Shown here: positions 1 to 56,260 of the stretch, one piece after another | How positions within the stretch are numbered: position 1 is the stretch's first letter | How the letters are laid out: each line of letters begins with the position of its first letter | Sequence record: PX583170.1 | Origin: a phage | Direction: 5' to 3' (one strand) | DNA: 56,260 nucleotides | Made by a program: the position numbers and the translations under genes | Notes under the pieces: generated by a model | The model's input: the letters and a program-made list of their open reading frames with translations, nothing else | Told to the model about the DNA's origin: nothing | Database searches by the model: none

Positions 1-135
1 CGGACTTAAAATACGGTCCCTACCCCAACTTTTTCCTACAGCCTATCGGCTTAATGATAACACCAAGTTAGGCGCTTCGCTTATGAGTCAAGGTCAAAGG
101 CAATCAGAGCACGCTGTTGTAACGAGCTAGTCTTA

Positions 136-157
136 CCATTAGTTGGTTGTGATTATG
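136..157 (+). promoter_or_regulatory. Promoter-motif copy P1 (candidate phage-RNAP promoter) upstream of the RNAP gene
   Basis: ccATTAGTTGGttgtgattatg; shares the CATTAGTTG core with 13 other sites. Confidence 0.4.
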
Positions 158-214
158 AATAGGCTACGCAAGTCTAATCCGTTTCAGTTAAATCATAATC
201 AATTGGAGACTATC

Positions 215-2329
215 ATGACTAATGAAGAATATCGTGCACTGGCTGCTGATGGCGCTCGCTTAAAAGAAGAAGGCCACGGTTGGAAAGACGTGCTTGATAC
301 GATGGACCGTTGCAACCAAATGGTTGATGAAATCACTACTGCTACACAATCCGAAACTAAAACCGAAACTAACTTGGAGACTCGCAAAATGACAACTATC
401 TCAACTCAAACTATCAAATCCGTTGTCCCTGCTATCACGGCTCTGGTATACCGTGCTAAAGAGAAACAGAACTACATGCAGCCTCAGACCTGTGCTATTG
501 CTGCTCTTGCAATCTTCAAGATGATGACCTCATTCACTCGTGATGATGTTGTCCCAGCCATTGCAATGGTTGAGCTGGCTTCTGCTTCTATTGCTGATGC
601 CAACCGTTATAACAACGATTTGAAAGCAATGCACTATGTTGACCCAGCTATCAACCTCATTGGTTTGGCTAAGCACTTTGGCTTCATTACCATGAACGAA
701 GACAAGTCATTCCAACAAACTGATACATGGGTTGAACTGGTTACAACCAAAGACACAGCAGTGCCATTCACTGAGCGTGTTACATCTGAATCTCGTCGCA
801 AGCCTTTCGTTAAAGGTGGCAAAGTTAAGCCATCCAAAACTTTGAAAGCTGCAATCGAATTCCTGCAAGATACTGAGTACCATGTGGAGACTGAGATGGT
901 TCGCATCATCCAGTCCATGCTTGAGCAACGTACCTACGGTGGTTTGCAGATGCCAGAAGCAATCCAGACTGAACTTCATGTTTGGAACAATGCTGTAGCA
1001 ATGATGAATCAGGATAAGCTGTATTCTGACTACTTTGCTGATAACCGTGGTCGCCTGTATCATGTAGCATGTGCTGGCCCTAACCCACAATCCTCTGACT
1101 TTGCTCGTTGCTTGTATTCTCACAATGTTGAGAACATCGTTAAGAAGTTTAACGAAGATGGTTCTACTACCATCGCATACAACATGTTCATGGCAGAGCT
1201 GGAAGATATTTCTGGTGGTGAATGGTGCAGTGCTAAGCGTTTAACTTATGTTGCTCAGAATCCAGCTGGTTCACTTGCTCGCATGATGAACATGCCTAAA
1301 GCTGAACGTCCTTCCAAGCCATTCACTTATGTTCGTCTGGCTCTGGATTGGTTCAAGTTTGAGACTACAGGTGAGTGCGATTCTCGTGTAGGCTTTGGCT
1401 TAGATGCTAAATGTTCTGGTACTCAATATCTGGCATTCATTGCTGGTAACATGGAAATGGCTCGTGCAACAGGTCTGGTTGATTCTGAGACTAAAGCATC
1501 TGACCCATACCAGTTATCTCTTCGTGAACTGTTGAAGTTACTCGACCGTTCTTCAATGAAGCCATCTCCTGAAATCATGGATGAGTTCTTGAATCCGAAA
1601 GCTGGTCGTAAGTTTATCAAAACTCCATACATGGCTATCCAATATGGTGGTGGTAAAGCAGCATTGACTGGTTCTTCTGACTTCATTAGCTACATGACAG
1701 AAGCTCTCCAGATTCCTATGGAGAAAGCTGAGGCATTTGCTGAACTGTGTGTAGAAGCAATCCATAACGCATTGGGTGCTAAGATTAACATGTTCATCGA
1801 GAAAGCTGCTGATGCTGCATACAATCGTTGTGTTGAACTTGGCAAAGAGTACATCACATATCGCCACACTGATGGTCAGGTTGTAATGAAGCCTTGCTTC
1901 CCATCTCGTGAAATCTGTGAGGCATTCAGCATTCGTGTTGATAGTCAAACTCGTGTTATCTTTGGTCAGATTCAGGAGAACAAGCCTTGGACCATTCGTG
2001 AGTCCAATCCAACTAAAGAAGAGTTCAAGCGTACCTTCGTTGTTAACTACATCCAAGGTATTGACGCATTGGTTGCTCGTACTGTTGCAGTTAAAGCTAA
2101 AGAAGCTGGTCTTCGTGGCTTTACTTCAATTCACGATTGTTTCCGTTGCTGCTTAGCTGATGCTCCACGTATGATGGAAGTTATTCGTGCAGCATATGTT
2201 GAAATCTTCGTAACCAACAATCAATTCGAGAATCTGTCTAAGCAACTCGGTGGCATTCAGATGTATCATGAGAACATCGTAACCGAAGAGCTTCTGATGA
2301 GCGAACATGCTTACTACTTCTGTCAATGA
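215..2329 (+). CDS. T7-like single-subunit DNA-dependent RNA polymerase (ORF opens at 143; ATG at 215 has SD ggaga)
   Basis: Motif A-like FGLDAKCSGTQYLAF (T7 DGSCSGIQHF), motif B-like KFIKTPYMAIQYGGG, motif C-like TSIHDCF (T7 HDSF). Shorter than T7 RNAP. Confidence 0.85.
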   Translation: MTNEEYRALAADGARLKEEGHGWKDVLDTMDRCNQMVDEITTATQSETKTETNLETRKMTTISTQTIKSVVPAITALVYRAKEKQNYMQPQTCAIAALAIFKMMTSFTRDDVVPAIAMVELASASIADANRYNNDLKAMHYVDPAINLIGLAKHFGFITMNEDKSFQQTDTWVELVTTKDTAVPFTERVTSESRRKPFVKGGKVKPSKTLKAAIEFLQDTEYHVETEMVRIIQSMLEQRTYGGLQMPEAIQTELHVWNNAVAMMNQDKLYSDYFADNRGRLYHVACAGPNPQSSDFARCLYSHNVENIVKKFNEDGSTTIAYNMFMAELEDISGGEWCSAKRLTYVAQNPAGSLARMMNMPKAERPSKPFTYVRLALDWFKFETTGECDSRVGFGLDAKCSGTQYLAFIAGNMEMARATGLVDSETKASDPYQLSLRELLKLLDRSSMKPSPEIMDEFLNPKAGRKFIKTPYMAIQYGGGKAALTGSSDFISYMTEALQIPMEKAEAFAELCVEAIHNALGAKINMFIEKAADAAYNRCVELGKEYITYRHTDGQVVMKPCFPSREICEAFSIRVDSQTRVIFGQIQENKPWTIRESNPTKEEFKRTFVVNYIQGIDALVARTVAVKAKEAGLRGFTSIHDCFRCCLADAPRMMEVIRAAYVEIFVTNNQFENLSKQLGGIQMYHENIVTEELLMSEHAYYFCQ

Positions 2330-2370
2330 TATTAATTGGTCAAGGATGACCACAAACTTGGAGACTTATA

Positions 2371-2571
2371 ATGAACATTCAACAAATCAATCAAATCGAA
2401 AACTGTTTCAATCCTCATCATACCTGTGACATGAGCAACTTATCTCGTCCTACAGTGGAGGAGACTAAAGACTTCTTAGAATTGTTAGCAGAATATAAAC
2501 AAGAATCGCATGTACTATTGCATGCATATTTGCACAATTCTGGATACTTTGATACAGAAATACCGTTCTGA
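2371..2571 (+). CDS. Hypothetical small protein (66 aa)
   Basis: ATG with SD ggaga 8 nt upstream; followed by a terminator. Confidence 0.5.
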   Translation: MNIQQINQIENCFNPHHTCDMSNLSRPTVEETKDFLELLAEYKQESHVLLHAYLHNSGYFDTEIPF

Positions 2572-2576
2572 TATTT

Positions 2577-2603
2577 GGGAGCTTCGGCTCCCTTTTCTTG
2601 TTT
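2577..2603 (+). terminator. Rho-independent terminator
   Basis: GGGAGC-ttcg-GCTCCC perfect 6-bp stem with UUCG loop, then ttttcttgttt. Confidence 0.75.
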
Positions 2604-2623
2604 CAACTAAGTCGCATAACTCA

Positions 2624-2645
2624 GCATTAGTTGTATGTGAATCTA
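2624..2645 (+). promoter_or_regulatory. Promoter-motif copy P2
   Basis: gCATTAGTTGtATGTGAATcta, directly after the terminator and 22 nt before the next gene. Confidence 0.5.
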
Positions 2646-2666
2646 ATAAACCATTTGGAGCATATC

Positions 2667-2834
2667 ATGTTTACAGTGACCTTAGTAACCTATTATGGCA
2701 AGCAAGTTTGTGAGAAGTTTGAGACTTTGAAAGAAGCCCGTGAGTTTGCAGCTCGTGAAGAGAATATTTATGTAGACTGTGAAATCACAGATGGTGATAA
2801 GCAGTATGAAGTTGTAGCTCCTACACTCAACTGA
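2667..2834 (+). CDS. Hypothetical small protein (55 aa; ORF opens at 2631)
   Basis: ATG at 2667 preceded by tttggag SD; the earlier TTG start lies inside the promoter motif. Confidence 0.45.
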   Translation: MFTVTLVTYYGKQVCEKFETLKEAREFAAREENIYVDCEITDGDKQYEVVAPTLN

Positions 2835-2848
2835 TTCCCAATATTCGG

Positions 2849-2858
2849 ACAATATTGT
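2849..2858. promoter_or_regulatory. Perfect 10-bp palindrome ACAATATTGT (operator-like)
   Basis: Self-complementary; flanked by aatattcgg and gcatgtaatattgt. Confidence 0.35.
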
Positions 2859-2884
2859 TGCATGTAATATTGTCCCGATATTCG

Positions 2885-2906
2885 ACATTAGTTGGATATG
2901 AAGTAA
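2885..2906 (+). promoter_or_regulatory. Promoter-motif copy P3
   Basis: aCATTAGTTGGATATGAAgtaa; followed by hairpin CGGAG-aaata-CTCCG at 2913..2927; no gene for ~1 kb downstream. Confidence 0.45.
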
Positions 2907-3277
2907 AGAATACGGAGAAATACTCCGCATGACATATTGAATCATTCTAGAAACATTCAGCATGTCAGCTTTGAGTTACAGTGTTGTAATGATGTGGCAA
3001 TCATTGAACTCCCTGGGTAGGCCACCTACAGTTCCAGCAACCATGACACAGAGTAGGAATATCTATCCGAAACTTGTACTTCACCTATAGCATGTCTATT
3101 AGCTACAGTATTGTTCCTTCTCCTATTATCAAGGCCCACCCACAAGCCGGGAGATAACTTTGACAAGACTGGAACTTTTGGACATGCTTCTTTCTTTCTA
3201 CAAGAATTTGAAAGAAGAGAAGAAGTCGGACTAAGCCTCTCGTTTTCACGCAGAAGCCGCCCCGATTTTGAGCAACA

Positions 3278-3294
3278 AATATTGTGACAATATT
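3278..3294. promoter_or_regulatory. 17-bp inverted repeat AATATTGT-G-ACAATATT (operator-like)
   Basis: 8-bp arms are exact reverse complements; 51 bp beyond the repeat end at 3227. Confidence 0.4.
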
Positions 3295-3525
3295 GTCGCA
3301 GTATGGCATGTAAATATTGCTACAAATTGGCATGTTGGAATGTGGCAGAATTGTTAGAGGACTAATCACCTCGAAGATACAATCGTCTACCAATCTGGCA
3401 TGTTAATTTTGTAACAGTATTTGTGCCAATTTCGCATGTAATAGTTGTATCAGTAATGACCCAATATTCTTGCAACCCGCATGAATACTGGCTTCCAGCC
3501 AAGCGAAGGCTTTATCATCGCATGT

Positions 3526-3542
3526 AATATTGTGACAATATT
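3526..3542. promoter_or_regulatory. Second exact copy of AATATTGT-G-ACAATATT
   Basis: Identical 17-mer to 3278..3294. Confidence 0.4.
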
Positions 3543-3716
3543 GGGATAAAACCCTTTATTTAATTAGTTTTATTATGCTGTACATGGTCGGTTTTCCGTA
3601 CCTGCTTGCTCCAATCTTAATGTGCCAAATACGTTAAGTATGGGAGTAAACCTACGTGAACGTAGTGAACAATGACGCATGTTTAATTGTGACAAAATTC
3701 GTCTATTTGGCAGATG

Positions 3717-3735
3717 AATTAGTTGCAATTAAGCA
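3717..3735 (+). promoter_or_regulatory. Promoter-motif variant P4
   Basis: aATTAGTTGcAATtaagca; core retained, 3' half divergent. Confidence 0.3.
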
Positions 3736-3745
3736 TGTCCATTTA

Positions 3746-3767
3746 TCATTAGTTGCATGTGAATAAG
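3746..3767 (+). promoter_or_regulatory. Promoter-motif copy P5
   Basis: tCATTAGTTGcATGTGAATaag; ~190 nt upstream of the first gene of the unique region. Confidence 0.5.
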
Positions 3768-3955
3768 ACCAAATCTCTGTAAACTCTGCTGAAATTGTGT
3801 GACAGATTTTAGAGAGATTATGTCTCCAAGCTAATCATTGTAGTTTTTCGGCACTTGCTGTGTCACATACTCCCTACAACTTTAAGGTGGATTAAGGTAA
3901 GACAAGACCTCCACAATCGTTCTGTAGGGAGTTTTCCTTAACTTAGGAGAATAAA

Positions 3956-4174
3956 ATGACTCGTTTTAAAGATTTGGAAGATGGTGCAATCTTCTTTACG
4001 CGTGGTGGAGAACATCTGCAAAAAGTTTTGGAAGATGATGTTAATGTAAATGCTGTATTCGTTGGTGATTCTAACATTGGTGTTTTATTAAATGACAATG
4101 AGAGAACTTTTACAGAGGAGGAGTTTAAAGAAATCTCAGCCTCTGATTTAGTTCAAGAGCCAATTGAAGTTTAA
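3956..4174 (+). CDS. Hypothetical protein (72 aa)
   Basis: ATG with SD aggaga. Confidence 0.5.
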   Translation: MTRFKDLEDGAIFFTRGGEHLQKVLEDDVNVNAVFVGDSNIGVLLNDNERTFTEEEFKEISASDLVQEPIEV

Positions 4175-4189
4175 TACATAGGAGTAAAC

Positions 4190-4378
4190 ATGGACTTCAT
4201 CGTCTACTTTAAGTTAAATGGTGTGGAGCAAAGATTGTACTTCAATTCTTTACTTCGTTTGCAACAGTGGGCGGAGAAGTTTGTTGGGTATGACTTTGAA
4301 TACATTAACGCATGTACACCTGACGAACATGAAGAAATCGTGTTCAGTTCTTTAAATCAAATTCTGGAGGCCAAGTGA
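4190..4378 (+). CDS. Hypothetical protein (62 aa)
   Basis: ATG with SD aggag. Confidence 0.5.
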   Translation: MDFIVYFKLNGVEQRLYFNSLLRLQQWAEKFVGYDFEYINACTPDEHEEIVFSSLNQILEAK

Positions 4379-4539
4379 AGAAGCTCAAGTATATGACCAA
4401 AACTGTGTCATACATGGCAGCTTACGGTGCTTCAAAGAGACGTGCGAAGAAACTTGCAAAAGCTGCAAACCCTCGTATGCCAGCACGTAAGGTGGCTCAA
4501 ATCATCAATTCAGTATTCGACATATGGAGTATGAAATGA
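4375..4539 (+). CDS. Hypothetical small basic protein (54 aa, GTG start overlapping upstream stop)
   Basis: GTGA start/stop overlap with SD ggagg; Lys/Arg-rich; not in ORF track (<60 aa). Confidence 0.3.
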   Translation: MKKLKYMTKTVSYMAAYGASKRRAKKLAKAANPRMPARKVAQIINSVFDIWSMK

Positions 4540-4709
4540 ACGACCAGCAATTCAACACATTCATGCAGCAGATTAATCATCAAGAACTGATGGAAGCCAT
4601 CAAGGGCAAGAAGCCGGTTGAACGTCAATATCGTAAAATTGATAATTATATGCCAACAATCATTGCATGTGTTGGTGTTGCTATTGTTCTCTACTTCCTG
4701 GTGAAATAA
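4524..4709 (+). CDS. Hypothetical small membrane protein (61 aa)
   Basis: C-terminal hydrophobic stretch PTIIACVGVAIVLYFLV. Confidence 0.45.
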   Translation: MEYEMNDQQFNTFMQQINHQELMEAIKGKKPVERQYRKIDNYMPTIIACVGVAIVLYFLVK

Positions 4710-4802
4710 TGGACATTGTTAAGAAATTAGTATTCTGTATCGTAATGTTCCCTCTGGTGCTGCTCGTTGTGGGCAGCTTCTTAATCTGTTAATAGGTATC
4801 AC

Positions 4803-5096
4803 ATGTCAATTCAGAAATTCCTTGATGTAGCAAATGTTGCTAAGAATTCTATTCCAAGCAATCCCGATATTCTTACCTCAATGCGTGTTGATGTTGCACT
4901 TCTGGCTTTAGCTGGTGAGCACATCAATGCGCTTGAGAAGCAAGTTTCAGATTGCAAAAGTGAAATAACCACTTTGCGTGACCAGATTGCCAGCCAAGAA
5001 GCGGCATATTCTGACCTCATGGATGCGAAAAACCATTTACAGCAACGGCTTGCAGTTGCGCTTGAAGAAATAGACAGACTAACACTAACCAAATAA
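4803..5096 (+). CDS. Hypothetical protein (97 aa)
   Basis: ORF in the unidirectional early gene array. Confidence 0.45.
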   Translation: MSIQKFLDVANVAKNSIPSNPDILTSMRVDVALLALAGEHINALEKQVSDCKSEITTLRDQIASQEAAYSDLMDAKNHLQQRLAVALEEIDRLTLTK

Positions 5097-5111
5097 CAAT
5101 TGGGAGTTATT

Positions 5112-5375
5112 ATGGCTACTAAGACCGGAATGATGATTGTCCCAAGCCGTAATAACTCTTTAAGCGGCTTTACACCATATAAAATCTATGAAGTTATTTC
5201 TGGCACTGGTGAAGCAAACCTGTCAGAAGTTGCTTTGAAGTTGGGCCGTATGGTCCACTCCGAAATCTCCTGTAACGTAGTTGATGATGAAGGTAAAATC
5301 CGTTTTGTAACAATGGATTTCTTTCGTGAATTTAACCTCAAATCTGAGATAGGTGTTTTATATCATGAAATTTAA
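5112..5375 (+). CDS. Hypothetical protein (87 aa; ORF opens at TTG 5100)
   Basis: ATG at 5112 with SD gggag. Confidence 0.45.
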   Translation: MATKTGMMIVPSRNNSLSGFTPYKIYEVISGTGEANLSEVALKLGRMVHSEISCNVVDDEGKIRFVTMDFFREFNLKSEIGVLYHEI

Positions 5376-5592
5376 ATGTGTTGCTTCAACCAAAGATTAT
5401 GTTCCAGTTGGCTTCATCGTTGAAGGTGAAGCTATCTCACCTTTGGAATTTAAAGTGACTAAATCTGCTGAGAATGTTTCTCCAGCATTTCGTAAAGGTG
5501 CTGTAGTGCCTATGAATGGTGCATTCTGGACATGGCAGCGTGACCATGAAGCAGAATTTGCAGATATTTGTGAACAAGGTTTATTGCAATGA
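5365..5592 (+). CDS. Hypothetical protein, paralog of next gene
   Basis: Shares KFKCV-ST, VG-IEGE-I and WTW with the 5589..5819 product. Confidence 0.45.
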   Translation: MKFKCVASTKDYVPVGFIVEGEAISPLEFKVTKSAENVSPAFRKGAVVPMNGAFWTWQRDHEAEFADICEQGLLQ

Positions 5593-5819
5593 CAAAGTTT
5601 AAATGTGTGAAATCAACCTCTTCATCTGAGCACTCTCCGAAAGTTGGAGATGTGATTGAGGGAGAACTTATCCAAGTACACGGAGGTCGTGGATTCCGCC
5701 ACAGAGTGCTTATTTCTAAAGATAGTGACCGAAAAATGCCAGACGGTAAGCCATACTTTTCACTTGGTGAAACAGTTCCCTTAGAAGGTAGTGTTTGGAC
5801 TTGGAAAGAGGTTAAATAA
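5589..5819 (+). CDS. Hypothetical protein, paralog of previous gene
   Basis: MTKFKCVKST...VGDVIEGELI...WTW. Confidence 0.45.
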   Translation: MTKFKCVKSTSSSEHSPKVGDVIEGELIQVHGGRGFRHRVLISKDSDRKMPDGKPYFSLGETVPLEGSVWTWKEVK

Positions 5820-5882
5820 TTTCCTCAACCACTTTTGTAATGAGAGTGGTTGCTGAATATTATTAATCAACTTGGAGCATTT

Positions 5883-6173
5883 ATGAAACAACGTACTCGT
5901 TTACAGCGTGACCCCGCCACAGGCCGCTTGTTACCAGCATATTTGAAAGTTGGTGACTTAGTTTACACTCGTGACTTTGCTTTTGACATTTGCCCAAGCA
6001 AAGCATATAAAGTTCTTGCCACCAGCTTGTCTGGACCTAAAGTAATATTTGGTTCACTTGAGCCAATTCAGCTGACCGGAACCCAATTCGTCATTAAGGA
6101 TGAATCTGGCTGTAACCGAATCTTTAGCCTTGAAGGTGGCCTATCCAAATGGGAGAAGATTAAGCGTGGGTAA
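5883..6173 (+). CDS. Hypothetical protein (ORF opens at 5850)
   Basis: ATG at 5883 with SD ttggag; upstream 8-bp-stem hairpin at 5826..5852. Confidence 0.45.
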   Translation: MKQRTRLQRDPATGRLLPAYLKVGDLVYTRDFAFDICPSKAYKVLATSLSGPKVIFGSLEPIQLTGTQFVIKDESGCNRIFSLEGGLSKWEKIKRG

Positions 6174-6186
6174 GAACTACATAGAA

Positions 6187-6399
6187 ATGTTTAAAAGACT
6201 CGATATCAATGGACAAGAGTTCTTGTTAAACGATGCAAGACAAGATGTGGAGCTGTCTGATAAATATAGCTCCTCGTATCAGAGAACCATTGTAAAATGG
6301 ACGTTCTCTTACATATCCTACAATCTTCCAGGAGAAACGCTTGTGATTAGTGGTTCTGGAGATTCAGTTTTGGCAGCTTTGGAGAAACTAAAGCAATGA
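6187..6399 (+). CDS. Hypothetical protein (ORF opens at 6100)
   Basis: First ATG after the upstream gene stop. Confidence 0.35.
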   Translation: MFKRLDINGQEFLLNDARQDVELSDKYSSSYQRTIVKWTFSYISYNLPGETLVISGSGDSVLAALEKLKQ

Positions 6400-6683
6400 A
6401 CAAGAATTCAATCTTACGTTATGTTGGTAAAACAAACTACAACTTTACCAACGGTAAGAAATACAAAATCGTCGCAGGTCGTGGTGACGGGGTTCCTCGC
6501 AACAACGGTACACTCGGTGCGTATATTCAATCTCCTTTGGGTTTTGTCGTTAATGACGATAACCGCAATTTATGTTATCGTACATTCTCCGATAATTGGG
6601 AACTTGTGAAAGATTCTGGCGAAGTCAGTTGGTATAAACCTGAATCAAACATGGACCCAATTCCAATTTCAAAGATGATGTAA
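6396..6683 (+). CDS. Hypothetical protein (95 aa)
   Basis: ATGA start/stop overlap with previous gene. Confidence 0.45.
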   Translation: MNKNSILRYVGKTNYNFTNGKKYKIVAGRGDGVPRNNGTLGAYIQSPLGFVVNDDNRNLCYRTFSDNWELVKDSGEVSWYKPESNMDPIPISKMM

Positions 6684-6723
6684 ATTAACAAGGAGCATTC
6701 ATTGAGTGTTCCTGATTAATCTA

Positions 6724-6745
6724 ACATTAGTTGAATGTGAATAAC
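6724..6745 (+). promoter_or_regulatory. Promoter-motif copy P6
   Basis: aCATTAGTTGaATGTGAATaac, 18 nt before the next gene. Confidence 0.5.
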
Positions 6746-6762
6746 AACTTTTGGAGGTATTT

Positions 6763-7284
6763 ATGTTTTACACTGGTGTGGGAAGTCGTGAAACTCCCGG
6801 GCATATTTGCGAACTGCTGACTAAAGTGGCTTCCAAACTGGCCAGACTTGGTTGGGTAGTTCGTACGGGAGGTGCTCAAGGTGCTGACGAAGCATTCCTG
6901 GCTGGCTGCAACGGAAGGACAGAGAACTTTATACCTTGGAATGGTTTTGGAAGTTATGGTGGCGTAGTGCCGGACCTGAATCGAAATTGGGAATACCTGC
7001 AAAGTGTTGAAAACGTAAACCCGCTAATTCACAAGAAAGAGACAAGAAACCTCGACAAATACAGAGGATTTTGGAAACTACAGGCACGAAATGTTAGTCA
7101 GGTACTTGGGCTTAACTTGGACACTCCATCCAAGTTCTGTATCTTGTACGCTCCGACAACATCAACTGGTGTGAGCGGTGGCACCAACACTGCGTACCAG
7201 GTTGCAATGCAGTCTGGAATACCTTGTTTTAACTTATTCGACCCTGCTATAGTGGCAAGGTTTGAGAAATTTATATCTGAGTGA
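6763..7284 (+). CDS. DprA/LOG-like (SLOG superfamily) Rossmann-fold protein, tentative
   Basis: YTGVGSRETP ... VVRTGGAQGADEAF resembles the DprA Rossmann core as recalled; SD ggagg. Confidence 0.3.
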   Translation: MFYTGVGSRETPGHICELLTKVASKLARLGWVVRTGGAQGADEAFLAGCNGRTENFIPWNGFGSYGGVVPDLNRNWEYLQSVENVNPLIHKKETRNLDKYRGFWKLQARNVSQVLGLNLDTPSKFCILYAPTTSTGVSGGTNTAYQVAMQSGIPCFNLFDPAIVARFEKFISE

Positions 7285-7319
7285 TTATCAGGGTGCATTT
7301 ACGAGTGTACCCGAATAAT

Positions 7320-7340
7320 CCAATTAGTTGGATAAGAGGG
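7320..7340 (+). promoter_or_regulatory. Promoter-motif variant P7
   Basis: ccAATTAGTTGGATaagaggg. Confidence 0.35.
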
Positions 7341-7409
7341 ACAAAGCTATTCCGTGGTTAGCAATGTCGCTGAAACTTAAACTGTAATTAACTTAAGAGA
7401 ATCTTAATC

Positions 7410-7787
7410 ATGGCACAATATTCAGATGTAAACACTGGCATCATCGGCCCAAATGGCTTCAAGAAAGACCCAAAACATCCTGACGTTCGTGGACGTATTA
7501 ACGTTGACGGAATCTGGTATTGGGTATCTGGCTGGAACAAGCAAGCAAATGGTAATGAATTTACCTCGCTGGCACTCACCATCATGACTCAAGAACAGGT
7601 CGATGAAATGATGCGTAAGCGTGAGGAGAAAGCTAAAGCCAAAGCTCAACCTCAAGCTGCCGCTCAACAGCAACAGCAACGTCAACAGCCAACCCAGCAG
7701 CAGCAAACTCAGGCACAACAGCCTCAGAGTAATTCTGCATACAATCCGAACGAGCCGAAAGACTTCGACGACGACATTCCGTTCTAA
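7410..7787 (+). CDS. Small protein ending in the bacterial SSB tail DFDDDIPF (SSB-tail mimic or minimal SSB)
   Basis: ~70-aa N-terminal domain, Gln-rich linker, C-terminus KDFDDDIPF; the E. coli SSB tip is DFDDDIPF. Confidence 0.55.
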   Translation: MAQYSDVNTGIIGPNGFKKDPKHPDVRGRINVDGIWYWVSGWNKQANGNEFTSLALTIMTQEQVDEMMRKREEKAKAKAQPQAAAQQQQQRQQPTQQQQTQAQQPQSNSAYNPNEPKDFDDDIPF

Positions 7788-7908
7788 TGGAGATGCCCTA
7801 TGAAAATCTTATGTTTTATAGGGCTACATAATTGGGAAATTTCACACGAAAACGATTATGTAACCATTTGGGTTTGCAAACACTGTGCAGCAATGCGTGA
7901 GGAATATC

Positions 7909-8811
7909 ATGGCAAATAATGTTGTTGAAATACCAGCCAATTTAGTTAAAACTGGCGACATTGTATTTCACAAAGACAGAGAATATTTAATTGTACACAT
8001 CAACAGATTGAGTGATGTAGTTCAATTGCAGCACTCTGGTGGATTCTTTAACTTTGAATTGGGCCGATTAGTCAAAATAGTGGAGCGTCCTGAGGCGAAC
8101 TTTTTTGCAAAACTTGTCACAACACGAGCAGTGTTGGCATATCAGGTGCGTCCTGGCAACACTTTGTCTTATGGAACTAAATTATTTAAGATAAAGGAGG
8201 TCAAAGACCTTGGGGAAATGCCTGAAAATGTTGTTCGACTAGTCCATGAAACAGGCTACTTCGACTTTGCACCCAACCGGATAGTCCATGTTGTTAACAC
8301 GCCGTCACCAGCTTTAGGAACCCCAACAATCAAACCTCCAAGCCAAATAAATCCAACATTCCTTCCTTACGAGGAAGTAAAACCATTCTCAGACGAAGAG
8401 GATGTTAAAGGCGTTGATGTAGAAGTTGGCGATGTTATTTGGTACAAGGGTAATTGGGCAACTGTTACAAACGTGTATAAACATCCAAACTCTCCGTACA
8501 ATAAAGTCAATATTGACTACGATGGCGTAAAAGGTTTGCAAGTGCGCCTGACGTTAACCGGAACTTATTCGAGAAAGGTAAAAGCAGTAATGGAAACATT
8601 AAATATTCAAAATGCAATCGAAGCACAACGTATTCTTCTGCAAAAGCTGGAGCAAATGCTGGACCTACAGCAACTTGCACCAACAGAAGATGGCAAGATT
8701 GCAATCGGCAACTGCAACATTCGCGTGGACAAGGCATCAATCACTAAAGCCGCACGCGATGAAATGAAAGTTGCCGCAAGCAAATCCGCAGAGCTTATCA
8801 AGAAACTGTAA
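7909..8811 (+). CDS. Hypothetical protein (300 aa; ORF opens at 7885)
   Basis: ATG at 7909 with SD gaggaa. Confidence 0.5.
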   Translation: MANNVVEIPANLVKTGDIVFHKDREYLIVHINRLSDVVQLQHSGGFFNFELGRLVKIVERPEANFFAKLVTTRAVLAYQVRPGNTLSYGTKLFKIKEVKDLGEMPENVVRLVHETGYFDFAPNRIVHVVNTPSPALGTPTIKPPSQINPTFLPYEEVKPFSDEEDVKGVDVEVGDVIWYKGNWATVTNVYKHPNSPYNKVNIDYDGVKGLQVRLTLTGTYSRKVKAVMETLNIQNAIEAQRILLQKLEQMLDLQQLAPTEDGKIAIGNCNIRVDKASITKAARDEMKVAASKSAELIKKL

Positions 8812-8999
8812 TTAACAGAGGTCATTCCACTTCGAGTGGCCTCGATTAATTATTGGAGGTTATATGTGGGACATATATCTTGAAGGTGTTGATGAACCAA
8901 TTTCAACACTTAATACACAATTTATTATAGTTGGGTGTGCAATTCTTTATAAAGGTAAGCTACACACTGTATCTAAAATAGTTCAGAGGCATTAATTCC

Positions 9000-9350
9000 G
9001 TGAAAACTTTATACATTGCACTTACAATCTTATTTGGAGTATTTGCATTCAAATCAGAAGCATCTATTCGTAACTTTCAGTGTGGCGGATATAAAATGTC
9101 CGTTGAAACAATTACAATGAGCCAGCCACTCATTGCAACAATTTCTTTGCACGAAGGTACTTGGATTGAGATTCCAGACAACGGAAACCCTAACCCAATG
9201 TCTACAGTGTTCTACAACACACAGAGCAGTAAGCTGGCTTTAGTTGGTGTTGACGCTGAGGAACGTTTAGTGCTACAGATTTATCGTGACATTGACTTCT
9301 TTCATGCCAAATTTCCACTGCTATCAACATATTGTAAGGAAGTTAAATGA
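9000..9350 (+). CDS. Hypothetical secreted/periplasmic protein (GTG start)
   Basis: N-terminal signal-like MKTLYIALTILFGVFAFKSEA. Confidence 0.4.
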   Translation: MKTLYIALTILFGVFAFKSEASIRNFQCGGYKMSVETITMSQPLIATISLHEGTWIEIPDNGNPNPMSTVFYNTQSSKLALVGVDAEERLVLQIYRDIDFFHAKFPLLSTYCKEVK

Positions 9351-9580
9351 CGTCATCTGAATTTACCATTGATGGAGTACCGTACTTACTTGAATCCAGT
9401 TGCGAATATCGTCACTGGTCAGTAATTCGCGACCGAGTAGTTAAATTCTTGGAGCGAGTAGGGAAAGATGCAGCTATTCTGACTACAGCCACAGTAGAAG
9501 GGACAACCGAAATTAATCGGGAGCTTGTATCTTTTAAATTAACCATCAACCCAACAGGAAATCCATTCCGTGAAAGTTGA
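9347..9580 (+). CDS. Hypothetical protein (77 aa)
   Basis: ATGA overlap with previous gene. Confidence 0.45.
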   Translation: MTSSEFTIDGVPYLLESSCEYRHWSVIRDRVVKFLERVGKDAAILTTATVEGTTEINRELVSFKLTINPTGNPFRES

Positions 9581-9839
9581 AGAACTAGCTGACCACCTTG
9601 AGGCAGCAAAACAAGAGCTTGCAACTCACTCAGAACGTGTTGAAACACTGAAAGGGCAAGGTTCAACAACCGAAGAAATCCAACTATTTACAGATAATGT
9701 ATGGTTTTCAATGAATCGTGCACAGTTTATTCAGATTCAGGAAGACCGTCTTGCTGAATTGGAAAAGCGTGTTAAAACACTTGAGAACTTGCTCGTAACA
9801 TTGCAAGAAACTTTGGACCAGGAGCTGAAAAATGTCTAA
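9570..9839 (+). CDS. Hypothetical coiled-coil protein (89 aa)
   Basis: Heptad-like Leu/Glu-rich sequence. Confidence 0.4.
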   Translation: MKVEELADHLEAAKQELATHSERVETLKGQGSTTEEIQLFTDNVWFSMNRAQFIQIQEDRLAELEKRVKTLENLLVTLQETLDQELKNV

Positions 9840-10230
9840 TGTTAAGCTGGGCCAACGTTCTCTTGACCGGCTCAAGGGCGTAAATCCATCTCTTGTAGCA
9901 GTTTTCAAACGTGCATGTGAAACAATGCCTTTTGATGTAACTGTTTTGGAGGGTTTACGCTCTTATGAACGTCAACAAGAGCTTTTAAAGCAGGGTGCAA
10001 CCAAAGTTTCTGTTAGCCGACACATGTCAGGCAACGCTTTGGACATTGCACCATACCCAATTGACTGGAATGACCTCGAACGATTCCAAATTGTAGCTGA
10101 ACACATGTTCAAAGCCGCAGAAGAGCTTGGAGTTGTTATTCGTTGGGGCGGAACATGGGAACGAACCTTCACTAAGCCAGTGAAATGGGCCAAGTTCCTC
10201 GACGCACCTCACTTCGAACTTCCAGCATAA
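9832..10230 (+). CDS. Peptidase M15 (VanY / L-Ala-D-Glu endopeptidase-like) peptidoglycan hydrolase
   Basis: SRHMSGNALD (H-x6-D zinc motif), RWGG, C-terminal APHFELP. Confidence 0.7.
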   Translation: MSNVKLGQRSLDRLKGVNPSLVAVFKRACETMPFDVTVLEGLRSYERQQELLKQGATKVSVSRHMSGNALDIAPYPIDWNDLERFQIVAEHMFKAAEELGVVIRWGGTWERTFTKPVKWAKFLDAPHFELPA

Positions 10231-10250
10231 CTTCATCAATGGAGCATCCG

Positions 10251-10529
10251 ATGAATTACGAAGATATTCCAAGAGAGTTGAATGCACTAGAGTCAAGAAC
10301 CATCCGTGCAGAGAATATTCTCCACCAGCACCTATCAATTAACGTAGGTGATGAAAAGAAGATGCAGTACACTATGGAACTTGACGATGTAGTCTACACT
10401 GTCAGTTACAACGAGAAGGCTGCGATTCTCAGTGCGCTTATCAAAGGTGGGAATGAGCGAATCAATCAACTAAAAATTCTGGACACAGAATTGAGAGGCA
10501 CTTGGGAGAAACTAAATGCAAAACGATAA
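10251..10529 (+). CDS. Hypothetical protein (ORF opens at 10185)
   Basis: ATG at 10251 with SD ggag. Confidence 0.4.
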   Translation: MNYEDIPRELNALESRTIRAENILHQHLSINVGDEKKMQYTMELDDVVYTVSYNEKAAILSALIKGGNERINQLKILDTELRGTWEKLNAKR

Positions 10530-11076
10530 CATTACTCAAGCAGTAGAACAGCTTAAGTCCTGGCGTAAAGATGAAACCTTATTGGTTCGTTTCTACACAG
10601 ACACATATACAGGTGAAAACAGCTCTAAATTTGTAGATGCGTGGATTGATGGACTGTCTTGGCGCCACTATGATTTCGACATGCGGGAGTATTTGCATGA
10701 AGAATACGGCATTGAGTATCCAGAATCCGGTACATATGACGTAATTGAATCAAACGAAGAAGATGTTACCGAAGTTTGTTTTGTCAATGGTCTGTTCAGC
10801 ATTCGTAAGTATGATAAGTTCAATGAGCTGCTTGTTGATACCGATTTGGATGTAATTCTTGCAGCATTACGTAGTGGTGATATTGATATTTTCACTGTGG
10901 ATGACTTGAACGATATGGTCATTGCTCGGTGCGACTCAATTGTAGACTACTTTAAAAATTATGATGGCATAGAAGTTCCAGACCATCTTCGTCCATATAT
11001 CGATTGGGATGCAGTTGCGAGAGATTACGGAAGTGACTACACTTTCTCCGAAGGGATACTATTCTCAAATGCGTGA
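10516..11076 (+). CDS. Highly acidic hypothetical protein (186 aa)
   Basis: Asp/Glu/Tyr-rich throughout; strongly net-negative by eye. Confidence 0.5.
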   Translation: MQNDNITQAVEQLKSWRKDETLLVRFYTDTYTGENSSKFVDAWIDGLSWRHYDFDMREYLHEEYGIEYPESGTYDVIESNEEDVTEVCFVNGLFSIRKYDKFNELLVDTDLDVILAALRSGDIDIFTVDDLNDMVIARCDSIVDYFKNYDGIEVPDHLRPYIDWDAVARDYGSDYTFSEGILFSNA

Positions 11077-11308
11077 TTTAAATATCGCTGAACTTGAGGC
11101 TGGATTGATTGTTCACCACCAGCCTCGAAACACTTTCTATCGTATTCTTGGTCCTACAAAGATTAAAACTCACTGCGGAAGTTGGGTGGATGGGTTTGCT
11201 TACCAAGAAGTGAAGAAGTACGGGGACCATACTTTCTTAAGTATTGATTCTTCTACTATCTACACACGACCGAAAGAGCTATTTGACTCAGACTGGAAAA
11301 CACTATAG
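11069..11308 (+). CDS. Hypothetical protein (ORF opens at 11009)
   Basis: ATG at 11069 overlaps upstream stop (ATGCGTGA). Confidence 0.4.
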   Translation: MRDLNIAELEAGLIVHHQPRNTFYRILGPTKIKTHCGSWVDGFAYQEVKKYGDHTFLSIDSSTIYTRPKELFDSDWKTL

Positions 11309-11377
11309 TTCCAGGCGGGTTTCTTCGAAGTGCCAAGCGGGTTTTGTGCTCGCATTGGCCTTCGGCTTTAGTCTGAA

Positions 11378-11399
11378 ACATTAGTGGGATTTGATTCGG
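11378..11399 (+). promoter_or_regulatory. Promoter-motif variant P8
   Basis: aCATTAGTgGGATttgattcgg. Confidence 0.35.
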
Positions 11400-11517
11400 A
11401 CCACTTAGGGAAGAAAGGCATTATACACTTATCGCCAAATGGGTGTCAAGCACTTTCTTCATTTATTTAATTTATTCTTATTATTCTTTTTGTTTGGAAT
11501 ATTGGAATAATTCTGAA

Positions 11518-11539
11518 ACATTAGTTGGAATTGAATTAG
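11518..11539 (+). promoter_or_regulatory. Promoter-motif copy P9
   Basis: aCATTAGTTGGAATTGAATtag, with prefix ttctgaaa shared with P8 and P12. Confidence 0.45.
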
Positions 11540-11654
11540 TGTAATTCTGTCTGTACTCTTTTCCATTAGCAATTGTAGAGGAAGTCCACTGCAATAAGCG
11601 CAGCCTCAAACAACCAAGTCTGGACAACTTGGGAAGAGAGTGCAGCACAAAATT

Positions 11655-11676
11655 ACATTAGTTGGAATTGAAGAAA
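11655..11676 (+). promoter_or_regulatory. Promoter-motif copy P10
   Basis: aCATTAGTTGGAATTGAAgaaa. Confidence 0.45.
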
Positions 11677-12309
11677 CAACATCAGATAATAACTTTGTAA
11701 CTCGGTAGACCGTTGCGGCCGCATCGTGCGAGAATGTTCGACTCATTCTACAAAGTTATTTTCGATGGAATGTTTCCATCATATACATTTATCTTTTAAC
11801 ATAGGCCAAAGGGCCGGAATACTTATTCGCAGAAAAGCTATTCACTTGTTATAGGCGATGTATTGGGATGAATTGGAACTAAATAAGCAAGCTGTTAGGG
11901 CTGAATAATTAGAGGGTTATGCCTCATGCTTATGTTAGTCATTCGAAAATAGGTTTGTGCCACAAGCCGCTGGTGCTCTGAGGAAGTCGGACAAACAGGG
12001 CTTAGAGTGGCATAATCCGCACAAAACCGCGCCACCAGCTATGCCAAAGCAGGTGGTTTGGGTGAATGTATTGGGAAGGGTTGCAAAGCCTCTGTGACAC
12101 GCCTGAGCCGCAAGGCGACGACACTCATGTGATTAGCGTATCGCACCCTAACGGGAGTAACCCTTCGCCAATGCAGTTATCCAGAATTGACACAAACGGC
12201 AGGCAGTGGCCCGATTTTCGGCCCTCCTGCGCTGCCCTGTGGCCTGTTTCACGGGCTAAAAGATGAGAAGAGAAGTCACAAACACTGAATCGAAAATTGG
12301 AGAGTTCCT

Positions 12310-12621
12310 ATGATTCGCAAGCATTCTGCTAAAGTTTTGACGTTGAGAAATGTAGTCAGGGGGGACCATGAGGTTTCCCTACACTATGTACTAATTGGTG
12401 GTCGTTGGTATTACAATGGCTCCTCATATATGGCCTTTATATCCTCCTCTGATAAGGACGGATTTTGGACCGATAAGGGTATCAAAGGTGTGTTAGAAGA
12501 TAGCTTCCCACTCACGTTAAAGGAAGTAAAAGACGTCTTCTACCACGGCCCAAACAAGTCCATGCAAATCGCAACTCGCGAGTGGACAACTAATCAAGAA
12601 GTTTACGGAGTCCCATTTTGA
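12310..12621 (+). CDS. Hypothetical protein (103 aa)
   Basis: ATG with SD ttggagag. Confidence 0.5.
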   Translation: MIRKHSAKVLTLRNVVRGDHEVSLHYVLIGGRWYYNGSSYMAFISSSDKDGFWTDKGIKGVLEDSFPLTLKEVKDVFYHGPNKSMQIATREWTTNQEVYGVPF

Positions 12622-12908
12622 ACTTACAAGATAAATCCAAAGAAGAGCTGATTGAGATTATCCAGAAAGAGCACGAACTCGCTGGAATCACAATTAACTT
12701 TGAACTCCAGGCAATGCAAGCTGTTGCTTTGGGTCATGGTCTAATGGCTACACTCATTCATGCCAAGAATGTGTTAGGCGTTGACAACGAAAAATACCAA
12801 ATTCTGGAGAAAGCTGCGCAAGAGCGGATTTCGCAGTGCTTGGTGACATTAGTTGATTTGGGAATCGACGCAGAAACTGCGAACAAACGTATCCTACAAG
12901 GCCACTAA
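12618..12908 (+). CDS. Hypothetical protein (TTG start overlapping upstream stop)
   Basis: TTGA start/stop overlap. Confidence 0.4.
   Translation: MNLQDKSKEELIEIIQKEHELAGITINFELQAMQAVALGHGLMATLIHAKNVLGVDNEKYQILEKAAQERISQCLVTLVDLGIDAETANKRILQGH
12846..12867 (+). promoter_or_regulatory. Promoter-motif copy P11 (inside the 3' end of the preceding gene)
   Basis: aCATTAGTTGatttgggaatcg, 43 nt before the next start. Confidence 0.35.
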
Positions 12909-12909
12909 A

Positions 12910-13584
12910 ATGTCTTATCATGATGATGACAAAGAGATTGCACTATCAACGTGTAAGCAATGGCTCAATGATAATGATGCCGTCTATCTTGCCAAGGAAG
13001 ATGTTATCATTATGTGGGTCCATTTTAATCCAGAATCGAAGCGCGGTGAGTGGCAACGCTACAAGATGAAAGAGGCTTGTCGCATAATTAAAGCCACACG
13101 CGCTGGCTTCTCTGCTATGAAGTACATTAAGCCAGAGATGCTGATGCTTGCTGCACAGGAAGAAGAACGTGCGTATAAGCAAGCTGTTAAATCTCGTTCA
13201 ACTGTTCCCCCAGAGTTCTTTAATTTGGAGCGCGCTGGACACTTCAACAATTTAGAAATGTTGACACTGTGCCTGTTGCAAGAATTAGTTGGAAGAGGAC
13301 AAAACATTGAAGCTGTTTGTCTTGGAGAACTCATGAAAGAGTTGTTCTCGGCAAAGGGCTTTGCTGTGCCAAATCGAACTTTACGCTGGAAATTGTTGCG
13401 AGCAGTCGCGCAAGAAGCTGGTGTAGTTGTTCGTGACAGAACAAACCGACTCACTGTAACTGGAGTTGGGCGTTTTGTAGCAATCCAGATTGAGGGTTAT
13501 GACGAATCAATCATCACTGAACTCACTGTCGCTGAGACAAAGGATTTAGTAAATAAAACACTAGAACGATTCAATAGATATTGA
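12910..13584 (+). CDS. Hypothetical protein (224 aa; ORF opens at 12853)
   Basis: ATG at 12910, 2 nt after upstream stop. Confidence 0.5.
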   Translation: MSYHDDDKEIALSTCKQWLNDNDAVYLAKEDVIIMWVHFNPESKRGEWQRYKMKEACRIIKATRAGFSAMKYIKPEMLMLAAQEEERAYKQAVKSRSTVPPEFFNLERAGHFNNLEMLTLCLLQELVGRGQNIEAVCLGELMKELFSAKGFAVPNRTLRWKLLRAVAQEAGVVVRDRTNRLTVTGVGRFVAIQIEGYDESIITELTVAETKDLVNKTLERFNRY

Positions 13585-13613
13585 GTCGTTTGACGAATCA
13601 GAGCAGTTCTGAA

Positions 13614-13635
13614 ACATTAGTTGGATGTGGAAAGA
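13614..13635 (+). promoter_or_regulatory. Promoter-motif copy P12
   Basis: aCATTAGTTGGATGTGgAAaga. Confidence 0.5.
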
Positions 13636-13707
13636 GAAAGGCTCTTTAATTTTATCTAAGTCACGTCACCGTGGCGTGCAAAACTATTCAATATAAGGTA
13701 TATACAA

Positions 13708-14046
13708 ATGGCTAAGATTGTAACCGTAACTCAGTACGAAGCTAACGATGGTTCCCTGTTCCTGACCGAAGCAGAGTGTAATGCACATGACTTCAAACTG
13801 GAAAACGGTGCTAAAATTGAGAAAGCTGCCGAAGCGTACCTGAATACCGTTGGTGCTATCGACCGTTCTCGCTCCATGCAGAAGAACACCATCGAGCAGT
13901 TCCTGGCATTCTACCTGCCGTGGGTTGAAGCTGGCGAGCCAGAAGTTGAGCGTACTAAGTTCGATACTCCGAAAGAAGCTAAAGTTGCTGACGCAAGTGT
14001 TGCCGAAGCTGCCGAAGCTGCTGTTGAAGAAGCTCCGGTATTCTAA
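13708..14046 (+). CDS. Hypothetical acidic protein with host-like codon usage (112 aa)
   Basis: SD aaggta; CTG/CGT/GAA/CCG-rich; acidic C-terminus ending EEAPVF. Confidence 0.55.
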   Translation: MAKIVTVTQYEANDGSLFLTEAECNAHDFKLENGAKIEKAAEAYLNTVGAIDRSRSMQKNTIEQFLAFYLPWVEAGEPEVERTKFDTPKEAKVADASVAEAAEAAVEEAPVF

Positions 14047-14413
14047 GTTGCCGATGGCAAACTTGAGAGACTAAGCTAAATCGATCTGGCATGCACTGGA
14101 AGATCGTCCGGTGCTGCCTTGAACCCGCTCTGAAAGGAAGAGTGGGCTTCAATGAGCATTCTTGTGATTAGAGTTGGGAGGAAGGCCGATGCCCAAGCTC
14201 ATGGCCCAGACGAGAGTGTTCATTGAAGTTATTTCAATTTGTGCATAATTCAAACACCAGTGCATGAGCCTTCGACGGAAGGCAATGTTGGGAAATTTGT
14301 TGTGTACAAATTGAAGTAGTTTTCTGAGTCTTACGACGGGCCTAAACTGCCTGGAGTTATTGCGACTGTTTTATTCATTTAAAATAAATGCAAATGATTC
14401 TGAAATGCGAGTT

Positions 14414-14711
14414 GCGGCTTAATTAAATTTAAGTCCTCTCCGTGGTCTTCCAATCCCACGTAACCAAATTTGGCGCATTGTGGCTTCGAGATGTGATTAA
14501 TAAATCGGAGCAATAATTAATTTGTATTCTGCGATGCAATGCAGGCTTAAGTCCTCCAGTGCGCGTGGGGATGTGACAGAGTACAAACTTAATTATTAAT
14601 TTGTATTCTGGTGTTGTTCGCCAAGATTGGTGCACTCATGATTGGTAGTGTTGGGGAGCGCGGAGCCTAAAATATTATGTGGCATCTCCTACCAGAGTAC
14701 AAACTTAATTA
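14414..14711. repeat. Degenerate tandem copies of a ~70-120 bp non-coding element
   Basis: Exact repeats: ttaagtcctc (14429, 14547), attaatttgtattctg (14516, 14595), cagagtacaaacttaatta (14577, 14693). Confidence 0.6.
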
Positions 14712-15147
14712 TGCAGTTGGATATTTCTAGAGGACGGACGAGCACACTGGAATGTCTTCAATTGGTTTAGTGTGAGAAGCTATGCCAATTTGAAACGTAA
14801 CTCCTTGAGGAAGTGCTCCTCTGGATTTCCCTCCACACAGGAATCTCAAGCCTGTGGCAGTGACTTCGAAGCTGCACTGCGTAACCTAATTCACCCTAAA
14901 GTGAGTTGCCCTGAGCATGGAAATAAACTGCTCAAACCAATGATGCCCACAAAGGTGGGATAAGTTAGGTTGCCTGTTGGTACTTGGGTTCAACACCTGC
15001 TTGCACTCGCAAAGTAGTGCCTCGTACCTGAGATGAAGTGAGTCGGGACCATCAATCCCACGTTATGTCAAAACACAGTAGGCGGCTCACAGATTCTACA
15101 AGCCTCGCAGTTCGGGAAAACCTGCGTTATCAAAACCCACCCAATTT

Positions 15148-15240
15148 GGACGAGTAGCTCAGAAGGTCTGCTCCAGAGCTTAGTCAGGTAGAGCAATCTG
15201 TTCGACAGATGTGTCGTTGGTTCGAATCCAACCTCGTCCA
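15148..15240 (+). tRNA. tRNA-like gene, unusually long (93 nt); anticodon tentatively CAG (Leu)
   Basis: Perfect 7-bp acceptor stem GGACGAG/CTCGTCC, canonical T-arm GTTGG-TTCGAAT-CCAAC, discriminator A; loop GTCAGGT at 15183..15189; the D-arm could not be folded by eye. Confidence 0.5.
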
Positions 15241-15269
15241 CCCACTTTCAACAATAACATGGAGTCCTC

Positions 15270-15410
15270 ATGGACATTGATGCACTAGACAATTTGGACT
15301 TCGGTGCTGCCGAAGAAGCCATTGAAGAACTAAAGAAAAAGCAGGACGAAGAAGCAATCGTTCCTGGTGCTGGCGATAATGACTGCTCAAGCGGTGCGTG
15401 TGCCATCTAA
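15270..15410 (+). CDS. Hypothetical small acidic peptide (46 aa)
   Basis: ATG with SD ggag; ends GAGDNDCSSGACAI; below the ORF-track cutoff. Confidence 0.3.
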   Translation: MDIDALDNLDFGAAEEAIEELKKKQDEEAIVPGAGDNDCSSGACAI

Positions 15411-15418
15411 GGTGATTT

Positions 15419-15655
15419 ATGCAACAGCTTAAATCAGTAATTCTTGGCGTCCTGACTGCATTTGGCATTCTTATTGCAGTGTTCCTCAAAGGCAAAAGCT
15501 CAGGCAAAGCCGAGGAGCGTCAGGAAGCCACAGAGAAGCAACTAGATTCATTAAAAGAATCTATCGAGATTAAATCGCATGTTCAGAAAGAAGTGTCTAG
15601 CAGTTCTGATAGCAATGTCGATAGTGAGTTGCTCTCAAAGTGGGTTCGTAAGTGA
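15419..15655 (+). CDS. Hypothetical small membrane protein (78 aa)
   Basis: N-terminal hydrophobic segment VILGVLTAFGILIAVFL. Confidence 0.4.
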   Translation: MQQLKSVILGVLTAFGILIAVFLKGKSSGKAEERQEATEKQLDSLKESIEIKSHVQKEVSSSSDSNVDSELLSKWVRK

Positions 15656-16625
15656 TTACTGCTTGATTGCACAACCAATTTATTTGGATGTTGCAGAAGT
15701 AAAAATCTTATCACGCGAAACCAAAACACAGATTTTAGTCCACAATGAAACGTGGGCACAAAAGTGTTCGAAACTTACCCGACAGTGAGTTGAACAAAAT
15801 GCTCGCCATCGCATGAACAACATTTGGCAGTCCGGTACGGGACTTTAAACACACGTATATCATAGTCGAGGGAGTGCGCGACTTTAAATAACGAGACTCT
15901 AGCCACTTGTGGTATGGCAGGTGTAACTCCTGCAATTGCTCTGGGCATAACAATTAAAATTGCTGCCTCGTATTGAACGCGAGAAAGTTCAGGTAGTCAC
16001 TTCCTAGAACAGTGGCCGGGAACATACCTAGACAAAAGTGCTTGAGAACGTTAGCTCTGTCTTGCCAGCATTAATGGCACGTTGGCCGCGTAAAGGCCAC
16101 AGCGTCTGGCCAACGTATCGGCCACCAAATTCAATGGGCTAGTGCAAATGTCAGTCACTAGAAGATGTGTTGCAAAACGTCTTCCACGATGTGCAAAGTG
16201 TCAGTCACGTGCCCGCCAATTTCCTCCAACAGTTATGCCTCTGTTCAAAAGGCTCAAGAGAGCGTCTGGCATACCGTAGCGATACGGCTTAGTTGCGCTG
16301 ATTGTGTTGTGCAGAAAGAAAGTTCAGGCTTTCGTTTGGGTTACTCCTCATCCCGAAGTTAGCTGGATTCAAAATCCAGACTATGTTCCTATACACATGA
16401 AATATGCAAGTCGAGGGTTCTTAATGTTCAAACATGATGCGAGCATTAAGCGGGTTTATACTTTTCCCCGATGGTCCCCATAAACAAGGCTGATTCACTT
16501 GGGCGGTTCGAATCAAATTTAATAAGTGTCTTGGCCGCAGTGGAAACATCATTTAAGCCAATGTATTGTAATGTTCGTAATAGTCCACGTCAGGACACTT
16601 ACTTAAATTTTAACTGGAGAGAAAC

Positions 16626-16856
16626 ATGAAAACTGCTGAAATTGCCGAAGAGATTTATAAGGCCGTAATAGCCAGCCAAATCACAAGTGAAGTCCTGCAC
16701 ATGGATATTGAAGAAGTTCGCAATGCCTTTGGTGGTTTTGCAATCTTGTCAATAGAAGCTGCGGAAGCACTGACAAACACGTACAATCAACGCGAATATG
16801 AAAAGCGTTCTGTACTAAATGCGTCGATGAAAGAAATTCAGGCGTCATTAAAATAA
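16626..16856 (+). CDS. Hypothetical protein (76 aa)
   Basis: ATG with SD ctggagag. Confidence 0.45.
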   Translation: MKTAEIAEEIYKAVIASQITSEVLHMDIEEVRNAFGGFAILSIEAAEALTNTYNQREYEKRSVLNASMKEIQASLK

Positions 16857-16912
16857 TACCATTATCATGGTGCGGAGCTAATTAATCTCCCACCATATGA
16901 ACCGGAGAGCAA

Positions 16913-17563
16913 ATGATTACTGCAACACTCGTTGACCACATGGGCAGCGACCTCACAACTGTTAATGCTGCACGAGTTTCTTATGGTGCAGAGTCGCATG
17001 AAATATCTTTACGTGACGAGAAGCTGATTGAGTTTCTTGCAAAGCATAAGCACATTACGCCGTTTCGCCACGCTCAGGTAACATTGCGCTGCAAAGCCCC
17101 AATCTTCATTGCACGTCAGCTTGGCAAACATCAAACGGGCTTTAGTTGGAATGAAGTTAGCCGTCGCTACAAAGATGGTGAAGCAATCTCGATTGAATGC
17201 TTTGTACCAGATGTTGTATTCGGTCGTCCTGAGAAGTTGATGACTCAGACTGCACAACCGTTGCCACAAGATTTTGCTGACGATATTCATTATCGCATGG
17301 AAAGCCATAACAAGGCTTGCATCGCAGAGTATGAAACGTTAATTGGTTTGGGGATTGCCCCAGAGCAAGCTCGCATGGTTCTTCCACAATCCATGATGAC
17401 TACATGGATTTGGACTGGCTCACTTTATGGCTGGGCATCTATGTATAATCAACGTTCCTCCGAACACGCGCAATATGAAGTTCGCTTGTTTGCGGAAGAA
17501 GTGAATAAAATCATGTCAGAACTGTTCCCAATTTGTTGGAAGGCTCTGACCAACCAGGAATAA
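16913..17563 (+). CDS. thyX: ThyX-like flavin-dependent thymidylate synthase with a variant signature motif
   Basis: ARQLGKHQTGFSWNEVSRRY matches the ThyX pattern (RHR-x7-S ... S-x-RY) except that RHR is KHQ; SD ggaga; 10-bp hairpin at 16867..16896 upstream. Confidence 0.65.
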   Translation: MITATLVDHMGSDLTTVNAARVSYGAESHEISLRDEKLIEFLAKHKHITPFRHAQVTLRCKAPIFIARQLGKHQTGFSWNEVSRRYKDGEAISIECFVPDVVFGRPEKLMTQTAQPLPQDFADDIHYRMESHNKACIAEYETLIGLGIAPEQARMVLPQSMMTTWIWTGSLYGWASMYNQRSSEHAQYEVRLFAEEVNKIMSELFPICWKALTNQE

Positions 17564-17567
17564 ATAA

Positions 17568-19331
17568 ATGAACGTCAAGCAATGTGTGGCTAAGATTAAG
17601 CACGATGTACCAGACTGTAAATCCACATCTGGCAAGTCCTTACAGGTTTGGTTGAATGTCGATGAAGCTGGTAATAAGAACTTCTCTGGTTACTGCTTTG
17701 CGTGTGGCGTTCTAGTACCAAATCCTTATGGCAATAATCCGGAGAACATTCCAGAGATTAAAGTCAAGACTCCAGAAGAAATTCAGGAAGAAGTTGATGA
17801 AATCACTGCTTGTCCTCCGTTTGATTTAACCCATCGCAGTATTGAGCCAGAATTCTGGAAAGCTGCTGGTGTTCGACTTCTGTATTCAGAGTATGATGGA
17901 AAGACTCCAAATGCTTTGGCACATGGCTATACCAAAAATGGTAAACTTGTTCGTTGGAAGATTAAACTTCTGAACAAGAAAGTTATGTGGTCGGTTGGCG
18001 ACACCCAGGGTAACGACCCTTACAACTGGATGGCTGCAAAAGCAATTGGCGGTAAGACACTGTTCATCACAGAAGGTGAAGAAGACTGCATCGCATTGCG
18101 TCAAATCCTCAAAACTATGAACCGTGGTGGTGCATATGAAGATTTGGATTTTGCTGTAATTAGTTTGAGTGATGGAAGTGATTCCGTACACAAATGTTTG
18201 TCACCAGTTGCAGAAGAAATTAAGCAACGTTGGGAGCAGGTTGTTATCGTATTTGATGATGATGAACCTGGACGTAAAGCTGCAAAAGAAGCGTGCCGAT
18301 TGTTGCCTGGTGCAATGATTGCAACACTTCCAGCTAACGATGCCAACGATTGTTTGAAGCGTGGCTTGCTAAAAGCTACTCAGTCTGCTGTTGTATTTCG
18401 TGCTGCTCGTCCTCTTCCTACAGCACTTGTCAACAAAGAACTTCTTATGGAGGAACTTGATGACGAGGTTGAACAAGGCGTGGACTATCCTTGGCCCAAG
18501 TTAACCGACTTAATGTTTGGTCAGCGTCGAGCCGAAGTTATTACAATCGGTGGTGCAGAAGGTGGTGGTAAAACTACGCTGTCCCGTCAGATTGTGCATC
18601 ACAACATTACCAAGCATGATTGGGGAGTGTTTACTGCATACATGGAGGAAACTCCTATAGAGACATTGCGCCGAATGGCTGGCCTCAATGACAACTTGCC
18701 ATATTGGGAACCTGCGTTTACTCGTGAAGACCCTCGATATGATGAAGCTAAGTTCCGTCAAACTGCTGCGAAGATGCTTCGTAACATGGAGATTTGGGAC
18801 CGCAAGCAAGCTGGAGAAGACCCTTATGAAACCTGGGATGGGTTAAAGACGATTCTTCGTCAGATTGGACCAGACATTGATATGTTTGTCCTTGATAACT
18901 TAACCTACTTATCGGAAGGGATTTCTGCCTCAGAGAAGAACGACTTCTTAGGTAAGCTGTATGCAGATATTACTAAGCTGGCAGACCAATACCAGTTCCA
19001 TGTGAATATCTTGTCGCACCTTAACCCTGTGGCAAAAGGTCAACGACCTCATGAGGATGGTGGCCGTATTAAGAAGTCAGACTTTACTGGCTCCCGTGCT
19101 GCTGCTAAATATTCTCATGGTATGTTCGGCTTTGAGCGTAATAGCCAGGCAGTTGACCCAAACTGCTCTATTATTCGTTCCATTAAGGCTCGTAAGAGTG
19201 GTAAAACAGAAGGCTTCAAGACGTATTATGACACCGAATCTGGTCGAATTATTCAACGTTCTTGGGACGACTCGCTGTTCGAAACTAAAGAGATTGTTCA
19301 GCTTACTAAGAAGAACGGTCCACATCAATAA
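17568..19331 (+). CDS. Bifunctional primase-helicase (T7 gp4-like)
   Basis: Cys pair CFACG, TOPRIM-like FITEGEEDC and VFDDDEPGRKAA, Walker A GGAEGGGKTT, Walker B MFVLDN. Confidence 0.85.
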   Translation: MNVKQCVAKIKHDVPDCKSTSGKSLQVWLNVDEAGNKNFSGYCFACGVLVPNPYGNNPENIPEIKVKTPEEIQEEVDEITACPPFDLTHRSIEPEFWKAAGVRLLYSEYDGKTPNALAHGYTKNGKLVRWKIKLLNKKVMWSVGDTQGNDPYNWMAAKAIGGKTLFITEGEEDCIALRQILKTMNRGGAYEDLDFAVISLSDGSDSVHKCLSPVAEEIKQRWEQVVIVFDDDEPGRKAAKEACRLLPGAMIATLPANDANDCLKRGLLKATQSAVVFRAARPLPTALVNKELLMEELDDEVEQGVDYPWPKLTDLMFGQRRAEVITIGGAEGGGKTTLSRQIVHHNITKHDWGVFTAYMEETPIETLRRMAGLNDNLPYWEPAFTREDPRYDEAKFRQTAAKMLRNMEIWDRKQAGEDPYETWDGLKTILRQIGPDIDMFVLDNLTYLSEGISASEKNDFLGKLYADITKLADQYQFHVNILSHLNPVAKGQRPHEDGGRIKKSDFTGSRAAAKYSHGMFGFERNSQAVDPNCSIIRSIKARKSGKTEGFKTYYDTESGRIIQRSWDDSLFETKEIVQLTKKNGPHQ

Positions 19332-19396
19332 CAGAGCTGCTACGCTGCATGGTTCGCCCACCAGCGTAGCCCTCACCAATCCATTGGAGCCATACT

Positions 19397-21331
19397 GTGT
19401 TGTATCCTTGGGAAAATATGTATGCCAGTGACATTGAAACAACTGGTCTGTTGGAGCAAATGCGCAAGCAAGCTGCACCACGTCTTCACAACATCGGATA
19501 TATTGATGTTCTAACTCGTGAAGAAACTGTAATAGAGTGGACCGACAGAAAATCTATCCAGGCATTTCTGGACACAGGCCCAACATTAATCATGCACAAC
19601 GGCGCAACCTTTGACTTTGAAGCACTGAGGTTCCTTGGTTACGACGTTTCAAAATGTACCTTAATTGATACTTTGTTTATCAGTTGGTATCTGCAACCTC
19701 GTCGTGTTAAGCACGGCTTAGAAGGTTACGGCGAAGAGTTTGGCGTGCCAAAACCAGTCATTGAAGATTGGGAAAATCAAACTCAAGAAGAATACAACCA
19801 TCGTGTGATGGAAGACTGCAAGATTCAGTTGAAGCTGTGGGAACAGCAATACATTCAACTCTTGAAGATTTATAAATCTCCTAGCGAAGTTAAGCGCTTC
19901 GTTGAATACCTGATGACAAAAGCTCGTCAACAAGTTATTCAACAACGTACTCGCTGGAAGCTGAACATTGAGAAGGCATTGGCGTTTAAGGCCAAGCTGG
20001 AACCAATGATTAAAGAGAAGACGGACGCATTGGAAGCATCAATGCCGCGTGTTCCGGAATATGTTATCAAAACCCGTCCAGCTAAATGCCACAAGATGAA
20101 CGGGCAACTGTCTGCCACTGGGATTAAGTGGAAGGCTATTTGTGATGCAAACGGTTTGGATTGGAAAGACCCAGACCTGGCTATCAAAGTTCTTAAAGGT
20201 TATAAGAAGCCTAATGCTGGTTCCCATGTTCAAATTAAGGATTGGTTGTTCAGCTTAGGCTGGGAACCAGAAACCTTTAAGTTTGACCGCAACAAGGAAA
20301 CGGGTGAAACTCGCCAGATTCCTCAAATCACTGTGAAGGATGAAGATGGCAATCCTGAAATATGTCCGAGCTTGCATAAGCTGGCGGAAAGAAACCCCGA
20401 CTCTGGTATTCAACATCTTATTGGGATGGGCGTGTATAAACACCGTCTGTCTGTTGTTAATGGCTTCCTTCGCGACGTCGATGAAGATGGGTTCCTTACT
20501 GCACGATGCGGTGGCCTTACCAATACTTTACGCCTTAAACATCGCGAACTTGTTAACCTCCCTTCTATTCGTGTATTTGGCGGTGAAGAACTGCGTTCAA
20601 TGTTGGAAGCGTGGCGCGAAGACTACGAACAGTTAGGTTCTGACTTGTGTTCTTTGGAAGACCGCTGTAAGCACCACTTCCAATGGATGTATGACCCTGA
20701 ATACGTTAAGAAGCAGTTGGCACCAGACTATGATGCTCACCTTGCAATTGGCGTAATTGGTGGATTTATTACTGAACAGGAATCTCAGGACCACAAGGAC
20801 GGAATTAAGAAGTGTAAACAACGTCCAATGTTTAAGACCACAAACTATGCTTGTCAGTATGGTGCTGGTGTACCAACTGTAGCCCGTTCTGCTGGCTGTG
20901 ACCAGACCACTGCTGCACGACTGCATAAAGCATATTGGGACTTGAACTGGTCTATTAAAGAGATTGCTGCAAACACCAAAGTTATCACAGTTGATGGTCA
21001 GATGTGGCAACAGAATCCAGTAAACAAATTCTGGTATTCGTTGCGTACAGAGAAAGACCGCTTCTCCACATTGTGTCAGGGTACTGGTGCATATGTGTTT
21101 GATGTTTGGTGTAACAACATCATTGCAATTTGTAACGAACGTTGGGGCTGTGACCCGCTTCTGTCTGGACAATTCCACGATGAATTGATTCTCCAAGTTA
21201 AGAAAGGTTTCCGTGATTTATGGACGGACTTGCTTAATGAAGCAATGGACCGAACCAACAAAGAACTTAAACTTAACCGTGATTGTGCATGTGATGTACA
21301 GTTCGGTGATAACTACGCAGAGATTCACTAA
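19397..21331 (+). CDS. Family A DNA polymerase with 3'-5' exonuclease domain
   Basis: Exo I DIETTGL; motif B-like RPMFKTTNYACQYGAG; motif C-like QFHDELIL. Confidence 0.85.
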   Translation: MLYPWENMYASDIETTGLLEQMRKQAAPRLHNIGYIDVLTREETVIEWTDRKSIQAFLDTGPTLIMHNGATFDFEALRFLGYDVSKCTLIDTLFISWYLQPRRVKHGLEGYGEEFGVPKPVIEDWENQTQEEYNHRVMEDCKIQLKLWEQQYIQLLKIYKSPSEVKRFVEYLMTKARQQVIQQRTRWKLNIEKALAFKAKLEPMIKEKTDALEASMPRVPEYVIKTRPAKCHKMNGQLSATGIKWKAICDANGLDWKDPDLAIKVLKGYKKPNAGSHVQIKDWLFSLGWEPETFKFDRNKETGETRQIPQITVKDEDGNPEICPSLHKLAERNPDSGIQHLIGMGVYKHRLSVVNGFLRDVDEDGFLTARCGGLTNTLRLKHRELVNLPSIRVFGGEELRSMLEAWREDYEQLGSDLCSLEDRCKHHFQWMYDPEYVKKQLAPDYDAHLAIGVIGGFITEQESQDHKDGIKKCKQRPMFKTTNYACQYGAGVPTVARSAGCDQTTAARLHKAYWDLNWSIKEIAANTKVITVDGQMWQQNPVNKFWYSLRTEKDRFSTLCQGTGAYVFDVWCNNIIAICNERWGCDPLLSGQFHDELILQVKKGFRDLWTDLLNEAMDRTNKELKLNRDCACDVQFGDNYAEIH

Positions 21332-21603
21332 TGAAAATTGTATATTCTATTTACGATATGCAGGAGTTAGAGCACCATATGTTTGCTACTGATTCCGAAG
21401 TTCTCGCAAAGGACGCTGTAATGGCGTTTCTTGAAAAGATTAAGGGCAACGTATTCGCTTCGTCCGACCCACAGTCTCAAGCACTTAATGACGAAACATT
21501 TAAAAACATCCAAACTTTAATCTCGGCAACGACTTCGATTGAAGAGCTGTCCGAAGTATTAGTTGGATATGACTTCCAGCTTGCAATGTTGCAAGTTGAT
21601 TAA
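21331..21603 (+). CDS. Hypothetical protein (90 aa)
   Basis: TAATG overlap with the polymerase stop. Confidence 0.45.
   Translation: MKIVYSIYDMQELEHHMFATDSEVLAKDAVMAFLEKIKGNVFASSDPQSQALNDETFKNIQTLISATTSIEELSEVLVGYDFQLAMLQVD
21556..21577 (+). promoter_or_regulatory. Promoter-motif copy P13 (inside the 3' end of the preceding gene)
   Basis: gtATTAGTTGGATATGActtcc, 58 nt before the next start. Confidence 0.4.
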
Positions 21604-21634
21604 CTCCCAAAACTGAAATTTAAAGGTACTCAAA

Positions 21635-22501
21635 ATGGCATTTGCTGCTCCTACACTGGCCTCGAACAAGACTCCTTCTGCTGCACCATTACTGGAAGCG
21701 GGTGGTTATCCTGCTCGTGTTTGCCGTATTATCGACCTTGGCTTACAGCCTGGTTCTGCTAAATATCCTACTCCGTCCCTGAAACTTCTGGTGACTTTCG
21801 AACTGCTCGACGAGTACATGAAAGAAGTTGACAGTGAAGGTAAAATGGTCATGGTTCAAGACCCAGACGAAGATGACGGCATCATGATGGCGAAGAATCT
21901 TGAAGACAAGCCGCGTTGGTTTGACTTTGAGTTTACCTATAATGCTGACGGCTTCATGGGTGAGAACTCCCACATCTACAAATTCGCTAAAGCGATTGAT
22001 GCACTGGAAGTTAAACCTAACCTGGAACAAGGTATTCAGGGCCATCCTGCCAAGAACCTGCCGGATTGGTTGGGCGAACCTCTGATTGTTGGCATTGTTC
22101 AGTATACCAAGCAGTCAGGTAAGAACGCTGGCCAGGTTGCGAACAAAGTTGCTACCTTCTCTCCGATGAAATCTAAAGAGAAGAAAGAAGCTAAAGCCCT
22201 GGTTAACCCGACTGTCTTCTTTGACATGTCTGAGCCGGACTTAGAAGTATTCAACAAACTGCCAGGTGGCGAATCTCCGTATGCAATCAAGAACCGTATT
22301 ACTTCCGGTGTTGATTTCTACAAGACTAAGCTGTCTGCACTGTTAGGCGGTAAACCTGCTGATGAAGGCGCTGTACCAAATCAGGCTTCTGATGAAGAGG
22401 TTGATGCAGCCATGAAAGCTGAACTGGAAGCACAGGCTGCTGCAAAAGCACAGCGTGAAGCGGAAGGTGGCGCTGCTGGCGGCACAGGTATGCCGTTCTA
22501 A
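21635..22501 (+). CDS. Putative ssDNA-binding / annealing protein (tentative)
   Basis: Position between polymerase and exonuclease; Ala/Glu-rich C-terminal region ending GMPF. Confidence 0.35.
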   Translation: MAFAAPTLASNKTPSAAPLLEAGGYPARVCRIIDLGLQPGSAKYPTPSLKLLVTFELLDEYMKEVDSEGKMVMVQDPDEDDGIMMAKNLEDKPRWFDFEFTYNADGFMGENSHIYKFAKAIDALEVKPNLEQGIQGHPAKNLPDWLGEPLIVGIVQYTKQSGKNAGQVANKVATFSPMKSKEKKEAKALVNPTVFFDMSEPDLEVFNKLPGGESPYAIKNRITSGVDFYKTKLSALLGGKPADEGAVPNQASDEEVDAAMKAELEAQAAAKAQREAEGGAAGGTGMPF

Positions 22502-22509
22502 TTGTAAAT

Positions 22510-23571
22510 ATGGCTCCTTCGGGAGCCTTTAATTTGGAGCTTACCAAAGTGAGTAAGAAACGAGTATTGTTGCTGGTTGACGGCGACATGGTTGCATTCA
22601 GTCACTGTGCTGCTGAGGAATACGGCAAAGATTCAGAAGATATTAACTTTGCTAAGATTCAAATGTCAATGGATTCCAAGATGGAATTCCTTGCGAAACG
22701 TGTAGGAGCTACAGAAGTAGTCACCTGCATTTCGCCATCCAAAACATTCCGTAACGTTCTTGCCGAGAATTACAAAGGCAATCGTGATGACGTATGGCGA
22801 CCAGAAAACTTGAAGAATGCGAAAGCACATCTCATGGTTGCCTGGAATGGCGTATGGATGAAAGGTCTGGAAGCAGATGACCTCCTTGCTGTATTCGCAC
22901 GTCATGAATACGAAATGACAATGGGTAAACGTAATGAGATTAAGAGCCTCAGGCGCATTGGTCCTTGCACATATGATGAAGTCTGGATTGCGTCGCTGGA
23001 CAAAGACTTGCGACAAATCGGGCAGAATGGTGGTGCTGGTCCAGTAATTAAACATTACCAATGGGAACGAGAAACCCAGGGTATCGGTGAGAAGGTTGTA
23101 ACTCCGCAGGACTACGGCGAACTCAAACTAATCATCAAGGACAATGGCAAGTCGAAGAAGAAAGAAGTTAAAGGCAATGGCCCTAAATTCTTCTTGCATC
23201 AATTGCTTATTGGCGACTCAACGGATAACGTTATGGGTTGCGGAGTTCTTGAAGAAAGAATTTACAAAACTGGTGCCAAAGCCGGAGAAACCTATTTCCG
23301 TCGTGATGGCATTGGTGCAGTTGCTTCATTCGAAATGCTGGATGGTACAACATCCTATGCAGAAGGTTTGAAGAAAGTTATTGGTGCATATATTGTGCGC
23401 TTCGGAGATGGTTGGGAACAAGAGCTACTCAAAGTAGGTCGCCTTGTTTACATGCACCATCAAATTGAAAAGGGTAATTGTGTTCGCTTGTGGCATTACA
23501 AGAACATTAACGAATACTTTGACCTTAAAGAGAATCGTATCCTCACTCAAGAAGAGTACCTCCAGAAATAA
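22510..23571 (+). CDS. 5'-3' exonuclease / flap endonuclease
   Basis: N-terminal VLLLVDGDMVAF; synteny with T7 gene 6. Confidence 0.6.
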   Translation: MAPSGAFNLELTKVSKKRVLLLVDGDMVAFSHCAAEEYGKDSEDINFAKIQMSMDSKMEFLAKRVGATEVVTCISPSKTFRNVLAENYKGNRDDVWRPENLKNAKAHLMVAWNGVWMKGLEADDLLAVFARHEYEMTMGKRNEIKSLRRIGPCTYDEVWIASLDKDLRQIGQNGGAGPVIKHYQWERETQGIGEKVVTPQDYGELKLIIKDNGKSKKKEVKGNGPKFFLHQLLIGDSTDNVMGCGVLEERIYKTGAKAGETYFRRDGIGAVASFEMLDGTTSYAEGLKKVIGAYIVRFGDGWEQELLKVGRLVYMHHQIEKGNCVRLWHYKNINEYFDLKENRILTQEEYLQK

Positions 23572-23582
23572 TTGGAGTTGGA

Positions 23583-24107
23583 ATGGCTTACGGTTATTGT
23601 GGAACGGAAGCCAAGTTTGTATCTTGGCTCCAATCTGCTATTCGAAGTGTTTGGTCTAAACACCCAAGCAAACTCGCGCTGATACAATCTCGACGCATTG
23701 CATTGAAGGTCGGTGACTCAAAGAAACCAATCTTCCACATTCAATGCTACCATTGCAAGAAGTTGTATAAGCTCAAAGAGATTGAAGTAAACCACAAAGT
23801 TCAGGTTGGTGGCCTTCTTAAGTTGGAAGACCTGCACCGCTTTGTGGACAATCTTCTACTGGTTCAGCCAGAAGATTTGGAATTGCTGTGTAAAGATTGT
23901 CACGGCATTATTACATACATGGAACGATATGGTGTATCACGACGTGATGCAGTCATTGAGAAGAAGTGTATTGCATTTGCCAAATTGTCTGACGAAGAGC
24001 AAATTGCCAAGTGCAATCTTGCTAAAATAGAGCCAGTTCCTAAAACCAAAATCGGACGTAAGAATGCTGTCCGAGAATACCTGAGAAAGAATCTTAATGT
24101 CTATTAA
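23583..24107 (+). CDS. HNH-type or endonuclease VII-like nuclease (tentative)
   Basis: Cys pairs CYHCKK and CKDCHG flanking NHKV. Confidence 0.4.
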   Translation: MAYGYCGTEAKFVSWLQSAIRSVWSKHPSKLALIQSRRIALKVGDSKKPIFHIQCYHCKKLYKLKEIEVNHKVQVGGLLKLEDLHRFVDNLLLVQPEDLELLCKDCHGIITYMERYGVSRRDAVIEKKCIAFAKLSDEEQIAKCNLAKIEPVPKTKIGRKNAVREYLRKNLNVY

Positions 24108-24852
24108 GCTCCTCGCTGATGGTACAAGATATACAAAGGCTCACGCACATGATTGGGAAGACCCAAACTGTCTTATTCGTGGTCGATGCGAATTGTACAT
24201 CAAAATTGACGGCATACGAGCGATTCGTAATGCTTCTGGTGAGGTATGGAGCCGCAACTCTAAACCTCTCCCTCACTGCGACCATCTCAAATTTAAAGAT
24301 GCAGAAATCTTTCGCGGTTCCTGGAACGAGACTTCATCTATCCTTGGGCGTATCGACCCTCCGACCGTACCGTTATCGCAAGAAAACGTTTACGAGCTGA
24401 GTGATGGTGCTGTTGACCCACGCTTGTACATCGGCTGGTGCAAAGACCCAAGCAATGAAAACCTTAAGGCATTGATGGATAAATATCTGGCGCTTGGTCA
24501 TGAAGGTATCATTGTCCGTGATGCAAAAGGTAAATGGTGGAAGATTGTACCATATAAATATGCCGATGTGAAGATTACTGGTATGAAAGAAGGTACTGGT
24601 GCTCTTAAAGGTATGTGTGGTTCTATCTCCTCAAACTACGGCAGTGCTGGTTCAATGGTGAAAGATTGTCTGGCAGACCACGGTATTCCAGAATCTAACA
24701 CATTGATTCGTAAGTGGTTGTGGGAACATCGCCACGAGCTAATTGGTTCGATTATGCAAGTTCGATATCGTGAGAAGACAGAAGCTGGTAAGTTCCGGTT
24801 CCCGTCACTCGTTCGTTTACGTGCAGACAAAAGTGAGGAAAGTTTTGATTAA
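24097..24852 (+). CDS. ATP-dependent DNA ligase (small)
   Basis: Adenylation motif I KIDGIR; motif IV-like EGIIVRD; downstream KGKWWK. Confidence 0.7.
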   Translation: MSIKLLADGTRYTKAHAHDWEDPNCLIRGRCELYIKIDGIRAIRNASGEVWSRNSKPLPHCDHLKFKDAEIFRGSWNETSSILGRIDPPTVPLSQENVYELSDGAVDPRLYIGWCKDPSNENLKALMDKYLALGHEGIIVRDAKGKWWKIVPYKYADVKITGMKEGTGALKGMCGSISSNYGSAGSMVKDCLADHGIPESNTLIRKWLWEHRHELIGSIMQVRYREKTEAGKFRFPSLVRLRADKSEESFD

Positions 24853-25471
24853 GCGATTAGCTGTTATTCTTAATGGACCTCCTGGCTGCGGTAAAGACAC
24901 CATTGCAAATAAGATTGTTGCTGCCGAGGAACCTTACTTTCTAGGTAAGCGCAAATTCATTAAACACCAGTTTAAGGATGCACTGTATGAGCATACTGCC
25001 AAACACTTTCAAGTTGATGTGGACAAGTTTATTCACTACGCTTCGGACCGTGACCTCAAAGACTCTATCTCCCTTGCAGGTCTTGGTGGCAGAACACCTC
25101 GTCAGGCTCTTATTCACGTTAGCGAAGACGTGTATAAACCTCGCCACGGACAAGACTACTTCGGTAAGGTTGAAGCTGCTCGTGTTGAGGAACTCGCGGG
25201 GCGTATGGGTGGCATTATTAATGTCATTTATCCCGATGGCGGTTTTGGTGATGAAGTCGTTGCCATTGAGTCTGCTTATGATTTTGTCCTCATTGTGCGT
25301 TTGCATCGTGATGGTTTTGATTTCACGGGCGATTCTCGCAGATACATCAACCTCCCAGACACACCTACCCGCGTAACAGTGGACGAACATTTAGTTGATG
25401 GTAAAGTGGGTGATTCTGTATTCAAAGTGTTCAACTGGATTGAACGCGTAACTTATCAAGTAGAGAAATAA
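24845..25471 (+). CDS. P-loop (deoxy)nucleoside monophosphate kinase (TTG start; GTG 24833 alternative; ORF opens at 24743)
   Basis: Walker A NGPPGCGKDT, resembling T4 dNMP kinase as recalled. Confidence 0.5.
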   Translation: MIKRLAVILNGPPGCGKDTIANKIVAAEEPYFLGKRKFIKHQFKDALYEHTAKHFQVDVDKFIHYASDRDLKDSISLAGLGGRTPRQALIHVSEDVYKPRHGQDYFGKVEAARVEELAGRMGGIINVIYPDGGFGDEVVAIESAYDFVLIVRLHRDGFDFTGDSRRYINLPDTPTRVTVDEHLVDGKVGDSVFKVFNWIERVTYQVEK

Positions 25472-25473
25472 TC

Positions 25474-25995
25474 ATGTCTTGTATTACCCAAGTTGTTGCA
25501 GTTAAACGAGTGCATCCTAATGCGAAATTACCTGTGTACGCTACTGCTGGTGCTGCTGCTGCTGATGTTTGCACTATCTCCGATAGCACTGTTGTTATCA
25601 ATCCCGGCTGCTCTGCTGTTTTCGATACTGGCCTCCAATTCGAGATTCCAGTTGGATACGAACTCAAAGTATATAGCCGCTCTGGTCATGGCTTTAAGTC
25701 TGGTATTCGCCTGGCAAACTGCACAGGAATTCTGGACTCCGATTATCGTGGCAATCTTATGGTTAAGTTGCACAACGACTCGGACACAGCCTTTGTGGTT
25801 CAACCAGGTGAACGTATTTGTCAAGTGCAAGTTAGTAAAGCTACTCAACACCATTTCGTTGAAGTTGACCGCTTGAATGCAACTGGTCGTGGCGAAGGTG
25901 GCTTTGGCTCAACTGGTCGTGTGGAACTTGGTCAGCATGAAAGACCACATATTCCAGAAGGCTTGACAGTCCACAATCACAGCATTGCCAAGTAA
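25474..25995 (+). CDS. dut: dUTPase
   Basis: Motifs SRSGHGFKSG and GILDSDYRGNLMV. Confidence 0.85.
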   Translation: MSCITQVVAVKRVHPNAKLPVYATAGAAAADVCTISDSTVVINPGCSAVFDTGLQFEIPVGYELKVYSRSGHGFKSGIRLANCTGILDSDYRGNLMVKLHNDSDTAFVVQPGERICQVQVSKATQHHFVEVDRLNATGRGEGGFGSTGRVELGQHERPHIPEGLTVHNHSIAK

Positions 25996-26034
25996 TATTC
26001 GACATTCTCAGTAACCAATTGGAACCTATCTGAA

Positions 26035-26364
26035 ATGAAACTGTCCTCACCTGTTGTAGTAAATAACCGCAAAGTTAAATTTGCATACCTCAAGTCTAAT
26101 GTCACCTCCACCGGTGGCGGGACTTATCTCACCCGTGCACTTGCAGTTCGCAACGAAACAGGTGCGGATGTTATCGTTTTCATGCTCCCTCGTGGTGAAA
26201 ACACAATCAAGAACGTCGAACGTATCAAGCGTGGGCGCGAAGATTTAATGTCGGCTGTTAAGCCGCTGATACTGCCATTTAAGATTGTGGTGGTTGTTGG
26301 TTCTACCCAAGCATATCTGGAAGATTTCTATAAAGATATGGCCTGGAGCGATATTAAATATTAA
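26035..26364 (+). CDS. Hypothetical protein (109 aa); possible small terminase subunit by position
   Basis: Immediately upstream of the terminase large subunit; no motif recognised. Confidence 0.4.
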   Translation: MKLSSPVVVNNRKVKFAYLKSNVTSTGGGTYLTRALAVRNETGADVIVFMLPRGENTIKNVERIKRGREDLMSAVKPLILPFKIVVVVGSTQAYLEDFYKDMAWSDIKY

Positions 26365-26380
26365 GCGACACGCGTAACTA

Positions 26381-26410
26381 AGGAGGCTATCTGGCCTCCT
26401 ATCTTATTCG
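26381..26410 (+). terminator. Possible terminator / attenuator hairpin
   Basis: AGGAGGC-tatctg-GCCTCCT 7-bp stem then atcttattc; weak U-tract. Confidence 0.35.
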
Positions 26411-26419
26411 GAGTCGCTT

Positions 26420-26605
26420 ATGCGCACAATACAATGTCCTAACTGCCACTATGAAATTGCAGAAGATGATTTCATAACGCAGCAATGTCCTATCTGTGAT
26501 TCATATATGCCACTAAACCGCCTGTATTTAAAGGCCGATTCTGGTTTAGGCAGCATCATTCGCATCAATCCCGTGCAAACTCAGCCATTAGTGGATTGTG
26601 ATTAA
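26420..26605 (+). CDS. Small zinc-ribbon protein (61 aa)
   Basis: CPNC-x17-CPIC. Confidence 0.45.
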   Translation: MRTIQCPNCHYEIAEDDFITQQCPICDSYMPLNRLYLKADSGLGSIIRINPVQTQPLVDCD

Positions 26606-28643
26606 AAACAAAGAGAACGAATCAATGTCAAAGACTGATGACCTCGGACCGGAGTTTAATGATACAGTAGCCTCGTATCTTGCCAAGCACTACGGTGACG
26701 TATTAAAAGTCTCAAGAGAAAGATTCTGTATTCTATCTTTGCCATTGCTCCGTCGATATATTTCAGAAAATACTGCAATAGTTGACAGCTATGAAGAACA
26801 AATTCAAGCAGAGTTAGAAGGCCAGGGTCTTGAAAACGATGCTGTATTGCGTTCCGTTTTCAGAGCACAACTTGAGCGTCTTCGCTCTGGCGACAAGAAA
26901 GACTCGACTGCCTATGCAGATGAGTTGAAGAAAGGTATTCAAGCAGGTGTTACTGACCGTGTTGCAGGTTCCACATTAGAGGAGCCAAACTCGGAGCATG
27001 ATAACACCGAGGAACTTGTAGACAAGATTCTGCATGACCCACACAATGTGGACCCAACTGTAATCCCTGCCAAGGTTGCAGAGCGTGTTCGCAAAATCTT
27101 GATGAAAAGTTTCGAAGCCTTTGGTAAATGGCAGTTCCATATTCAGATGGGATTTCCATTTCAAGCACAAGACTTTCACGATGTAATATTCAGTGTTGGT
27201 CAAAAGGTTGTTGATGGTGAGATTGACCGCTTAATAGTGACCATTCCTCCACGACACTCTAAGACTCAGCTCATGAGTATTGCATTGCCCTTGTATTCAT
27301 TTTGCCACAATGAATCAAGCCATAACATTATCACCTCGTATGCAGAAGACGTTGTTCTTGAATCGAGTGGCTACATCCGTGCTGTAATGATGGACCCACT
27401 ATTCCAACGCATATTCCCTAAGGTGAGAATCGACCCTAACAAACGTTCTCTTGAACGCTGGGGTACAACCAAAGCTGGAGTTATGCACGCAGTACCTACT
27501 GGTGGTAAGCTAACTGGTAAAGGTGCTGGACTTCTTGTTGCAAAATACTCCGGCTGTTTCGTGGTGGATGACGTTATCAAACCAAAAGATGCCTACTCTG
27601 ACACAGTTCGAGCAGAAATCAACGACAGATTTGATAACACCTTTATGTCCCGTCTTGCCAACGATGGTTGCATAACTGATTCGTACGGAAACCAAATCAA
27701 GTGTGCCCGTACACCAATGGTTATTATCATGCAGCGAGTCCATGACCAGGATTTAGTTGGTTACATACTCCGTGGCGGCTCTTCCGACAAATACCATTAT
27801 CTCAATATCCCAGCGATTATTGAGAAAGGAGTTGGAAGTGCTGAATGGTATGATAAGTTAATCAAGAAGCAGAACTACACTCATGCTATTCCCATTCTGT
27901 ATAATTTGAACAGGAAGGAAGAGAAGTCTGCATTATGGCCTTCACGTAAGAGTTTAGAATCTCTGGAGGCAATGAAAGAGTCTAACCCATACACGTACAA
28001 TTCACAGTATGCTGGCGACCCATCTGCACAAGGCCACGGCCTTATCAAAGAAGATTGGTGGCAAGAGTATGAACCAGACGTTTTCGACAGAAGTCGCATA
28101 GTCAGAAGTTTTATTACAGCGGATACGGCATCAACTGCCAAATCTTATTCTGATTATTCGGTCCTTAAGCATTGGGGCGTGACTAAAGAGCGTGATGTTT
28201 ATTGCTTAGATATTATGCTCGGTAAGTTTGAAACTCCAGAACTCAAGACTGCTATCATCGACTTCTGGAACAAATGCAACAAGTTGGATTTGAAGTGTGT
28301 AGGTTGTATTCCTCGTGCACTGTACATGGAAGACAAGTCTGCTGGACAATTCTTGAACCAACAATTTATTAGAGATGGGAGTGTCCGAGTTTTACCGCTG
28401 CCTCGTGACGGCATTAATGGTAATGACAAGGTAACTCGATTCCTTAACGCAATCCCATATTTCTCGCAAAAGAGAATATTCTTCCCCGCTGGTCATGAAC
28501 ACATTGACCATGTTAGACGTGAAATACTTGGATTCACTTCTTTGGGTAGTGGTACTGGACACGACGATTGCGTCGATAACGTTTCAGATATGGTTGCAAT
28601 CGAATTCTCTGGCCCAAGTGCCAACTACTCCGCATGGATGTAA
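26598..28643 (+). CDS. Terminase large subunit
   Basis: Deviant Walker A PPRHSKT (compare T4 gp17 SRQLGKT), Walker B CFVVDDV, C-terminal Asp motifs ITADTAS and HDDCVDNVSDM. Confidence 0.65.
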   Translation: MIKNKENESMSKTDDLGPEFNDTVASYLAKHYGDVLKVSRERFCILSLPLLRRYISENTAIVDSYEEQIQAELEGQGLENDAVLRSVFRAQLERLRSGDKKDSTAYADELKKGIQAGVTDRVAGSTLEEPNSEHDNTEELVDKILHDPHNVDPTVIPAKVAERVRKILMKSFEAFGKWQFHIQMGFPFQAQDFHDVIFSVGQKVVDGEIDRLIVTIPPRHSKTQLMSIALPLYSFCHNESSHNIITSYAEDVVLESSGYIRAVMMDPLFQRIFPKVRIDPNKRSLERWGTTKAGVMHAVPTGGKLTGKGAGLLVAKYSGCFVVDDVIKPKDAYSDTVRAEINDRFDNTFMSRLANDGCITDSYGNQIKCARTPMVIIMQRVHDQDLVGYILRGGSSDKYHYLNIPAIIEKGVGSAEWYDKLIKKQNYTHAIPILYNLNRKEEKSALWPSRKSLESLEAMKESNPYTYNSQYAGDPSAQGHGLIKEDWWQEYEPDVFDRSRIVRSFITADTASTAKSYSDYSVLKHWGVTKERDVYCLDIMLGKFETPELKTAIIDFWNKCNKLDLKCVGCIPRALYMEDKSAGQFLNQQFIRDGSVRVLPLPRDGINGNDKVTRFLNAIPYFSQKRIFFPAGHEHIDHVRREILGFTSLGSGTGHDDCVDNVSDMVAIEFSGPSANYSAWM

Positions 28644-28857
28644 ATATGGCGGTTATCACTCGATTAGATGCCCGCTCACGCAAGAACAATTCCTTCCAGA
28701 TTCAAGATTTGGAAGGAAACATTTTGTGCGTGGTTGAGGCAGTTTCTACCACAGAGAGCGACTGTGTTAAGTTAAAGCACGAGTCAAATCTGCGACTCCA
28801 CACCTCCGACAGCATTCAAATTGTTAAGGGTAATGGAACTGTTCTAAGGAAGAAATA

Positions 28858-30466
28858 ATGACTTCCAAGAAGAAAAACAATCTCTCTGTTAAAGTTGCAG
28901 ATGGGTTAGAAAACCTTGTAACGGGGTTGGGCGGTCAGGCAGATAAGTCCACTTTTAACCAGTGGACTTTCTCAAACAAGAACGCGAACTATCGCGAACT
29001 TATGAACCGCTTCCGTGAGGACTGGGTTGCACAGAAAGTGTGTACCGTCATTCCTCAAGATATGACGCGTAAGTGGCGGCATATTGATACCGAAGAAGGA
29101 CGCAAAGCGGATAAGAAACTTCGTATTCGTAAGCTGTTCCGTGAGGCGTATCAATGGGCCAGGTTGTATGGTACTTCGTTTGTTCTGCTCGACCGCGAAC
29201 TTATGAACCGCTTCCGTGAGGACTGGGTTGCACAGAAAGTGTGTACCGTCATTCCTCAAGATATGACGCGTAAGTGGCGGCATATTGATACCGAAGAAGG
29301 ACGCAAAGCGGATAAGAAACTTCGTATTCGTAAGCTGTTCCGTGACTCAAGATATGACGCGTAAGTGGCGGCATATTGATACCGAAGAAGGACGCAAAGC
29401 GGATAAGAAACTTCGTATTCGTAAGCTGTTCCGTGAGGCGTATCAATGGGCCAGGTTGTATGGTACTTCGTTTGTTCTGCTCGACCTAAAAGGTACGGGC
29501 AAACTTGATACACCATTGCGACTGGATAACTTGAAGACTGGATGTATTAAATCCATGAGAGTTATTGACCGCTCACGCTTATTTGCCGCAGGGACTATGG
29601 TTCTGGACCCTTTGAGTCCTCACTATGGTTTGCCAGAGTATTACACTTTGGCTGGGTATCCCGGCTATATCCACTACACTCGTTTCCTTCGGTTCGAGGG
29701 TACTGAACTGCCGCTGTTCGAATTCCAACGCAACATGTGGTATTCTGATTCGGTACTTATTCCACTGCTGAAAACGATTGACCAATTCTACACAACTGCC
29801 GCTGCTGCTGCCAGCCTTGCCCAAGAAGCCACTATTGATGTGGTAACTGTTGAAGGCTTACAATCTCTGCTTACATCACCGGAAGGTGAAGCTGCTGTGA
29901 TGAAGCGCTTCAAACTCATGAAGCTGGCAAAGAGTATTTATAACGTCTTAATTCTCGACAATACGGAGAAGTATGACACCAAGTCAATTGCACTATCTGG
30001 TGTGAAAGATTTGATTTGGGAATACTTGAAGATAGTTGCTGCCGCAGTTGGTATTCCGGCTACACGTTTCCTTTCTGCATCTCCAGACGGTATGAATGCT
30101 ACGGGCGAATCTGACCTCGTAAACTATATCGACTTGTTGACTGGCTTGCAGACTTCTGTGTTCGACCCTCGTTTAGATGTGGTAGACAAGATTGTCCAGG
30201 CGCACTTTGGCATTGAAGAATATAACTACGAATGGTTAGATATCTTCCCTGAATCCAATGTTGAGAAAGCGAAGCGAGCTAAAGATTTGGCATTTGCTGT
30301 TGACCTGCTGGTTAACAACGGTACTATTACTACCGAAGTTGCAAACGAAGTCATGTTCCATTCGGGCGTGTTCGGAACTTGTGACCTTGGCAAACCAAAT
30401 CCTAATCCTCCTAACATCCAAAAGGGTAACGCAAGTGAAGCAAAACCAAAACCTGGTTCAGCTTAA
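28858..30466 (+). pseudogene. Putative portal gene split into two ORFs (28858..29364 and 29285..30466) by a scrambled tandem duplication
   Basis: Removing 29194..29485 (292 bp) gives one continuous 438-codon ORF; portal call is by position after TerL only. Confidence 0.5.
28993..29485. repeat. Scrambled tandem duplication: full 201-bp unit, then two partial copies
   Basis: Unit 28993..29193; copy 29194..29345 matches unit bases 1-152; copy 29346..29485 matches unit bases 62-201. Confidence 0.9.
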
Positions 30467-30479
30467 CGACGAAGATACC

Positions 30480-31499
30480 GTGAATGAAGTAGTTTTGTTG
30501 AACGACAAGGCTACTTTAACGACCCGTCGTTTACGTGACTCTGGCGAAATGATTGCAGAATGCACCATCGCCCGTACCGGCATCATGCTGTACAAGGCGA
30601 AAGAACTTGGTGAAATTGCAAAACATCTAGACCCAGAATCTATTTGCCGTGTTCGTACCAAGCCGGAAGTATTATTTGACGAAGCAACCATCGAAGGCTG
30701 TCGTTCAATTCCGGTTACTATCGGCCATCCGAAAAATGATGTTAACATCAAGAACAACAAAGAACTCCAGAAAGGGTTCATCGAAGGGCGTCCAGTTGCA
30801 GACGGTTCTTTCTTGGCTGCATCAATCGTTTTGAATGACGAGCAAGCTATTCGATTAGTTGATTCTGGTGTTGACCAAATCTCCTTGGGCCATAATGCTG
30901 AACTGGCTGTATCAGAAGATGATGAAGCTGACTTCGATAAAGTTCGCATTATCCCCAACCATGCTGCAATTGTTGTTCGTGGTCGTGCTCAGACTACTCG
31001 CATTGGTGACTCTGGTGAAGAGATTGCCATTGTTGATAAGGCAACCTTTGACGTTGTTGAAGCAGAGCGTGATGCAGCGCTTGACAAGATTAGTGTCCTT
31101 GAGCAGAAACTTGCTGATGCAGAAACTGCACGACTATCCGATGAAGCCATTCAGGCTGAGGTAGACAAACGTGTAGTTGCTCGTACAGCATTGCTTGTTG
31201 ATGTGGCCCGTCTTGGCGACGAGTTCTCCAACCTAGATTTCTCCGGCAAGACCGATGCAGAAATTAAGTTGGCTGTAGTTAATAAATTGCATGACAAGGA
31301 TTTCAGCGATAAGAGCGAAGACTATATCTCCGCCCGTTTCGATGCAGCTCTTGAAGATTGCGATTCCATTACTTTGGGAGATGCCCTGAATCAGTCTATG
31401 CAATTTTCTGCTAAGAAAGATTCAGAAGCTCGTAAACCTAAAGTTTCTATTTCCGAAGAAGCTAACAAACGTCGTTTAGAACGCTTCAACTCTTTATAA
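30480..31499 (+). CDS. Putative prohead scaffold and/or protease (GTG 30480; ATG 30549 alternative; ORF opens at 30258)
   Basis: Position between portal and capsid genes; coiled-coil-like DAALDKISVLEQKLADAETARL. Confidence 0.4.
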   Translation: MNEVVLLNDKATLTTRRLRDSGEMIAECTIARTGIMLYKAKELGEIAKHLDPESICRVRTKPEVLFDEATIEGCRSIPVTIGHPKNDVNIKNNKELQKGFIEGRPVADGSFLAASIVLNDEQAIRLVDSGVDQISLGHNAELAVSEDDEADFDKVRIIPNHAAIVVRGRAQTTRIGDSGEEIAIVDKATFDVVEAERDAALDKISVLEQKLADAETARLSDEAIQAEVDKRVVARTALLVDVARLGDEFSNLDFSGKTDAEIKLAVVNKLHDKDFSDKSEDYISARFDAALEDCDSITLGDALNQSMQFSAKKDSEARKPKVSISEEANKRRLERFNSL

Positions 31500-31508
31500 G
31501 GTAAGACA

Positions 31509-31982
31509 ATGCCAAAGCAAGATTGGTCTATTAATACTGGTGAAGCATATGCAGGTGAACAATATGGCCTGGCTACCACCAACTCTCAGCGCCTGACTTA
31601 CGTTGCCGAAGAAGAAATGGCAAACTTTGGTCTGGCTGTTGTTCAAGGCACGGCCTCTAATCAGGTTAAACCTGGTATTGAAGCTGATGGCACTGTTCTG
31701 GGCATTACTATGCGCCAGCTTAACATCGAATCTGCCACCCGCCCTGGTGACGGCACTGTTGCTATTAAAGTTGGCTGGCCTCTGGGCGTTATGCTGTCTG
31801 GCCCAATCATGGTCAAACTGGTAACTGCAATCACTGATAAAGACATTGGCGTATCTGCCACTGGTCAATTTGGTGGCGTTGGTGCTGGTTATACTAAAGC
31901 AACCAACCTGACTGCCCTGCGTTATCCGGCTTCCGCTGGTGATGTTGTCCCGGTCATGATTAACGTAGTCCCAAAGCCGTAA
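31509..31982 (+). CDS. Head-region structural protein (157 aa) carrying a slippery site at its 3' end
   Basis: SD aaggtaa; ends MINVVPKP*. Confidence 0.55.
   Translation: MPKQDWSINTGEAYAGEQYGLATTNSQRLTYVAEEEMANFGLAVVQGTASNQVKPGIEADGTVLGITMRQLNIESATRPGDGTVAIKVGWPLGVMLSGPIMVKLVTAITDKDIGVSATGQFGGVGAGYTKATNLTALRYPASAGDVVPVMINVVPKP
31970..31976 (+). other. Candidate -1 ribosomal frameshift heptamer C_CCA_AAG
   Basis: X_XXY_YYZ in the zero frame; the -1 frame is open from 31964 to 32557. Confidence 0.5.
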
Positions 31983-32557
31983 CGCCACCTCCAGCTCCTA
32001 CAGTATCTGCTGTTGCAGGGGCTGTAACTGCGGACGCATCTGCCTCTGATGCAACTGTAACTGTAGACAAACTGTTTAAGTTTGAGAACTCTGCGGCAAC
32101 AGATTATAACTTCGCTGTTACACCTCCCGTGACTGGTGTTTCTGTGGCGGCAAACGGCACTGTGACTGTACTCAGTGCAACGACTACAGCCACTTCTGCG
32201 ACAATCAAGGCAACAAATAAAACAGAGTCTGGCGTAACTGCATCCAAACAGATTACGATTAAGCCTAAGCCTCCTGCACCTACGGTGTCTGCTGTAGATG
32301 GAGTTGTAACGGCTGATGCGTCTTCTACTGATGCCACTGTAACTGTGGACAAACTGTTTAAGTTTGGTAACTCTACAGCAACAGACTACACCTACGCTAT
32401 TACGCCTCCTGTGACTGGCGTTTCTGTGGCTGCAAATGGTACTGTAACCGTCTTAAATGAGACAACTACCGATACCTCTGCCACGGCTAAGGCAACAAAC
32501 AAAACAACCTCCAGCGTGACTGCAACTAAAGAGATTGCTATTACGCCGAAGTCTTAA
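31976..32557 (+). CDS. Two tandem Ig-like (Big_2-like) domains in the -1 frame, reachable only by frameshifting
   Basis: No ATG/GTG/TTG between 31964 and 32128 in this frame; repeat unit PPAPTVSAV...VTGVSVAANGTVTVL...KATNKT occurs twice. Confidence 0.5.
   Translation, partial: AVTPPPAPTVSAVAGAVTADASASDATVTVDKLFKFENSAATDYNFAVTPPVTGVSVAANGTVTVLSATTTATSATIKATNKTESGVTASKQITIKPKPPAPTVSAVDGVVTADASSTDATVTVDKLFKFGNSTATDYTYAITPPVTGVSVAANGTVTVLNETTTDTSATAKATNKTTSSVTATKEIAITPKS
31988..32554. repeat. Diverged tandem duplication, 2 x 282 bp, encoding the two Ig-like domains
   Basis: Protein repeats start at 31988 and 32270; ~80% nt identity by eye. Confidence 0.7.
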
Positions 32558-32612
32558 GTTGTGATGGCGCAATTAATAGTTGCGCCTCACCAAACAAAAC
32601 GGATTAATTTAC

Positions 32613-33620
32613 ATGCCTAAGATGATTAAACTGGCGGACGGTTCTGAATTCGAACTGAACGACGCTATCACCCGTATTCAGGATTCTGGCACTGTTGTCC
32701 TGAATGACGACGATGCAGTATTCTTTCAACGCCAGCTTGAGTACATTGAAGCTCAAACTTACGACACTCTGTATCCAGAACTGGAAGCTCGTGCTGCTTT
32801 CGGTGTGGACACTACTGGTGGTGCTGGCGTAAACACTCTGACCTACCGTTCTTACAACCATGTTGGTAAAGCTCAGGTAATTAACGCCCGTGCAACCGAC
32901 CTGCCGAAGTCCAGCATTTCTGGTAAAGAATACAGTATCCCTGTTAAATCTGTTGGTACTGCATTCGACTACGATATTGATGAAGTGGCATCCGCTGCTG
33001 TTACTGGCCTCCCGCTGGAAACTCGTAAAGCAAATGCTGCTATTCGTGGTTACGAACAGTATGTTAACTCTGCTGCATGGTACGGCGATAAAGCTAACGG
33101 CTTTGTTGGCTTCTTCGAAAACCCAGACATTACTAAAGCAACTGTTGCTGCTGGTGCTGGTGGTTCTACCAAGTGGGCCGAGAAGACTCCGACCGAAGTT
33201 ATTGCTGACCTGACCACTGCTGTGTCTGCAATGTATGCCTCCACTCTGAAAATCATGCGCCCGGACGAAATCTGGATGCCTGTTGAGCATGAGCAGTACA
33301 TCTTCAACACTGCACGTTCTGAGCAGTCTGATAAGACGATTGGTCAATTCTTCATTGACAACAACCAGTTCATCAACTCCCGCGATAAAATCAAGGGTCT
33401 GAACGCAATCAAAGGTCACGGCGATGCTGGCTCTGATTGCTTCGTTGTTGTTTGCCGCAATGCAATGGGCAACCGCACTTTCCGTCTGCGTGAACCTCTG
33501 CCGCTGACCTGGCAACCAGTACAACTTCATGGTCTGGTTTATGAAGTTCCTGGCCGTGGTCGTTTCGCTGGCTTCCAAGCGATGTATCCGGCAGCAATCT
33601 CCATCAACTCCGGCATCTGA
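32613..33620 (+). CDS. Putative major capsid protein (ORF opens at TTG 32580)
   Basis: Position downstream of terminase, portal and scaffold; ~340 aa; head-completion-size genes follow. Confidence 0.5.
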   Translation: MPKMIKLADGSEFELNDAITRIQDSGTVVLNDDDAVFFQRQLEYIEAQTYDTLYPELEARAAFGVDTTGGAGVNTLTYRSYNHVGKAQVINARATDLPKSSISGKEYSIPVKSVGTAFDYDIDEVASAAVTGLPLETRKANAAIRGYEQYVNSAAWYGDKANGFVGFFENPDITKATVAAGAGGSTKWAEKTPTEVIADLTTAVSAMYASTLKIMRPDEIWMPVEHEQYIFNTARSEQSDKTIGQFFIDNNQFINSRDKIKGLNAIKGHGDAGSDCFVVVCRNAMGNRTFRLREPLPLTWQPVQLHGLVYEVPGRGRFAGFQAMYPAAISINSGI

Positions 33621-33666
33621 TAAATAGGGCGGGACTGTTCTCGCCCATAACTTAAGAGAAATAGTA

Positions 33667-34107
33667 ATGCAGATTAAGAACAACGAATCACGCAACCTTC
33701 AATTCTTCTTCTACAAGAAGGGAAAGTCTGGCAAAGCCGAACTGGACTTTGTTCACATTCCTGGTGGCGCAACTGTAGAAATCGACGATGAAATCTACAA
33801 ATCTCTTACGGCATCTCTGACGGAAGTTGAAGAACTGCGCGAAGAAGTGGTTCCGCTTGATGACGAGAATATCGGTGCTTCTGTTAAGACCGGTAAAGAA
33901 GCTCTTGTCATTAAAGAGTATTACAGCACTGGCAAAACTCGCAAAGTCAACCTGGTTAAAGAAGCAATCAAAGCTGGTTCTCTTACCATTGTTGAACGTG
34001 TGAAAGTTGGTATGCCTGACATTGATGCTATTCTGACTAAGAATGGTATTGATATTAAGGGTATGCCGGAAGACGTTAAACTGGCACTCTACGATAAGTT
34101 GGCGTAA
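33667..34107 (+). CDS. Hypothetical virion-associated protein (146 aa)
   Basis: Position in head/neck module. Confidence 0.4.
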   Translation: MQIKNNESRNLQFFFYKKGKSGKAELDFVHIPGGATVEIDDEIYKSLTASLTEVEELREEVVPLDDENIGASVKTGKEALVIKEYYSTGKTRKVNLVKEAIKAGSLTIVERVKVGMPDIDAILTKNGIDIKGMPEDVKLALYDKLA

Positions 34108-34497
34108 ATGATAACACTGACCGATTTGGTTAAACGTTATCCGGCAATGGCTGACATGACCCCAGAGCGTTTTGATATTCTAGTTGAAGATGCGAAACTC
34201 ATTATGGGGACAATCGAATCGCGTTGGTGTGGGTTTTATGACCCAGCTATGGCATCACTAATAGCGCATTGGTCTGCAACAATTGATGACCTAATGCCTG
34301 GTGATGCCGCAATGCCAGCTATGCCTGTTAGTCGTACCGATGTGGACGATGTTCAGGTAGAGTTTAGCGACCGAATCATCTCAACAATTCCATATGTTGA
34401 AGCTGATTTCATGTCTACTGTGTACGGTCAACGTTACTTGCAATGGCGGCGAATGGCATTTGCTGGGCCGAGGGTTAGCCCTGGGTCGCAGTTTTGA
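34108..34497 (+). CDS. Putative head-tail connector / completion protein
   Basis: TAAATG junction; position. Confidence 0.4.
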   Translation: MITLTDLVKRYPAMADMTPERFDILVEDAKLIMGTIESRWCGFYDPAMASLIAHWSATIDDLMPGDAAMPAMPVSRTDVDDVQVEFSDRIISTIPYVEADFMSTVYGQRYLQWRRMAFAGPRVSPGSQF

Positions 34498-34856
34498 TTA
34501 ACCAGCGTCGAGCATTTAACCGCTACACAACCACTCGTATGTATCTTGAGGTATATCAAGAAGGTTACTACGATGACAAAAATAATTGGGTTGGTGATTC
34601 ATATGCTCCAAAGAAACCCATCCGATGTACTCCCATACCTTATGGTGACAGGGATTCTGGCGTAAGCGGCCAATCGCTTAAGGCTACAGAAGTCGGAGAG
34701 CGCCAACCTGCATTCATGCAAGTACATTCCCGAACTGAAATGCCGATGAAGTCTATCCTTACTATCTACGGCCTTCGTTATAAAGTTATTTCTGTTTCTG
34801 ACTACAAGGCAGCTGGGTTCTTTGAAGTCATTGCTGCTAAGGAGTTAGAGAAATGA
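34494..34856 (+). CDS. Putative head-tail joining protein
   Basis: Overlapping start/stop; position. Confidence 0.4.
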   Translation: MINQRRAFNRYTTTRMYLEVYQEGYYDDKNNWVGDSYAPKKPIRCTPIPYGDRDSGVSGQSLKATEVGERQPAFMQVHSRTEMPMKSILTIYGLRYKVISVSDYKAAGFFEVIAAKELEK

Positions 34857-35365
34857 TTTACGATGAAGATATTCAGGCGATGAAGGATATTGTGGACGTC
34901 TGCGTTGGCGTCCCGCGCTTCTCCTATGAGATGCAAGTAAACGCACCTCGACCATCTGAAAACTATGCCGCAATAAAGTGCGTGTCGTCAGTTAATCCGG
35001 GCTTTGACGAAACTCGAATCGAAGTCCGAAATGGTGAGGAAGTATTTGTTACGAGAGGGATTCGAATCTTAACCTTCTATATTCTCTTCTCACGTCGTGG
35101 GAGTGAGTATGTTAAGTTTGACAACTCCTTCTTCCGTCCAGATGTTCAGGCTATGCTTAAGAGCAAAGGCTTTGCAACACTTGACAAAAATCCACTGAAT
35201 CTTGCCTCGTTAACTCTTGAGACAAATTGGGAATTCCGAGAAGGAATCCAAATTAAATTCAATGTTCTTCGTGAAGACGTAATGAATATTGGAACAATGT
35301 CTGACGCCAGTGTTGGCGGCAAATTCTATGATGGTGGTGAACCCATCTTAATTAAGGGAATCTAA
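34853..35365 (+). CDS. Putative tail completion / neck protein
   Basis: ATGA overlap; position. Confidence 0.4.
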   Translation: MIYDEDIQAMKDIVDVCVGVPRFSYEMQVNAPRPSENYAAIKCVSSVNPGFDETRIEVRNGEEVFVTRGIRILTFYILFSRRGSEYVKFDNSFFRPDVQAMLKSKGFATLDKNPLNLASLTLETNWEFREGIQIKFNVLREDVMNIGTMSDASVGGKFYDGGEPILIKGI

Positions 35366-36814
35366 ATGGCAATTCCAATTTCCGATATCATCCAGGTCAA
35401 CATCGCGGTATCCCCTAACGCTGTTGCCGTGGAAGGTTTTGGTCCGCTACTGTTCTTGAGCAAGCAGTTTGTTCCAGCACCAGGTGAACGTGTTCCTGTT
35501 CGCCAGTATTCCAGCATGGCTGCTGTTTCTGCCGATTTCCCATCTGGTGAAATCTACCAAGCTGCTTTGGCATGGTACTCTCAGAAACCGACTCCGAAGT
35601 ATTTCCTCGTGGGTGCTATCACTCATGAAGATGTTACTCCGGCAACTCCAGGCACTGTTACTGCATCTGCTGCTGCAACTCTGGGAACTATCACTGCGCT
35701 TACTAACGGTGTGCTGTCTATTAACGTTGATGGTGTAGACTATTCTACGGCCCCAATCAACTTCTCTTCGGCCTCTGACTTTGATGCTGCTGCCTCTATG
35801 GCAAACGCTGCACTGGTTGCTGCGGGTATTCCCGTAACCATGACTCATAGCGAAGGCACCTTTAAAGTTGTGACCGAGTCTAAAGGCTCTAACTCCATTA
35901 TCGGTGATGTATACGGCTCTGCTGCTCCAGCATTCGAACTTGATGCAGATTCAAGTCCGGTATATGTGCATGGCACTGATGAAGTATCTGTAGGAACAGA
36001 CCTGAACGCAATCTTGAACTCGACGTTCAACTTCTTCTTCGTTGCAATCGACCGCAAATATCGTGGCAGTGCTGCTGGCAATGTTCAAATGACTGTTGCC
36101 AAGTGGGCAGAAGCAAACGAGAAAGTGTTTGGCTGGGCTGACAGTGATAAACAGATTCTGGTTGCTGGTGCTGAATCTAGCTTCAAGCGGGCTAAAGAGC
36201 AGAATCTACAGCGCACCCTGCTGGTGTATGATGCTTCCGACAATGGCGACGAATATCCAGAGATTTCTATCCTGGGTCGTGCATCTACTGTTAACTTCAA
36301 CGTTGCAAACTCCTCGCTCGTTCTGGCGTTTAAGCAAGGTCCAGCTATCAAGACTGCTGACTTGTCCCCGAACCAGCTTGCTGCACTTGAGCGTGTTAAC
36401 GGTAACGCATTCATCAACGTTGGTGGGAACACTATGTTCTACAACGGCAAGATGGCTGACGGTACTTGGTTCGATACCGTGCAGGGTGTTTCTTGGCTAA
36501 CCTCCAAGATTCGTGCTAACGTGTTCAACCTGTTCTACACTTCCACTACCAAGATTCCTTGGACGGACACTGGTGTTGCACTGGTGAACCAGCAAGTAAC
36601 CCTGGCTCTGGAACTGGCAGTGACCAATGGTCTGATTGCTCCAGGTTACGACAATGAAGGCAACTTCTATCCTGATGGTTACAAAGTCTTGTCTACTGAC
36701 TTGGCTCTGATGCAATCTCAGAAAGGTGCTCGTATCTGGGAAGGCACTTCCTTCATTGCAATTGGCTCTGGCGCATTACAGGGTGCAGTTATCTCTGGCA
36801 ACTTCGTTCAGTAA
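35366..36814 (+). CDS. Putative tail sheath (or major tail) protein
   Basis: 482 aa directly upstream of a ~150-aa tube-size gene, a chaperone and the tape measure gene. Confidence 0.45.
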   Translation: MAIPISDIIQVNIAVSPNAVAVEGFGPLLFLSKQFVPAPGERVPVRQYSSMAAVSADFPSGEIYQAALAWYSQKPTPKYFLVGAITHEDVTPATPGTVTASAAATLGTITALTNGVLSINVDGVDYSTAPINFSSASDFDAAASMANAALVAAGIPVTMTHSEGTFKVVTESKGSNSIIGDVYGSAAPAFELDADSSPVYVHGTDEVSVGTDLNAILNSTFNFFFVAIDRKYRGSAAGNVQMTVAKWAEANEKVFGWADSDKQILVAGAESSFKRAKEQNLQRTLLVYDASDNGDEYPEISILGRASTVNFNVANSSLVLAFKQGPAIKTADLSPNQLAALERVNGNAFINVGGNTMFYNGKMADGTWFDTVQGVSWLTSKIRANVFNLFYTSTTKIPWTDTGVALVNQQVTLALELAVTNGLIAPGYDNEGNFYPDGYKVLSTDLALMQSQKGARIWEGTSFIAIGSGALQGAVISGNFVQ

Positions 36815-36824
36815 GGTGCGATAA

Positions 36825-37280
36825 GTGAAACAATATTCTTTCTATAATACCGACCTCATTATCGACGGTGCTCGTGTAGATGGTTTTACCTCTGGTAATT
36901 CCATCATCACTGCTCGTCGTAACGCACCTCAACACCTACCTGTTATTGACGCGTATGGTAAGTTGGCTGTAGCTACTACGGCTGACTTGTCTGGTACTAT
37001 TACTTTCCCGCTTCTGCAAACCGCAGACTGGAACGAAATCTTGTACAGCCGTGCTCAGTTAACTCAGGCAACTGGCCTGTCTGGCAACAAATCTCTGTGG
37101 CAACCGCTCCAGATTCAGATTGTTGACAAGATGGGTGATGTGCTGGTCAATGGTGTAAACGGCGCTATCTTGCAGCAACCTGCAATTCAGCGTGGTGTGT
37201 CCTTCACGTCTAACGTGTGGTCTATCTTTGTAGAGCGCCTCCAGATTAAGACTGGTTCTTATCCGGAGATTGGCGTTTAA
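36825..37280 (+). CDS. Putative tail tube protein (GTG start)
   Basis: 151 aa between sheath-size gene and chaperone. Confidence 0.4.
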   Translation: MKQYSFYNTDLIIDGARVDGFTSGNSIITARRNAPQHLPVIDAYGKLAVATTADLSGTITFPLLQTADWNEILYSRAQLTQATGLSGNKSLWQPLQIQIVDKMGDVLVNGVNGAILQQPAIQRGVSFTSNVWSIFVERLQIKTGSYPEIGV

Positions 37281-37291
37281 TTGGAGTAAGT

Positions 37292-37750
37292 ATGGCTTGT
37301 GAATTGCTTCAACGTGAATTCACAAACTCCAAAGGCGAAACAGTGTTAGTCGTTGTTCGACAATTGTCGGCTTCGGCTGCACTGTCTCTTCACGCGGAGT
37401 TGGTAAGCAAGTTAGGCTCACGAGTATTTCCATTCATCGAAGGTAAATATAACTTCGCTGATATTATATACTTGATGCAGCAAGTAGAGCATACCGTATT
37501 CACAGAATTGTTTAAGCGTGTTATCAGCATGCACTCGTCCATAGATGGACAAGAAATCAAACCTGCATTATATGATATGCAGTTCAATGGCGAATTGATG
37601 TTGTCTTGCCATGTCTTTGCTTTCGTGCTCGAAGCAAACTTCCTTGATTTTTTCAAGCAAGGGCTCGAAATCAACGAACAGAGACGATTGGAGGCGGAGG
37701 AAGCATCCAAGCTGGCAGAGCAGAAGAATTCGAGTCCGGAGACAGTTTAG
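37292..37750 (+). CDS. Putative tail assembly chaperone
   Basis: 152 aa immediately upstream of the tape measure gene; acidic C-terminus. Confidence 0.4.
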   Translation: MACELLQREFTNSKGETVLVVVRQLSASAALSLHAELVSKLGSRVFPFIEGKYNFADIIYLMQQVEHTVFTELFKRVISMHSSIDGQEIKPALYDMQFNGELMLSCHVFAFVLEANFLDFFKQGLEINEQRRLEAEEASKLAEQKNSSPETV

Positions 37751-37909
37751 TATCCCTGTTCCCCGACATAAAATATTTTCTGCATCGTCCTATAATCGAA
37801 GACAGTTCTCTCTGCAAGCTACATGAGTTGCAAGATGGAACCTATTCGATTATGGACTTATTGCTATTCCACGACATTCTCGATTTGCGTAAGAAACTCG
37901 AACCAGTAG

Positions 37910-40900
37910 ATGAAGACAATGGCTAATCAAAAAGATTTAATGAAGTTGAGCGTTAATGAGTTAATTGCATTAGGCTCTCAAAGCGGTCTGACTTTCCATG
38001 CTGGTATGAAGAAGTCGCACATGGTTCAACAACTTAGTGCGAGCGCTGCTTCGGGATGGCTGGATACAAATGCAGAATTAATGGGCGGGTCGTTCGAAGA
38101 TGACAGTTTAATTACTGAATCTTTGGGTGACTCTTCCATGATTTCAGACGCTGCCCACATTGCACAAGTGCTTTCAAGTGCTGGCTACACAGAAGCATTT
38201 CATGCAGCAATGAATGGCCCATCACACCATGTAGAAGCTGTTCACGCATACATGGAAAGGCTTGGCGTTAGCACAGATGATGTGTGGATGCACATGCCGA
38301 AGCCAAATCCGAACTTACCGCAAGGTAACTTCAACATGCTTAATGCCTATATGCGAGATACCTTGCAAGGGCATCAAGATATTATGCCGGAAATCCCAGG
38401 TCATTATGCTGGCGATATTATGGCAGAATACTCCACCAACCGTGGAAACATTGCTGACTCATATAACTACATGGCTCACATGTATGTTGACCGTGAGCAA
38501 TACAGCAATCATGAACAATACGCAAGAGACATTAGTCGAGTTGCCAAACGTCTGGAACGAGAGTTACCCTCAGCCTTTAAGGAAGTTGGGTATACATCCG
38601 CATCTAATGTAGGAAATAAATCGGCCCCACATATTTCTTACATGGATGCACTCCCTCAGATTGGTTCTCCTTCAATTGTTTCTGGCATTGCACATCCTCG
38701 TGCACCTCTTAACGCATCTGGACTACCACTTGGCTCTTATGGTTCTGGCATAAATCCAGAATACTCCCTCACTGCATCATTAACTGGTGGCACTGGTTGG
38801 AGTGAACCAAGCAAGGCTTTGTATTCTTCTATTAGTGAAGCTGTTAAATCTGCTGCCAAAGTTTATTCTGGCTCCAAAGGGATGCTGAATACTCGTCACG
38901 AAGTATCTGACCGTGACATGATTATGGATAGTGCAACACGCTACACGGATTTGGAAGAAGCCAGAAGCGGATACGAAAACCTTCGTTCTGAACTTGCAGA
39001 TGAGCCAGCTTATTCTGCATCAAGTGTTCGAGCCATCCTCGAAAACACTTATGATAAAATGGATGCCGAACCTGTTCGCATTCCAAAGATGAAGGGAGCT
39101 TCACAGCGAGTCGATAAAGATTCACTGTCAACATCTACAGATTTTACAGCACAACTTGGAGAGGCCACCAATTGGAACTCTGCAAGAATGCGTCGCGAGG
39201 AACTTGCGATTGCAAACATGGATAGTGCTGGATTCCGTGATGTATCAGACTATGGCACAGGACGTTCCAAGTCCCCCGTCCGATTCCACGACTTAGAACA
39301 GGGCAGCCAAGAGTGGCTAGACTTCCGTAAAAATTATGACATAACTGGCTCAACTGTTGGGACCTTTTTAGGAAACAACCCATACACCCGACCTTGGGCC
39401 GGTATGATTGATAAGATTGGCCTATCTCGTAGTAAAGAGCACAGCGATTTCACCAAGAAGATGTTCGCTGATGGTCACAGGACGGAAGAAGAAGCACGCG
39501 CTCGTGTTAGTAAGGAATTTGGATTTGATATCAAACAAACTGGCGCTATAACAAATGACAACTATCCCGCCTTCATGTATTCTCCTGATGGTCTTATTGG
39601 GGATGATGCCATTTGGGAGCACAAGAATCCGCAAAGGGCTGGTAAGTTTGCTGACCTTCTTAAAGGCGACCATCCAGACTACATGGACCAAATTCAATTT
39701 GGTATGCACGTTTCTGGCCGTTCTCGTGCTTTGTTCTCACAAACCATCAACGACGAAACACGTTCACAATGGATTGAGAAGGACGAAGGATGGTACGAGA
39801 GAAACCGAAATCGCCTTGATTCTGTGCTTGGCCGTCTTGATGCTGGGCGAGAGTTTGTTAGAAACAATGCTGGATTAGGGCGAGAAGAGCTGATTGCTGG
39901 TGCAAGAAGTGCAATGACTGGTGATGGAATCTGGAAAGATATTCGTCAAAAGTCTACTCGTGGCTATTCTGCTGTTGCTGGTACCCCAGAAGACCCGTTT
40001 ATTGGTTCGCGTTCTTCGTACAATCCAGAAGCATCCTACTCTGACTACAAGCCAAACTTTGTAATGCACGAGCAAAACTTTCCGGCAACCACTGGAAATG
40101 GTGACACCGGAAATGACTCGATGGCATTGTCTGTTAAGAAAGGTATCCTTGCTGCTCAGGAAGAAAACAGGCAGAAAGGTATCGGTGCAGATGCAGACTT
40201 TGACGGCAAAGCTGATTCAATGGGCTGGAACCGTGAGAGATTTGACGCTGCCAATGGCGGTGGATATTCTGGCGGTGGCGGTGGTCGTGGCGGCAACTTC
40301 ACAAGTGGTGGCAACTACTATGATGACTACGGTCGCATGGGTGGTTCACTAGCTGCTGGTATTGCTGGTGGCAGTATTGGTTCAGCAACCAACGGAGTTA
40401 TGCAAGCATTGATGGCAACTCCTGCGGGACGTATGGCTGCCGTAGGCATTGGTGCTATTCAGATTGGCAATGAAGCTGCTGAATACATGAATGACTTTAT
40501 CGGCAACTCGCTTGATGCTGGTGTGATAAATCCTAATGAATATTCTTCTATGTCGCAAGGCTTGGAGATGTTAGGACTCAATTCACAACAAGCGGCACGT
40601 CTGAATCAAACCACACATAGTGCCTACAACACCCTGCTTAACGGCGACCCCAGCGCCGCTGTGAACATCGTTCGCGGCAGTAGGGGATTGCTCACCATAG
40701 GTGATATTCGTGCGACAGGCGGCGACCCTGTGGCCCTGGCTCGCATCATGCAGGAAAGGGGCAAGGAGCGTGGCTGGAGTCAGGCCCGTATCGCAGGTGC
40801 TGCCGAAATGGCTGGCCTGAATGGGATGGCGCGAGCCTATGACCGCACGGAATACAGCCATGAGCAAGCTGGTTCGGTGGTAGAAGCGGGTAGAAACTCC

Positions 40901-41635
40901 GACTTTGCCGAAGGTATGGCCCAATCGGAAATGTTGCAGGGAAGCCGCGCACGGATGCTGCCAAGCTACAACGTGCCACAAAGTGTCTTATCTAATGGTG
41001 CTTCTGTATTTGAGGCTGGCAGTGATGCACTTGACGGTGTACGCACTGGACTGAATAAGACGCGAGAATTTGCTGGAAATGTTTACGACTTTATCGCTCA
41101 AGAGGAATCTGGCGGTCGTGAATATAATAAAGATGGTTCTCGTGTAACAAGTCGCACTGGTGCTCGTGGGATAATGCAGATTCTCCCTTCGACTGCCCGT
41201 GACCCAGGATTTGGAATCAGGCCGTCTGATGGAACTCCAGAAGATGATGCACGAGTTGGTCGTGAATACTATGACGCAATGTACAAGCGTTATGGCGACC
41301 ACGAAAAGGCAATGGCTGCTTACACCGATGGTCCTGGCACTGTTGACAAAGCTGTCGATAAGAATGGATTGGATTGGCTAACTGCTGTTCCTGTACAAGC
41401 ACAGAATCGCGTCAAAGCATTCCGTGAATGGTCCAAGTCTTCTCAATCTTTGGAAGAAGGTGCTACAGGGTTTACTCGTAATGGAATGTCATACGGTCAA
41501 ACCCAAACTGTTGTTAATGTTAAGATTGATGCTAAGGTCAACAACCAAACTGCTTCTGCTACAGTTGCAATTCCTGGTGGTCAGACTGTGACTCAACAAA
41601 TGAACATGAACAACGGTGCGCAACAAAGAAGGTAA
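37910..41635 (+). CDS. Tail tape measure / internal tail protein with C-terminal lytic transglycosylase (SLT) domain
   Basis: 1,241 aa; Gly-rich segment GGGYSGGGGGRGGNF; SLT-like QEESGGREYNKDGSRVTSRTGARGIMQILPSTA. Confidence 0.65.
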   Translation: MKTMANQKDLMKLSVNELIALGSQSGLTFHAGMKKSHMVQQLSASAASGWLDTNAELMGGSFEDDSLITESLGDSSMISDAAHIAQVLSSAGYTEAFHAAMNGPSHHVEAVHAYMERLGVSTDDVWMHMPKPNPNLPQGNFNMLNAYMRDTLQGHQDIMPEIPGHYAGDIMAEYSTNRGNIADSYNYMAHMYVDREQYSNHEQYARDISRVAKRLERELPSAFKEVGYTSASNVGNKSAPHISYMDALPQIGSPSIVSGIAHPRAPLNASGLPLGSYGSGINPEYSLTASLTGGTGWSEPSKALYSSISEAVKSAAKVYSGSKGMLNTRHEVSDRDMIMDSATRYTDLEEARSGYENLRSELADEPAYSASSVRAILENTYDKMDAEPVRIPKMKGASQRVDKDSLSTSTDFTAQLGEATNWNSARMRREELAIANMDSAGFRDVSDYGTGRSKSPVRFHDLEQGSQEWLDFRKNYDITGSTVGTFLGNNPYTRPWAGMIDKIGLSRSKEHSDFTKKMFADGHRTEEEARARVSKEFGFDIKQTGAITNDNYPAFMYSPDGLIGDDAIWEHKNPQRAGKFADLLKGDHPDYMDQIQFGMHVSGRSRALFSQTINDETRSQWIEKDEGWYERNRNRLDSVLGRLDAGREFVRNNAGLGREELIAGARSAMTGDGIWKDIRQKSTRGYSAVAGTPEDPFIGSRSSYNPEASYSDYKPNFVMHEQNFPATTGNGDTGNDSMALSVKKGILAAQEENRQKGIGADADFDGKADSMGWNRERFDAANGGGYSGGGGGRGGNFTSGGNYYDDYGRMGGSLAAGIAGGSIGSATNGVMQALMATPAGRMAAVGIGAIQIGNEAAEYMNDFIGNSLDAGVINPNEYSSMSQGLEMLGLNSQQAARLNQTTHSAYNTLLNGDPSAAVNIVRGSRGLLTIGDIRATGGDPVALARIMQERGKERGWSQARIAGAAEMAGLNGMARAYDRTEYSHEQAGSVVEAGRNSDFAEGMAQSEMLQGSRARMLPSYNVPQSVLSNGASVFEAGSDALDGVRTGLNKTREFAGNVYDFIAQEESGGREYNKDGSRVTSRTGARGIMQILPSTARDPGFGIRPSDGTPEDDARVGREYYDAMYKRYGDHEKAMAAYTDGPGTVDKAVDKNGLDWLTAVPVQAQNRVKAFREWSKSSQSLEEGATGFTRNGMSYGQTQTVVNVKIDAKVNNQTASATVAIPGGQTVTQQMNMNNGAQQRR

Positions 41636-41641
41636 GGAGTT

Positions 41642-41667
41642 GGGGAGAAATCCCCAGCTTTCCTTTT
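41642..41667 (+). terminator. Rho-independent terminator after the tape measure gene
   Basis: GGGGA-gaaa-TCCCC stem with GAAA loop, then agctttcctttt. Confidence 0.6.
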
Positions 41668-41689
41668 ACATTAGTTGAATATGTATTAA
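41668..41689 (+). promoter_or_regulatory. Promoter-motif copy P14
   Basis: aCATTAGTTGaATATGTAttaa, 20 nt before the next gene. Confidence 0.5.
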
Positions 41690-41708
41690 TTTCAATAGGT
41701 ATATTGCA

Positions 41709-42818
41709 ATGCCGTGGCTACGCAGAGTTGAGGTAATAGTTTCACGTAAAGAAGACCCAAGCATTCGAACAGTATTTAAATCACATCGTATTGATTTTGA
41801 AGTCCGTTCCACTGTTGGGTGGCCCGCCGATACAGCAAACATAACTCTGTTTAACTTGTCATTAGAAGAAGTTAAGTTCCTCCAGGACAAGACCTACGGA
41901 GATATGTATATTGAAATTCGTGCAGGGTATGCAGAAGATGAACGTTCGGACTCTAGTGGTGGGACTTCTAGTGGCGGCGTTAAGAAGTTTGGTCAAAAGG
42001 CAGAACAGAGCGACCGCGTAACAGTGTCTACATCACTACCAACCATCTTCTCCGGAATTATTACAAACGCAGTTGGCTACAGAAAGCCTCCTGAACATGT
42101 AACACAATTGTTTTGCATTTCCAAGGCTTATGGTGCATCCACTGATTTCAAACAGTTGACTGCAATCAAGCCTGGAACCAAGCTCATTGATGCAATGCGC
42201 TCAATGTGTTCTGACTATGGATTCAATACCATCTCCACATTTGGTGTTGAAGATTCAATCCTTGAAACAGTGATGCCTCGTGGGCGTGTGTTTCATGACA
42301 CATTCTTAAACGAATTCCGTAACATGCTTGGCGAGTATAACTTGCTATACACTGTTACAACTGGTGAAGTTCAAATCTTCCCAGACACCTTTGGTGATAA
42401 AGATGCAGTAAACAGAATGTCCAAAGACAGAGAGCCAGTTAAGCTGGATGCCAACTCAGTCATTGGAAACCCTGTTGCTGGAATCTGCACCTACACTTTA
42501 AACACATTCCTAAACCCATCTTTCCAACCAGGGATGATTCTTGATGTATCTCCTTTGCTTGGAGATGAGCTACTTGCCAATGGTGTTACCTCTGTTTCAG
42601 GGGAAGGTATTGTACTTAATACAGACCAGTCCGTATTCCGGTGGGCTGTTGAAGACAAATACTTTATCATGGAAGTTGTGCATAAAGGTTCGACTCACAC
42701 AACCACTTATCAAACATCAATCACTGCAATCCTGGGTGGCAATACAATGATGGGTGGTAAGGAAGCTGCGTGGCAGGAAATGTATGCTAACAGTGGAATG
42801 GCAATGGAGTCATTTTAA
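41709..42818 (+). CDS. Putative baseplate / distal tail protein (369 aa)
   Basis: Position after tape measure. Confidence 0.4.
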   Translation: MPWLRRVEVIVSRKEDPSIRTVFKSHRIDFEVRSTVGWPADTANITLFNLSLEEVKFLQDKTYGDMYIEIRAGYAEDERSDSSGGTSSGGVKKFGQKAEQSDRVTVSTSLPTIFSGIITNAVGYRKPPEHVTQLFCISKAYGASTDFKQLTAIKPGTKLIDAMRSMCSDYGFNTISTFGVEDSILETVMPRGRVFHDTFLNEFRNMLGEYNLLYTVTTGEVQIFPDTFGDKDAVNRMSKDREPVKLDANSVIGNPVAGICTYTLNTFLNPSFQPGMILDVSPLLGDELLANGVTSVSGEGIVLNTDQSVFRWAVEDKYFIMEVVHKGSTHTTTYQTSITAILGGNTMMGGKEAAWQEMYANSGMAMESF

Positions 42819-43705
42819 TGTCTATCTTTGATACCGACCTCATTGGTGGTGTGTCCTCTGGTTTGAAGAATTTCAGCTACGGGCATCATCCATCTATTGT
42901 TATGTGGTCCAATGGACCTGCAACACAGAAGGAAGAGGAGTCGGGGCTATTTGGTGGGTTTGCGAAATCTCTTGAGAGCTTGCCTGTTGTTGGTGAGTCT
43001 GCCACCGAAAGTTTTAACTCCTTTAAATTCGATGCTATGGTTAGTGAAGAACATGCATCTGAAACAACTGTAACCAAGTTCCCTGTTAGTTCTGGGTTCC
43101 TGGTTAGCGACCATGTTATTAATCAGAACAGGGTACTTAAGTTAACCGCTGTTGCTGTCAACATGCAGAACTCCTCTATGTGGACTGCATCTGTGCAAGG
43201 TTTGTCTGTTGCTTCTGGTGCAATCTTCAACAGTCCAGTTATCCCAATTCTTGGTGGGATTGCTGGGGGCGTTGCTTCTGCATTTGAGACAAGCAACCGA
43301 ATCCAGTCTACTTACGATTTGTTTAACAGCTTCCGTGTTACGGGGCAGAAGTTATACATCTCCACCATTCTGGGACCTTATTTGAATTGTGTAGTAACCT
43401 CAATCAAAACCAAACATGATAAGATGACTTCTGCAATGTTGTCTGTTGAAATCTTGTTTGAAGAGTTGCAAACGGTAGGGGAAGATGTTCTTGCCAGCGA
43501 GGCTCGCAAGGCAATGGAATCAATGTCTGACTACTCTGAATTTGCAAAGGTTGCGCAGAGTTTAGGAATGGGTGTTCTTGGAGGTGTTCCACTCCCGGGA
43601 CTTGGTGCTCTTGGCACTCCTCCAACCAAACAGTTATCCAACTTGAAAGGTAAGTTGAGCAAACTCGCTTCTCCACTTTCTTCTATCAAGGGACGTATTC
43701 TATGA
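42818..43705 (+). CDS. Putative baseplate / tail protein (295 aa)
   Basis: TAATG junction; position. Confidence 0.4.
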   Translation: MSIFDTDLIGGVSSGLKNFSYGHHPSIVMWSNGPATQKEEESGLFGGFAKSLESLPVVGESATESFNSFKFDAMVSEEHASETTVTKFPVSSGFLVSDHVINQNRVLKLTAVAVNMQNSSMWTASVQGLSVASGAIFNSPVIPILGGIAGGVASAFETSNRIQSTYDLFNSFRVTGQKLYISTILGPYLNCVVTSIKTKHDKMTSAMLSVEILFEELQTVGEDVLASEARKAMESMSDYSEFAKVAQSLGMGVLGGVPLPGLGALGTPPTKQLSNLKGKLSKLASPLSSIKGRIL

Positions 43706-44064
43706 TTGAGCAGGAACATCAAGCTCTTAAGCAAATTGCTGACCTTCTGCCACCTGGATATGTGAAAAGTGTTCCTTACAACATAAGGAAGGATGTGTCG
43801 TTTGAGTTTAATGGTGTAACAGTTAAAATGTCTGCACTCTACTTGAACGAACCTCTAAACTGCTACATGTTTGACTTAGCTTGGGGAGCCACGAATAAGA
43901 TATTCGGAATCCCTATTCGATGCGGTATTGATATTCTTAAGCAATACAAGACCCCGCTCCCAAACATGTATGCAGCTAACACAGTATTCCCTGGTGAAGA
44001 AGTAACAAGCTACCGACAACTCTACCTATTCATTATTGACGAGAGTGTACTTGAACGTGGCTAG
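43702..44064 (+). CDS. Hypothetical tail-module protein (120 aa)
   Basis: Overlapping start; position. Confidence 0.4.
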   Translation: MIEQEHQALKQIADLLPPGYVKSVPYNIRKDVSFEFNGVTVKMSALYLNEPLNCYMFDLAWGATNKIFGIPIRCGIDILKQYKTPLPNMYAANTVFPGEEVTSYRQLYLFIIDESVLERG

Positions 44065-44851
44065 TCATAACAATAACCAAAATGCTCCTGATATTAACAC
44101 AAGTTATCCAGGACACATCTACAACTTCGATGCAGCAACGCAGACTTGTGAAGTCCAGCTTGCAATCGAAAACTTGTTCGTGGGTTATGCCGAAGCCTAC
44201 ACCTTGCAGCCAAAACAAAGGTTGCAGGGTGTTCCTGTTCAATTTATTCAGGGTGGCGGCTGGAGTTTAACTCATCCGGTTCCAGATGGCACTCCATGCT
44301 ATGTCCATTTCTCCCAGCGAGGGATAGACCATTGGTTGTCAGAGAATAAAAGTAGTGCTGGCTTAATAAACGGGCGACCTGCCCCAGAGTTCAGCCAACT
44401 GTTCTCACACAATGCTGCCGTATGTACCATTGGGACTCAGCCTTTGACTAAAGTTATTCCAGGATTTAATGGTGGAGTAACAGAACTGCGAAACGCAGAC
44501 AGGAGCCAAAGACTAACATTGCATGGTGATGGTTTAATTGAAATCATTACTGGTGCTGCGAAGATTCAAATCACAAAAGATTCGGAGATTCTCGTTGAAG
44601 TTACGTCGCAAGCTACAGTTAAAGCGCCGCAGATTACATTGGATGGCGATACGACCGTTACAAAATCCCTAACAGTGATGGGCGGTATGGCTGTATCTGG
44701 GACCAAAGATGGCTCTACTGCAACGTTCACTGGTAACTTTAAGATGGATGGTAACATGGTTCAAACTGGTTCCCTCACTCTTAATGGTATTAAGGTTGAT
44801 GGTCACACTCACACTAACCCAGAAGGCGGCGATGTTGGGCCGATGAAATAA
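44036..44851 (+). CDS. Putative baseplate spike (gpV-like)
   Basis: C-terminal LNGIKVDGHTHTNPEGG, an HxH motif like those at phage spike tips. Confidence 0.45.
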   Translation: MTRVYLNVASHNNNQNAPDINTSYPGHIYNFDAATQTCEVQLAIENLFVGYAEAYTLQPKQRLQGVPVQFIQGGGWSLTHPVPDGTPCYVHFSQRGIDHWLSENKSSAGLINGRPAPEFSQLFSHNAAVCTIGTQPLTKVIPGFNGGVTELRNADRSQRLTLHGDGLIEIITGAAKIQITKDSEILVEVTSQATVKAPQITLDGDTTVTKSLTVMGGMAVSGTKDGSTATFTGNFKMDGNMVQTGSLTLNGIKVDGHTHTNPEGGDVGPMK

Positions 44852-45222
44852 TGGCTGGAAATTTAGCTCTTGATTCAAACCACGACATTATTATTGGTCG
44901 TGGAACAACTCGTATTTCAGGTGCTGCTCAAGTCGCTCAATTAGTTAAGTGCAGATTGCTGACAATCTTCGGAGAATGGAAGCTCGACAATTCGTTGGGC
45001 TTACCGTGGTTCGAAGCAATCTTCACAAAGCAAGTACGTCCCTCGGATATTGAGGCAGCAATAGCCAACATCATCCGTGGAACTGCTGGTGTCCAGCAAC
45101 TAATATCTATAGATATTGATGCAGACTATCGAGCCAGAAAACTTGGAATCTCCTTTACTGCATTGTCTGACTATGGCGACATTACGGAATTCTTAACATG
45201 GCAACAATCAAATACGGCGTAA
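44851..45222 (+). CDS. Putative baseplate wedge protein (gpW/gp25-like)
   Basis: 123 aa; position between spike-like and J-like genes. Confidence 0.35.
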   Translation: MAGNLALDSNHDIIIGRGTTRISGAAQVAQLVKCRLLTIFGEWKLDNSLGLPWFEAIFTKQVRPSDIEAAIANIIRGTAGVQQLISIDIDADYRARKLGISFTALSDYGDITEFLTWQQSNTA

Positions 45223-46355
45223 CAGAGAACGGCTTTGTTCGTAAGCCTGTGGCCGACGTTGTATCAAGCCTTAATAACAAATTTATTGCCGCATTTGGTT
45301 CCAACTTTGATATAAGTCCGGAATCTCCCGATGGACAATACATTGGAATTATGGCAGACGAAATAGCTTCGTGCTGGGAACAGGCCGAACAAGTATTCAA
45401 CGCATTCCGTCCAGGCGCTGTGTCTGGTGTTGGGTTGGATAACGTTTGTGAGCTAACAAACACTGTTCGATATGTCAACAAGCCTTCACAAGCAACTGTT
45501 CTGTGCAAGGGCGATACAGGGACTATTGTTCCTGCTGGTTCTGTTGTAACTGATGGAACAATGCGCTTCGTGCTGGACACAGACGTAACACTACCAGGTG
45601 ACGTAACTGTTATCGCAGAAGAGCCAGGTGAGTATTATATCGCACCTAACACCATCAACAAAATTGTAACTCCTGTTGCTGGTTGGGCTTCTGTTAACAA
45701 TGAAACGGCTGGTGAGACAGGTATTAACTATGAACCAGACCCACAACTTCGAGCACGTCGAGAAAAGACTACGGCAGTCAGTAGCACAGCCACAGTCGAA
45801 GCCATCTATGCTTCACTCGCTGACCTCGATATTGATTACATTCGTGTTCGTGATAATGATACCGGCTCTCCTATTGGCAATCAGCCTTCGGGCACTGTAT
45901 TTGTTGTAGTTGATGGCGGCACCAATAACGATATTGCCCGTCGAATCTACAATGCCAAAACTGGTGGCGTTCCTACGCATGGCGATATCACAATCACTGT
46001 GGCAGACTCAAAAGGTTATCCGCACGATATTCATTTCAGCCGACCAACTTACACAGACATCTATGTCAAAGGTACGTTCCGTCGACGTGCAAATGCCAAC
46101 TTGAGTTCTAACGATGCTATTCGTCAACTGACCGAAGCAACTGTTAACTATCTCAACTCCCTACAACCAGGGCAGAGTGTGGTATGGTCTAACATGTTTG
46201 CTCCTATCATGGCTGCAACACAGTCGCTTGAAATTGATTCCCTGTTTATTGGTATTGCTCCAAACCCAACTGGAACAGCAACCATTGATTTGGATATCGA
46301 TAAGCGTGCTCGTGGCGTTGCTGCCAATATAACCTACACTGATGTAACGGTATAA
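45198..46355 (+). CDS. Putative baseplate J-like protein
   Basis: 385 aa; position. Confidence 0.4.
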   Translation: MATIKYGVTENGFVRKPVADVVSSLNNKFIAAFGSNFDISPESPDGQYIGIMADEIASCWEQAEQVFNAFRPGAVSGVGLDNVCELTNTVRYVNKPSQATVLCKGDTGTIVPAGSVVTDGTMRFVLDTDVTLPGDVTVIAEEPGEYYIAPNTINKIVTPVAGWASVNNETAGETGINYEPDPQLRARREKTTAVSSTATVEAIYASLADLDIDYIRVRDNDTGSPIGNQPSGTVFVVVDGGTNNDIARRIYNAKTGGVPTHGDITITVADSKGYPHDIHFSRPTYTDIYVKGTFRRRANANLSSNDAIRQLTEATVNYLNSLQPGQSVVWSNMFAPIMAATQSLEIDSLFIGIAPNPTGTATIDLDIDKRARGVAANITYTDVTV

Positions 46356-46356
46356 C

Positions 46357-46998
46357 ATGGCTGGTAAACATGGCTTAGACATGCTGCTTTCGCAGTATGC
46401 ACTTTCACCAAACCTTCGCAAGTATATCTCCATTTTCTTGGAAGAGTTTGCAGAAGTTAAACAAGCCATGACCGACTCAATTAAGTACAGATACTTGGCA
46501 GACTCATTCGGCATCATGGTTGATGACCTTGCATATATTGTGGGGGCTTCTCGTGTAATTCATGGTGCCGCAGCACTTGGGTACTTTGGTTTCTATGCCA
46601 ACCCAGGTGCATTCTCTGCTGGTGATGATAATGACCCAAATGTCGGTGGTATTCTGAAATCAGATTACGACAGGGACTCTGGCGACTTTGTTCGAACAGA
46701 TGCACAGTTGAAGGCTGCAATACGTGCCCGAATCATTAAGATAACTGGCAACTGCACTATCGAACAAATCATCACGTACATTGAGTTGGTCGTGGGAAGA
46801 GAGCTAAAACTTCAAATCGTCGAAGGATTTCAGACAATGGACTATGTTGTTCATGAAATGTTGTCTGTACCTGAGAAAGTTCTTATGGCGCACATGCTTC
46901 CAAACTTTAAACCTGTTGGTGTTAAGATTACCCTCAGAGATGCTGGAGGCAATATCGCCTTGGTTTATGGTTCCAAAGATTATCCTCCGGAGAAATAA
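46357..46998 (+). CDS. Putative baseplate / tail fiber-associated protein (gpI-like)
   Basis: 213 aa; position. Confidence 0.35.
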   Translation: MAGKHGLDMLLSQYALSPNLRKYISIFLEEFAEVKQAMTDSIKYRYLADSFGIMVDDLAYIVGASRVIHGAAALGYFGFYANPGAFSAGDDNDPNVGGILKSDYDRDSGDFVRTDAQLKAAIRARIIKITGNCTIEQIITYIELVVGRELKLQIVEGFQTMDYVVHEMLSVPEKVLMAHMLPNFKPVGVKITLRDAGGNIALVYGSKDYPPEK

Positions 46999-48146
46999 TG
47001 ACTCAACGTCTTAAGTTTAATTTTCCCTGGGCGCAAGATGGTGAAGTTAAAGACCCGGACTTGGACACCACTGCGCCAAGTTTTATCGCAGACAGGTATG
47101 CCAACTTAGGTTGGGAGGTTGAAAAGCCACCTAACGAGTGGCAAAACTTTTTATCTCAAATTAGCGATTTAAAGATTATATCCCTCCTGTTTAGCGGTAT
47201 TGCTGAGTTTGATTCAAGTGTAACTTATCAGGTTGGCGCAGTATCCTCACTTGATGGGGTTGTTCGTGTGTACACTCCCAAAGGCTGGGAAGATGTATTG
47301 GACCTCAAAAAGGTTGATTACCTTAACGATGTAAGTAACTTGAAGTCTATTTATGATGGGCACATGGCTGCAACCAACCCACATAAAGAGACTGTAGACA
47401 CCATCACAGACAAAACTTACAACAAGTTCGCTATAGATAGTGCCTTTGGAAGTGAAAAAGACCCAAGAACTATTGCGTACCACAAGCTGCAAACTGGCCG
47501 TGTACACCAAGAAACTCCGCAACAGCTTGGGACACTTCCAACATCTGGCGGCAAGTTTTCCGGTCCTGTATCATTGTTGGCTGGGATGAAGTTTGGAACA
47601 AACGTCACAATTCGAATGAGCCCAGGAAATGGGAGAATCGAGATGCGTGCAGGTAATAGGATTTTATCCATTGATGCACTTGGCAATGTTCTGTGGAGCA
47701 TAGTTGGTGGTGAAGAGTACCCGGTGATGACGGAACTGAACTACTCAGAATTTCAGATTCGTTGGGGAAACAGGTTCGCACTGCCACAACCGTATCTCGA
47801 CATGAACCTTAAAACATCTATCAATGATGCCATGTCAACTCGCGGTTGGACTATAAACACATCAGATACTCCAGTGTTTCATCCCAAAGGTGGTATTAAG
47901 GTTGATGATAACACAATAACCTTTGGAGGTTTTGATGTTACATGCCCAACATCAATCATTATGTACGGAAGAGATGCTGCCGGAAATCTTATTACCGCAA
48001 GGTCTATAAAGGCTCCATCTGCCGGATATACCTCAATGGCGACCTTGTTGACAAACATGGGATTCACTTCTGCCGTTTGGGTTGAAAGAATTACTTGTTA
48101 CCCAACTCTTACCGCATATCAACAATCAATGTTAGTGAGGCCATAA
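46998..48146 (+). CDS. Putative tail fiber / baseplate protein
   Basis: TAATG junctions on both sides. Confidence 0.4.
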   Translation: MTQRLKFNFPWAQDGEVKDPDLDTTAPSFIADRYANLGWEVEKPPNEWQNFLSQISDLKIISLLFSGIAEFDSSVTYQVGAVSSLDGVVRVYTPKGWEDVLDLKKVDYLNDVSNLKSIYDGHMAATNPHKETVDTITDKTYNKFAIDSAFGSEKDPRTIAYHKLQTGRVHQETPQQLGTLPTSGGKFSGPVSLLAGMKFGTNVTIRMSPGNGRIEMRAGNRILSIDALGNVLWSIVGGEEYPVMTELNYSEFQIRWGNRFALPQPYLDMNLKTSINDAMSTRGWTINTSDTPVFHPKGGIKVDDNTITFGGFDVTCPTSIIMYGRDAAGNLITARSIKAPSAGYTSMATLLTNMGFTSAVWVERITCYPTLTAYQQSMLVRP

Positions 48147-49540
48147 TGGCAATTCGTCCTAAACTGAACCGAGTCTGGACCTCAAACAACTCTGTCGCAA
48201 GACGTGACCCAGGAGATGAAAAATATCTCAAGGGTTGGGTTGCGGAGATTCCGACCTATCAGGTTCTTAACTACCTGCAATATAAGATTGACACCACAAT
48301 GCTTGCACAAGCAGAACGTGGAATCTTTGAGTGGGGCAGTGATGTAAGTTATGGCGTTGGTAGTTTGGCTTGGGACGAAACAAACAAAACTATTTATGTT
48401 TGTACTGTCGCCAGCCCTAACAAAACACTACGCCCAAGTGCAAACTCTGCACAGTGGAGTCCTAGCTCCATCCAAGTTTCTCGTGCGAATTACGACTCAA
48501 TTGTTGCAGCAATAAATGCACACATTGCAGACGTAACCACAAACCCGCACAAAGTAACTGCTGCACAAATTGGTGCATACAACAAGTCCGAACTGGATAA
48601 TATTGTTGCCAACTACCGTGCAATGGTTCAAGCACACGTAACGGATTACAACAACCCGCACAAACTTACTGCAACTCAGGTTGGTGCTGTTCCTGCAGCT
48701 GGTGGCGCATATACTGGTGAAGTTACTTTCACAGCTGTGTATCTGAATGATTCCAAGACTGCCCAGATTGTTAACGACGGTGGTCTATATATTCGCAATG
48801 GTAGCTACTATCTTGGAATCAATGGAACTACAGGCAATGCAGAAACTGGCACTGCCTCAAGTAAGTCTAATATTGTTACGGAACTAGGCTTCCCAGATGT
48901 GAAGGCAGCGCAAGAGCCAAGATATGCTGTTGAACTTCCGGCATATGAAATGCCGCTTATTAAGTCTGTAAACATTCTTCGTGGCGCTGGGATTTTCAAC
49001 ACGTTTGCAACAGAACCTGCTTACAACGAGGCTCTTGGTGGGGCACTGGCTTTTGTATCTCCGGATGCTGGTTCTTCGGGAATAAACTGGTACAACGATG
49101 CGCAGTTGTCGAATGGTTCCATGTACACGATATGTGCAGACTATACGAAGATTGCTCAAGACGGTGCGGATGGTAGCTGGCAATTTGGCTTTGGCATGGA
49201 AACCTTGAAGGTTCTTGTATGTTTTGACGGTGGCGTCCTTCTGCGATATCGAAACCCGTCAGGGGTCCTTGTAAACACTTCCAAGGTTATCAGTCCTGCT
49301 GTCGCAACTGTTGGGAAATGGTCCAGAATTTGCGTAACAGTGTCAGACAGCACTGCAAGAATATTTGTTGACGGTGTTATTGTAGCCCGACACAGTATTC
49401 CAGGCATAGATTCCAACAACCGTCGGCCAACACTATCGACGTGGACCAAATCTTCTGCCGTTACAAGGGCAGAGTTTGCTGCACGGTCTTTTCGTATTTG
49501 GGACAGTGCGCTGTCAAATGAACAAGTTTCAACTTTATAG
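48146..49540 (+). CDS. Putative tail fiber protein (ORF opens at 48095)
   Basis: ATG 48146 overlaps upstream stop with SD gtgagg; repeated NPHK(V/L)TA(A/T)Q(I/V)GA segments. Confidence 0.45.
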   Translation: MAIRPKLNRVWTSNNSVARRDPGDEKYLKGWVAEIPTYQVLNYLQYKIDTTMLAQAERGIFEWGSDVSYGVGSLAWDETNKTIYVCTVASPNKTLRPSANSAQWSPSSIQVSRANYDSIVAAINAHIADVTTNPHKVTAAQIGAYNKSELDNIVANYRAMVQAHVTDYNNPHKLTATQVGAVPAAGGAYTGEVTFTAVYLNDSKTAQIVNDGGLYIRNGSYYLGINGTTGNAETGTASSKSNIVTELGFPDVKAAQEPRYAVELPAYEMPLIKSVNILRGAGIFNTFATEPAYNEALGGALAFVSPDAGSSGINWYNDAQLSNGSMYTICADYTKIAQDGADGSWQFGFGMETLKVLVCFDGGVLLRYRNPSGVLVNTSKVISPAVATVGKWSRICVTVSDSTARIFVDGVIVARHSIPGIDSNNRRPTLSTWTKSSAVTRAEFAARSFRIWDSALSNEQVSTL

Positions 49541-49548
49541 GATTCAAA

Positions 49549-50574
49549 ATGGCTAAAGGTTACTCTTTAGATGCCCTCGTTCTAGAACGTTGGTCCAGAT
49601 ATGCAACTCCGATTGGCATTCGTACAGACATAAATAAGTTAGATGGTGTTGATAATGCAGGCATCTATATGGTGTCTTCAAACAGTGCCGCAGGAACTAT
49701 TAATGGTCTGCCAGTTAAGATGGCTGGAGTTTTAGAGGTCCTTCCCTGGACAGCTACAGGACAGAGTATTCAAAGGTATACTGTATATAATACCTCAGAG
49801 GAATACTCAAGAACTGAAACTGGTGAACCAGGCCTGTGGACGGATTGGCGTAAGAAAATAGATGTAAGGAACGTTTTCGATGCCATTTACCCAATCGGCA
49901 TTGTTCTCCAGTTTGACAACGCCACCAACCCGAACAACATGTTCACCGGTACTGTGTGGGAACAAATTGTAGATGGTCGTTCTTCCCGTGCTGCAACTGG
50001 CCCAGAGGCAGGCACAACTGCTGGTCAGATTGGTTCAGTAGGTGGGTCTGATACCGCCACAATTGCTGTAGCCAACCTACCAGGCCACACGCACGGAATG
50101 CAAAACCACACCCACGGTATTGCAGCCCACTCGCACACAATGGCCCACACTCACACCATTAACCACGACCACGGTGCGGTAACATCAAGTTCATCTGGCA
50201 ACCATGCGCACAGTGTAAGTGGAAGTACGTCATCTGCTGGGGACCACACGCACTCAATAGGTGGGGCCGTCTCTGTTGCTGCTGGCGGTGGTGCCACCAT
50301 TAACCAAAACCAAAGTGGTGTAAACACTCGCTCTGCTGGTGCTCACACACACTCAATAAGTGGGTCTACCAACTCTACTGGCGCTCATGCACACACTGTG
50401 GACCTTCCAAACTTCACAGGTACAAGTGGTGGCTCTAGTGCGGGTAGCACTGGCGGCACGGCACTGACCACTGGTGGCCCTAGTAACAATGAAACGACCT
50501 CAACTGGCAGCGGGACCGCACTGAATGTGTGTAACTCTGTACACTACTATGCCTTCTGGAAACGGACGGCTTAA
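49549..50574 (+). CDS. Tail fiber / receptor-binding protein with His-x-His repeat tip
   Basis: GHTHGMQNHTHGIAAHSHTMAHTHTINHDHG...GNHAHSVSG...GDHTHSIGG...GAHTHSISG...GAHAHTV. Confidence 0.5.
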   Translation: MAKGYSLDALVLERWSRYATPIGIRTDINKLDGVDNAGIYMVSSNSAAGTINGLPVKMAGVLEVLPWTATGQSIQRYTVYNTSEEYSRTETGEPGLWTDWRKKIDVRNVFDAIYPIGIVLQFDNATNPNNMFTGTVWEQIVDGRSSRAATGPEAGTTAGQIGSVGGSDTATIAVANLPGHTHGMQNHTHGIAAHSHTMAHTHTINHDHGAVTSSSSGNHAHSVSGSTSSAGDHTHSIGGAVSVAAGGGATINQNQSGVNTRSAGAHTHSISGSTNSTGAHAHTVDLPNFTGTSGGSSAGSTGGTALTTGGPSNNETTSTGSGTALNVCNSVHYYAFWKRTA

Positions 50575-50581
50575 GGAAATC

Positions 50582-50923
50582 ATGGAACGCTTATCCATTC
50601 AGATGTTTGTGGACCTAATGCACCAATATGGCGTATGGCATGGATTATTGGCTGGCCTAACGGCTTTAATCCGTGGGGCATATGAAAGCGAAGGCTTAAG
50701 CAAGGCGCTGCTGGATGCGGCGCTGTGCAGCTTAATCGGACTGTTTGCCTTTCATGTCGCTGGTACATTTGAAACCTTCACAACTAATGTCACTATGCAG
50801 TTAGTTCTGGCTATCGTGATTGGTGTCATCGGTGCAAACCTCATTATCACAACTGTCAGGGAAAGTTTCTCTGGCGCAATCAAACAACTTAATCCTTTGA
50901 CGTGGTTCAAGAAGGCACGATGA
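50582..50923 (+). CDS. Putative holin (ORF opens at 50525)
   Basis: ATG with SD taaggaaa; three hydrophobic segments; directly upstream of endolysin. Confidence 0.5.
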   Translation: MERLSIQMFVDLMHQYGVWHGLLAGLTALIRGAYESEGLSKALLDAALCSLIGLFAFHVAGTFETFTTNVTMQLVLAIVIGVIGANLIITTVRESFSGAIKQLNPLTWFKKAR

Positions 50924-50940
50924 AATGATAAGGAACCCGA

Positions 50941-51495
50941 ATGCTATCATTCAAAGTCCTTGCAGTTCTGGCAGCTTTAGTTCACATCAACGCCCCAGCT
51001 TCGGTTGGGGCAGTGAATTCTGCTATTACAGATTTTGCAAGTCATTCTTATTTAAATGGAAGTCTGAAACTATCTTCTTCACAACGCAAAGAGCTAGAAT
51101 GCTACACTAAAGTTATCTGGTATGAAGCTCGCGGAGAAGACAAACATGGAAAGATTCTGGTAGCTAATGTCGTCCGTAATAGAACAGAGTTCGGGAAGCC
51201 ATTCGCTAACACCGTTTGTGATGTTGTCTATCAACGCAATCAATTTGCATGGACACGAGAAGCAAAGAAGAAGAATGCCCAATGGAAGCATGTAGCAAAG
51301 ATTAATTATGCCACAGAACAACAACAAGTTCTGGACACTATTAATGTTGCAATCTCTTTTGTATTATTTAATCAACCCTCTGTCACCAAAGCAACCCACT
51401 TTTGTACAGCATCGGAGAAGTGCAACTTCAAGAATGTTAAAGGTTTGGGACGTTATGGTGGTCATAAATTCTATGAGTATCTAGGAAATCTGTAA
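50941..51495 (+). CDS. Endolysin, SleB-like cell-wall hydrolase with N-terminal signal or SAR segment
   Basis: [24 protein letters not shown]; core [28 protein letters not shown]. Confidence 0.6.
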
Positions 51496-52595
51496 TGGCT
51501 TACACTACCTTTTCACAAACCAAGAATAACCAACTACTGGAGCCAATGTTCTTTGGTCAGAACGTTAACGTTGCTCGATATGACCAACAGAAGTACAGCA
51601 TCTTCGAGAAGTTAATCGAGAAGCAGTTATCTTTCTTTTGGCGACCTGAGGAGGTTGATGTTAGCCAGGACCGAATTGACTATGCTGGTCTGCCTGAATG
51701 CGAGAAGCACATCTTTACCAGCAATTTACGATACCAAATCCTGCTTGATTCCATTCAGGGACGTGGACCAACCACAGTTTTGCTGCCAATTGTGAGCATT
51801 CCTGAGCTGGAAACTTGGATTGAAACTTGGTCATTCTCAGAGACAATTCACTCCCGTTCTTACACACATATTATTCGTAATATTGTTACAGACCCGAGTG
51901 TCATTTTCGACGAAATTGTGGAGAATGAGCACATTAAAATGCGTGCAATCGGCATCTCCCAATATTATGACGAGCTTCAACATCTAACTTCCATGTGGCA
52001 TCTGCATGAAGATAAAGTTTCTCTTCGTGAGCTTAAGAAGAAGCTGTATTTATGCCTCATGTCCATCAATGCACTGGAAGCAATCCGCTTTTACGTCAGT
52101 TTTGCTTGCTCATTTGCCTTCGCTGAACGCAAGTTAATGGAAGGAAATGCCAAGATTATTCGGCTAATTGCTCGTGATGAAGCACTTCATTTGACAGGAA
52201 CTCAACACATGCTGAACCTTCTTGCAAGCGGTGTTGATGACCCAGAAATGGCAGAAATTGCTAAAGAATGTCGTGAAGAATGCCAGAAATTGTTCGAAGA
52301 TGTGGCCCAACAAGAGAAAGATTGGGCCGATTATTTGTTCAAAGATGGCTCAATGATTGGCTTAAACAAGCAAATTCTGTGCGGATATGTGGAATATATC
52401 ACGAATATTCGTATGCAAGCAGTTGGATTGGATGCTCCATTCAAAGGTGCTACTAACCCGATTCCTTGGATTAACGCATGGTTGAATTCGGATGCTGTAC
52501 AAGTTGCTCCACAAGAAACGGAGATTAGTTCGTACCTTGTCGGGCAGATTGACTCCGAAGTGGACACCAATGCCCTGGGCGGATTTGAGCTGTAA
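51495..52595 (+). CDS. nrdB: Class Ia ribonucleotide reductase beta subunit (NrdB); no NrdA in the window
   Basis: Near-collinear with E. coli NrdB as recalled ([11 protein letters not shown]...[11 protein letters not shown]...[16 protein letters not shown]...[17 protein letters not shown]...GQIDSEVDT). Confidence 0.85.
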
Positions 52596-52617
52596 CGATT
52601 ATATGTGAGAAGAGATT

Positions 52618-52642
52618 CGATGCGTTAGCGTCGTTTCTCTTT
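52618..52642 (+). terminator. Rho-independent terminator after nrdB
   Basis: CGATGCG-ttag-CGTCG stem (6 bp, one G-U) then tttctcttt. Confidence 0.55.
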
Positions 52643-52683
52643 GAACTAGAATAAAACAAGTAAATTAAATATTTATTTATTCC

Positions 52684-52701
52684 CAATATTGCTACAATAT
52701 T
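52684..52701. promoter_or_regulatory. Near-palindromic CAATATTG-ct-ACAATATT element related to the leader palindromes
   Basis: Lies in an AT-rich tract with poly-T runs and three ACGAGACT(C)-like repeats at 52907..52970. Confidence 0.35.
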
Positions 52702-53168
52702 AAGAGTAATATTAGGAATGCGTAAAGTTCAAAACCAAATGGTACATGGTCGGTCAACTGTACCTCCTTCGGAGAAGGTACCTGGATAGAAATTCGTTCA
52801 TGGTCGGTCAGCTGTATCTAGCCGAAATTTGTTCGAACAGTTGTCTGACTATGAAATAAATTTTTTTTTATAATTTTTTTTTTATTTTTAAATATTGCTA
52901 CAGAATTAATGAGACTAGAATTCGTAACAAAGCTACGAGACTCGAATTGTTTCAATATTAACGAGACTCAATCTGTGACAATATTATAATTTTTATTTTT
53001 GGGCCAGCGGGGAGGGGAAGCCCAACGTCCTATCGGACTTAAAATACGGTCCCTACCCCAACTTTTTCCTACAGCCTATCGGCTTAATGATAACACCAAG
53101 TTAGGCGCTTCGCTTATGAGTCAAGGTCAAAGGCAATCAGAGCACGCTGTTGTAACGAGCTAGTCTTA

Positions 53169-53190
53169 CCATTAGTTGGTTGTGATTATG
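53169..53190 (+). promoter_or_regulatory. Promoter-motif copy P1 (right repeat copy)
   Basis: Identical to 136..157. Confidence 0.4.
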
Positions 53191-53247
53191 AATAGGCTAC
53201 GCAAGTCTAATCCGTTTCAGTTAAATCATAATCAATTGGAGACTATC

Positions 53248-55362
53248 ATGACTAATGAAGAATATCGTGCACTGGCTGCTGATGGCGCTCGCTTAAAAGA
53301 AGAAGGCCACGGTTGGAAAGACGTGCTTGATACGATGGACCGTTGCAACCAAATGGTTGATGAAATCACTACTGCTACACAATCCGAAACTAAAACCGAA
53401 ACTAACTTGGAGACTCGCAAAATGACAACTATCTCAACTCAAACTATCAAATCCGTTGTCCCTGCTATCACGGCTCTGGTATACCGTGCTAAAGAGAAAC
53501 AGAACTACATGCAGCCTCAGACCTGTGCTATTGCTGCTCTTGCAATCTTCAAGATGATGACCTCATTCACTCGTGATGATGTTGTCCCAGCCATTGCAAT
53601 GGTTGAGCTGGCTTCTGCTTCTATTGCTGATGCCAACCGTTATAACAACGATTTGAAAGCAATGCACTATGTTGACCCAGCTATCAACCTCATTGGTTTG
53701 GCTAAGCACTTTGGCTTCATTACCATGAACGAAGACAAGTCATTCCAACAAACTGATACATGGGTTGAACTGGTTACAACCAAAGACACAGCAGTGCCAT
53801 TCACTGAGCGTGTTACATCTGAATCTCGTCGCAAGCCTTTCGTTAAAGGTGGCAAAGTTAAGCCATCCAAAACTTTGAAAGCTGCAATCGAATTCCTGCA
53901 AGATACTGAGTACCATGTGGAGACTGAGATGGTTCGCATCATCCAGTCCATGCTTGAGCAACGTACCTACGGTGGTTTGCAGATGCCAGAAGCAATCCAG
54001 ACTGAACTTCATGTTTGGAACAATGCTGTAGCAATGATGAATCAGGATAAGCTGTATTCTGACTACTTTGCTGATAACCGTGGTCGCCTGTATCATGTAG
54101 CATGTGCTGGCCCTAACCCACAATCCTCTGACTTTGCTCGTTGCTTGTATTCTCACAATGTTGAGAACATCGTTAAGAAGTTTAACGAAGATGGTTCTAC
54201 TACCATCGCATACAACATGTTCATGGCAGAGCTGGAAGATATTTCTGGTGGTGAATGGTGCAGTGCTAAGCGTTTAACTTATGTTGCTCAGAATCCAGCT
54301 GGTTCACTTGCTCGCATGATGAACATGCCTAAAGCTGAACGTCCTTCCAAGCCATTCACTTATGTTCGTCTGGCTCTGGATTGGTTCAAGTTTGAGACTA
54401 CAGGTGAGTGCGATTCTCGTGTAGGCTTTGGCTTAGATGCTAAATGTTCTGGTACTCAATATCTGGCATTCATTGCTGGTAACATGGAAATGGCTCGTGC
54501 AACAGGTCTGGTTGATTCTGAGACTAAAGCATCTGACCCATACCAGTTATCTCTTCGTGAACTGTTGAAGTTACTCGACCGTTCTTCAATGAAGCCATCT
54601 CCTGAAATCATGGATGAGTTCTTGAATCCGAAAGCTGGTCGTAAGTTTATCAAAACTCCATACATGGCTATCCAATATGGTGGTGGTAAAGCAGCATTGA
54701 CTGGTTCTTCTGACTTCATTAGCTACATGACAGAAGCTCTCCAGATTCCTATGGAGAAAGCTGAGGCATTTGCTGAACTGTGTGTAGAAGCAATCCATAA
54801 CGCATTGGGTGCTAAGATTAACATGTTCATCGAGAAAGCTGCTGATGCTGCATACAATCGTTGTGTTGAACTTGGCAAAGAGTACATCACATATCGCCAC
54901 ACTGATGGTCAGGTTGTAATGAAGCCTTGCTTCCCATCTCGTGAAATCTGTGAGGCATTCAGCATTCGTGTTGATAGTCAAACTCGTGTTATCTTTGGTC
55001 AGATTCAGGAGAACAAGCCTTGGACCATTCGTGAGTCCAATCCAACTAAAGAAGAGTTCAAGCGTACCTTCGTTGTTAACTACATCCAAGGTATTGACGC
55101 ATTGGTTGCTCGTACTGTTGCAGTTAAAGCTAAAGAAGCTGGTCTTCGTGGCTTTACTTCAATTCACGATTGTTTCCGTTGCTGCTTAGCTGATGCTCCA
55201 CGTATGATGGAAGTTATTCGTGCAGCATATGTTGAAATCTTCGTAACCAACAATCAATTCGAGAATCTGTCTAAGCAACTCGGTGGCATTCAGATGTATC
55301 ATGAGAACATCGTAACCGAAGAGCTTCTGATGAGCGAACATGCTTACTACTTCTGTCAATGA
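53248..55362 (+). CDS. T7-like single-subunit RNA polymerase, second copy
   Basis: Protein identical to 215..2329. Confidence 0.85.
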   Translation: MTNEEYRALAADGARLKEEGHGWKDVLDTMDRCNQMVDEITTATQSETKTETNLETRKMTTISTQTIKSVVPAITALVYRAKEKQNYMQPQTCAIAALAIFKMMTSFTRDDVVPAIAMVELASASIADANRYNNDLKAMHYVDPAINLIGLAKHFGFITMNEDKSFQQTDTWVELVTTKDTAVPFTERVTSESRRKPFVKGGKVKPSKTLKAAIEFLQDTEYHVETEMVRIIQSMLEQRTYGGLQMPEAIQTELHVWNNAVAMMNQDKLYSDYFADNRGRLYHVACAGPNPQSSDFARCLYSHNVENIVKKFNEDGSTTIAYNMFMAELEDISGGEWCSAKRLTYVAQNPAGSLARMMNMPKAERPSKPFTYVRLALDWFKFETTGECDSRVGFGLDAKCSGTQYLAFIAGNMEMARATGLVDSETKASDPYQLSLRELLKLLDRSSMKPSPEIMDEFLNPKAGRKFIKTPYMAIQYGGGKAALTGSSDFISYMTEALQIPMEKAEAFAELCVEAIHNALGAKINMFIEKAADAAYNRCVELGKEYITYRHTDGQVVMKPCFPSREICEAFSIRVDSQTRVIFGQIQENKPWTIRESNPTKEEFKRTFVVNYIQGIDALVARTVAVKAKEAGLRGFTSIHDCFRCCLADAPRMMEVIRAAYVEIFVTNNQFENLSKQLGGIQMYHENIVTEELLMSEHAYYFCQ

Positions 55363-55403
55363 TATTAATTGGTCAAGGATGACCACAAACTTGGAGACTT
55401 ATA

Positions 55404-55604
55404 ATGAACATTCAACAAATCAATCAAATCGAAAACTGTTTCAATCCTCATCATACCTGTGACATGAGCAACTTATCTCGTCCTACAGTGGAGGAGACTA
55501 AAGACTTCTTAGAATTGTTAGCAGAATATAAACAAGAATCGCATGTACTATTGCATGCATATTTGCACAATTCTGGATACTTTGATACAGAAATACCGTT
55601 CTGA
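55404..55604 (+). CDS. Hypothetical small protein, second copy
   Basis: Identical to 2371..2571. Confidence 0.5.
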   Translation: MNIQQINQIENCFNPHHTCDMSNLSRPTVEETKDFLELLAEYKQESHVLLHAYLHNSGYFDTEIPF

Positions 55605-55609
55605 TATTT

Positions 55610-55636
55610 GGGAGCTTCGGCTCCCTTTTCTTGTTT
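55610..55636 (+). terminator. Rho-independent terminator, second copy
   Basis: Identical to 2577..2603. Confidence 0.75.
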
Positions 55637-55656
55637 CAACTAAGTCGCATAACTCA

Positions 55657-55678
55657 GCATTAGTTGTATGTGAATCTA
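55657..55678 (+). promoter_or_regulatory. Promoter-motif copy P2 (right repeat copy)
   Basis: Identical to 2624..2645. Confidence 0.5.
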
Positions 55679-55699
55679 ATAAACCATTTGGAGCATATC

Positions 55700-55867
55700 A
55701 TGTTTACAGTGACCTTAGTAACCTATTATGGCAAGCAAGTTTGTGAGAAGTTTGAGACTTTGAAAGAAGCCCGTGAGTTTGCAGCTCGTGAAGAGAATAT
55801 TTATGTAGACTGTGAAATCACAGATGGTGATAAGCAGTATGAAGTTGTAGCTCCTACACTCAACTGA
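55700..55867 (+). CDS. Hypothetical small protein, second copy
   Basis: Identical to 2667..2834. Confidence 0.45.
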   Translation: MFTVTLVTYYGKQVCEKFETLKEAREFAAREENIYVDCEITDGDKQYEVVAPTLN

Positions 55868-55917
55868 TTCCCAATATTCGGACAATATTGTTGCATGTAA
55901 TATTGTCCCGATATTCG

Positions 55918-55939
55918 ACATTAGTTGGATATGAAGTAA
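55918..55939 (+). promoter_or_regulatory. Promoter-motif copy P3 (right repeat copy)
   Basis: Identical to 2885..2906. Confidence 0.45.
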
Positions 55940-56260
55940 AGAATACGGAGAAATACTCCGCATGACATATTGAATCATTCTAGAAACATTCAGCATGTCA
56001 GCTTTGAGTTACAGTGTTGTAATGATGTGGCAATCATTGAACTCCCTGGGTAGGCCACCTACAGTTCCAGCAACCATGACACAGAGTAGGAATATCTATC
56101 CGAAACTTGTACTTCACCTATAGCATGTCTATTAGCTACAGTATTGTTCCTTCTCCTATTATCAAGGCCCACCCACAAGCCGGGAGATAACTTTGACAAG
56201 ACTGGAACTTTTGGACATGCTTCTTTCTTTCTACAAGAATTTGAAAGAAGAGAAGAAGTC

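Follow-up and report, generated by a model that had tools for sequence, protein, structure and literature searches.

The 56,260-bp phage sequence analysed here (the window) begins and ends with the same 3.2 kb, which raises the question of whether this duplication, and with it a second RNA polymerase gene, reflects the physical ends of the virion DNA or the way in which the record was put together. Direct comparison and self-BLAST showed that positions 1..3227 and 53034..56260 (both on the + strand) are identical, with 0 mismatches in 3,227 bases, bearing out the exact end-to-end repeat described in a first-pass annotation of the sequence. The repeat cannot be extended, as T at 53033 differs from C at 56260, and the composition profile of positions 1..6000 is smooth across the repeat boundary, with no break. 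The window shares ~90–95% nucleotide identity with Carltongylesvirus genomes (Bp7, ST32, JL1 and Mangalitsa), and its polymerase matches PF00940 and phrog_414; the best match in the phage collection searched, from which the window genome itself is absent, is 94–95% identical. These matches place the window among the phiEcoM-GJ1-like E. coli myophages (genus Carltongylesvirus, family Chaseviridae). In our reading it is very probably a complete linear virion genome, deposited with both copies of a 3,227-bp direct terminal repeat. The long, polymerase-bearing repeat is real, but it is already known for close relatives.

The repeat is occupied mainly by the gene for a single-subunit RNA polymerase of 704 aa (215..2329, second copy 53248..55362, + strand; PF00940, 5e-19; phrog_414, 9e-98). 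Its open reading frame extends from 143 to 2329, with the probable start at an ATG at 215 behind GGAG, and the resulting length agrees with the Mangalitsa annotation. The protein is 96–99% identical to the polymerases of relatives, and its gene lies entirely inside 1..3227, as it also lies fully within the repeat in Mangalitsa, Myduc, 4HA13, Y2, PM1 and ZPAH14. Two small genes on the + strand with no function assigned follow: one of 66 aa (2371..2571; phrog_20790), also annotated in Mangalitsa, JL1, flopper, PYps23T and 4HA13, and one of 55 aa (2667..2834; phrog_32102, 2e-37; equivalent to Mangalitsa_003), absent from some relatives. Between them is a predicted intrinsic terminator, the hairpin GGGAGCTTCGGCTCCC followed by a T-run (2577..2592, + strand; folding z = −4.6). 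Beyond the second small gene begins a non-coding leader (2835..3955, + strand) that spans the right repeat boundary, contains many AATATTGNNNCAATATT palindromes and GCATGT boxes, and holds no gene in the Mangalitsa annotation. The contents proposed earlier (RNA polymerase gene, two small genes, one terminator and three promoter motifs per copy, with a 1.1-kb non-coding leader at the right boundary) were all recovered. With the polymerase gene inside the repeat, each virion would carry two copies of that gene, of the small genes, of the terminator and of the promoters. The second polymerase gene is a repeat copy and not a paralogue, which matters for correct annotation: a linear genome with a 3.2-kb repeat and a true unit length of 53,033 bases. 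An Rfam scan of 1..4200 returned just two sub-threshold microRNA matches, which are meaningless.

Long terminal repeats of ~3 kb that include the polymerase gene are a published trait of the Chaseviridae (ICTV profile), and this match supports the proposal that the duplication is a genuine direct terminal repeat encoding the polymerase. PhageTerm gave 3,234-bp repeats for Mangalitsa (1..3234, homologous to the left copy of the window), a predicted 3,202-bp repeat for Myduc, whose paper places the polymerase gene inside it, and a 3,120-bp repeat for 4HA13. Terminal repeats of ~2.6 kb are reported for Y2 and PM1, and those of PYps23T were shown by restriction mapping, ligation-PCR and direct sequencing. 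Exact terminal duplications are also present in deposited records (Y2, 2,608 bp; PM1, 2,665; JL1, 2,995; PYps23T, 2,339; ZPAH14, 3,373), and the 3,227 bp of the window fall within this family range of ~2.3–3.4 kb; two polymerase copies occur in about 10 of the 109 family records. The repeats of Mangalitsa, Myduc, 4HA13, Y2, PM1 and JL1 occupy the same position on the genome map as that of the window and share its content, with the polymerase gene first, then a small conserved gene, a terminator and phage-promoter motifs. They also share a left site CCTAT^CGG and a right site GWC^GGAC (^ marks the cut), with the right end in the leader before the early genes, and the length of the window repeat differs from theirs solely through insertions and deletions within the repeat. 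The window therefore adds another genome with ends at the conserved cut sites of the family. The experimental ends of PYps23T lie 147 and ~325 bases inside these sites, where they may fall in promoter motifs. Another difference between the window and its relatives is an odd 293-base exact re-duplication in the portal gene (28858..30466), probably an assembly error, which indicates that the assembly of the record is not flawless.

The left cut site, where the unique right end joins the repeat, is the palindrome GTCC-TAT^C-GGAC (53027..53038). It is nearly invariant among 13 relatives; in PM1 and Myduc the site reads CTCCC-TATC-GGGAG, so that both arms have changed and the palindrome has been kept. 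The published termini of relatives lie 0–5 bases from this cut point: window and JL1 are cut at tat^CGGAC and Myduc at the same base (ccctat^CGGGAG, PhageTerm), while the cut is 2 bases later in Y2 and PM1 and 5 later in Mangalitsa and apparently in 4HA13. The window thus has the conserved left site CCTAT^CGG(A/G) upstream of the polymerase gene. A second palindromic box, AGCC-TATC-GGCT, is found 46 bases inside the repeat (40..51; also 53073..53084) and is conserved in all aligned relatives; beyond the palindromic boxes, CCTATCGG has no further occurrence in the window. The G-rich stretch reported to precede the right copy is present as GGGCCAGCGGGGAGGGGAAGCCC (53001..53023, + strand), just before the left cut site, and a purine or G-rich tract is found at the equivalent place in Y2, PM1, Myduc and Aeromonas phage ZPAH14. 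A hairpin role for this G-rich stem was dropped, as it is no more stable when folded than shuffled sequence (z = +0.8), and ATCTGTG before the left cut was rejected as a T7-type class II pause signal, being unconserved in phiEcoM-GJ1 and JL1. A scan of IMG/VR with the 14-mer AAATACGGTCCCTA for contigs ending at the left cut yielded no independent evidence of ends; its matches were mostly chance, and the 11 genuine relatives among them came either from GenBank isolates or from permuted contigs.

The right cut site, AGTC^GGACT (3224..3232), falls in the same alignment column in JL1, Y2 and PM1, and Myduc has the motif GAC^GGACAA; the cut itself reads GTC^ggac in the window and JL1 and GAC^ggac in Myduc. 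In the window, as in the family, the conserved right site GWC^GRAC lies in the non-coding leader, ~45 bases after TGGAACTTTTGG. Just before this boundary is the imperfect inverted repeat noted in the first-pass annotation (3187..3222), composed of a pyrimidine tract (CTTCTTTCTTTC, 3187..3198), an 11-base loop and a purine tract (GAAAGAAGAGAAG, 3210..3222). It exists, though its folding is modest (−7.8 kcal/mol, z = −2.2); its arms are invariant within the genus and its loop is variable.

From what is known of other phages with exact terminal repeats, we infer by analogy that replication would generate concatemers with one repeat copy per 53-kb unit, which the terminase would cut at two fixed sequences: CCTAT^CGGAC, within the palindrome GTCC-TATC-GGAC, on the left and AAGTC^GGACT, 3.2 kb downstream, on the right. 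The segment between the cuts would be copied and would come to be present at both ends of every packaged molecule, and in the next infection the repeat would let molecules recombine or anneal end to end. The expected cutting enzyme is the large terminase subunit (26598..28643, + strand; Terminase_6C as its only Pfam match), whose homologue in Mangalitsa is annotated as a terminase large subunit similar to the T1 terminase. The short sequences at the left (T^CGGACT) and right (TC^GGACT) cuts are related. Together with the left palindrome, kept by two-sided changes across genera, these related cut sequences may provide a concrete recognition model for the generation of a long exact repeat by a T1-like terminase.

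The T1-like terminase raises the alternative of pac-site headful packaging, in which a fixed left pac cut would be followed by a right end set by head capacity, giving ~6% redundancy and limited permutation, and the deposited "repeat" would be the mean redundancy of the first headful. Terminases of this type are usually linked to headful packaging, and the likeness to T1 extends to the portal and head proteins. The terminal redundancy of T1 is close to 5.7%, the value for the window (3,227/56,260 bases). PhageTerm called headful packaging for Loessnervirus Fifi44 and terminal repeats for Mangalitsa, Myduc and 4HA13; phiEcoM-GJ1 was at first proposed to be circularly permuted. A headful cut, however, would drift with genome length, and the right boundary is constant: the short sequence GWC^GRAC marks it in JL1, Myduc, PM1 and the window, and in Y2 it occupies the same alignment column, although these genomes differ in length and their repeats range from 2,608 to 3,227 bp. 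Relatives' records give indirect evidence, from five genera with differing repeat lengths, of a right end defined by sequence (one motif or one alignment column) rather than variable. A right boundary at a fixed sequence, with repeats of 2,608–3,234 bp and differing unit lengths, fits a site-specific and not a headful cut, and we therefore regard headful packaging as improbable.

The record itself could also mislead. The duplication might be a 3.2-kb overlap that remained when a circular or concatemeric assembly was linearised at an arbitrary position, a worry raised in the first-pass annotation, since the repeat boundaries are the window ends, and the complete identity of the copies is what an overlap would give; the portal gene supplies another suspicious exact duplication in the same record. 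Short-read assemblers, however, typically leave overlaps of k-mer size and not of 3 kb. Moreover, the overlap has the length of the family repeat, and its boundaries coincide exactly with those of JL1 and, to the base, with the read-called termini of Myduc, and lie within 2–6 bases of those of Y2, PM1, Mangalitsa and 4HA13. If start and overlap length were arbitrary, the chance of both boundaries falling within 6 bases would be ~(13/53,033)^2. Boundaries at homologous termini thus make an arbitrary wrap-around very unlikely, and the independently determined termini of relatives remove most of that worry; the physical ends of the window phage are placed by homology to relatives. A further alternative is that the genome was opened at the conventional start of the family and a second copy was appended by homology to Mangalitsa or JL1. 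The boundaries are indeed identical to those of the JL1 record, but the sequence just after the right cut differs from Mangalitsa, so that placing the boundary there took judgement or data. We consider this origin unlikely, and it would leave the expected family biology unchanged. A complete genome with true terminal repeats accordingly remains our preferred reading.

The two polymerase copies may not be equivalent. The phage promoter motif ATTAGTTGNNTRTGA has 13 matches in the whole window, all on the + strand, compared to 0.21 expected. Three are in the repeat, at 138, 2626 and 2887: a putative phage-polymerase promoter upstream of the polymerase gene (138..152; also 53171..53185), the same as the "putative phage promoter" of the phiEcoM-GJ1 record, and two further copies (2626..2640 and 2887..2901). 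A reading of ATTAGTTG..TGTGA as a sigma-70 promoter was rejected, as the −10/−35 box is not consistent across copies. A sigma-70-like promoter, TTAACG-N18-TATTAT (52958..52987, + strand), homologous to the "putative host sigma70 promoter" of phiEcoM-GJ1, lies 46 bases outside the repeat, and a second such site, CTGACT-N18-TATAAT (52845..52874, + strand), has 10/12 matches. No sigma-70-like promoter was found in the 214 bases upstream of the left polymerase copy. The region thus has sigma-70-like promoters only a short way beyond the repeat, where they precede the right-hand copy alone. Since the left cut separates the gene from the host-type promoters at 52845 and 52958, host polymerase may be able to read only the right-terminal copy of linear virion DNA at the start of infection, whereas the left-terminal copy, with only the phage-type promoter at 138, may be activated by the phage enzyme. 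The earlier suggestion that the first DNA to enter the cell encodes the polymerase holds by geometry, because the gene is present at both ends, but its functional weight is doubtful given a left copy with no sigma-70-like promoter. If true, non-equivalent copies would speak against the suggestion, made in the literature, that DNA enters left end first with the help of transcription, as in T7. The joint reading, with non-equivalent polymerase copies and one recognition model for both terminase cuts, is tentative, and we give it less than even chances. Small new points are the palindrome at the cut site, the exclusion of the host promoter from the repeat and the disagreement with the PYps23T ends; none overturns current understanding, and they could direct bench work on the formation of exact long repeats by a T1-like terminase and on the polymerase copy that starts infection.

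The arrangement can be placed among other phage systems. T1 resembles the window in its large terminase, portal and head proteins and in a redundancy of ~6%, but here the right end is fixed by sequence in several genera, unlike a headful cut. T5 (~10 kb) and SPO1 (~13 kb) have exact kilobase-scale repeats that duplicate the genes of earliest infection, a likeness to the window. Their repeats are much larger, contain many host-takeover genes and are not known to carry an RNA polymerase gene, and their terminases and virions are presumably unrelated to those of the window. The T7-like phages (Autographiviridae) share with the window exact repeats with sequence-defined ends, a related single-subunit RNA polymerase, the location of all genes on a single strand and phage-specific promoters scattered along the genome. 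T7 repeats are ~160–250 bp and without genes, whereas the window repeat is 3,227 bp with three genes, in place of a gene-free repeat of a few hundred bases. The T7 repeat does not include the polymerase gene, which follows host promoters at the left end of the genome; in the window, the host-type promoters are found at the right-hand end of the unique region and are not part of the repeat.

The duplication of the ends proposed in the first-pass annotation is real in the sequence: a direct comparison of 1..3227 with 53034..56260 gave 0 mismatches, and a whole-window self-comparison turned up no further long repeats apart from a local re-duplication within the portal gene and a single diverged tandem pair. 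Its account of the contents also held, since the RNA polymerase gene, two small genes, one terminator and three promoter motifs were all located in each copy. In left-copy coordinates, the RNA polymerase ORF (143..2329) matches PF00940 and phrog_414 and likely starts at the ATG at 215, behind GGAG, giving 704 aa as in the annotation of the related phage Mangalitsa. This start codon is uncertain because the first 58 codons (215..388) are matched in only part of the relatives (Bp10, 2KOFFS, SKA49, Mangalitsa, TH23, TH33); in the others, both the match and the annotation begin at ATG 389. The small genes (2371..2571 and 2667..2834) belong to phage protein families of unknown function, the terminator hairpin lies at 2577..2592 (z = -4.6), and the promoter motif ATTAGTTGNNTRTGA occurs at 138, 2626 and 2887. 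The inverted repeat described near 3227 is present (3187..3198 and 3210..3222), with modest stability only (z = -2.2), as are the G-rich bases ahead of the right copy (53001..53023); the proposed 1.1-kb non-coding leader corresponds to 2835..3955, where the careful Mangalitsa annotation has no gene.

The repeat and the following 20 kb are 90-95% identical to ~40 Escherichia phages of Carltongylesvirus (Chaseviridae, phiEcoM-GJ1 group), with remoter matches in Erwinia, Yersinia, Pectobacterium, Pantoea and Proteus phages. No record in the collection searched was closer than ~95%, and therefore this genome is absent from that collection. PP952070.1, recorded as 'Staphylococcus phage Pel53' with Staphylococcus hyicus as host, is also a Carltongylesvirus genome, with ~89% identity over 20 kb to the present E. 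coli phage; its host label looks doubtful. The content and meaning of the repeat are already published for close relatives. Repeats of 3,234 bp (Mangalitsa, predicted by PhageTerm), 3,202 bp (Myduc) and 3,120 bp (4HA13) have been reported; the Myduc paper explicitly places a T7-like polymerase gene inside the repeat and speculates on T7-like DNA entry, so that the first-pass idea of a polymerase-bearing repeat entering early is in print. Terminal repeats were demonstrated for PYps23T with restriction mapping, ligation-PCR and direct sequencing, in a paper that also cites lengths of ~2.6 kb for those of Y2 and PM1. Among deposited records, the ends are exactly duplicated over 2,608 bp (Y2), 2,665 bp (PM1), 2,995 bp (JL1), 2,339 bp (PYps23T) and 3,373 bp (Aeromonas phage ZPAH14), and a protein search with the polymerase found 109 family records, ~10 with two gene copies. 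The modest additions made here, partly inferred, are the anatomy of the cut sites and an asymmetry of promoters.

The first-pass annotation had weighed a true repeat against a wrap-around, in which a circular assembly is opened at a random point with an arbitrary overlap. The left junction, ...CCCAACGTCCTAT|CGGACTTAAAATACGGTCCC (53033/53034), is cut as in JL1; in Myduc, where reads were used to call the ends, it is CCCTAT|CGGGAG, and the cut falls two bases later in Y2 and PM1 and five bases later in Mangalitsa and apparently 4HA13. The right junction, ...GAAGAAGTC|GGACTAAG (3227/3228), is identical in JL1, reads GGTGAC|GGACAA in Myduc, occupies the same alignment column in Y2 and PM1, and is called 4-5 bases off in Mangalitsa and 4HA13. 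Under random opening with arbitrary overlap, the chance of both boundaries falling <=6 bases from family sites is roughly (13/53,033)^2. Because both do so, a wrap-around is very unlikely, and these positions are the strongest evidence to be had without reads. The ends of the record may have been placed by the depositor through homology rather than measurement. The duplication is almost certainly the genuine terminal repeat typical of Chaseviridae.

T1-like headful packaging from a pac site could also give redundant ends. In its favour, the terminase would be T1-like, as its homologue is annotated in Mangalitsa, and the redundancy of 5.7% is similar to that of T1; PhageTerm also called Fifi44 as headful, and the phiEcoM-GJ1 genome was initially regarded as circularly permuted. 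Against it, the right end lies at one short sequence in five genera with repeats of 2,608 to 3,234 bp and varying genome lengths, whereas the position of a headful cut would shift as genome length changes. We therefore regard headful packaging as improbable. A palindrome, GTCC-TATC-GGAC (53027..53038), spans the left cut, which falls in its spacer (TAT|C); its counterpart in PM1 and Myduc is CTCCC-TATC-GGGAG, with both arms changed and symmetry kept. Another box, AGCC-TATC-GGCT, is located 46 bases into the repeat, and the 8-mer CCTATCGG has no further occurrence in the window. In Carltongylesvirus the 7-mer TCGGACT is found at both cuts (left T|CGGACT, right TC|GGACT), a match within two bases of register with chance odds of ~3 in 10,000, the relatives not being independent; cut sites of more distant genera have just CGG in common. 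Purine-rich tracts precede both cuts. These features fit a terminase that would cut sequence-specifically at two sites, the intervening 3.2 kb being duplicated. The published 2,339-bp repeat of PYps23T starts and stops within two copies of a promoter-like motif, ATTAGTTGGA|YGTGAA (3725..3745 in L004 and 2329..2349 in L006, both PYps23T sequences), 147 and ~325 bases inward of the cut sites conserved in the family. PYps23T has those conserved sites as well; either the ends of this phage truly differ or the repeated motif misled the mapping.

The motif ATTAGTTGNNTRTGA has 13 hits in the window against 0.21 expected, at 10 distinct sites (138, 2626, 2887, 3748, 6726, 7323, 13616, 21558, 26587 and 41670), all on the + strand and all preceding genes or gene blocks. 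It is annotated as 'putative phage promoter' in the phiEcoM-GJ1 record; the ICTV profile describes the promoters of Chaseviridae as not identified. That record also annotates one host sigma-70 promoter, whose homologue here (TTAACG-N18-TATTAT, 52958..52987) stops 46 bases short of the repeat; another sigma-70-like site lies at 52845..52874, and none was found on the coding strand of 1..214. Since these sites sit just outside the repeat, we infer that on linear virion DNA a host-type promoter would precede the right-hand polymerase copy only, leaving the left-hand copy with the phage-type motif only. Such an asymmetry would weaken the hypothesis of T7-like entry driven by left-end transcription, and may be irrelevant if injection is quickly followed by recombination between the ends.

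Several other repeats were observed. Near-palindromic 17-mers, AATATTGNNNCAATATT, occur 13 times against 0.45 expected, clustered in the non-coding regions around the repeat boundaries (2840..3542 and 52685..52907) and in many cases linked to GCATGT boxes; they resemble operators or origin-type repeats. The non-coding region after nrdB holds two copies of CATGGTCGGTCA(A/G)CTGTA (52737..52765 and 52791..52819), 54 bases apart. The portal gene (28858..30466) reads as two overlapping ORFs (28858..29364 and 29285..30466) owing to 293 extra bases (29194..29486) that repeat nearby sequence exactly (28993-29144 = 29194-29345; 29054-29194 = 29346-29486). The Mangalitsa portal is a single 1,320-base ORF and the insert is absent in 45/45 relatives; an assembly error or a defective variant is the probable explanation. 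Among the head genes, a tandem duplication of 282 bases, diverged to 77% identity, spans 31988..32551.

Follow-up and report, generated by a model that had tools for sequence, protein, structure and literature searches.

The window, i.e., the whole stretch of 56,260 bp analysed here (record PX583170.1), is almost certainly the complete linear genome, as packaged in the virion, of a virulent myovirus of Escherichia coli that belongs to Carltongylesvirus (Chaseviridae, phiEcoM-GJ1 group); it comprises 53,033 unique bp and a second copy of a 3,227-bp terminal repeat (DTR). The phage is a fresh member of an already known kind, falling below the species line to the genomes compared, and its architecture is ordinary. 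The truly under-described part of the genome is a conserved non-coding RNA region, which had not been flagged in the original prediction. All features given below are encoded on the plus strand.

Taxonomic placement

In megablast searches with all three parts of the window, matches were confined to the Chaseviridae, comprising about 40 Escherichia and Yersinia relatives at 88–96% identity and no unrelated family; the best of them were Carltongylesvirus members (88–96% identity, 85–98% of the query covered). Most of the left part is spanned by 39 records, which cover at least 80% of bases 1–25000 with top identities of 94–96% (megablast), and most of the right part by 20. ST32 could be aligned to 96% of the unique genome at 93.5% identity and phiEcoM-GJ1 (GJ1) to 91% at 91% identity. 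The ICTV places phages in one species when they share more than 95% nucleotide identity along the whole genome, terminal repeat included; the usual genus line is 70%. For the four genomes computed in full, the product of identity and aligned fraction is 0.897 (ST32), 0.885 (TH53), 0.828 (GJ1), and 0.812 (Mangalitsa); these similarities of 0.81–0.90 place the phage within the genus.

Another isolate of an existing species, e.g., Carltongylesvirus ST32, would be in keeping with core proteins that are 98–100% identical to those of ST32 and with the aligned-DNA identity of 93.5%; however, this reading is unlikely, given that the best value is the 0.897 to ST32, with TH53, GJ1, and Mangalitsa lower still, and that the segment figures for EcoM1, SA91KD, Bp7, and JL1 (90–91% × 94% and 94–98% × 94–96%) all stay below 0.95, in a sequence collection that runs to August 2025, so that a newer, closer record may exist. 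We, thus, regard the phage as a Carltongylesvirus member below the species line to the genomes compared.

Synteny with ST32 is maintained gene for gene, and the RNA polymerase (RNAP), DNA polymerase, primase/helicase, large terminase subunit (TerL), major capsid protein, and portal are 98.9–99.8% identical to their ST32 counterparts. With ST32, TH53, GJ1, and Mangalitsa, at 86–94% aligned-DNA identity, the window shares gene order, coding on one strand, an RNAP gene inside a repeat of about 3 kb, a promoter-like motif, both −1 slippery sites, the ORF-poor RNA region, and the lysis genes. Differences concern three HNH endonuclease genes of GJ1 (gp34, gp36, gp47) that are missing from the window, a DprA-like gene (6751–7284) that is common only to flopper, Ecp_YSF, Faunus, and phiA050, and a divergent third tail fibre (66% amino acid identity).

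According to the ICTV profile of 2022, members of the Chaseviridae have myovirus morphology and linear, non-permuted dsDNA genomes of 52–56 kbp, whose terminal redundancy takes the form of repeats of about 3 kbp; they encode a large single-subunit RNAP, with an own DNA polymerase and helicase/primase among the family criteria. Contractile-tail genes, repeats, a single-subunit RNAP, and an own DNA polymerase and helicase/primase are all present in the sequence of the window. The record length, with both repeats, lies 260 bp over the quoted range. Thus, nucleotide search, whole-genome comparison, repeat, and ICTV profile all agree with the phiEcoM-GJ1-like Chaseviridae identity (about 53 kb, long terminal repeats) originally proposed. 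The description of the genome as strictly unidirectional is likewise borne out, as every gene with a homologue lies on the plus strand; the ten longest minus-strand ORFs (132–363 aa) are without a PHROG match, save one weak match to a family of unknown function.

Terminal repeats and predicted genome ends

The left DTR (1–3227) and the right DTR (53034–56260) match each other with 0 mismatches, and each carries a copy of the RNAP gene (215–2329 and 53248–55362). From these predicted ends, the terminase would cut concatemers at fixed sites, thereby duplicating the 3.2-kb end. The complete identity of the two copies is also what an overlap artefact of assembly or circularisation, with a single contig wrapped round, is expected to leave; several relatives, e.g., ST32, have been deposited as circular or single-copy records, and the portal gene of the same record contains a further probable assembly error. 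Nevertheless, such an artefact is very improbable here. Overlaps originating from assembly are k-mer sized and not 3.2 kb long, the start (CGGACTTAAA) and end (GAAGAAGTC) of the repeat are, to the base, those of an exact 2,995-bp DTR in the JL1 record, and the boundaries are at most 5 nt away from those of the 3,234-bp DTR of Mangalitsa, which was derived from reads by PhageTerm; furthermore, terminal redundancy without permutation is the described state of the family (ICTV profile 2022). The repeat is therefore read as a probable physical genome end.

RNA polymerase and putative promoters

The 704-aa RNAP (215–2329), whose ATG start at 215 is preceded by GGAG, is of the single-subunit T7 type, as had been proposed from the ORFs. 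This is supported by Pfam RNA_pol (PF00940; 68.6 bits at a cut-off of 22), by phrog_414 (329 bits), and by PDB matches which are weak but led by T7 RNAP and mitochondrial RNAP; in addition, DAKCSG and IHDCF of this protein line up with the T7 motifs A (D537-GSCSG) and C (IHDSF), respectively. Identity to the ST32 RNAP is 99.5%, and the T7 enzyme, with 883 aa, is very distant (phmmer E = 0.004).

A sigma-70-type promoter-like site (52958–52990), homologous to a host promoter annotated in phiEcoM-GJ1, precedes the right DTR copy, and only this one, by 44 nt. Being located outside the repeat, this predicted host-type promoter precedes only the right-hand polymerase copy in virion DNA. In phiEcoM-GJ1, too, the sole annotated host-type promoter sits just outside the repeat.

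The motif with the core CATTAGTTGGAT.TGA is a predicted phage promoter. It occurs at 12 unique sites, the first at 137–154 and the others starting at 2625, 2886, 3747, 6725, 7322, 11379, 11519, 11656, 13615, 21557, and 41669. In total, 23 matches were obtained versus 6.4 expected, and, at no more than one mismatch, 12 are on the plus strand versus 1 on the minus strand. Syntenic sites exist in GJ1, ST32, TH53, and Mangalitsa, and the motif agrees with putative promoters annotated in GJ1. For chaseviruses in general, promoters are listed as not identified in the ICTV profile of 2022. From T7, we infer a programme in which the host RNA polymerase would make the phage RNAP, which would then transcribe the remaining genome from left to right, starting from the CATTAGTTGGAT.TGA motif; the gene content and the motifs themselves are observed.

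Early, replication, and lysis genes

A block of small early/middle genes (3956–14046) includes, besides the DprA-like gene, a single-stranded DNA-binding protein (SSB; 7410–7787), a peptidase-type endolysin (9832–10230), and an anti-restriction protein (10516–11076). The SSB ends in DFDDDIPF; its tail, initially listed as unusual, is canonical (DDDIPF). The spanin pair (15419–15788) consists of an i-spanin (15419–15655) and an overlapping lipoprotein o-spanin (15579–15788), while a holin, an endolysin (Hydrolase_2), and the ribonucleotide reductase small subunit are encoded at 50582–52595.

The nucleotide metabolism and T7-type replication module (16913–25995; proteins 99–100% identical to ST32) comprises a primase/helicase (17568–19331; Toprim, DnaB_C/AAA_25) and a family-A DNA polymerase (19397–21331; DNA_pol_A), each 99.8% identical to the ST32 counterpart, together with ThyX, a 5′–3′ exonuclease, an HNH endonuclease, a ligase, a dNMP kinase-like protein, and a dUTPase. 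DNA would be copied by a T7-type set of primase/helicase, family-A polymerase, 5′–3′ exonuclease, and ligase.

With T7 and the Autographiviridae, the phage thus has in common a PF00940 RNAP with its catalytic motifs, phage-specific promoter repeats on one strand (predicted here), a gp4-type primase/helicase, a family-A DNA polymerase, a 5′–3′ exonuclease, a ligase, and DTRs with fixed ends (again predicted). In contrast, its tail is contractile, as judged from the genes, where that of T7 is short, and its 3.2-kb repeat contains the RNAP gene, whereas the terminal repeat of T7 has 160 bp and is non-coding.

Head and tail genes

The structural genes follow TerL (26625–28643; Terminase_6C, 99.7% identical to ST32 TerL). 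The portal gene (28858–30466) is split into the ORFs 28858–29364 and 29285–30466 by 292 extra nt, with the segment 28993–29194 being followed by exact partial copies of it at 29194–29345 and 29346–29486. The portal duplication reported previously is, hence, present in the sequence, but as a perfect partial-copy stutter that splits the ORF and not as a gene duplication. None of the 46 matching records contains the extra stretch, which also sets the window apart from ST32, TH53, GJ1, and Mangalitsa and disrupts the frame, so that an artefact of assembly is the probable cause; if the stretch is not an error, the portal as written would leave the phage non-viable.

Downstream, a protease/scaffold (30435–31499; DUF2213), a cement protein (31509–31982; Phage_cement), and the major capsid protein (32613–33620; Major_capside, with a PDB match to the Pam3 capsid) are encoded. 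The end of the cement gene holds a candidate −1 frameshift site, C_CCA_AAG (31970–31976), after which the −1 frame (31970–32557) is open for 193 aa and includes two 94-aa repeats that correspond to 282-nt tandem copies of 77% identity. Slippery site and open −1 frame are kept in GJ1, ST32, TH53, and Mangalitsa, where, however, the extension has 99 aa and one repeat. This second conserved −1 site would extend the cement protein of the capsid by repeat domains.

The tail genes begin with head-tail connector genes, a tail terminator, the sheath, and the tube (33667–37280). The sheath (35366–36814) is recognized by Pfam DUF3383 (216 bits), by phrog_205 (“tail sheath”), and by PDB matches to the sheaths of Pam3, XM1, and phi92; the tube is located at 36825–37280. 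In the tail assembly chaperone gene (37292–37750; Phage_TAC_15), the slippery sequence T_TTT_TTC (37648–37654) leads into a −1 frame that is open to 37926. This candidate frameshift had been counted among the unusual items of the genome; the site is indeed present, but it is a conserved family feature, shared with GJ1, ST32, TH53, and Mangalitsa. The tape-measure-like virion protein (37910–41635; 1241 aa) has an embedded YqaJ/lambda-exonuclease-type domain (aa 468–604) and an SLT transglycosylase domain (aa 1061–1152). Baseplate hub, spike, gpW-like, and Baseplate_J-like wedge proteins are encoded at 41709–46998, within a stretch (41709–50574) that also provides Dit-like, plug, and DUF2612 proteins and three tail-fibre genes.

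Taken together, Pfam, PHROG, and PDB matches support the contractile tail (sheath, tube, chaperone, tape measure, and baseplate) of the original prediction. Of its P2-like baseplate, the gpW/gpJ-family proteins are found, but the nearest solved baseplates are those of E217, XM1, Pam3, and phi92. Sheath, Baseplate_J-type wedge, cement, plug, and major capsid protein have detectable homologues in the cyanophage Pam3, Pseudomonas E217, Vibrio XM1, and phi92, a kinship that is remote at the sequence level (E-values 1e-11 to 1e-35), and, to our knowledge, none of these four phages has a single-subunit RNAP. From its genes, the virion is predicted to have a capsid of the Pam3/E217/XM1 type; its tail would be contractile, and its baseplate a simple one of the gpW/gpJ type.

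With transcription and replication genes resembling T7 and structural genes resembling Pam3, E217, and XM1, the window could be taken for a misassembled chimera of a T7-like podovirus left arm and an unrelated myovirus right arm, which is practically inconceivable, as the identical join occurs in identical order in dozens of independently sequenced phages of several genera and hosts and is a defining feature of the Chaseviridae (ICTV profile 2022).

The conserved RNA region

The region 14046–15270 of this Carltongylesvirus genome is ORF-poor and highly conserved, and codes for conserved structured RNAs, with its core being unannotated. It contains two adjacent long RNA hairpins (14146–14320; fold z-score −6.2), H1 (14146–14229) and H2 (14230–14320), which look like RNase III substrates and whose presence varies module by module among relatives. 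An 82%-identical copy of H2 resides in the tRNA clusters of Felixounavirus, with compensatory changes at 9 of 35 pairs.

The hairpins lead to a tmRNA-like RNA element (14316–14520) with a tag frame at 14390–14419 (ANDSEMRVAA) and a TAA stop at 14420–14422. The element is also found in the Ackermannviridae and in Felixounavirus, beside the Chaseviridae, so that virulent enterobacterial phages of three unrelated families carry it; in each of these, tRNA genes lie alongside and long hairpins precede it. In an alignment of 11 sequences from these three phage families, the 10-codon frame and its stop are kept in all 11; every frame begins with Ala-Asn-Asp, and seven different tags are represented, such as ANDNVFLAVA in Felix O1 and ANDDVVLMAA in Klebsiella phage Magnus. 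Upstream, AUAAAU|GCAAAYGA hardly varies among the 11 sequences, two hairpins further downstream show covariation (compensatory changes at 8 of 14 predicted pairs), and duplex folding indicates a possible 5′–3′ closing helix in some members only. The features that mark the mRNA-like domain of tmRNA—a resume codon, a short tag frame with a degradation-type tail at its end, and a stop codon in a helix—are, thus, all found. Like bacterial tmRNA (ssrA, including two-piece and permuted forms), the element has an A-rich AUAAAU leader, the resume codon GCA, and a 10-codon Ala-Asn-Asp frame with a small/hydrophobic end, whose stop lies inside a hairpin that is followed by more hairpins.

Rfam returned tmRNA families only, besides chance-level matches (E > 1), with scores of 12–26.5 bits that all fall below the gathering scores of 47–50. 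Neither ARAGORN nor Rfam found a tRNA-like domain (acceptor stem G3-U70, T arm, CCA), and ARAGORN predicted no tmRNA either for the window or for three related loci. Unlike tmRNA, the element has only about 200 nt, a long hairpin upstream, and no tRNA-like domain that was found, and it is carried by virulent phages of three families.

The tRNAs downstream of the element differ between phages. In the window, a 116-nt insert (14597–14712), specific with respect to ST32, TH53, GJ1, and Mangalitsa, and an atypical Arg-UCG-like tRNA-like gene with a 22-nt insert (15149–15241) occur. The homologue of the latter in phiEcoM-GJ1 is annotated as “tRNA-Arg, may contain an intron”; the gene of the window reaches 27.9 bits with the Rfam tRNA model, as compared to the gathering score of 29, and ARAGORN makes no tRNA call at this position.

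We tentatively interpret the region 14046–15270 as a stable-RNA locus, the core of which (14316–14520) may possibly constitute an undescribed, tmRNA-derived class of phage RNA acting on host ribosome rescue. If this holds true, the element, with its translatable tag frame, might serve as a decoy, cooperate in trans with the host tmRNA-SmpB complex, or provide a template by which the degradation tag is altered.

Genome Affiliation and Relatives

The phage adds a new member to the known genus Carltongylesvirus (Chaseviridae) and has an architecture that has already been described; its original prediction as a phiEcoM-GJ1-like chasevirus was correct. When the window was compared in three parts by megablast with 50,697 phage records (collection to August 2025), only members of the Chaseviridae were matched and no unrelated family. 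The best matches were TH53, Bp7 and ST32 for positions 1–25000 (94.4–94.7% identity, 90–91% of the query), and EcoM1 and ST32 (94.3–94.5% over 98%) together with SA91KD (96.1% over 95%) for positions 25001–50000. PhiEcoM-GJ1 (GJ1) matched with 91–92% identity over 87–91%, and remoter matches (60–80%) were found to chaseviruses of Erwinia, Pectobacterium, Proteus, Pantoea, Aeromonas and Dickeya. A record named “Staphylococcus phage Pel53” (PP952070.1; host given as S. hyicus) matched with 88% identity across 87% of the query; its host label looks wrong.

Synteny with ST32 is complete in a tblastn comparison with 79 ST32 proteins, the identities being 99.5% for the RNA polymerase (RNAP), 99.8% each for primase/helicase and DNA polymerase, 99.7% for TerL, 99.1% for the major capsid protein, 97.8% for the tape-measure protein, and 94.2% for the sheath. 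Over the unique 53,033 nt, blastn identity multiplied by aligned fraction amounts to 0.897 (ST32), 0.885 (TH53), 0.828 (GJ1) and 0.812 (Mangalitsa) for the four relatives compared as full genomes. Since these values lie below the species line of the ICTV profile (>95% identity over the genome, repeat included), the phage would, by that rule, count as a separate lineage at species level within Carltongylesvirus, as far as can be judged from records up to August 2025. The family assignment itself matters little; it allows annotations for most of the 56 kb to be carried over from phiEcoM-GJ1, ST32 and Mangalitsa.

Gene Modules

The ORF layout is strongly one-stranded, with a GC content of 39–48% and a cumulative GC skew that climbs steadily along the window. 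None of the ten longest minus-strand ORFs gave a meaningful PHROG match, including a 363-aa ORF (32604–33695) antisense to the major capsid gene, which is probably a shadow ORF.

The RNAP gene (215–2329, plus strand; GGAG precedes its ATG) matches Pfam RNA_pol above the curated cut-off as well as phrog_414, and its product is very distant from T7 RNAP. A phmmer search against the PDB returned no match at E ≤ 0.001, and at E ≤ 10 the top, albeit weak, matches were T7 RNAP and mitochondrial RNAPs; hence, family membership rests on the profiles and on motifs. DAKCSGTQY aligns with T7 D537-GSCSGIQH and IHDCF with T7 IH811-D812-SF, and RKFIKTPYMAIQYGG in the translation fits T7 motif B (R-x3-K-x7-YG).

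T7-like replication genes encode a Toprim and DnaB-type helicase, a family-A polymerase, a 5′-3′ exonuclease and a ligase, while nucleotide metabolism is represented by a dUTPase, ThyX, a dNMP kinase-like protein and, of ribonucleotide reductase, the small subunit only. The SSB tail, originally listed as an unusual item, is present in the protein encoded at 7410–7787; its terminal DFDDDIPF is the canonical SSB tip, and the protein matches PHROG SSB families. A DprA-like gene (6751–7284; phrog_768) has no nucleotide match in GJ1, ST32, TH53 or Mangalitsa, but shares 97% amino acid identity with its counterparts in flopper and Ecp_YSF and 80% with those in Faunus and Aeromonas phage phiA050; given this patchy presence, it is considered a mobile accessory gene of the family.

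The head and neck module comprises TerL, portal (Phage_portal_3), a DUF2213 protease/scaffold, cement, major capsid, DUF4054 and neck terminator genes, and the tail module sheath (DUF3383), tube, chaperone and a 1241-aa tape-measure-like protein. Baseplate and fibre genes encode hub, Dit-like, plug and spike proteins (the N-terminal domain of the latter matching PF18352), gpW-like and Baseplate_J-like wedge proteins, a DUF2612 protein, and three fibres. Related solved structures exist for the sheath (Pam3, XM1 and phi92), the wedge proteins (E217, XM1, Pam3 and phi92) and the capsid (Pam3). The tape-measure-like virion protein (37910–41635) carries a C-terminal SLT domain and, at aa 455–650 (39200–39900), a complete YqaJ/lambda-exonuclease-type domain, a predicted nuclease which matches the solved exonuclease 3syy of the PDB (E = 1e-7) and has kept the SPDG...E-x-K (PD...ExK) residues.

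Portal Gene and Candidate Frameshift Sites

The portal duplication claimed in the original prediction is present as 292 extra nt relative to every relative; a 743-nt portal query corresponded to 451 nt in 46 of 46 matching records. After the segment 28993–29194, its first 152 nt recur without change, and after these its nt 62–202, again as an exact copy (whole stutter, 28993–29486). Of the two steps, the first, of 201 nt, preserves the reading frame and the second, of 91 nt, does not, which leaves two ORFs (28858–29364 and 29285–30466), both matching the portal Pfam family. Neither stutter junction was matched in IMG/VR, so that no independent assembly backs it. As the copies are perfect, an essential gene is broken, and the stutter is absent from relatives and IMG/VR, it is to be treated as a sequence problem and is probably an assembly error; that a defective variant was sequenced is conceivable, yet the less probable reading.

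A frameshift site is indeed present in the tail chaperone gene: T_TTT_TTC lies at 37648–37654, and the −1 frame then contains no stop over 91 codons (to 37926), reaching the start of the tape-measure gene. Site and frame are conserved in the four relatives, whose annotations give the downstream piece as a small ORF of its own; judged by sequence, this is the standard tail-chaperone G/GT arrangement and not an unusual item.

A further candidate frameshift site is found at the end of the cement-protein gene (...GTC CCA AAG CCG TAA), where C_CCA_AAG (31970–31976) constitutes a classic −1 heptamer. The −1 frame extends over 193 codons (to 32557) without a start codon of its own near the 5′ end. 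Slippery site and frame are conserved in the four relatives, with an extension of 99 codons there; in the window, a 94-aa unit is tandemly duplicated (282 nt, copies 77% identical at the nucleotide level). RefSeq labels the ST32 piece (gp56) “Ig domain containing protein”. The repeat domains gave no Pfam or PHROG match, and a single-sequence AlphaFold model (pLDDT 46, all-beta) was too poor for use; thus, “Ig-like” goes back solely to the ST32 label.

Terminal Repeat and the Two RNAP Gene Copies

Positions 1–3227 and 53034–56260 are identical, with 0 mismatches; therefore, the window is made up of 53,033 unique bp and a second copy of a 3.2-kb segment. A direct terminal repeat of 3,234 bp, predicted by PhageTerm, is annotated at position 1 of the Mangalitsa record, and the announcement of that genome describes the terminal repeat pattern as common to the group. 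Base 6 of the window aligns with base 1 of Mangalitsa, and the sequence preceding the right repeat matches Mangalitsa's right end. The JL1 record (55,571 bp) contains both copies of an exact 2,995-bp repeat, which starts (CGGACTTAAA...) and ends (...GAAGAGAAGAAGTC) exactly as in the window. By these comparisons, the window would represent the packaged molecule in finished form. The pentamer CGGAC is located at both repeat boundaries (1–5 and 3228–3232; with flanks, TCGGACT), likewise in JL1, so that the repeat could equally be written 6–3232; the pentamer may be part of the terminase cutting signal. An 11-nt match between a conserved hairpin upstream of the repeat and the E. coli type I-E CRISPR repeat was at chance level by our own estimate and was dismissed.

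Nine “putative phage promoters” are annotated in the phiEcoM-GJ1 record, and their common core is ACATTAGTTGGATGTGA; the corresponding motif in the window is CATTAGTTGGAT.TGA. With up to two mismatches, the core occurs 23 times in the window (6.4 expected), and with up to one mismatch at 12 unique sites, all on the plus strand, versus one on the minus strand. GJ1, ST32, TH53 and Mangalitsa exhibit an equal strand bias and syntenic positions of these sites.

Each repeat contains an RNAP gene. The host-type (sigma-70) promoter annotated in GJ1 (364–393 of that record) aligns to 52958–52990, which places it 44 nt before the right repeat, and a GC-rich hairpin that is fully conserved comes after it. 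No counterpart of this promoter exists for the left repeat copy, where no sigma-70-like site was found on the plus strand in 1–214; the only promoter-like site upstream of the left RNAP gene is of the phage type, at 137. As the host-type promoter lies outside the repeat, the two RNAP gene copies in virion DNA would not be equivalent, with only the right-hand one, to judge from position, preceded by a host-type promoter. This non-equivalence is of possible use to specialists.

ORF-Poor Regions

About 4 kb of the genome are devoid of a convincing ORF (2834–3956, 11308–12310, 14046–15270 and 15790–16626), and these regions are among the best conserved in comparison with Mangalitsa (0.94–0.99 versus a genome mean of 0.86). 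The stretch 2830–3760, likewise very well conserved within the Chaseviridae, spans the repeat boundary and contains at least five AATATTGTGACAATATT-type palindromes. The regions 11308–12310 and 15790–16626 are conserved only within the Chaseviridae, the former with three tandem promoter-like sites in an arrangement reminiscent of a T7-type origin.

The region 14046–15270 differs from the others in having pieces that match other phage families. At its end lies an atypical tRNA-like gene (Arg-UCG-like; 15149–15241) with a 22-nt insert between acceptor and D arms, which scores 27.9 bits in Rfam (gathering score, 29) and is missed by ARAGORN; its homologue in phiEcoM-GJ1 is annotated as “tRNA-Arg, may contain an intron”. 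On the whole window, ARAGORN reported no tRNA or tmRNA, and Rfam at gathering scores no match. A window-specific 116-nt insert (14597–14712) with 30-nt direct repeats on either side and, in comparison with ST32 and GJ1, a 1-nt gap (14934) are both located within small ORFs that have been annotated in relatives (ST32 gp33, gp34). Compensatory hairpin changes in their neighbourhood suggest that these ORFs are really part of a structured RNA. Downstream of the tmRNA-like element described below, the region shows further compensatory change, e.g., CCCACAAAGGTGGG in the window versus ATCTACAAAGGTAGAT in ST32 and GJ1.

A tmRNA-Like Element Preceded by Two Hairpins

Within this region, 14140–14335 folds as two long hairpins with stems of ~20 bp (z = −6.2), H1 (14146–14229) and H2 (14230–14320), directly upstream of an unannotated element of ~200 nt (14316–14520). 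The hairpins were also noted at 383–482 of the related locus L012 and 301–400 of L015, and they behave as modules that some close relatives carry and others lack. An 82% identical copy of H2 occurs in Felixounavirus tRNA clusters, following tRNA-Ile in Felix O1 and E9. Nine of the 35 H2 pairs are changed on both sides yet still paired, and its G-U pairs fit the plus strand only. The long hairpins may mark sites at which RNase III processes long phage transcripts.

The element is kept in Carltongylesvirus, Loessnervirus (Y2, SNUABM27) and Faunusvirus, and also in Ackermannviridae (Magnus, PC3, cp16) and Felixounavirus (Felix O1, E9), with matches at 474–648 of locus L012, 338–545 of L013 and 548–735 of L014. 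Following an AUAAAU leader, it contains a short frame with stop (14390–14422) that begins with a GCA resume codon, ...AAAAUAAAU GCA AAU GAU UCU GAA AUG CGA GUU GCG GCU UAA..., translating to ANDSEMRVAA-stop. The corresponding tags of other phages are ANDNEMRAAA, ANDSEMRVDA, ANDSEMRMVA, ANDDVVLMAA, ANDSEVLMAA, ANDNTFLAVA and ANDNVFLAVA; all are ten codons long and followed by a stop, and no conserved start codon precedes the frame in the phage sequences compared. This is the form of a bacterial tmRNA tag, that of E. coli being ANDENYALAA. Downstream of the tag, two hairpins covary (8 of 14 pairs) with invariant loops, e.g., UGAUUAAUAA. In a permissive Rfam search of six loci, tmRNA families alone matched the element, apart from chance-level matches (E > 1) in the window; none of the tmRNA matches, which scored 12–26.5 bits (lowest E-value, 1.7e-4), reached the gathering score.

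A tRNA-like domain belonging to the element was not found by ARAGORN or Rfam in the window and the related loci. That the downstream atypical tRNA supplies the missing domain, which would make a new two-piece form, was rejected, since the tRNA genes found downstream of the element in Felix O1, E9, Faunus, SNUABM27 and the window are not the same. H1 and H2 were likewise rejected as a permuted acceptor/T domain, both folding as simple rods, and a 7-nt complementarity between 14322–14328 and the insert of the tRNA-like gene was dropped as post hoc and not conserved. Given the missing domain and the differing downstream tRNAs, the element is regarded, on sequence grounds, as a tmRNA-related RNA without the tRNA-like part.

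In a survey of tmRNA genes from 2014, mycobacteriophages, Bacillus phage G and DS6A were the only phages with ssrA, and in the literature searched no paper linking tmRNA to the present phage families was found. The tmRNA-like RNA, not noticed in the original prediction, is the one thing here that could be new. Its function would most likely be interference with, or use of, host trans-translation. The finding that well-conserved, seemingly “empty” regions of this family contain structured RNAs is of possible use to specialists, and the tmRNA-like RNA, if confirmed, would open a new way of studying how ribosome rescue is dealt with by virulent phages.

Follow-up and report, generated by a model that had tools for sequence, protein, structure and literature searches.

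A conserved 20-bp motif in the genome of a phiEcoM-GJ1-like E. coli phage is probably the promoter of the phage-encoded RNA polymerase

The promoters of T7, T3, SP6 and K11 (Autographiviridae) are contiguous elements of about 20 bp, which are co-oriented with the genes, located in intergenic regions and found in terminator-promoter pairs, in genomes that encode a T7-fold RNA polymerase (RNAP). All of these features are shared by the motif described here. Around the start site T7 promoters read TATA followed by GGGAGA, while SP6 promoters read TATA followed by GAAGAG. Closer to the present phage, nine 20-mers of phiEcoM-GJ1 carry the label 'putative phage promoter 1-9' in GenBank record EF460875 (Jamalludeen et al. 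2008), as predictions only; the promoter reading of the motif is therefore not new, since the authors of that 2008 record made the same call. For Pectobacterium phage PP101, a member of the same subfamily, eight consensus promoters were hypothesised by the same reasoning (Lukianova et al. 2020, PMC6989608). Promoters are still called unidentified in the ICTV profile (2022), and no transcript 5'-end mapping, RNA-seq or in vitro transcription was found for any Chaseviridae member in the accessible literature.

The window, i.e. the whole stretch of 56,260 nucleotides analysed (PX583170.1), is the complete genome of an E. coli myophage of the Chaseviridae (Carltongylesvirus, phiEcoM-GJ1-like). It carries an exact direct terminal repeat (DTR) of 3227 bp with the RNAP gene inside. 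The motif aaCATTAGTTGGATGTGAA, with the consensus aaCATTAGTTG(G/A)(A/T)(T/A)nTGA(A/T), occurs in 13 strong copies in unique sequence, all on the + strand, and the right repeat adds three more (Table 1). For CATTAGTTGG with at most one mismatch, 4.1 matches were expected and 23 found, of which the + strand holds 18. With up to three mismatches the 17-mer CATTAGTTGGATGTGAA matched 14 times, exclusively on the + strand, compared with 0.25 matches by chance; 0 of 100 shuffles equalled this total. A weight matrix made from the motif sites themselves returned 13 + strand matches of at least 20 bits in the unique 53,033 bp, the best + strand match below these scoring about 12 bits, and no - strand match of at least 16 bits in the same sequence. 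This both-strand scan, suggested together with an earlier sequence-only reading of the genome, confirmed the strand bias (13 strong sites to 0). In an all-against-all 18-mer scan of the genome the motif was the only dispersed repeat family. Its information content is restricted to about 18-20 contiguous positions, so its form is not bipartite, and neither the weight matrix nor the cross-genus alignment revealed a second conserved box downstream.

The sequence-only reading had listed fourteen copies. The motif itself proved real, with each coordinate placed one base before the C of CATTAG, but two members of that list are weak: 3717 falls below 9 bits and has no invariant G15, and 7320 (6.2 bits) corresponds to the decayed ortholog of a phiEcoM-GJ1 promoter. 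Site 26586 had been missed. The recurrence of three copies in the right repeat and the copy immediately upstream of the RNAP gene were correctly recognised.

Table 1. Motif copies and associated features in the window. Strong sites are named by the position of the C of CATTAG; GJ1, phiEcoM-GJ1.
Site	Feature	Coordinates	Strand	Bits	GJ1 counterpart	Remarks
137	Motif copy before RNAP gene, left DTR	134..153	+	27.5		TACCATTAGTTGGTTGTGAT; putative +1 G151
	Single-subunit RNAP gene, left DTR copy	215..2329	+			Pfam PF00940; T7 RNAP catalytic motifs
	Terminator-like hairpin (2577-2592) and T tract	2577..2600	+			Intrinsic type; directly before site 2625
2625	Copy 42 nt upstream of small gene 2667-2834	2622..2641	+	26.5		1 mismatch to 17-mer
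2886	Copy heading ~1-kb repeat-rich non-coding region	2883..2902	+	26.8	Promoter 1	Syntenic in 4 genera
3747	Copy ~209 nt upstream of early small-gene cluster (start 3956)	3744..3763	+	26.9	Promoter 2	
6725	Copy 38 nt upstream of DprA-like gene 6763-7284	6722..6741	+	30.9		Top score; gene PHROG 768
7322	Degenerate copy upstream of SSB gene	7319..7338	+	6.2	Promoter 3 (7044-7063)	Intact in GJ1
11379	Tandem copy 1 of 3, ~1-kb ORF-poor region	11376..11395	+	27.3	Promoter 4	
11519	Tandem copy 2 of 3	11516..11535	+	28.5		
11656	Tandem copy 3 of 3	11653..11672	+	25.2	Promoter 5	
12847	Copy in 3' end of ORF 12618-12908, 63 nt upstream of gene 12910-13584	12844..12863	+	20.4	Identical site at 12357	Unannotated in GJ1
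13283	Weak internal copy in gene 12910-13584	13280..13299	+	9.2	Promoter 6	AAGAATTAGTTGGAAGAGGA
13615	Copy 93 nt upstream of gene 13708-14046	13612..13631	+	27.7	Promoter 7	Syntenic in 4 genera
21557	Copy in 3' end of ORF 21331-21603, 78 nt upstream of gene 21635-22501	21554..21573	+	22.7	Promoter 8	
26586	Copy 39 nt upstream of terminase large-subunit ATG (26625)	26583..26602	+	23.0	Identical site at 26984	Also in 4HA13 at 27895; terminase PHROG 38
	Intrinsic terminator after tape-measure gene (hairpin 41636-41661)	41636..41668	+			Directly before site 41669
41669	Copy 40 nt upstream of baseplate-hub gene 41709-42818	41666..41685	+	24.9	Promoter 9	Gene PHROG 196
	Sigma-70-like site TTAACG-18-TATTAT	52958..52987	+		'Putative host sigma70 promoter' (364-393)	9/12 match; 46 nt before right DTR start
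53170	Right-DTR counterpart of site 137	53167..53186	+			Exact repeat, 17-mer match
55658	Right-DTR counterpart of site 2625	55655..55674	+			Exact repeat, 17-mer match
55919	Right-DTR counterpart of site 2886	55916..55935	+			Exact repeat, 17-mer match

Centres of eight of the 13 strong sites fall in the 12.9% of the genome that is non-coding on a deliberately generous ORF map (binomial p = 5e-5), and the remaining strong sites lie at most 65 nt from the end of an ORF. Three sites (12847, 21557 and 26586) are situated in such ends of upstream ORFs; the earlier count of two was correct for the first two and incomplete without the third. Predicted leader lengths are 24-79 nt, a Shine-Dalgarno-like sequence being present in each of these leaders, and a further one measures 195 nt. 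Spacing of the three tandem copies is 140 and 137 nt. Two sites directly follow terminators, as had been noticed from the letters, and at site 41669 four genera share this arrangement. The late genes, about 31 kb, have just three copies, which are the least consensus-like; this counts against the promoter reading, the late promoters of T7 being the strongest.

Comparison with phiEcoM-GJ1 showed a 20-mer consensus nnACATTAGTTGGATGTGAA on the same strand and at orthologous positions. The strong copies 137, 2625, 12847 and 26586 are also present in the phiEcoM-GJ1 sequence, but they are unannotated there. The window differs from it by an extra copy before the DprA-like gene (6725), an extra tandem copy (11519) and the decay of the SSB promoter (7322). 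Beyond the window, the motif recurs at conserved genome positions in phiEcoM-GJ1, Sabourvirus 4HA13, Loessnervirus Y2, Suwonvirus PM1 and Myducvirus PA_03, its syntenic occurrence covering five other Cleopatravirinae genera. Since PM1, a close relative of PP101, carries the motif, the PP101 consensus is presumably the same as that of the window. Mean cross-genus identity is 0.77 for the motif against 0.35-0.39 for its flanks, with positions T4, A5, G9, T14 and G15 invariant. The weak copy 13283 is kept in all genera and is stronger in PM1 (21 bits) and in Proteus; its conservation could reflect coding constraint, and the copies within coding sequence (12847, 13283 and 21557) may owe part of their conservation to the encoded protein.

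The motif co-occurs with RNAPs that are 54%, 52% and 39% identical to that of the window. In the most distant of these lineages, the metagenomic contig L013, eight sites were found on the + strand against 0 on the - strand, and one of the eight immediately precedes the RNAP gene. Orthologs of that copy are present in phiEcoM-GJ1, 4HA13, Y2, PM1, Proteus PA_03 and L013, and it is kept in every motif-bearing lineage examined. The motif was also detected in an integrated element of Hafnia alvei, while it was absent from three sampled lineages (Aeromonas pAh6-C, Vibrio VPs20 and metagenomic contig L014). Motif-bearing lineages have RNAPs with a putative specificity loop of the RVDxxTRVIFG type, as opposed to FSIRYTQNTIISFG or FSIFLGSGEKMHFG in L014 and a Nefertitivirinae-like group, a comparison that covers few independent lineages and two motif-less groups, with the loop placed by alignment position.

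The claim that the genome encodes its own single-subunit RNAP is borne out by the Pfam domain and by the predicted structure. An AF2 model (pLDDT 88.4, residues 1-62 poorly modelled) gave T7 RNAP as top Foldseek match (E 1.6e-19, TMq 0.55). ATG 389 is the probable start of the conserved core, and homologs are 631-647 aa long. The model points to a T7-type single-subunit enzyme. Its core spans about 646 aa, compared with 883 aa for T7 RNAP, and its N-terminal domain is much shorter.

By analogy with T7 RNAP, the enzyme would bind the DNA duplex at the near-invariant upstream block CATTAGTTG, probably contacted by a specificity-loop-like beta-hairpin (residues ~572-598), and would melt the variable AT-rich tetranucleotide that follows. 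Initiation is predicted at the invariant G of motif position 15, giving a promoter from about -16 to +4 (...CATTAGTTGGATGT followed by GAAg). We infer this +1 because T14 and G15 are invariant, positions 11-14 are AT-rich, and the L013 lineage reads ATAAT followed by GGAGA around the putative start, which resembles T7 and SP6. The order of an AT-rich tetranucleotide, a conserved G and then purines is shared with both of these phages. The conserved block ends about 14-16 bp upstream of the putative start, against 17 bp in T7. Overall we take the motif to be only loosely similar to the T7, T3, SP6 and K11 promoters, an ATTAG-like stretch alone resembling SP6 and K11. Unlike in the T7 type, a promoter is located directly upstream of the RNAP gene itself, and this gene is the first of a myovirus genome, inside the 3.2-kb terminal repeat.

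We consider it likely that the motif is the promoter of the phage-encoded single-subunit RNAP, as the sequence-only reading had proposed; the present in silico results support it. This explanation is favoured because of the strand bias of 13 to 0, the placement before genes, the contiguous form, the cross-genus footprint and the T7-fold polymerase, and also because the motif is the sole dispersed repeat, forms no hairpin and is present together with putative specificity loops of the RVDxxTRVIFG type in the few lineages compared. Some other kinds of element do not fit. No consistent RNA or DNA fold was found in the motif, which is not self-complementary, and the folds around six sites had no shared structure including it; an N4-type hairpin promoter, an intrinsic terminator and an RNase III site are not supported, the conserved stem-loop being missing. 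Downstream of site 2886 there is a conserved hairpin (CGGAGAAATACTCCG, z = -3.1). The motif likewise does not fit a bacterial sigma-70 promoter, having no conserved -10-like box downstream and with 11 copies uncalled by a consensus scan; the scan called sites, both at the minimum score of 9/12, over copies 2886 (+ 2882-2911, TCGACA-18-AAGAAT) and 11656 (+ 11662-11690, TTGGAA-17-GATAAT).

A box of the T4 MotA kind, bound by a phage-encoded adaptor or activator to redirect the host RNA polymerase, would also look strand-specific and lie upstream of genes, and most early genes are without known function. The phage RNAP would then read another signal, but no other dispersed motif is available to serve it. 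There is furthermore no conserved -10-like element at a fixed distance downstream, sigma-70-like sites do not exceed the shuffle expectation anywhere in the genome, and the motif occurs with RNAPs of a single loop type, in phages that differ in their remaining early genes, which makes the activator box unlikely. A role in RNA, as a processing site or a stability or translational element of mRNA leaders, would agree with the position on the transcribed strand upstream of start codons. It is nevertheless very improbable, as there is no consistent structure (most sites have z-scores of about 0), start codons lie anywhere from 38 to more than 200 nt away, and copies 2886 and 11379-11656 are followed by hundreds of nucleotides without a gene. 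Moreover, little or no upstream transcript is expected at the two copies right after terminators and the one 137 nt from the genome end.

Copies cluster by the repeat-rich non-coding regions 2883-3955 and 11376-12300, which are possible replication origins, and T7 is known to have sequence-specific class II termination signals. On these grounds one could consider a DNA signal that acts in replication, recombination or packaging, or a sequence at which the RNAP specifically pauses or terminates. However, the copies extend across 41 kb and in every case lie shortly before a gene start, and a pause or stop signal has no obvious purpose right after an intrinsic terminator or before the first gene, so that we give this explanation very little credence. 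Replication-priming promoters, such as those at the primary origin of T7, are compatible with a phage RNAP promoter and hence no rival to it.

As promoters, the thirteen sites in unique sequence, two of which are immediately preceded by intrinsic terminators, would split the one-directional genome into transcription units. These units would comprise the RNAP gene, which would thereby feed back positively on itself, the early small genes, the block of DprA-like and SSB genes and two non-coding regions rich in repeats, as well as one block from terminase to tape measure and another from baseplate to lysis.

The promoter before the RNAP gene raises the matter of its first expression, for which host RNA polymerase probably makes the first molecules. 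The sigma-70-like site at the right end is the only annotated or recognisable site of this kind proposed for the RNAP gene, and it is a plausible candidate host promoter for the right-hand copy. Lying outside the right DTR, it would therefore serve that copy only, or act in a concatemer or recombined genome; in the 136-nt stretch upstream of the left copy no host promoter was recognisable. It is improbable, though conceivable, that RNAP expression is essentially self-driven and seeded in an unusual way, for example by virion-carried RNAP (N4-like) or solely by the right-end copy after full entry of the genome. If true, this would make the pair of polymerase and promoter a minimal (about 646 aa), self-amplifying transcription system with a compact promoter (about -16 to +4), distinct from the T7 paradigm.

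Megablast placed the complete linear phage genome (56,260 bp) in Carltongylesvirus (Chaseviridae, Cleopatravirinae), with the Escherichia phages flopper, TH53, ST32 and phiEcoM-GJ1 as closest matches (87-94% identity across the first 12 kb). All long ORFs are carried by the + strand and the first gene encodes an RNA polymerase (RNAP). Since this gene is located inside the exact terminal repeat, the genome has two copies of it.

The sequence-only reading had listed fourteen copies of a repeated element of about 20 bases, interpreted as promoters of the phage RNAP. The motif was recovered at the listed places with CATTAGTTGG at no more than one mismatch, giving 23 matches against 4.1 expected, and the 17-mer CATTAGTTGGATGTGAA, with up to three mismatches, gave 14 matches where 0.25 would be expected, every one of them on the + strand. 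A weight-matrix scan of both strands of the unique sequence revealed 13 sites of at least 20 bits on the + strand, below which a clear gap extends down to about 12 bits; no site on the - strand reached 16 bits. Three strong sites occur again in the right repeat, as had been noted. Two listed copies proved to be weak (3717, below 9 bits; 7320, 6.2 bits), and the strong site before the terminase gene had been overlooked. According to an all-against-all 18-mer scan of the genome, the motif is the sole dispersed repeat family, the other repeats being a palindrome family limited to non-coding regions and codon-repeat noise.

Strong motif sites (unique sequence, + strand; position of the C of CATTAG) and other features of the window
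Feature	Position	Remark
Strong site	137	
Strong site	2625	
Strong site	2886	
Strong site	3747	
Strong site	6725	before DprA-like gene
Strong site	11379	
Strong site	11519	
Strong site	11656	
Strong site	12847	
Strong site	13615	
Strong site	21557	
Strong site	26586	39 nt upstream of terminase ATG
Strong site	41669	
Terminator-like hairpin	2577-2592	directly before 2625
Terminator-like hairpin	41636-41661	directly before 41669
Region with strong and decayed copies	6722-7338	decayed copy 7322, before SSB gene
Motif-like sequence	13280-13299	within gene 12910-13584
Hairpin CGGAGAAATACTCCG	2911-2927	about 12 nt downstream of promoter-like site 2886; fold z = -3.1
Terminal repeat	1-3227; 53,034-56,260	
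Conserved terminus	1-70	compared with 1-70 of Erwinia phage Y2
N-terminal extension of RNAP ORF	215-388	58 aa, in frame
Sigma-70-like site	52,958-52,987	46 nt outside right repeat; weak match, 9/12
Direct repeats	52905-52990	three units, just before right repeat junction
Palindrome family	2836-3760; 52684-52990	
Portal region	28858-30466	ORF 28858-29364; GGCATATTGATACCGAAG near 29076, 29279, 29370
Long region with few ORFs	14047-16164	

On an ORF map drawn generously on purpose (87% coding), eight of the 13 site centres were found to be non-coding (p = 5e-5), and the others fall within the final 65 nt or less of ORFs. Genes 3' of the sites include those for the RNAP, small early proteins, a DprA-like protein, the terminase large subunit and the baseplate hub; the SSB gene also follows a site, but a degenerate one. 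Terminator-like hairpins directly precede two sites, as claimed earlier, and at 41669 this order is kept in four genera. When position 15 (G15) is taken as +1, the leaders measure 24-79 nt and carry Shine-Dalgarno-like sequences.

Other readings of the motif were considered. A host sigma-70 promoter was rejected on the basis of its form: the motif has no bipartite structure, no second conserved box was found, in agreement with the earlier description of a contiguous element, and sigma-70-like sites do not exceed shuffle expectation in any of the three genome segments, with no enrichment anywhere in the genome. A hairpin, terminator or processing site was likewise rejected, as folds around six motif sites yielded no shared secondary structure. 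Searches of the long non-coding stretches behind some copies detected neither a known RNA family nor a tRNA.

The syntenic motif was identified in five other phages, i.e. phiEcoM-GJ1, Sabourvirus 4HA13, Loessnervirus Y2, Suwonvirus PM1 and Myducvirus PA_03. The common positions lie on either side of the RNAP gene, before SSB and the 13.7-kb gene, and behind the tape-measure gene. Motif-anchored mean cross-genus identity was 0.77 within the motif versus 0.35-0.39 in the flanks, and T4, A5, G9, T14 and G15 are invariant across genera. Metagenomic contig L012 (RNAP 54% identical) has kept TTAGTTGG and lost the leading CA. In L015, an element integrated in a Hafnia alvei chromosome (RNAP 52% identical), the TTAGTTG core occurs 13 times on the + strand and never on the - strand. 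Metagenomic contig L013, with an RNAP only 39% identical, holds eight CATTAGTTGATAATGGA copies on the + strand, one of them immediately upstream of its RNAP gene. The motif was not found in Aeromonas phage pAh6-C, Vibrio phage VPs20 and metagenomic contig L014. For a replacement motif, a repeat search in VPs20, which is devoid of CATTAGTTG, gave nothing usable, and k-mer counts in L014 yielded weak candidates only.

The window RNAP matches PF00940, and its alignment to the T7 RNAP catalytic motifs is weak. Its structural model (46-sequence alignment, pLDDT 88.4) has T7 RNAP as best structural match (E 1.6e-19, TMq 0.55). Because residues 1-62 model poorly and the length of most homologs is 631-647 aa, the conserved core probably starts at ATG 389. 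The N-terminal extension itself (pLDDT 30-69) is missing from most homologs, and no similarity was found between it and the small ORF before the RNAP gene in 4HA13. Approximately residues 572-598 (FSIRVDSQTRVIFGQ..KPWTIRE), followed by a helix aligned to T7 residues 777-791, occupy what is presumably the position of the T7 specificity loop. The motif-bearing lineages have kept this segment, and L013 too shows RVDxxTRVIFG; the segment differs in the Nefertitivirinae-like group (RYTQNTIISFG) and the L014 lineage. For the few lineages compared, and with the loop placed by alignment position only, this distribution is consistent with co-variation of loop and motif.

On the model of T7 RNAP, the enzyme would bind through the upstream block CATTAGTTG, melt the variable AT-rich positions 11-14 and start transcription at the invariant G15. 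The T7 promoter start region reads TATA|GGGAGA, to which the L013 variant ATAAT|GGAGA is close. In the motif-bearing lineages examined, a motif copy is kept directly upstream of the RNAP gene, and this conserved position would imply positive autoregulation. Regarding the first expression of the polymerase, a consensus scan of the + strand of window positions 1-214 revealed no sigma-70-like site. The ortholog of the phiEcoM-GJ1 'putative host sigma70 promoter' was located near the right end. Because it lies outside the right repeat, we infer that in virion DNA this candidate would serve the right-hand RNAP gene copy only.

Several further features were observed around the motif copies. The copy before the SSB gene is decayed relative to phiEcoM-GJ1 'promoter 3', which is intact, an apparent case of promoter turnover. 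All genera examined have conserved the motif-like sequence inside a gene, with stronger versions than the window's in PM1 (21 bits) and Proteus PA_03; this could be an internal promoter or else a side effect of a conserved peptide. Both 4HA13 and PM1 have also kept the hairpin CGGAGAAATACTCCG, possibly an RNA structure of the leader.

At the left terminus, the first ~60 nt (GACTTAAAATACGGTCCCT...GCCTATCGGCTT) are common to the window phage and Y2, which fits a conserved terminus or a putative packaging signal. At the right, the (A)CGAGACT(N)GAAT-like direct repeats overlap the sigma-70-like site TTAACG-18-TATTAT, and the junction itself carries a GC-rich hairpin, GGGCCAGCGGGGAGGGGAAGCCC. The palindrome family, a 17-bp AATATTGTGACAATATT with variants, often with GCATGT ahead, is limited to non-coding regions flanking the repeat boundaries; of the 19 GCATGT copies that the whole + strand contains, 11 lie within 2860-3755. 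It is also present in phiEcoM-GJ1 and 4HA13 and could represent operator sites or replication-origin iterons. The surrounding layout resembles the T7 primary origin, where the RNAP gene is followed by phage promoters and an AT-rich non-coding stretch. Elsewhere, the portal gene looks split, its first ORF matching only the N-terminal part of portal families, and AAGGAC follows most GGCATATTGATACCGAAG copies, a pattern that points to a duplication, an insertion or a fault in the assembly. The long region with few ORFs gave no Rfam match; no tRNA was found in the window genome, and phiEcoM-GJ1 and ST32 have tRNA-Arg in the equivalent region.

Among the relatives, in L013 (3594-6156) an S-adenosylmethionine lyase gene and an 800-bp non-coding region precede the RNAP gene, a T3-like early layout, yet the core motif, CATTAGTTGA, is that of the window. 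In pAh6-C (Nefertitivirinae), devoid of CATTAGTTG, a hairpin-like repeat GGCTCTNCGAGCC followed by AAAG occurs in five or six + strand copies (23716-25090 and 28884), mostly in the non-coding region after the RNAP gene, and could be the promoter of that phage or a different signal. In L015 (GCA_002206365.2, NJFP02000002.1 2778075-2800021), the RNAP gene adjoins integrase, holin and ArdA genes, flanked by host genes, and L012 carries an integrase-like gene (18330-19304). Given the chromosomal location of the one and the integrase-like gene of the other, phages of this kind, supposedly strictly lytic, may have temperate or integrated relatives.

Strand bias, placement, the cross-genus footprint and the encoded T7-like RNAP support the earlier interpretation, and we consider it likely that the motif copies are promoters of the phage RNAP. 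The Chaseviridae are the myoviruses that encode a T7-type RNAP; their promoters are given as unidentified in the ICTV profile. The GenBank features of phiEcoM-GJ1 (EF460875) include nine 20-mers, annotated as 'putative phage promoter 1-9', with exactly the same consensus and orthologous to the window sites; for Pectobacterium phage PP101, eight such promoters were hypothesised (PMC6989608). A literature search found no transcript mapping, transcriptomics or RNAP biochemistry for Chaseviridae, and a search with the motif string gave no phage work among the 20 best-ranked of 171 papers. The finding is thus correct, and recovers a prediction that already existed in unvalidated form. Since the candidate has been in GenBank since 2008, the present work is confirmation and comparative support, not discovery. 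Added here are the full site list for the genome, the cross-genus footprint, the extension to distant and integrated relatives, the absence of the motif from lineages with a differing loop, and the start-site hypothesis.

The motif is a concrete candidate for the Chaseviridae RNAP promoter. If true, it would provide a transcription map for the whole subfamily, an example of an RNAP gene under its own promoter, and a small polymerase-promoter pair, unlike T7 and SP6 promoters in sequence, possibly useful in synthetic biology or in vitro transcription.

What the first reader, a model, noticed from the sequence alone, without database searches (positions are those of the whole stretch)
2838..3770. 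Long non-coding leader packed with GCATGTAATATTGT-type repeats and perfect palindromes
The ~1.1 kb between 2835 and 3955 has no plausible gene but at least ten copies of GCATGT(A/T)AAT(A)TTGT-like elements. These include the exact 17-bp inverted repeat AATATTGT-G-ACAATATT twice (3278, 3526) and the perfect palindrome ACAATATTGT (2849). A related CAATATTGctACAATATT lies at the other genome end (52684). Such symmetry is typical of operators bound by a dimeric protein. The 3' half of the promoter motif (GCATGTGAAT) resembles these elements, so they could also be degenerate promoter fragments. The region spans the repeat boundary.
Basis: seen in the sequence. Interest (0 to 1): 0.5.

Follow-up and report, generated by a model that had tools for sequence, protein, structure and literature searches.

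The report
Conserved structured non-coding RNA unit
The repeat-packed 1.1-kb gap after the phage's RNA polymerase gene is real and better conserved than that gene, and its repeats are mostly the paired strands and matching loops of conserved stem-loops on one strand, most likely a roughly 0.84-kb non-coding RNA of unknown role that is not in any RNA family catalogue.

Summary
The window is a complete Carltongylesvirus-like (Chaseviridae) genome with an exact 3227-bp direct terminal repeat (DTR). GCATGT occurs 11 times in the two non-coding regions flanking the DTR, against 0.26 expected, and all copies are on the + strand. The 17-bp palindrome family has 18 matches against 0.33 expected.

The gap (2835-3955) is 97-100% identical among 11 relatives at 3280-3560, more than the RNA polymerase gene. 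It is recognisable across Escherichia, Pectobacterium, Aeromonas and Erwinia phages.

The "operator" and "degenerate promoter" readings are not what the data favour. GCAUGU is self-complementary in RNA through G·U pairs, and copies pair with each other to clamp long hairpins: E1 (3322-3411) and E1' (3669-3746). Their other helices covary. The loop of hairpin H4 (GCCAAAU, 3624-3630) is the exact complement of the E1' loop (AUUUGGC, 3705-3711) in 20 of 20 lineages, including two variant pairs. The + strand folds far better than the - strand.

A conserved phage promoter (P1) lies upstream and a second (P2) directly follows E1'. My best reading is a dedicated P1-driven structured non-coding RNA that spans the DTR cut site. 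Its function is unproven, and there is no Rfam match.

The parts
2840..2882 (+). 40-nt imperfect palindrome centred on GCATGT 2860-2865. It includes ACAATATTGT at 2849 and GCATGTAATATTGT at 2860, and lies directly upstream of promoter P1.
   Evidence: AATATTCGGACAATATT and AATATTGTCCCGATATT are near reverse complements.
2883..2902 (+). Phage RNA polymerase promoter P1 (CGACATTAGTTGGATATGAA). It is homologous to 'putative phage promoter 1' in the phiEcoM-GJ1 record.
   Evidence: It is conserved 420-525 nt upstream of E1 in nine lineages.
2903..3746 (+). Proposed non-coding transcription unit, from the P1 start region to the E1' hairpin. The ends are inferred, not mapped.
   Evidence: Conservation, conserved blocks across genera, and structure tests.
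2927..2967 (+). Hairpin in which GCAUGACA (2927) pairs with GCAUGUCA (2960).
   Evidence: MFE fold. The A/U is swapped on both sides in 4HA13; in three lineages the central pair is a mismatch, and PM1 also does not fit. Suggestive only.
3120..3153 (+). Hairpin H0: NUCC-[UAUUAUCAAGGCCCACCCACAAGCC]-GGAN', with an invariant interior.
   Evidence: The closing pair is C-G, G-C, U-A or A-U in different genera, and CCCC/GGGG in uv14912. L091, the most distant relative, has UUCC...GGAA.
3211..3232 (+). Inner DTR boundary (3227|3228). A + strand polypurine tract GAAAGAAGAGAAGAAG is followed by TC|GGAC.
   Evidence: Exact DTR. The boundary is at the homologous AGTC|G in PM1, and the Faunus record starts there. 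Mangalitsa and 4HA13 PhageTerm boundaries fall within a few nt.
3278..3294 (.). 17-bp palindrome 1, AATATTGTGACAATATT.
   Evidence: It is conserved in most genera, but its arms are not co-conserved.
3306..3311 (+). GCAUGU outer 'rung'. In full-length folds it pairs with the copy at 3520-3525; an alternative partner is the copy at 3434-3439.
   Evidence: In full-length MFE folds of the other lineages, nested GCAUGU:GCAUGU pairs have mirror-symmetric spacing.
3322..3411 (+). Stem-loop E1. GCAUGU 3330-3335 pairs with GCAUGU 3398-3403. Three further helices lead to an almost invariant apical part, UUAGAGGACUAAUCACCUCGAAGAUAC.
   Evidence: Individual folds in 15 sequences give the same architecture. 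Covariation counts are, and the covariance model scores 70-102 bits in all lineages.
3526..3542 (.). 17-bp palindrome 2, preceded by GCATGT 3520. The UUGUGAC core is invariant across genera.
3545..3582 (.). A+T-rich tract. Its sequence varies between genera but its composition is kept.
   Evidence: The 40-bp window starting at 3536 is the fifth least stable in the genome (z = 3.4). Alignment.
3586..3602 (+). Hairpin C, GGUCGG-UUUU-CCG(U)ACC. Related copies lie at 52748-52764 and 52802-52818.
   Evidence: helix 7: 79.5% paired, one compensatory pair.
3616..3638 (+). Hairpin H4, lying inside the invariant TGTGCCAAATAC. Its loop 7-mer is GCCAAAU (3624-3630).
   Evidence: Stem with 3-4 compensatory pairs. 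The loop is the complement of the E1' loop in 20/20 lineages.
3669..3746 (+). Stem-loop E1', a paralogue of E1. GCAUGU 3677 pairs with GCAUGU 3733. The apical loop is AUUUGGC (3705-3711), and the hairpin is followed by CAUUU(U). It may be a terminator.
   Evidence: Found by the E1 covariance model. Folds in 16 lineages. The apical stem has 8/8 compensatory pairs. z = -7.9 on the + strand.
3744..3763 (+). Phage promoter P2 (TATCATTAGTTGCATGTGAA). Its GCATGT at 3755 is part of a real promoter.
52684..52818 (+). Related elements on the other side of the DTR: the palindrome CAATATTGCTACAATATT (52684-52701) and two C-type hairpins.
   Evidence: (conserved in GJ1, SA91KD, PP101, phiA050, EaPF7).

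Best explanation
The gap is a dedicated non-coding transcription unit. The phage's own T7-like RNA polymerase starts at promoter P1 (2883-2902, inside the terminal repeat) and transcribes about 0.84 kb of + strand RNA. This RNA crosses the terminal-repeat boundary (3227) and ends at or reads through the long hairpin E1' (3669-3746), which lies directly before promoter P2.

The 'repeats' are the base-pairing vocabulary of this RNA.
- GCAUGU is self-complementary in RNA (G·U, C-G, A-U, U-A, G-C, U·G). Copies that look like direct repeats in DNA therefore act as inverted repeats, and they clamp long hairpins as nested rungs.
- AUUGUGAC and AAUAUUG words form helix strands.

Shown: conservation; helices with compensatory changes; loop-loop complementarity that co-varies; strand asymmetry; and a conserved upstream promoter.

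Inferred: that the folded strand is RNA rather than displaced + strand DNA; the transcript ends; and the role.

My committed guess for the role is a cis-acting control RNA made at the polymerase-gene/early-gene junction. It would couple phage-polymerase transcription to initiation of DNA replication or processing of the repeat junction. In T7, by comparison, the primary origin (promoters plus an A+T-rich tract with a primase site) lies just downstream of gene 1. The strict invariance of GCAUGU and of the E1 apex implies an additional sequence-specific protein partner.
For: (1) Conservation. The region 2840-3955 is more conserved than the flanking genes among 11 relatives: 97-100% at 3280-3560, against 82-95% for the RNA polymerase gene and about 30% for the small ORFs. 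It is detectable by blastn in other genera.

(2) E1. All 15 sequences fold to the same architecture on their own. On the alignment, 88% of cells pair vs 81% in shuffles (0/500). Twelve pairs have changes on both sides vs 6.4 +/- 1.4 (0/500). The covariation score is 0.243 vs 0.127, and at most 0.108 for slid controls. The inner helix has 5/5 compensatory pairs.

(3) E1' and H4. A covariance model of E1 finds E1' at the homologous place in several lineages. In the counts for H4, E1' and the loop contact, 94% of cells pair vs 72% in shuffles, 80 cells show double changes vs 27, and the score is 0.619 vs 0.182 (0/500).

(4) Loop complementarity. The H4 and E1' loops are exact reverse complements 72-86 nt apart in 20/20 lineages. 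This includes GCCAATT/AATTGGC in PM1, PP101 and uv14912, and GCCGAAT/ATTCGGC in uv31418.

(5) Strand asymmetry. Region 3605-3750 folds to -52.1 kcal/mol (z -7.9) on the + strand and -33.5 (z -2.9) on the - strand. Region 3262-3640 gives -111.8 (z -4.9) vs -94.6 (z -2.8). G·U pairs make up 18% of E1 cells and 10% of H4/E1' cells, and they would be C·A mismatches on the other strand.

(6) Nested rungs. In full-length folds of nine lineages, the E1 and E1' GCAUGU pairs are always recovered, and further copies pair as nested rungs with mirror-symmetric spacing.

(7) Promoter. P1 is conserved upstream in all nine lineages examined. Terminator-promoter pairs are annotated elsewhere in a relative.

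(8) H0. Its closing pair takes four different Watson-Crick forms.
Against: - No transcript data exist. The P1 and P2 promoters are predictions carried over from the phiEcoM-GJ1 record, and the ICTV profile states that chasevirus promoters are not experimentally identified.
- Covariation cannot tell RNA from single-stranded + strand DNA.
- The H4/E1' loop pairing in alignment A4 is paired by construction, because I located the partner by its complementarity. An inverted repeat read by a DNA-binding protein would co-vary in the same way.
- The part inside the terminal repeat (2903-3262) is not thermodynamically unusual (z -1.8).
- GCAUGU never varies, so pairing alone does not explain it.
- The two 17-bp palindromes show little compensatory support (helices 1, 5, 6).
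- The U-tract after E1' is weak, so termination there is uncertain.
- C-type hairpins and a palindrome also occur left of the repeat, beyond a terminator-like hairpin. A DNA-level role would be more natural there.
- Only about 8-10 independent lineages are available, and the shuffle control ignores phylogeny.
Confidence: 0.55

Rival explanations
1. Single-stranded DNA structure at a T7-like replication origin. Transcription from P1 primes rightward synthesis. The displaced + strand folds into E1, C, H4 and E1'. The A+T-rich tract after palindrome 2 melts, and the primase starts the leftward fork at a site such as TGGTC in hairpin C.
For: - The replication genes are T7-like (SSB, helicase/primase, DNA polymerase, exonuclease, endonuclease VII, ligase), and no initiator is annotated.
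- The position just downstream of the RNA polymerase gene, with phage promoters, matches the T7 primary origin. The T7 A+T-rich cluster with a GGGTC site is described in PMC12839067; its placement after gene 1 is from my own knowledge.
- The tract starting at 3536 is the fifth least stable 40-bp window in the genome.
- TGGTC in hairpin C (3585-3589) fits the T7 primase site 5'-(G/T)2GTC-3'.
- The folded strand is the one such synthesis would displace.
Against: - Stems carry 10-18% G·U pairs, including tandem ones. As G·T these are weak in DNA.
- A 7-bp loop-loop contact and long clamped hairpins are not known requirements of T7-type origins.
- P1 is about 650 bp from the A+T-rich tract.
- The primase specificity of this phage is unknown.
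- GC skew gives no origin signal.
Confidence: 0.2
2. Recognition and processing signals for cutting concatemers and duplicating the 3.2-kb terminal repeat. Terminase or a helper would bind the repeated words on both sides of the cut at 3227, as hexamers flank the P1 pac cut. Alternatively, the palindromes would allow fold-back priming.
For: - The inner DTR boundary lies inside the element, at a motif conserved across genera.
- Both boundaries carry CGGAC and follow + strand polypurine tracts.
- TGTGACAATATT lies 56-58 bp outside each boundary, at 3283 and 52976.
- Palindromes and C hairpins occur on both flanks.
- GCATGT copies lie on both sides of the cut.
Against: - GCATGT is absent from the left boundary region.
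- This model does not predict compensatory changes in helices hundreds of bases from the cut, or a strand bias.
- The PYps23T paper reports a different boundary (2339 bp), at promoter cores.
- No small terminase subunit is annotated.
Confidence: 0.12
3. One reading: the symmetric elements are operators on duplex DNA, bound by a dimeric phage or host regulator that controls P1, P2 or early transcription.
For: - There are two perfect 17-bp palindromes with odd centres, the size of classical operators, plus 10-bp ACAATATTGT palindromes.
- They are conserved in most genera and sit next to promoters.
- AATATT is 16 observed vs 0.77 expected.
Against: - Palindrome arms are lost on one side in GJ1 and PYps16N (palindrome 1), PM1 and PP101 (palindrome 2) and Y2 (palindrome 1), without loss of the rest of the element.
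- GCATGT is asymmetric and on one strand only.
- There is no helical phasing: spacings are 24, 68, 36 and 86.
- No helix-turn-helix or other DNA-binding Pfam domain was found in 20 small early proteins.
- The helices covary.
Confidence: 0.1
4. The elements are decayed copies of the phage promoter.
For: Promoter P2 contains GCATGTGAAT.
Against: - The elements lack ATTAGTT.
- The promoter position matching the C of GCATGT is variable (G, C, T, A) in the window's promoters.
- P1 orthologues read ATAT, AATT, AAGT or ATGC where the elements are invariably ATGT.
Confidence: 0.02

Closest known systems
T7 gene 1 to gene 1.1 intergenic control region (promoters phi1.1A/B, RNase III site R1.1, primary origin)
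   Same: It lies immediately downstream of the single-subunit RNA polymerase gene. It holds phage promoters, processing-type hairpins and an A+T-rich tract with a (G/T)2GTC-type site. The replication genes are T7-like (the T7 layout is partly from my own knowledge).
   Different: This one is about five times longer, spans a 3.2-kb terminal-repeat boundary, is built from GCAUGU-clamped hairpins with a co-varying loop-loop match, and is conserved across genera at the nucleotide level. No sequence similarity was tested or claimed.
phi29 prohead (packaging) RNA
   Same: It is a phage-encoded structured RNA, encoded near a genome end, in which two loops carry complementary sequences that co-vary among relatives (AACC/GGUU in phi29; PMC2241910).
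   Different: There is no Rfam hit to the pRNA family or to any other. The size is about 840 nt against 120-174 nt. The loop match is 7 nt. The host phage has a terminase and terminal repeats, not protein-primed DNA. No three-way-junction homology was shown.
ColE1 RNA II / mitochondrial LSP-CSB primer transcripts
   Same: A long structured transcript made across an origin region by (in mitochondria) a T7-like polymerase, where the fold or hybrid formation decides priming. The ColE1 RNA I/II loops are 7-nt kissing loops (from my own knowledge).
   Different: No antisense partner, G-quadruplex block or RNase H site was identified here, and origin function is untested.
Short repeat arrays next to the T7 terminal repeat, and the repeat-rich injection-stop region at the inner end of the T5 terminal repeat
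   Same: Dense short repeats and palindromes in non-coding DNA abutting a terminal repeat, of unknown or debated role (from my own knowledge, not checked in the library).
   Different: Those are described as DNA-level repeats. Here compensatory changes support single-strand folding.
Rho-independent terminator followed by a phage promoter
   Same: E1' sits directly before P2 and the 2840-2882 palindrome directly before P1. The same terminator-promoter pairing is annotated at three other places in SA91KD.
   Different: E1' is about 78 nt long, has an invariant loop that matches another hairpin's loop, and has only a weak U tract. It was not called by the terminator scan.

Membership tests
Chasevirus phage-polymerase promoter (CATTAGTTGnATGTGAA) | Upstream ATTAGTT block followed by GnATGTGAA at fixed spacing | tested here: not met
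   Only 2883-2902 (P1) and 3744-3763 (P2) fit. The other ten GCATGT sites have no ATTAGTT upstream.
Chasevirus phage-polymerase promoter (CATTAGTTGnATGTGAA) | Elements should drift together with the promoter consensus in other genera | tested here: not met
   P1 orthologues vary at ATGT, while the elements are invariant GCATGT.
Any curated RNA family (Rfam 15) | Score at or above the gathering threshold of a covariance model | tested here: not met
   No hit in the whole window. Only chance-level hits (E >= 0.1) appear in 2400-4100. No tRNA or tmRNA was found.
Conserved structured RNA (generic criteria) | Helices kept by compensatory changes beyond shuffled and slid controls | tested here: met
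   E1, H4/E1', the whole core and the H0 closing pair.
Conserved structured RNA (generic criteria) | The region is transcribed in the sense of the structure | not testable with these tools
   A conserved predicted promoter lies upstream. No expression data were available.
Operator set for a dimeric repressor | Both half-sites of each palindrome conserved together | tested here: not met
   There are one-sided losses in GJ1, PYps16N, PM1, PP101 and Y2. Pairing of the palindrome arms is 77-87% (87% palindrome 1; 77% outer arms of palindrome 2; its three inner pairs 95%), with few double changes.
Operator set for a dimeric repressor | A cognate DNA-binding protein encoded nearby | tested here: inconclusive
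   No DNA-binding Pfam domain was found in 20 small proteins at E <= 0.05. Small phage proteins often escape Pfam.
T7-type primary origin | Phage promoter(s) followed by an A+T-rich tract carrying a primase site, downstream of the polymerase gene | tested here: inconclusive
   The promoter, the A+T-rich tract (fifth least stable) and TGGTC are all present. They are spread over 700 bp and the primase specificity is unknown.
T7-type primary origin | Replication initiates here | not testable with these tools
   No replication data.
phi29-type packaging RNA | Match to the pRNA model; 120-174 nt three-way junction; complementary loops | tested here: not met
   There is no Rfam match. Only the complementary-loop feature is shared.
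pac/terminase recognition region | Mature DNA end lies within the element at a conserved sequence | tested here: met
   The boundary at 3227 is homologous to the PM1 boundary, to the Faunus record start, and approximately to the Mangalitsa and 4HA13 boundaries.
pac/terminase recognition region | The same recognition words at both cut sites | tested here: inconclusive
   CGGAC, polypurine tracts, TGTGACAATATT, palindromes and C hairpins are shared. GCATGT is not.

The most novel reading that the evidence does not exclude
The P1 transcript is a new class of large (about 0.84 kb) structured phage RNA that acts in trans at the terminal-repeat junction. Another is that its polypurine tract forms an R-loop exactly at the cut site (3211-3227) and so marks or primes the cutting and duplication of the 3.2-kb repeat.
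Probability: 0.06. Interest if true: 0.9.

Novelty: new variant of a known kind. Interest (0 to 1): 0.62.

Why it matters
Chaseviruses combine a T7-like transcription and replication set with a myovirus body and 3-kb terminal repeats. Their promoters, origin and end-formation signals have not been defined experimentally.

This region is the most conserved non-coding DNA in the genome. It sits exactly where polymerase gene, terminal-repeat cut site and early genes meet.

If the stem-loops, clamped by self-complementary GCAUGU words and carrying a co-varying loop-loop match, are indeed RNA, they add a large structured RNA family that current catalogues lack.

The work also gives concrete, mutable targets (E1, E1', the H4 loops, the boundary motif) for testing how these phages start replication, process concatemers and time early expression. 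These phages are being developed against E. coli, Erwinia and Pectobacterium.

More generally, a "direct repeat" in DNA can be an inverted repeat in RNA through G·U pairs.

Tried and rejected
- Rfam, at both gathering and permissive thresholds, and tRNA/tmRNA scans found nothing.
- The sigma-70 promoter scan found no more sites than chance and none convincing on the + strand of the gap. A sigma-54 reading of TGGCATGT fails on the GG-N10-GC spacing (by eye).
- Pfam on 20 small early or terminal-repeat proteins found no DNA- or RNA-binding domain. One call failed on a frame error.
- Literature. The ICTV profile and the 4HA13, ST32, PP101, PYps and 'Tiny' papers say nothing on this region. The phiEcoM-GJ1 and Y2 papers are not held. 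A search for 'GCATGT' with 'bacteriophage' returned only unrelated hits.
- Helical phasing of GCATGT was rejected. The spacings of 24, 68, 36 and 86 are not multiples of 10.5.
- Long-range pairing of palindrome 1 with palindrome 2 is predicted in the window's MFE fold. GJ1 and Y2 changes are not compensated, so I do not claim it.
- RNAalifold on the plain MAFFT alignment of the whole core gave a weak consensus (-17 kcal/mol), because variable hairpins are misaligned. Element-wise analysis was needed.
Only 4 of 120 loci were true relatives.
- The most distant relative, L091 (60% polymerase identity), keeps H0, a 24-nt GCATGT pair and a 1.5-kb gap, but gave no E1 model hit.
- Mutually exclusive hairpins or a pseudoknot at 3490-3525 looked attractive by eye, but individual folds disagree. 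I do not claim them.
Full report
**What the window is.** The window is a complete phage genome with an exact 3227-bp direct terminal repeat (DTR), 1-3227 = 53034-56260. Its closest relatives are Carltongylesvirus phages of the family Chaseviridae, such as ST32 and PO103-1, at about 93% identity over this region.

The layout at the left end, taken from the annotation of relatives and the ORF list, is:
- T7-like RNA polymerase gene, 215-2329
- terminator-like hairpin, 2577-2592
- two small variable ORFs
- non-coding gap, 2835-3955
- the first early gene, from 3956

Phage-polymerase promoters of the type annotated in phiEcoM-GJ1 (CATTAGTTGnATGTGAA) occur at 2627, 2888 (P1), 3749 (P2), 6727 and further on. 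The flagged interval therefore contains one predicted promoter (P1) and ends at another (P2).

- GCATGT occurs 12 times on the + strand between 2508 and 3755, and once on the - strand.
- Against the rest of the genome, the two DTR-flanking non-coding regions hold 11 GCATGT (0.26 expected), 9 CAATATT (0.14 expected) and 16 AATATT (0.77 expected).
- The 17-mer AATATTGTGACAATATT is exact at 3278 and 3526. Its family, with up to 3 mismatches, has 18 matches vs 0.33 in shuffles, including 52685-52701 on the other side of the DTR.
- GCATGT-N2-6-WTTGY occurs 8 times vs 1.7 expected.

**Conservation.** Among 11 Carltongylesvirus relatives the gap is more conserved than its coding neighbours. Positions 3280-3560 are 97-100% identical, against 82-95% for the polymerase gene and about 30% for the small ORFs.

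The region is also detectable by blastn in Sabourvirus, Suwonvirus, Faunusvirus, Loessnervirus and an Aeromonas phage. All of these have a 1.0-1.3-kb gap after the polymerase gene.

In multi-genus alignments the GCATGT hexamers are invariant islands with conserved spacing (24, 68, 36 nt). Other blocks are almost invariant too: TTGTTAGAGGACTAATCACCTCGAAGATAC, ATTGTGACAATATTGGGA and TGTGCCAAATAC.

**The terminal-repeat boundary lies inside the element.**
- The right boundary reads GAAGAAGTC|GGAC and the left boundary reads CCTAT|CGGACTTAAAATACGGTCCC. Both carry CGGAC and both follow a + strand polypurine tract.
- PM1, whose record carries both repeats, has a 2665-bp DTR with boundaries at the homologous positions.
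- The Faunus record starts at the same place. The PhageTerm boundaries of Mangalitsa and 4HA13 fall within a few bases.
- The left-boundary motif is invariant across genera.
- The PYps23T paper reports 2339 bp. In the sequence, that repeat is bounded on both sides by the promoter core CATTAGTTGGA, so this conflict stays open.

**Not degenerate promoters.** The elements lack ATTAGTT. The promoter position corresponding to the C of GCATGT is variable. P1 orthologues in other genera read ATAT, AATT, AAGT or ATGC where the elements invariably read ATGT.

**The repeats pair with each other on the + strand.** GCAUGU is self-complementary in RNA: G·U, C-G, A-U, U-A, G-C, U·G. Its complement ACAUGC is not.

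*E1.* The segment 3322-3411 folds on its own into the same stem-loop in all 15 sequences tested. GCAUGU 3330 pairs with GCAUGU 3398. Flanking pairs, a UGN/N'CA helix and a 5-bp inner helix follow, leading to an invariant apex.

On the alignment:
- 12 pairs show changes on both sides, vs 6.4 +/- 1.4 in shuffles (0/500).
- The covariation score is 0.243 vs 0.127, and at most 0.108 when partners are slid.
- The inner helix is 98% paired with 5/5 compensatory pairs.
- The N/N' pair is A-U, G-C, C-G or G·U.

*E1'.* A covariance model of E1 scores 70-102 bits in every lineage. It also finds a weaker paralogue at 3669-3746 and at the homologous places elsewhere. There, GCAUGU 3677 pairs with GCAUGU 3733, AUUGUGAC pairs with GUUGCAAU, and the apical stem differs in sequence in nearly every lineage.

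*H4 and the loop match.* TGTGCCAAATAC is the top of a further hairpin, H4 (3616-3638), with a covarying lower stem. Its loop 7-mer GCCAAAU is the exact reverse complement of the E1' apical loop AUUUGGC, 72-86 nt downstream, in 20 of 20 lineages. This includes GCCAATT/AATTGGC in PM1, PP101 and uv14912, and GCCGAAT/ATTCGGC in uv31418.

Counts for H4, E1' and the loop contact are 94% of cells paired vs 72% in shuffles, 80 double-change cells vs 27, and a score of 0.619 vs 0.182.

Caveat: I located the E1' loop by its complementarity, so the 100% pairing of that helix is by construction. The evidence lies in the variant lineages, in the fixed distance, and in the fact that the partner is always an apical loop. 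The chance of a given 7-mer falling in such a position is about 0.001 per lineage.

*H0 and hairpin C.* Hairpin H0 (3120-3153) has a closing pair that is C-G, G-C, U-A or A-U in different genera. Hairpin C (3586-3602) has relatives at 52748 and 52802.

*Nested rungs.* In full-length folds of nine lineages, the E1 and E1' pairs are always recovered. Extra GCAUGU copies pair as nested rungs with mirror-symmetric spacing, for example 25,35|35,25.

**Which strand, and RNA or DNA.**
- Region 3605-3750: -52.1 kcal/mol (z -7.9) on the + strand, -33.5 (z -2.9) on the - strand.
- Region 3262-3640: -111.8 (z -4.9) on the + strand, -94.6 (z -2.8) on the - strand.
- G·U pairs are 18% of E1 cells and 10% of H4/E1' cells.

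This excludes a symmetric cruciform and points to the + strand. That strand is the sense of all genes and of P1, which is conserved 420-525 nt upstream of E1 in all nine lineages examined.

RNA is the simplest reading. Displaced + strand DNA during T7-like, transcription-primed replication remains possible. The part inside the DTR is not thermodynamically unusual (z -1.8), although it has conserved blocks and H0.

**What it may do (inference).** E1' lies directly before P2, and a 40-nt palindrome (2840-2882) lies directly before P1. The same terminator-then-promoter arrangement is annotated elsewhere in SA91KD. So the gap looks like a separate non-coding unit, running from P1 to E1'.

The replication genes are T7-like, with no annotated initiator. 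The tract after palindrome 2 is the fifth least stable 40-bp window in the genome. It is followed by TGGTC, which fits the T7 primase site class. By position this resembles the T7 control region after gene 1.

I therefore favour a cis-acting structured RNA tied to replication start and/or repeat-junction processing. The strict invariance of GCAUGU and of the E1 apex points to an unidentified protein partner as well.

Alternatives are terminase recognition, duplex-DNA operators at the 17-mers, and a trans-acting RNA. These are not mutually exclusive, and none can be settled here.

**Comparison with known systems.** There is no Rfam family match, and the chasevirus papers held in the library do not mention this region.

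The nearest analogies are:
- the T7 gene 1/1.1 control region
- primer transcripts such as ColE1 RNA II
- phi29 packaging RNA, for the co-varying complementary loops

Membership in any of these was either tested and not met, or cannot be tested with these tools.

**Limits.**
- Only about 8-10 independent lineages are available.
- The shuffle controls ignore phylogeny.
- Promoters are predictions.
- The metagenome scan was truncated.
- No expression, replication or packaging data exist.

Noticed in passing
window 52900-52995 vs 1-215: The host sigma-70-type early promoters lie just outside the DTR. There are three GAGACTnGAAT-containing repeats, one of them annotated in phiEcoM-GJ1. Only the right-end copy of the RNA polymerase gene has them upstream in linear virion DNA. 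The left copy has only a weak phage-promoter-like site at 139.
   Followed up: partly
window 53005-53040 and 3211-3232; L013/L018 (PM1): Both DTR boundaries share CGGAC and follow + strand polypurine tracts (GGGGAGGGGAAG and GAAAGAAGAGAAGAAG). The same holds in PM1. The right-hand tract is the 3' arm of a pyrimidine/purine inverted repeat (3188-3223).
   Followed up: partly
L019/L020 (Yersinia phage PYps23T): The published 2339-bp terminal repeat of PYps23T is bounded on both sides by the 11-nt promoter core CATTAGTTGGA. It ends at the equivalent of P1, not at the boundary seen in the window, PM1, Mangalitsa and 4HA13. This may be an artefact of the PCR-based mapping, or a real difference.
   Followed up: partly
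window 3764-3955: The leader from P2 to the first early gene is 93-100% conserved. It contains a long hairpin (CUCCCUACA...UGUAGGGAG, 3871-3933) followed by UUUUCCUU just before the ribosome-binding site, which looks like an attenuator.
   Followed up: no
window 3361-3368 vs promoters: The invariant apical loop of E1 (ACUAAUCA) contains ACUAAU, the complement of the promoter core ATTAGT. CUAAUCA also recurs at 3832-3838. This may be chance.
   Followed up: no
window 11461-12066: This is the third least stable 40-bp window in the genome. It lies directly upstream of the promoter-like site at 11521 and is followed by several hundred bases with few ORFs. None of the GCATGT or palindrome words occur there.
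   Followed up: no
window 28993-29436 and 31988-32551: There are two families of long direct repeats: 152 nt in 3 copies and 282 nt in 2 copies, inside the structural gene region.
   Followed up: no
L023-L072 (IMG/VR contigs from metagenome 3300045988): The palindrome AATATTGTGRCARTATTG also hits about 30 unrelated contigs of 120-160 kb from one metagenome, once each. This could be chance in A+T-rich DNA, or a shared site in another phage group.
   Followed up: no
PP952070.1 (hits H24/H61): A record named 'Staphylococcus phage Pel53' (host Staphylococcus hyicus) is 88% identical to this chasevirus region. The host label looks doubtful.
   Followed up: no
window 2508-2539: A further GCATGT-ACTATTGC-ATGC-ATATTTGCACAATT cluster lies inside the 66-aa ORF 2371-2571, just before the terminator. 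It is upstream of P1 and so is not part of the proposed RNA.
   Followed up: no
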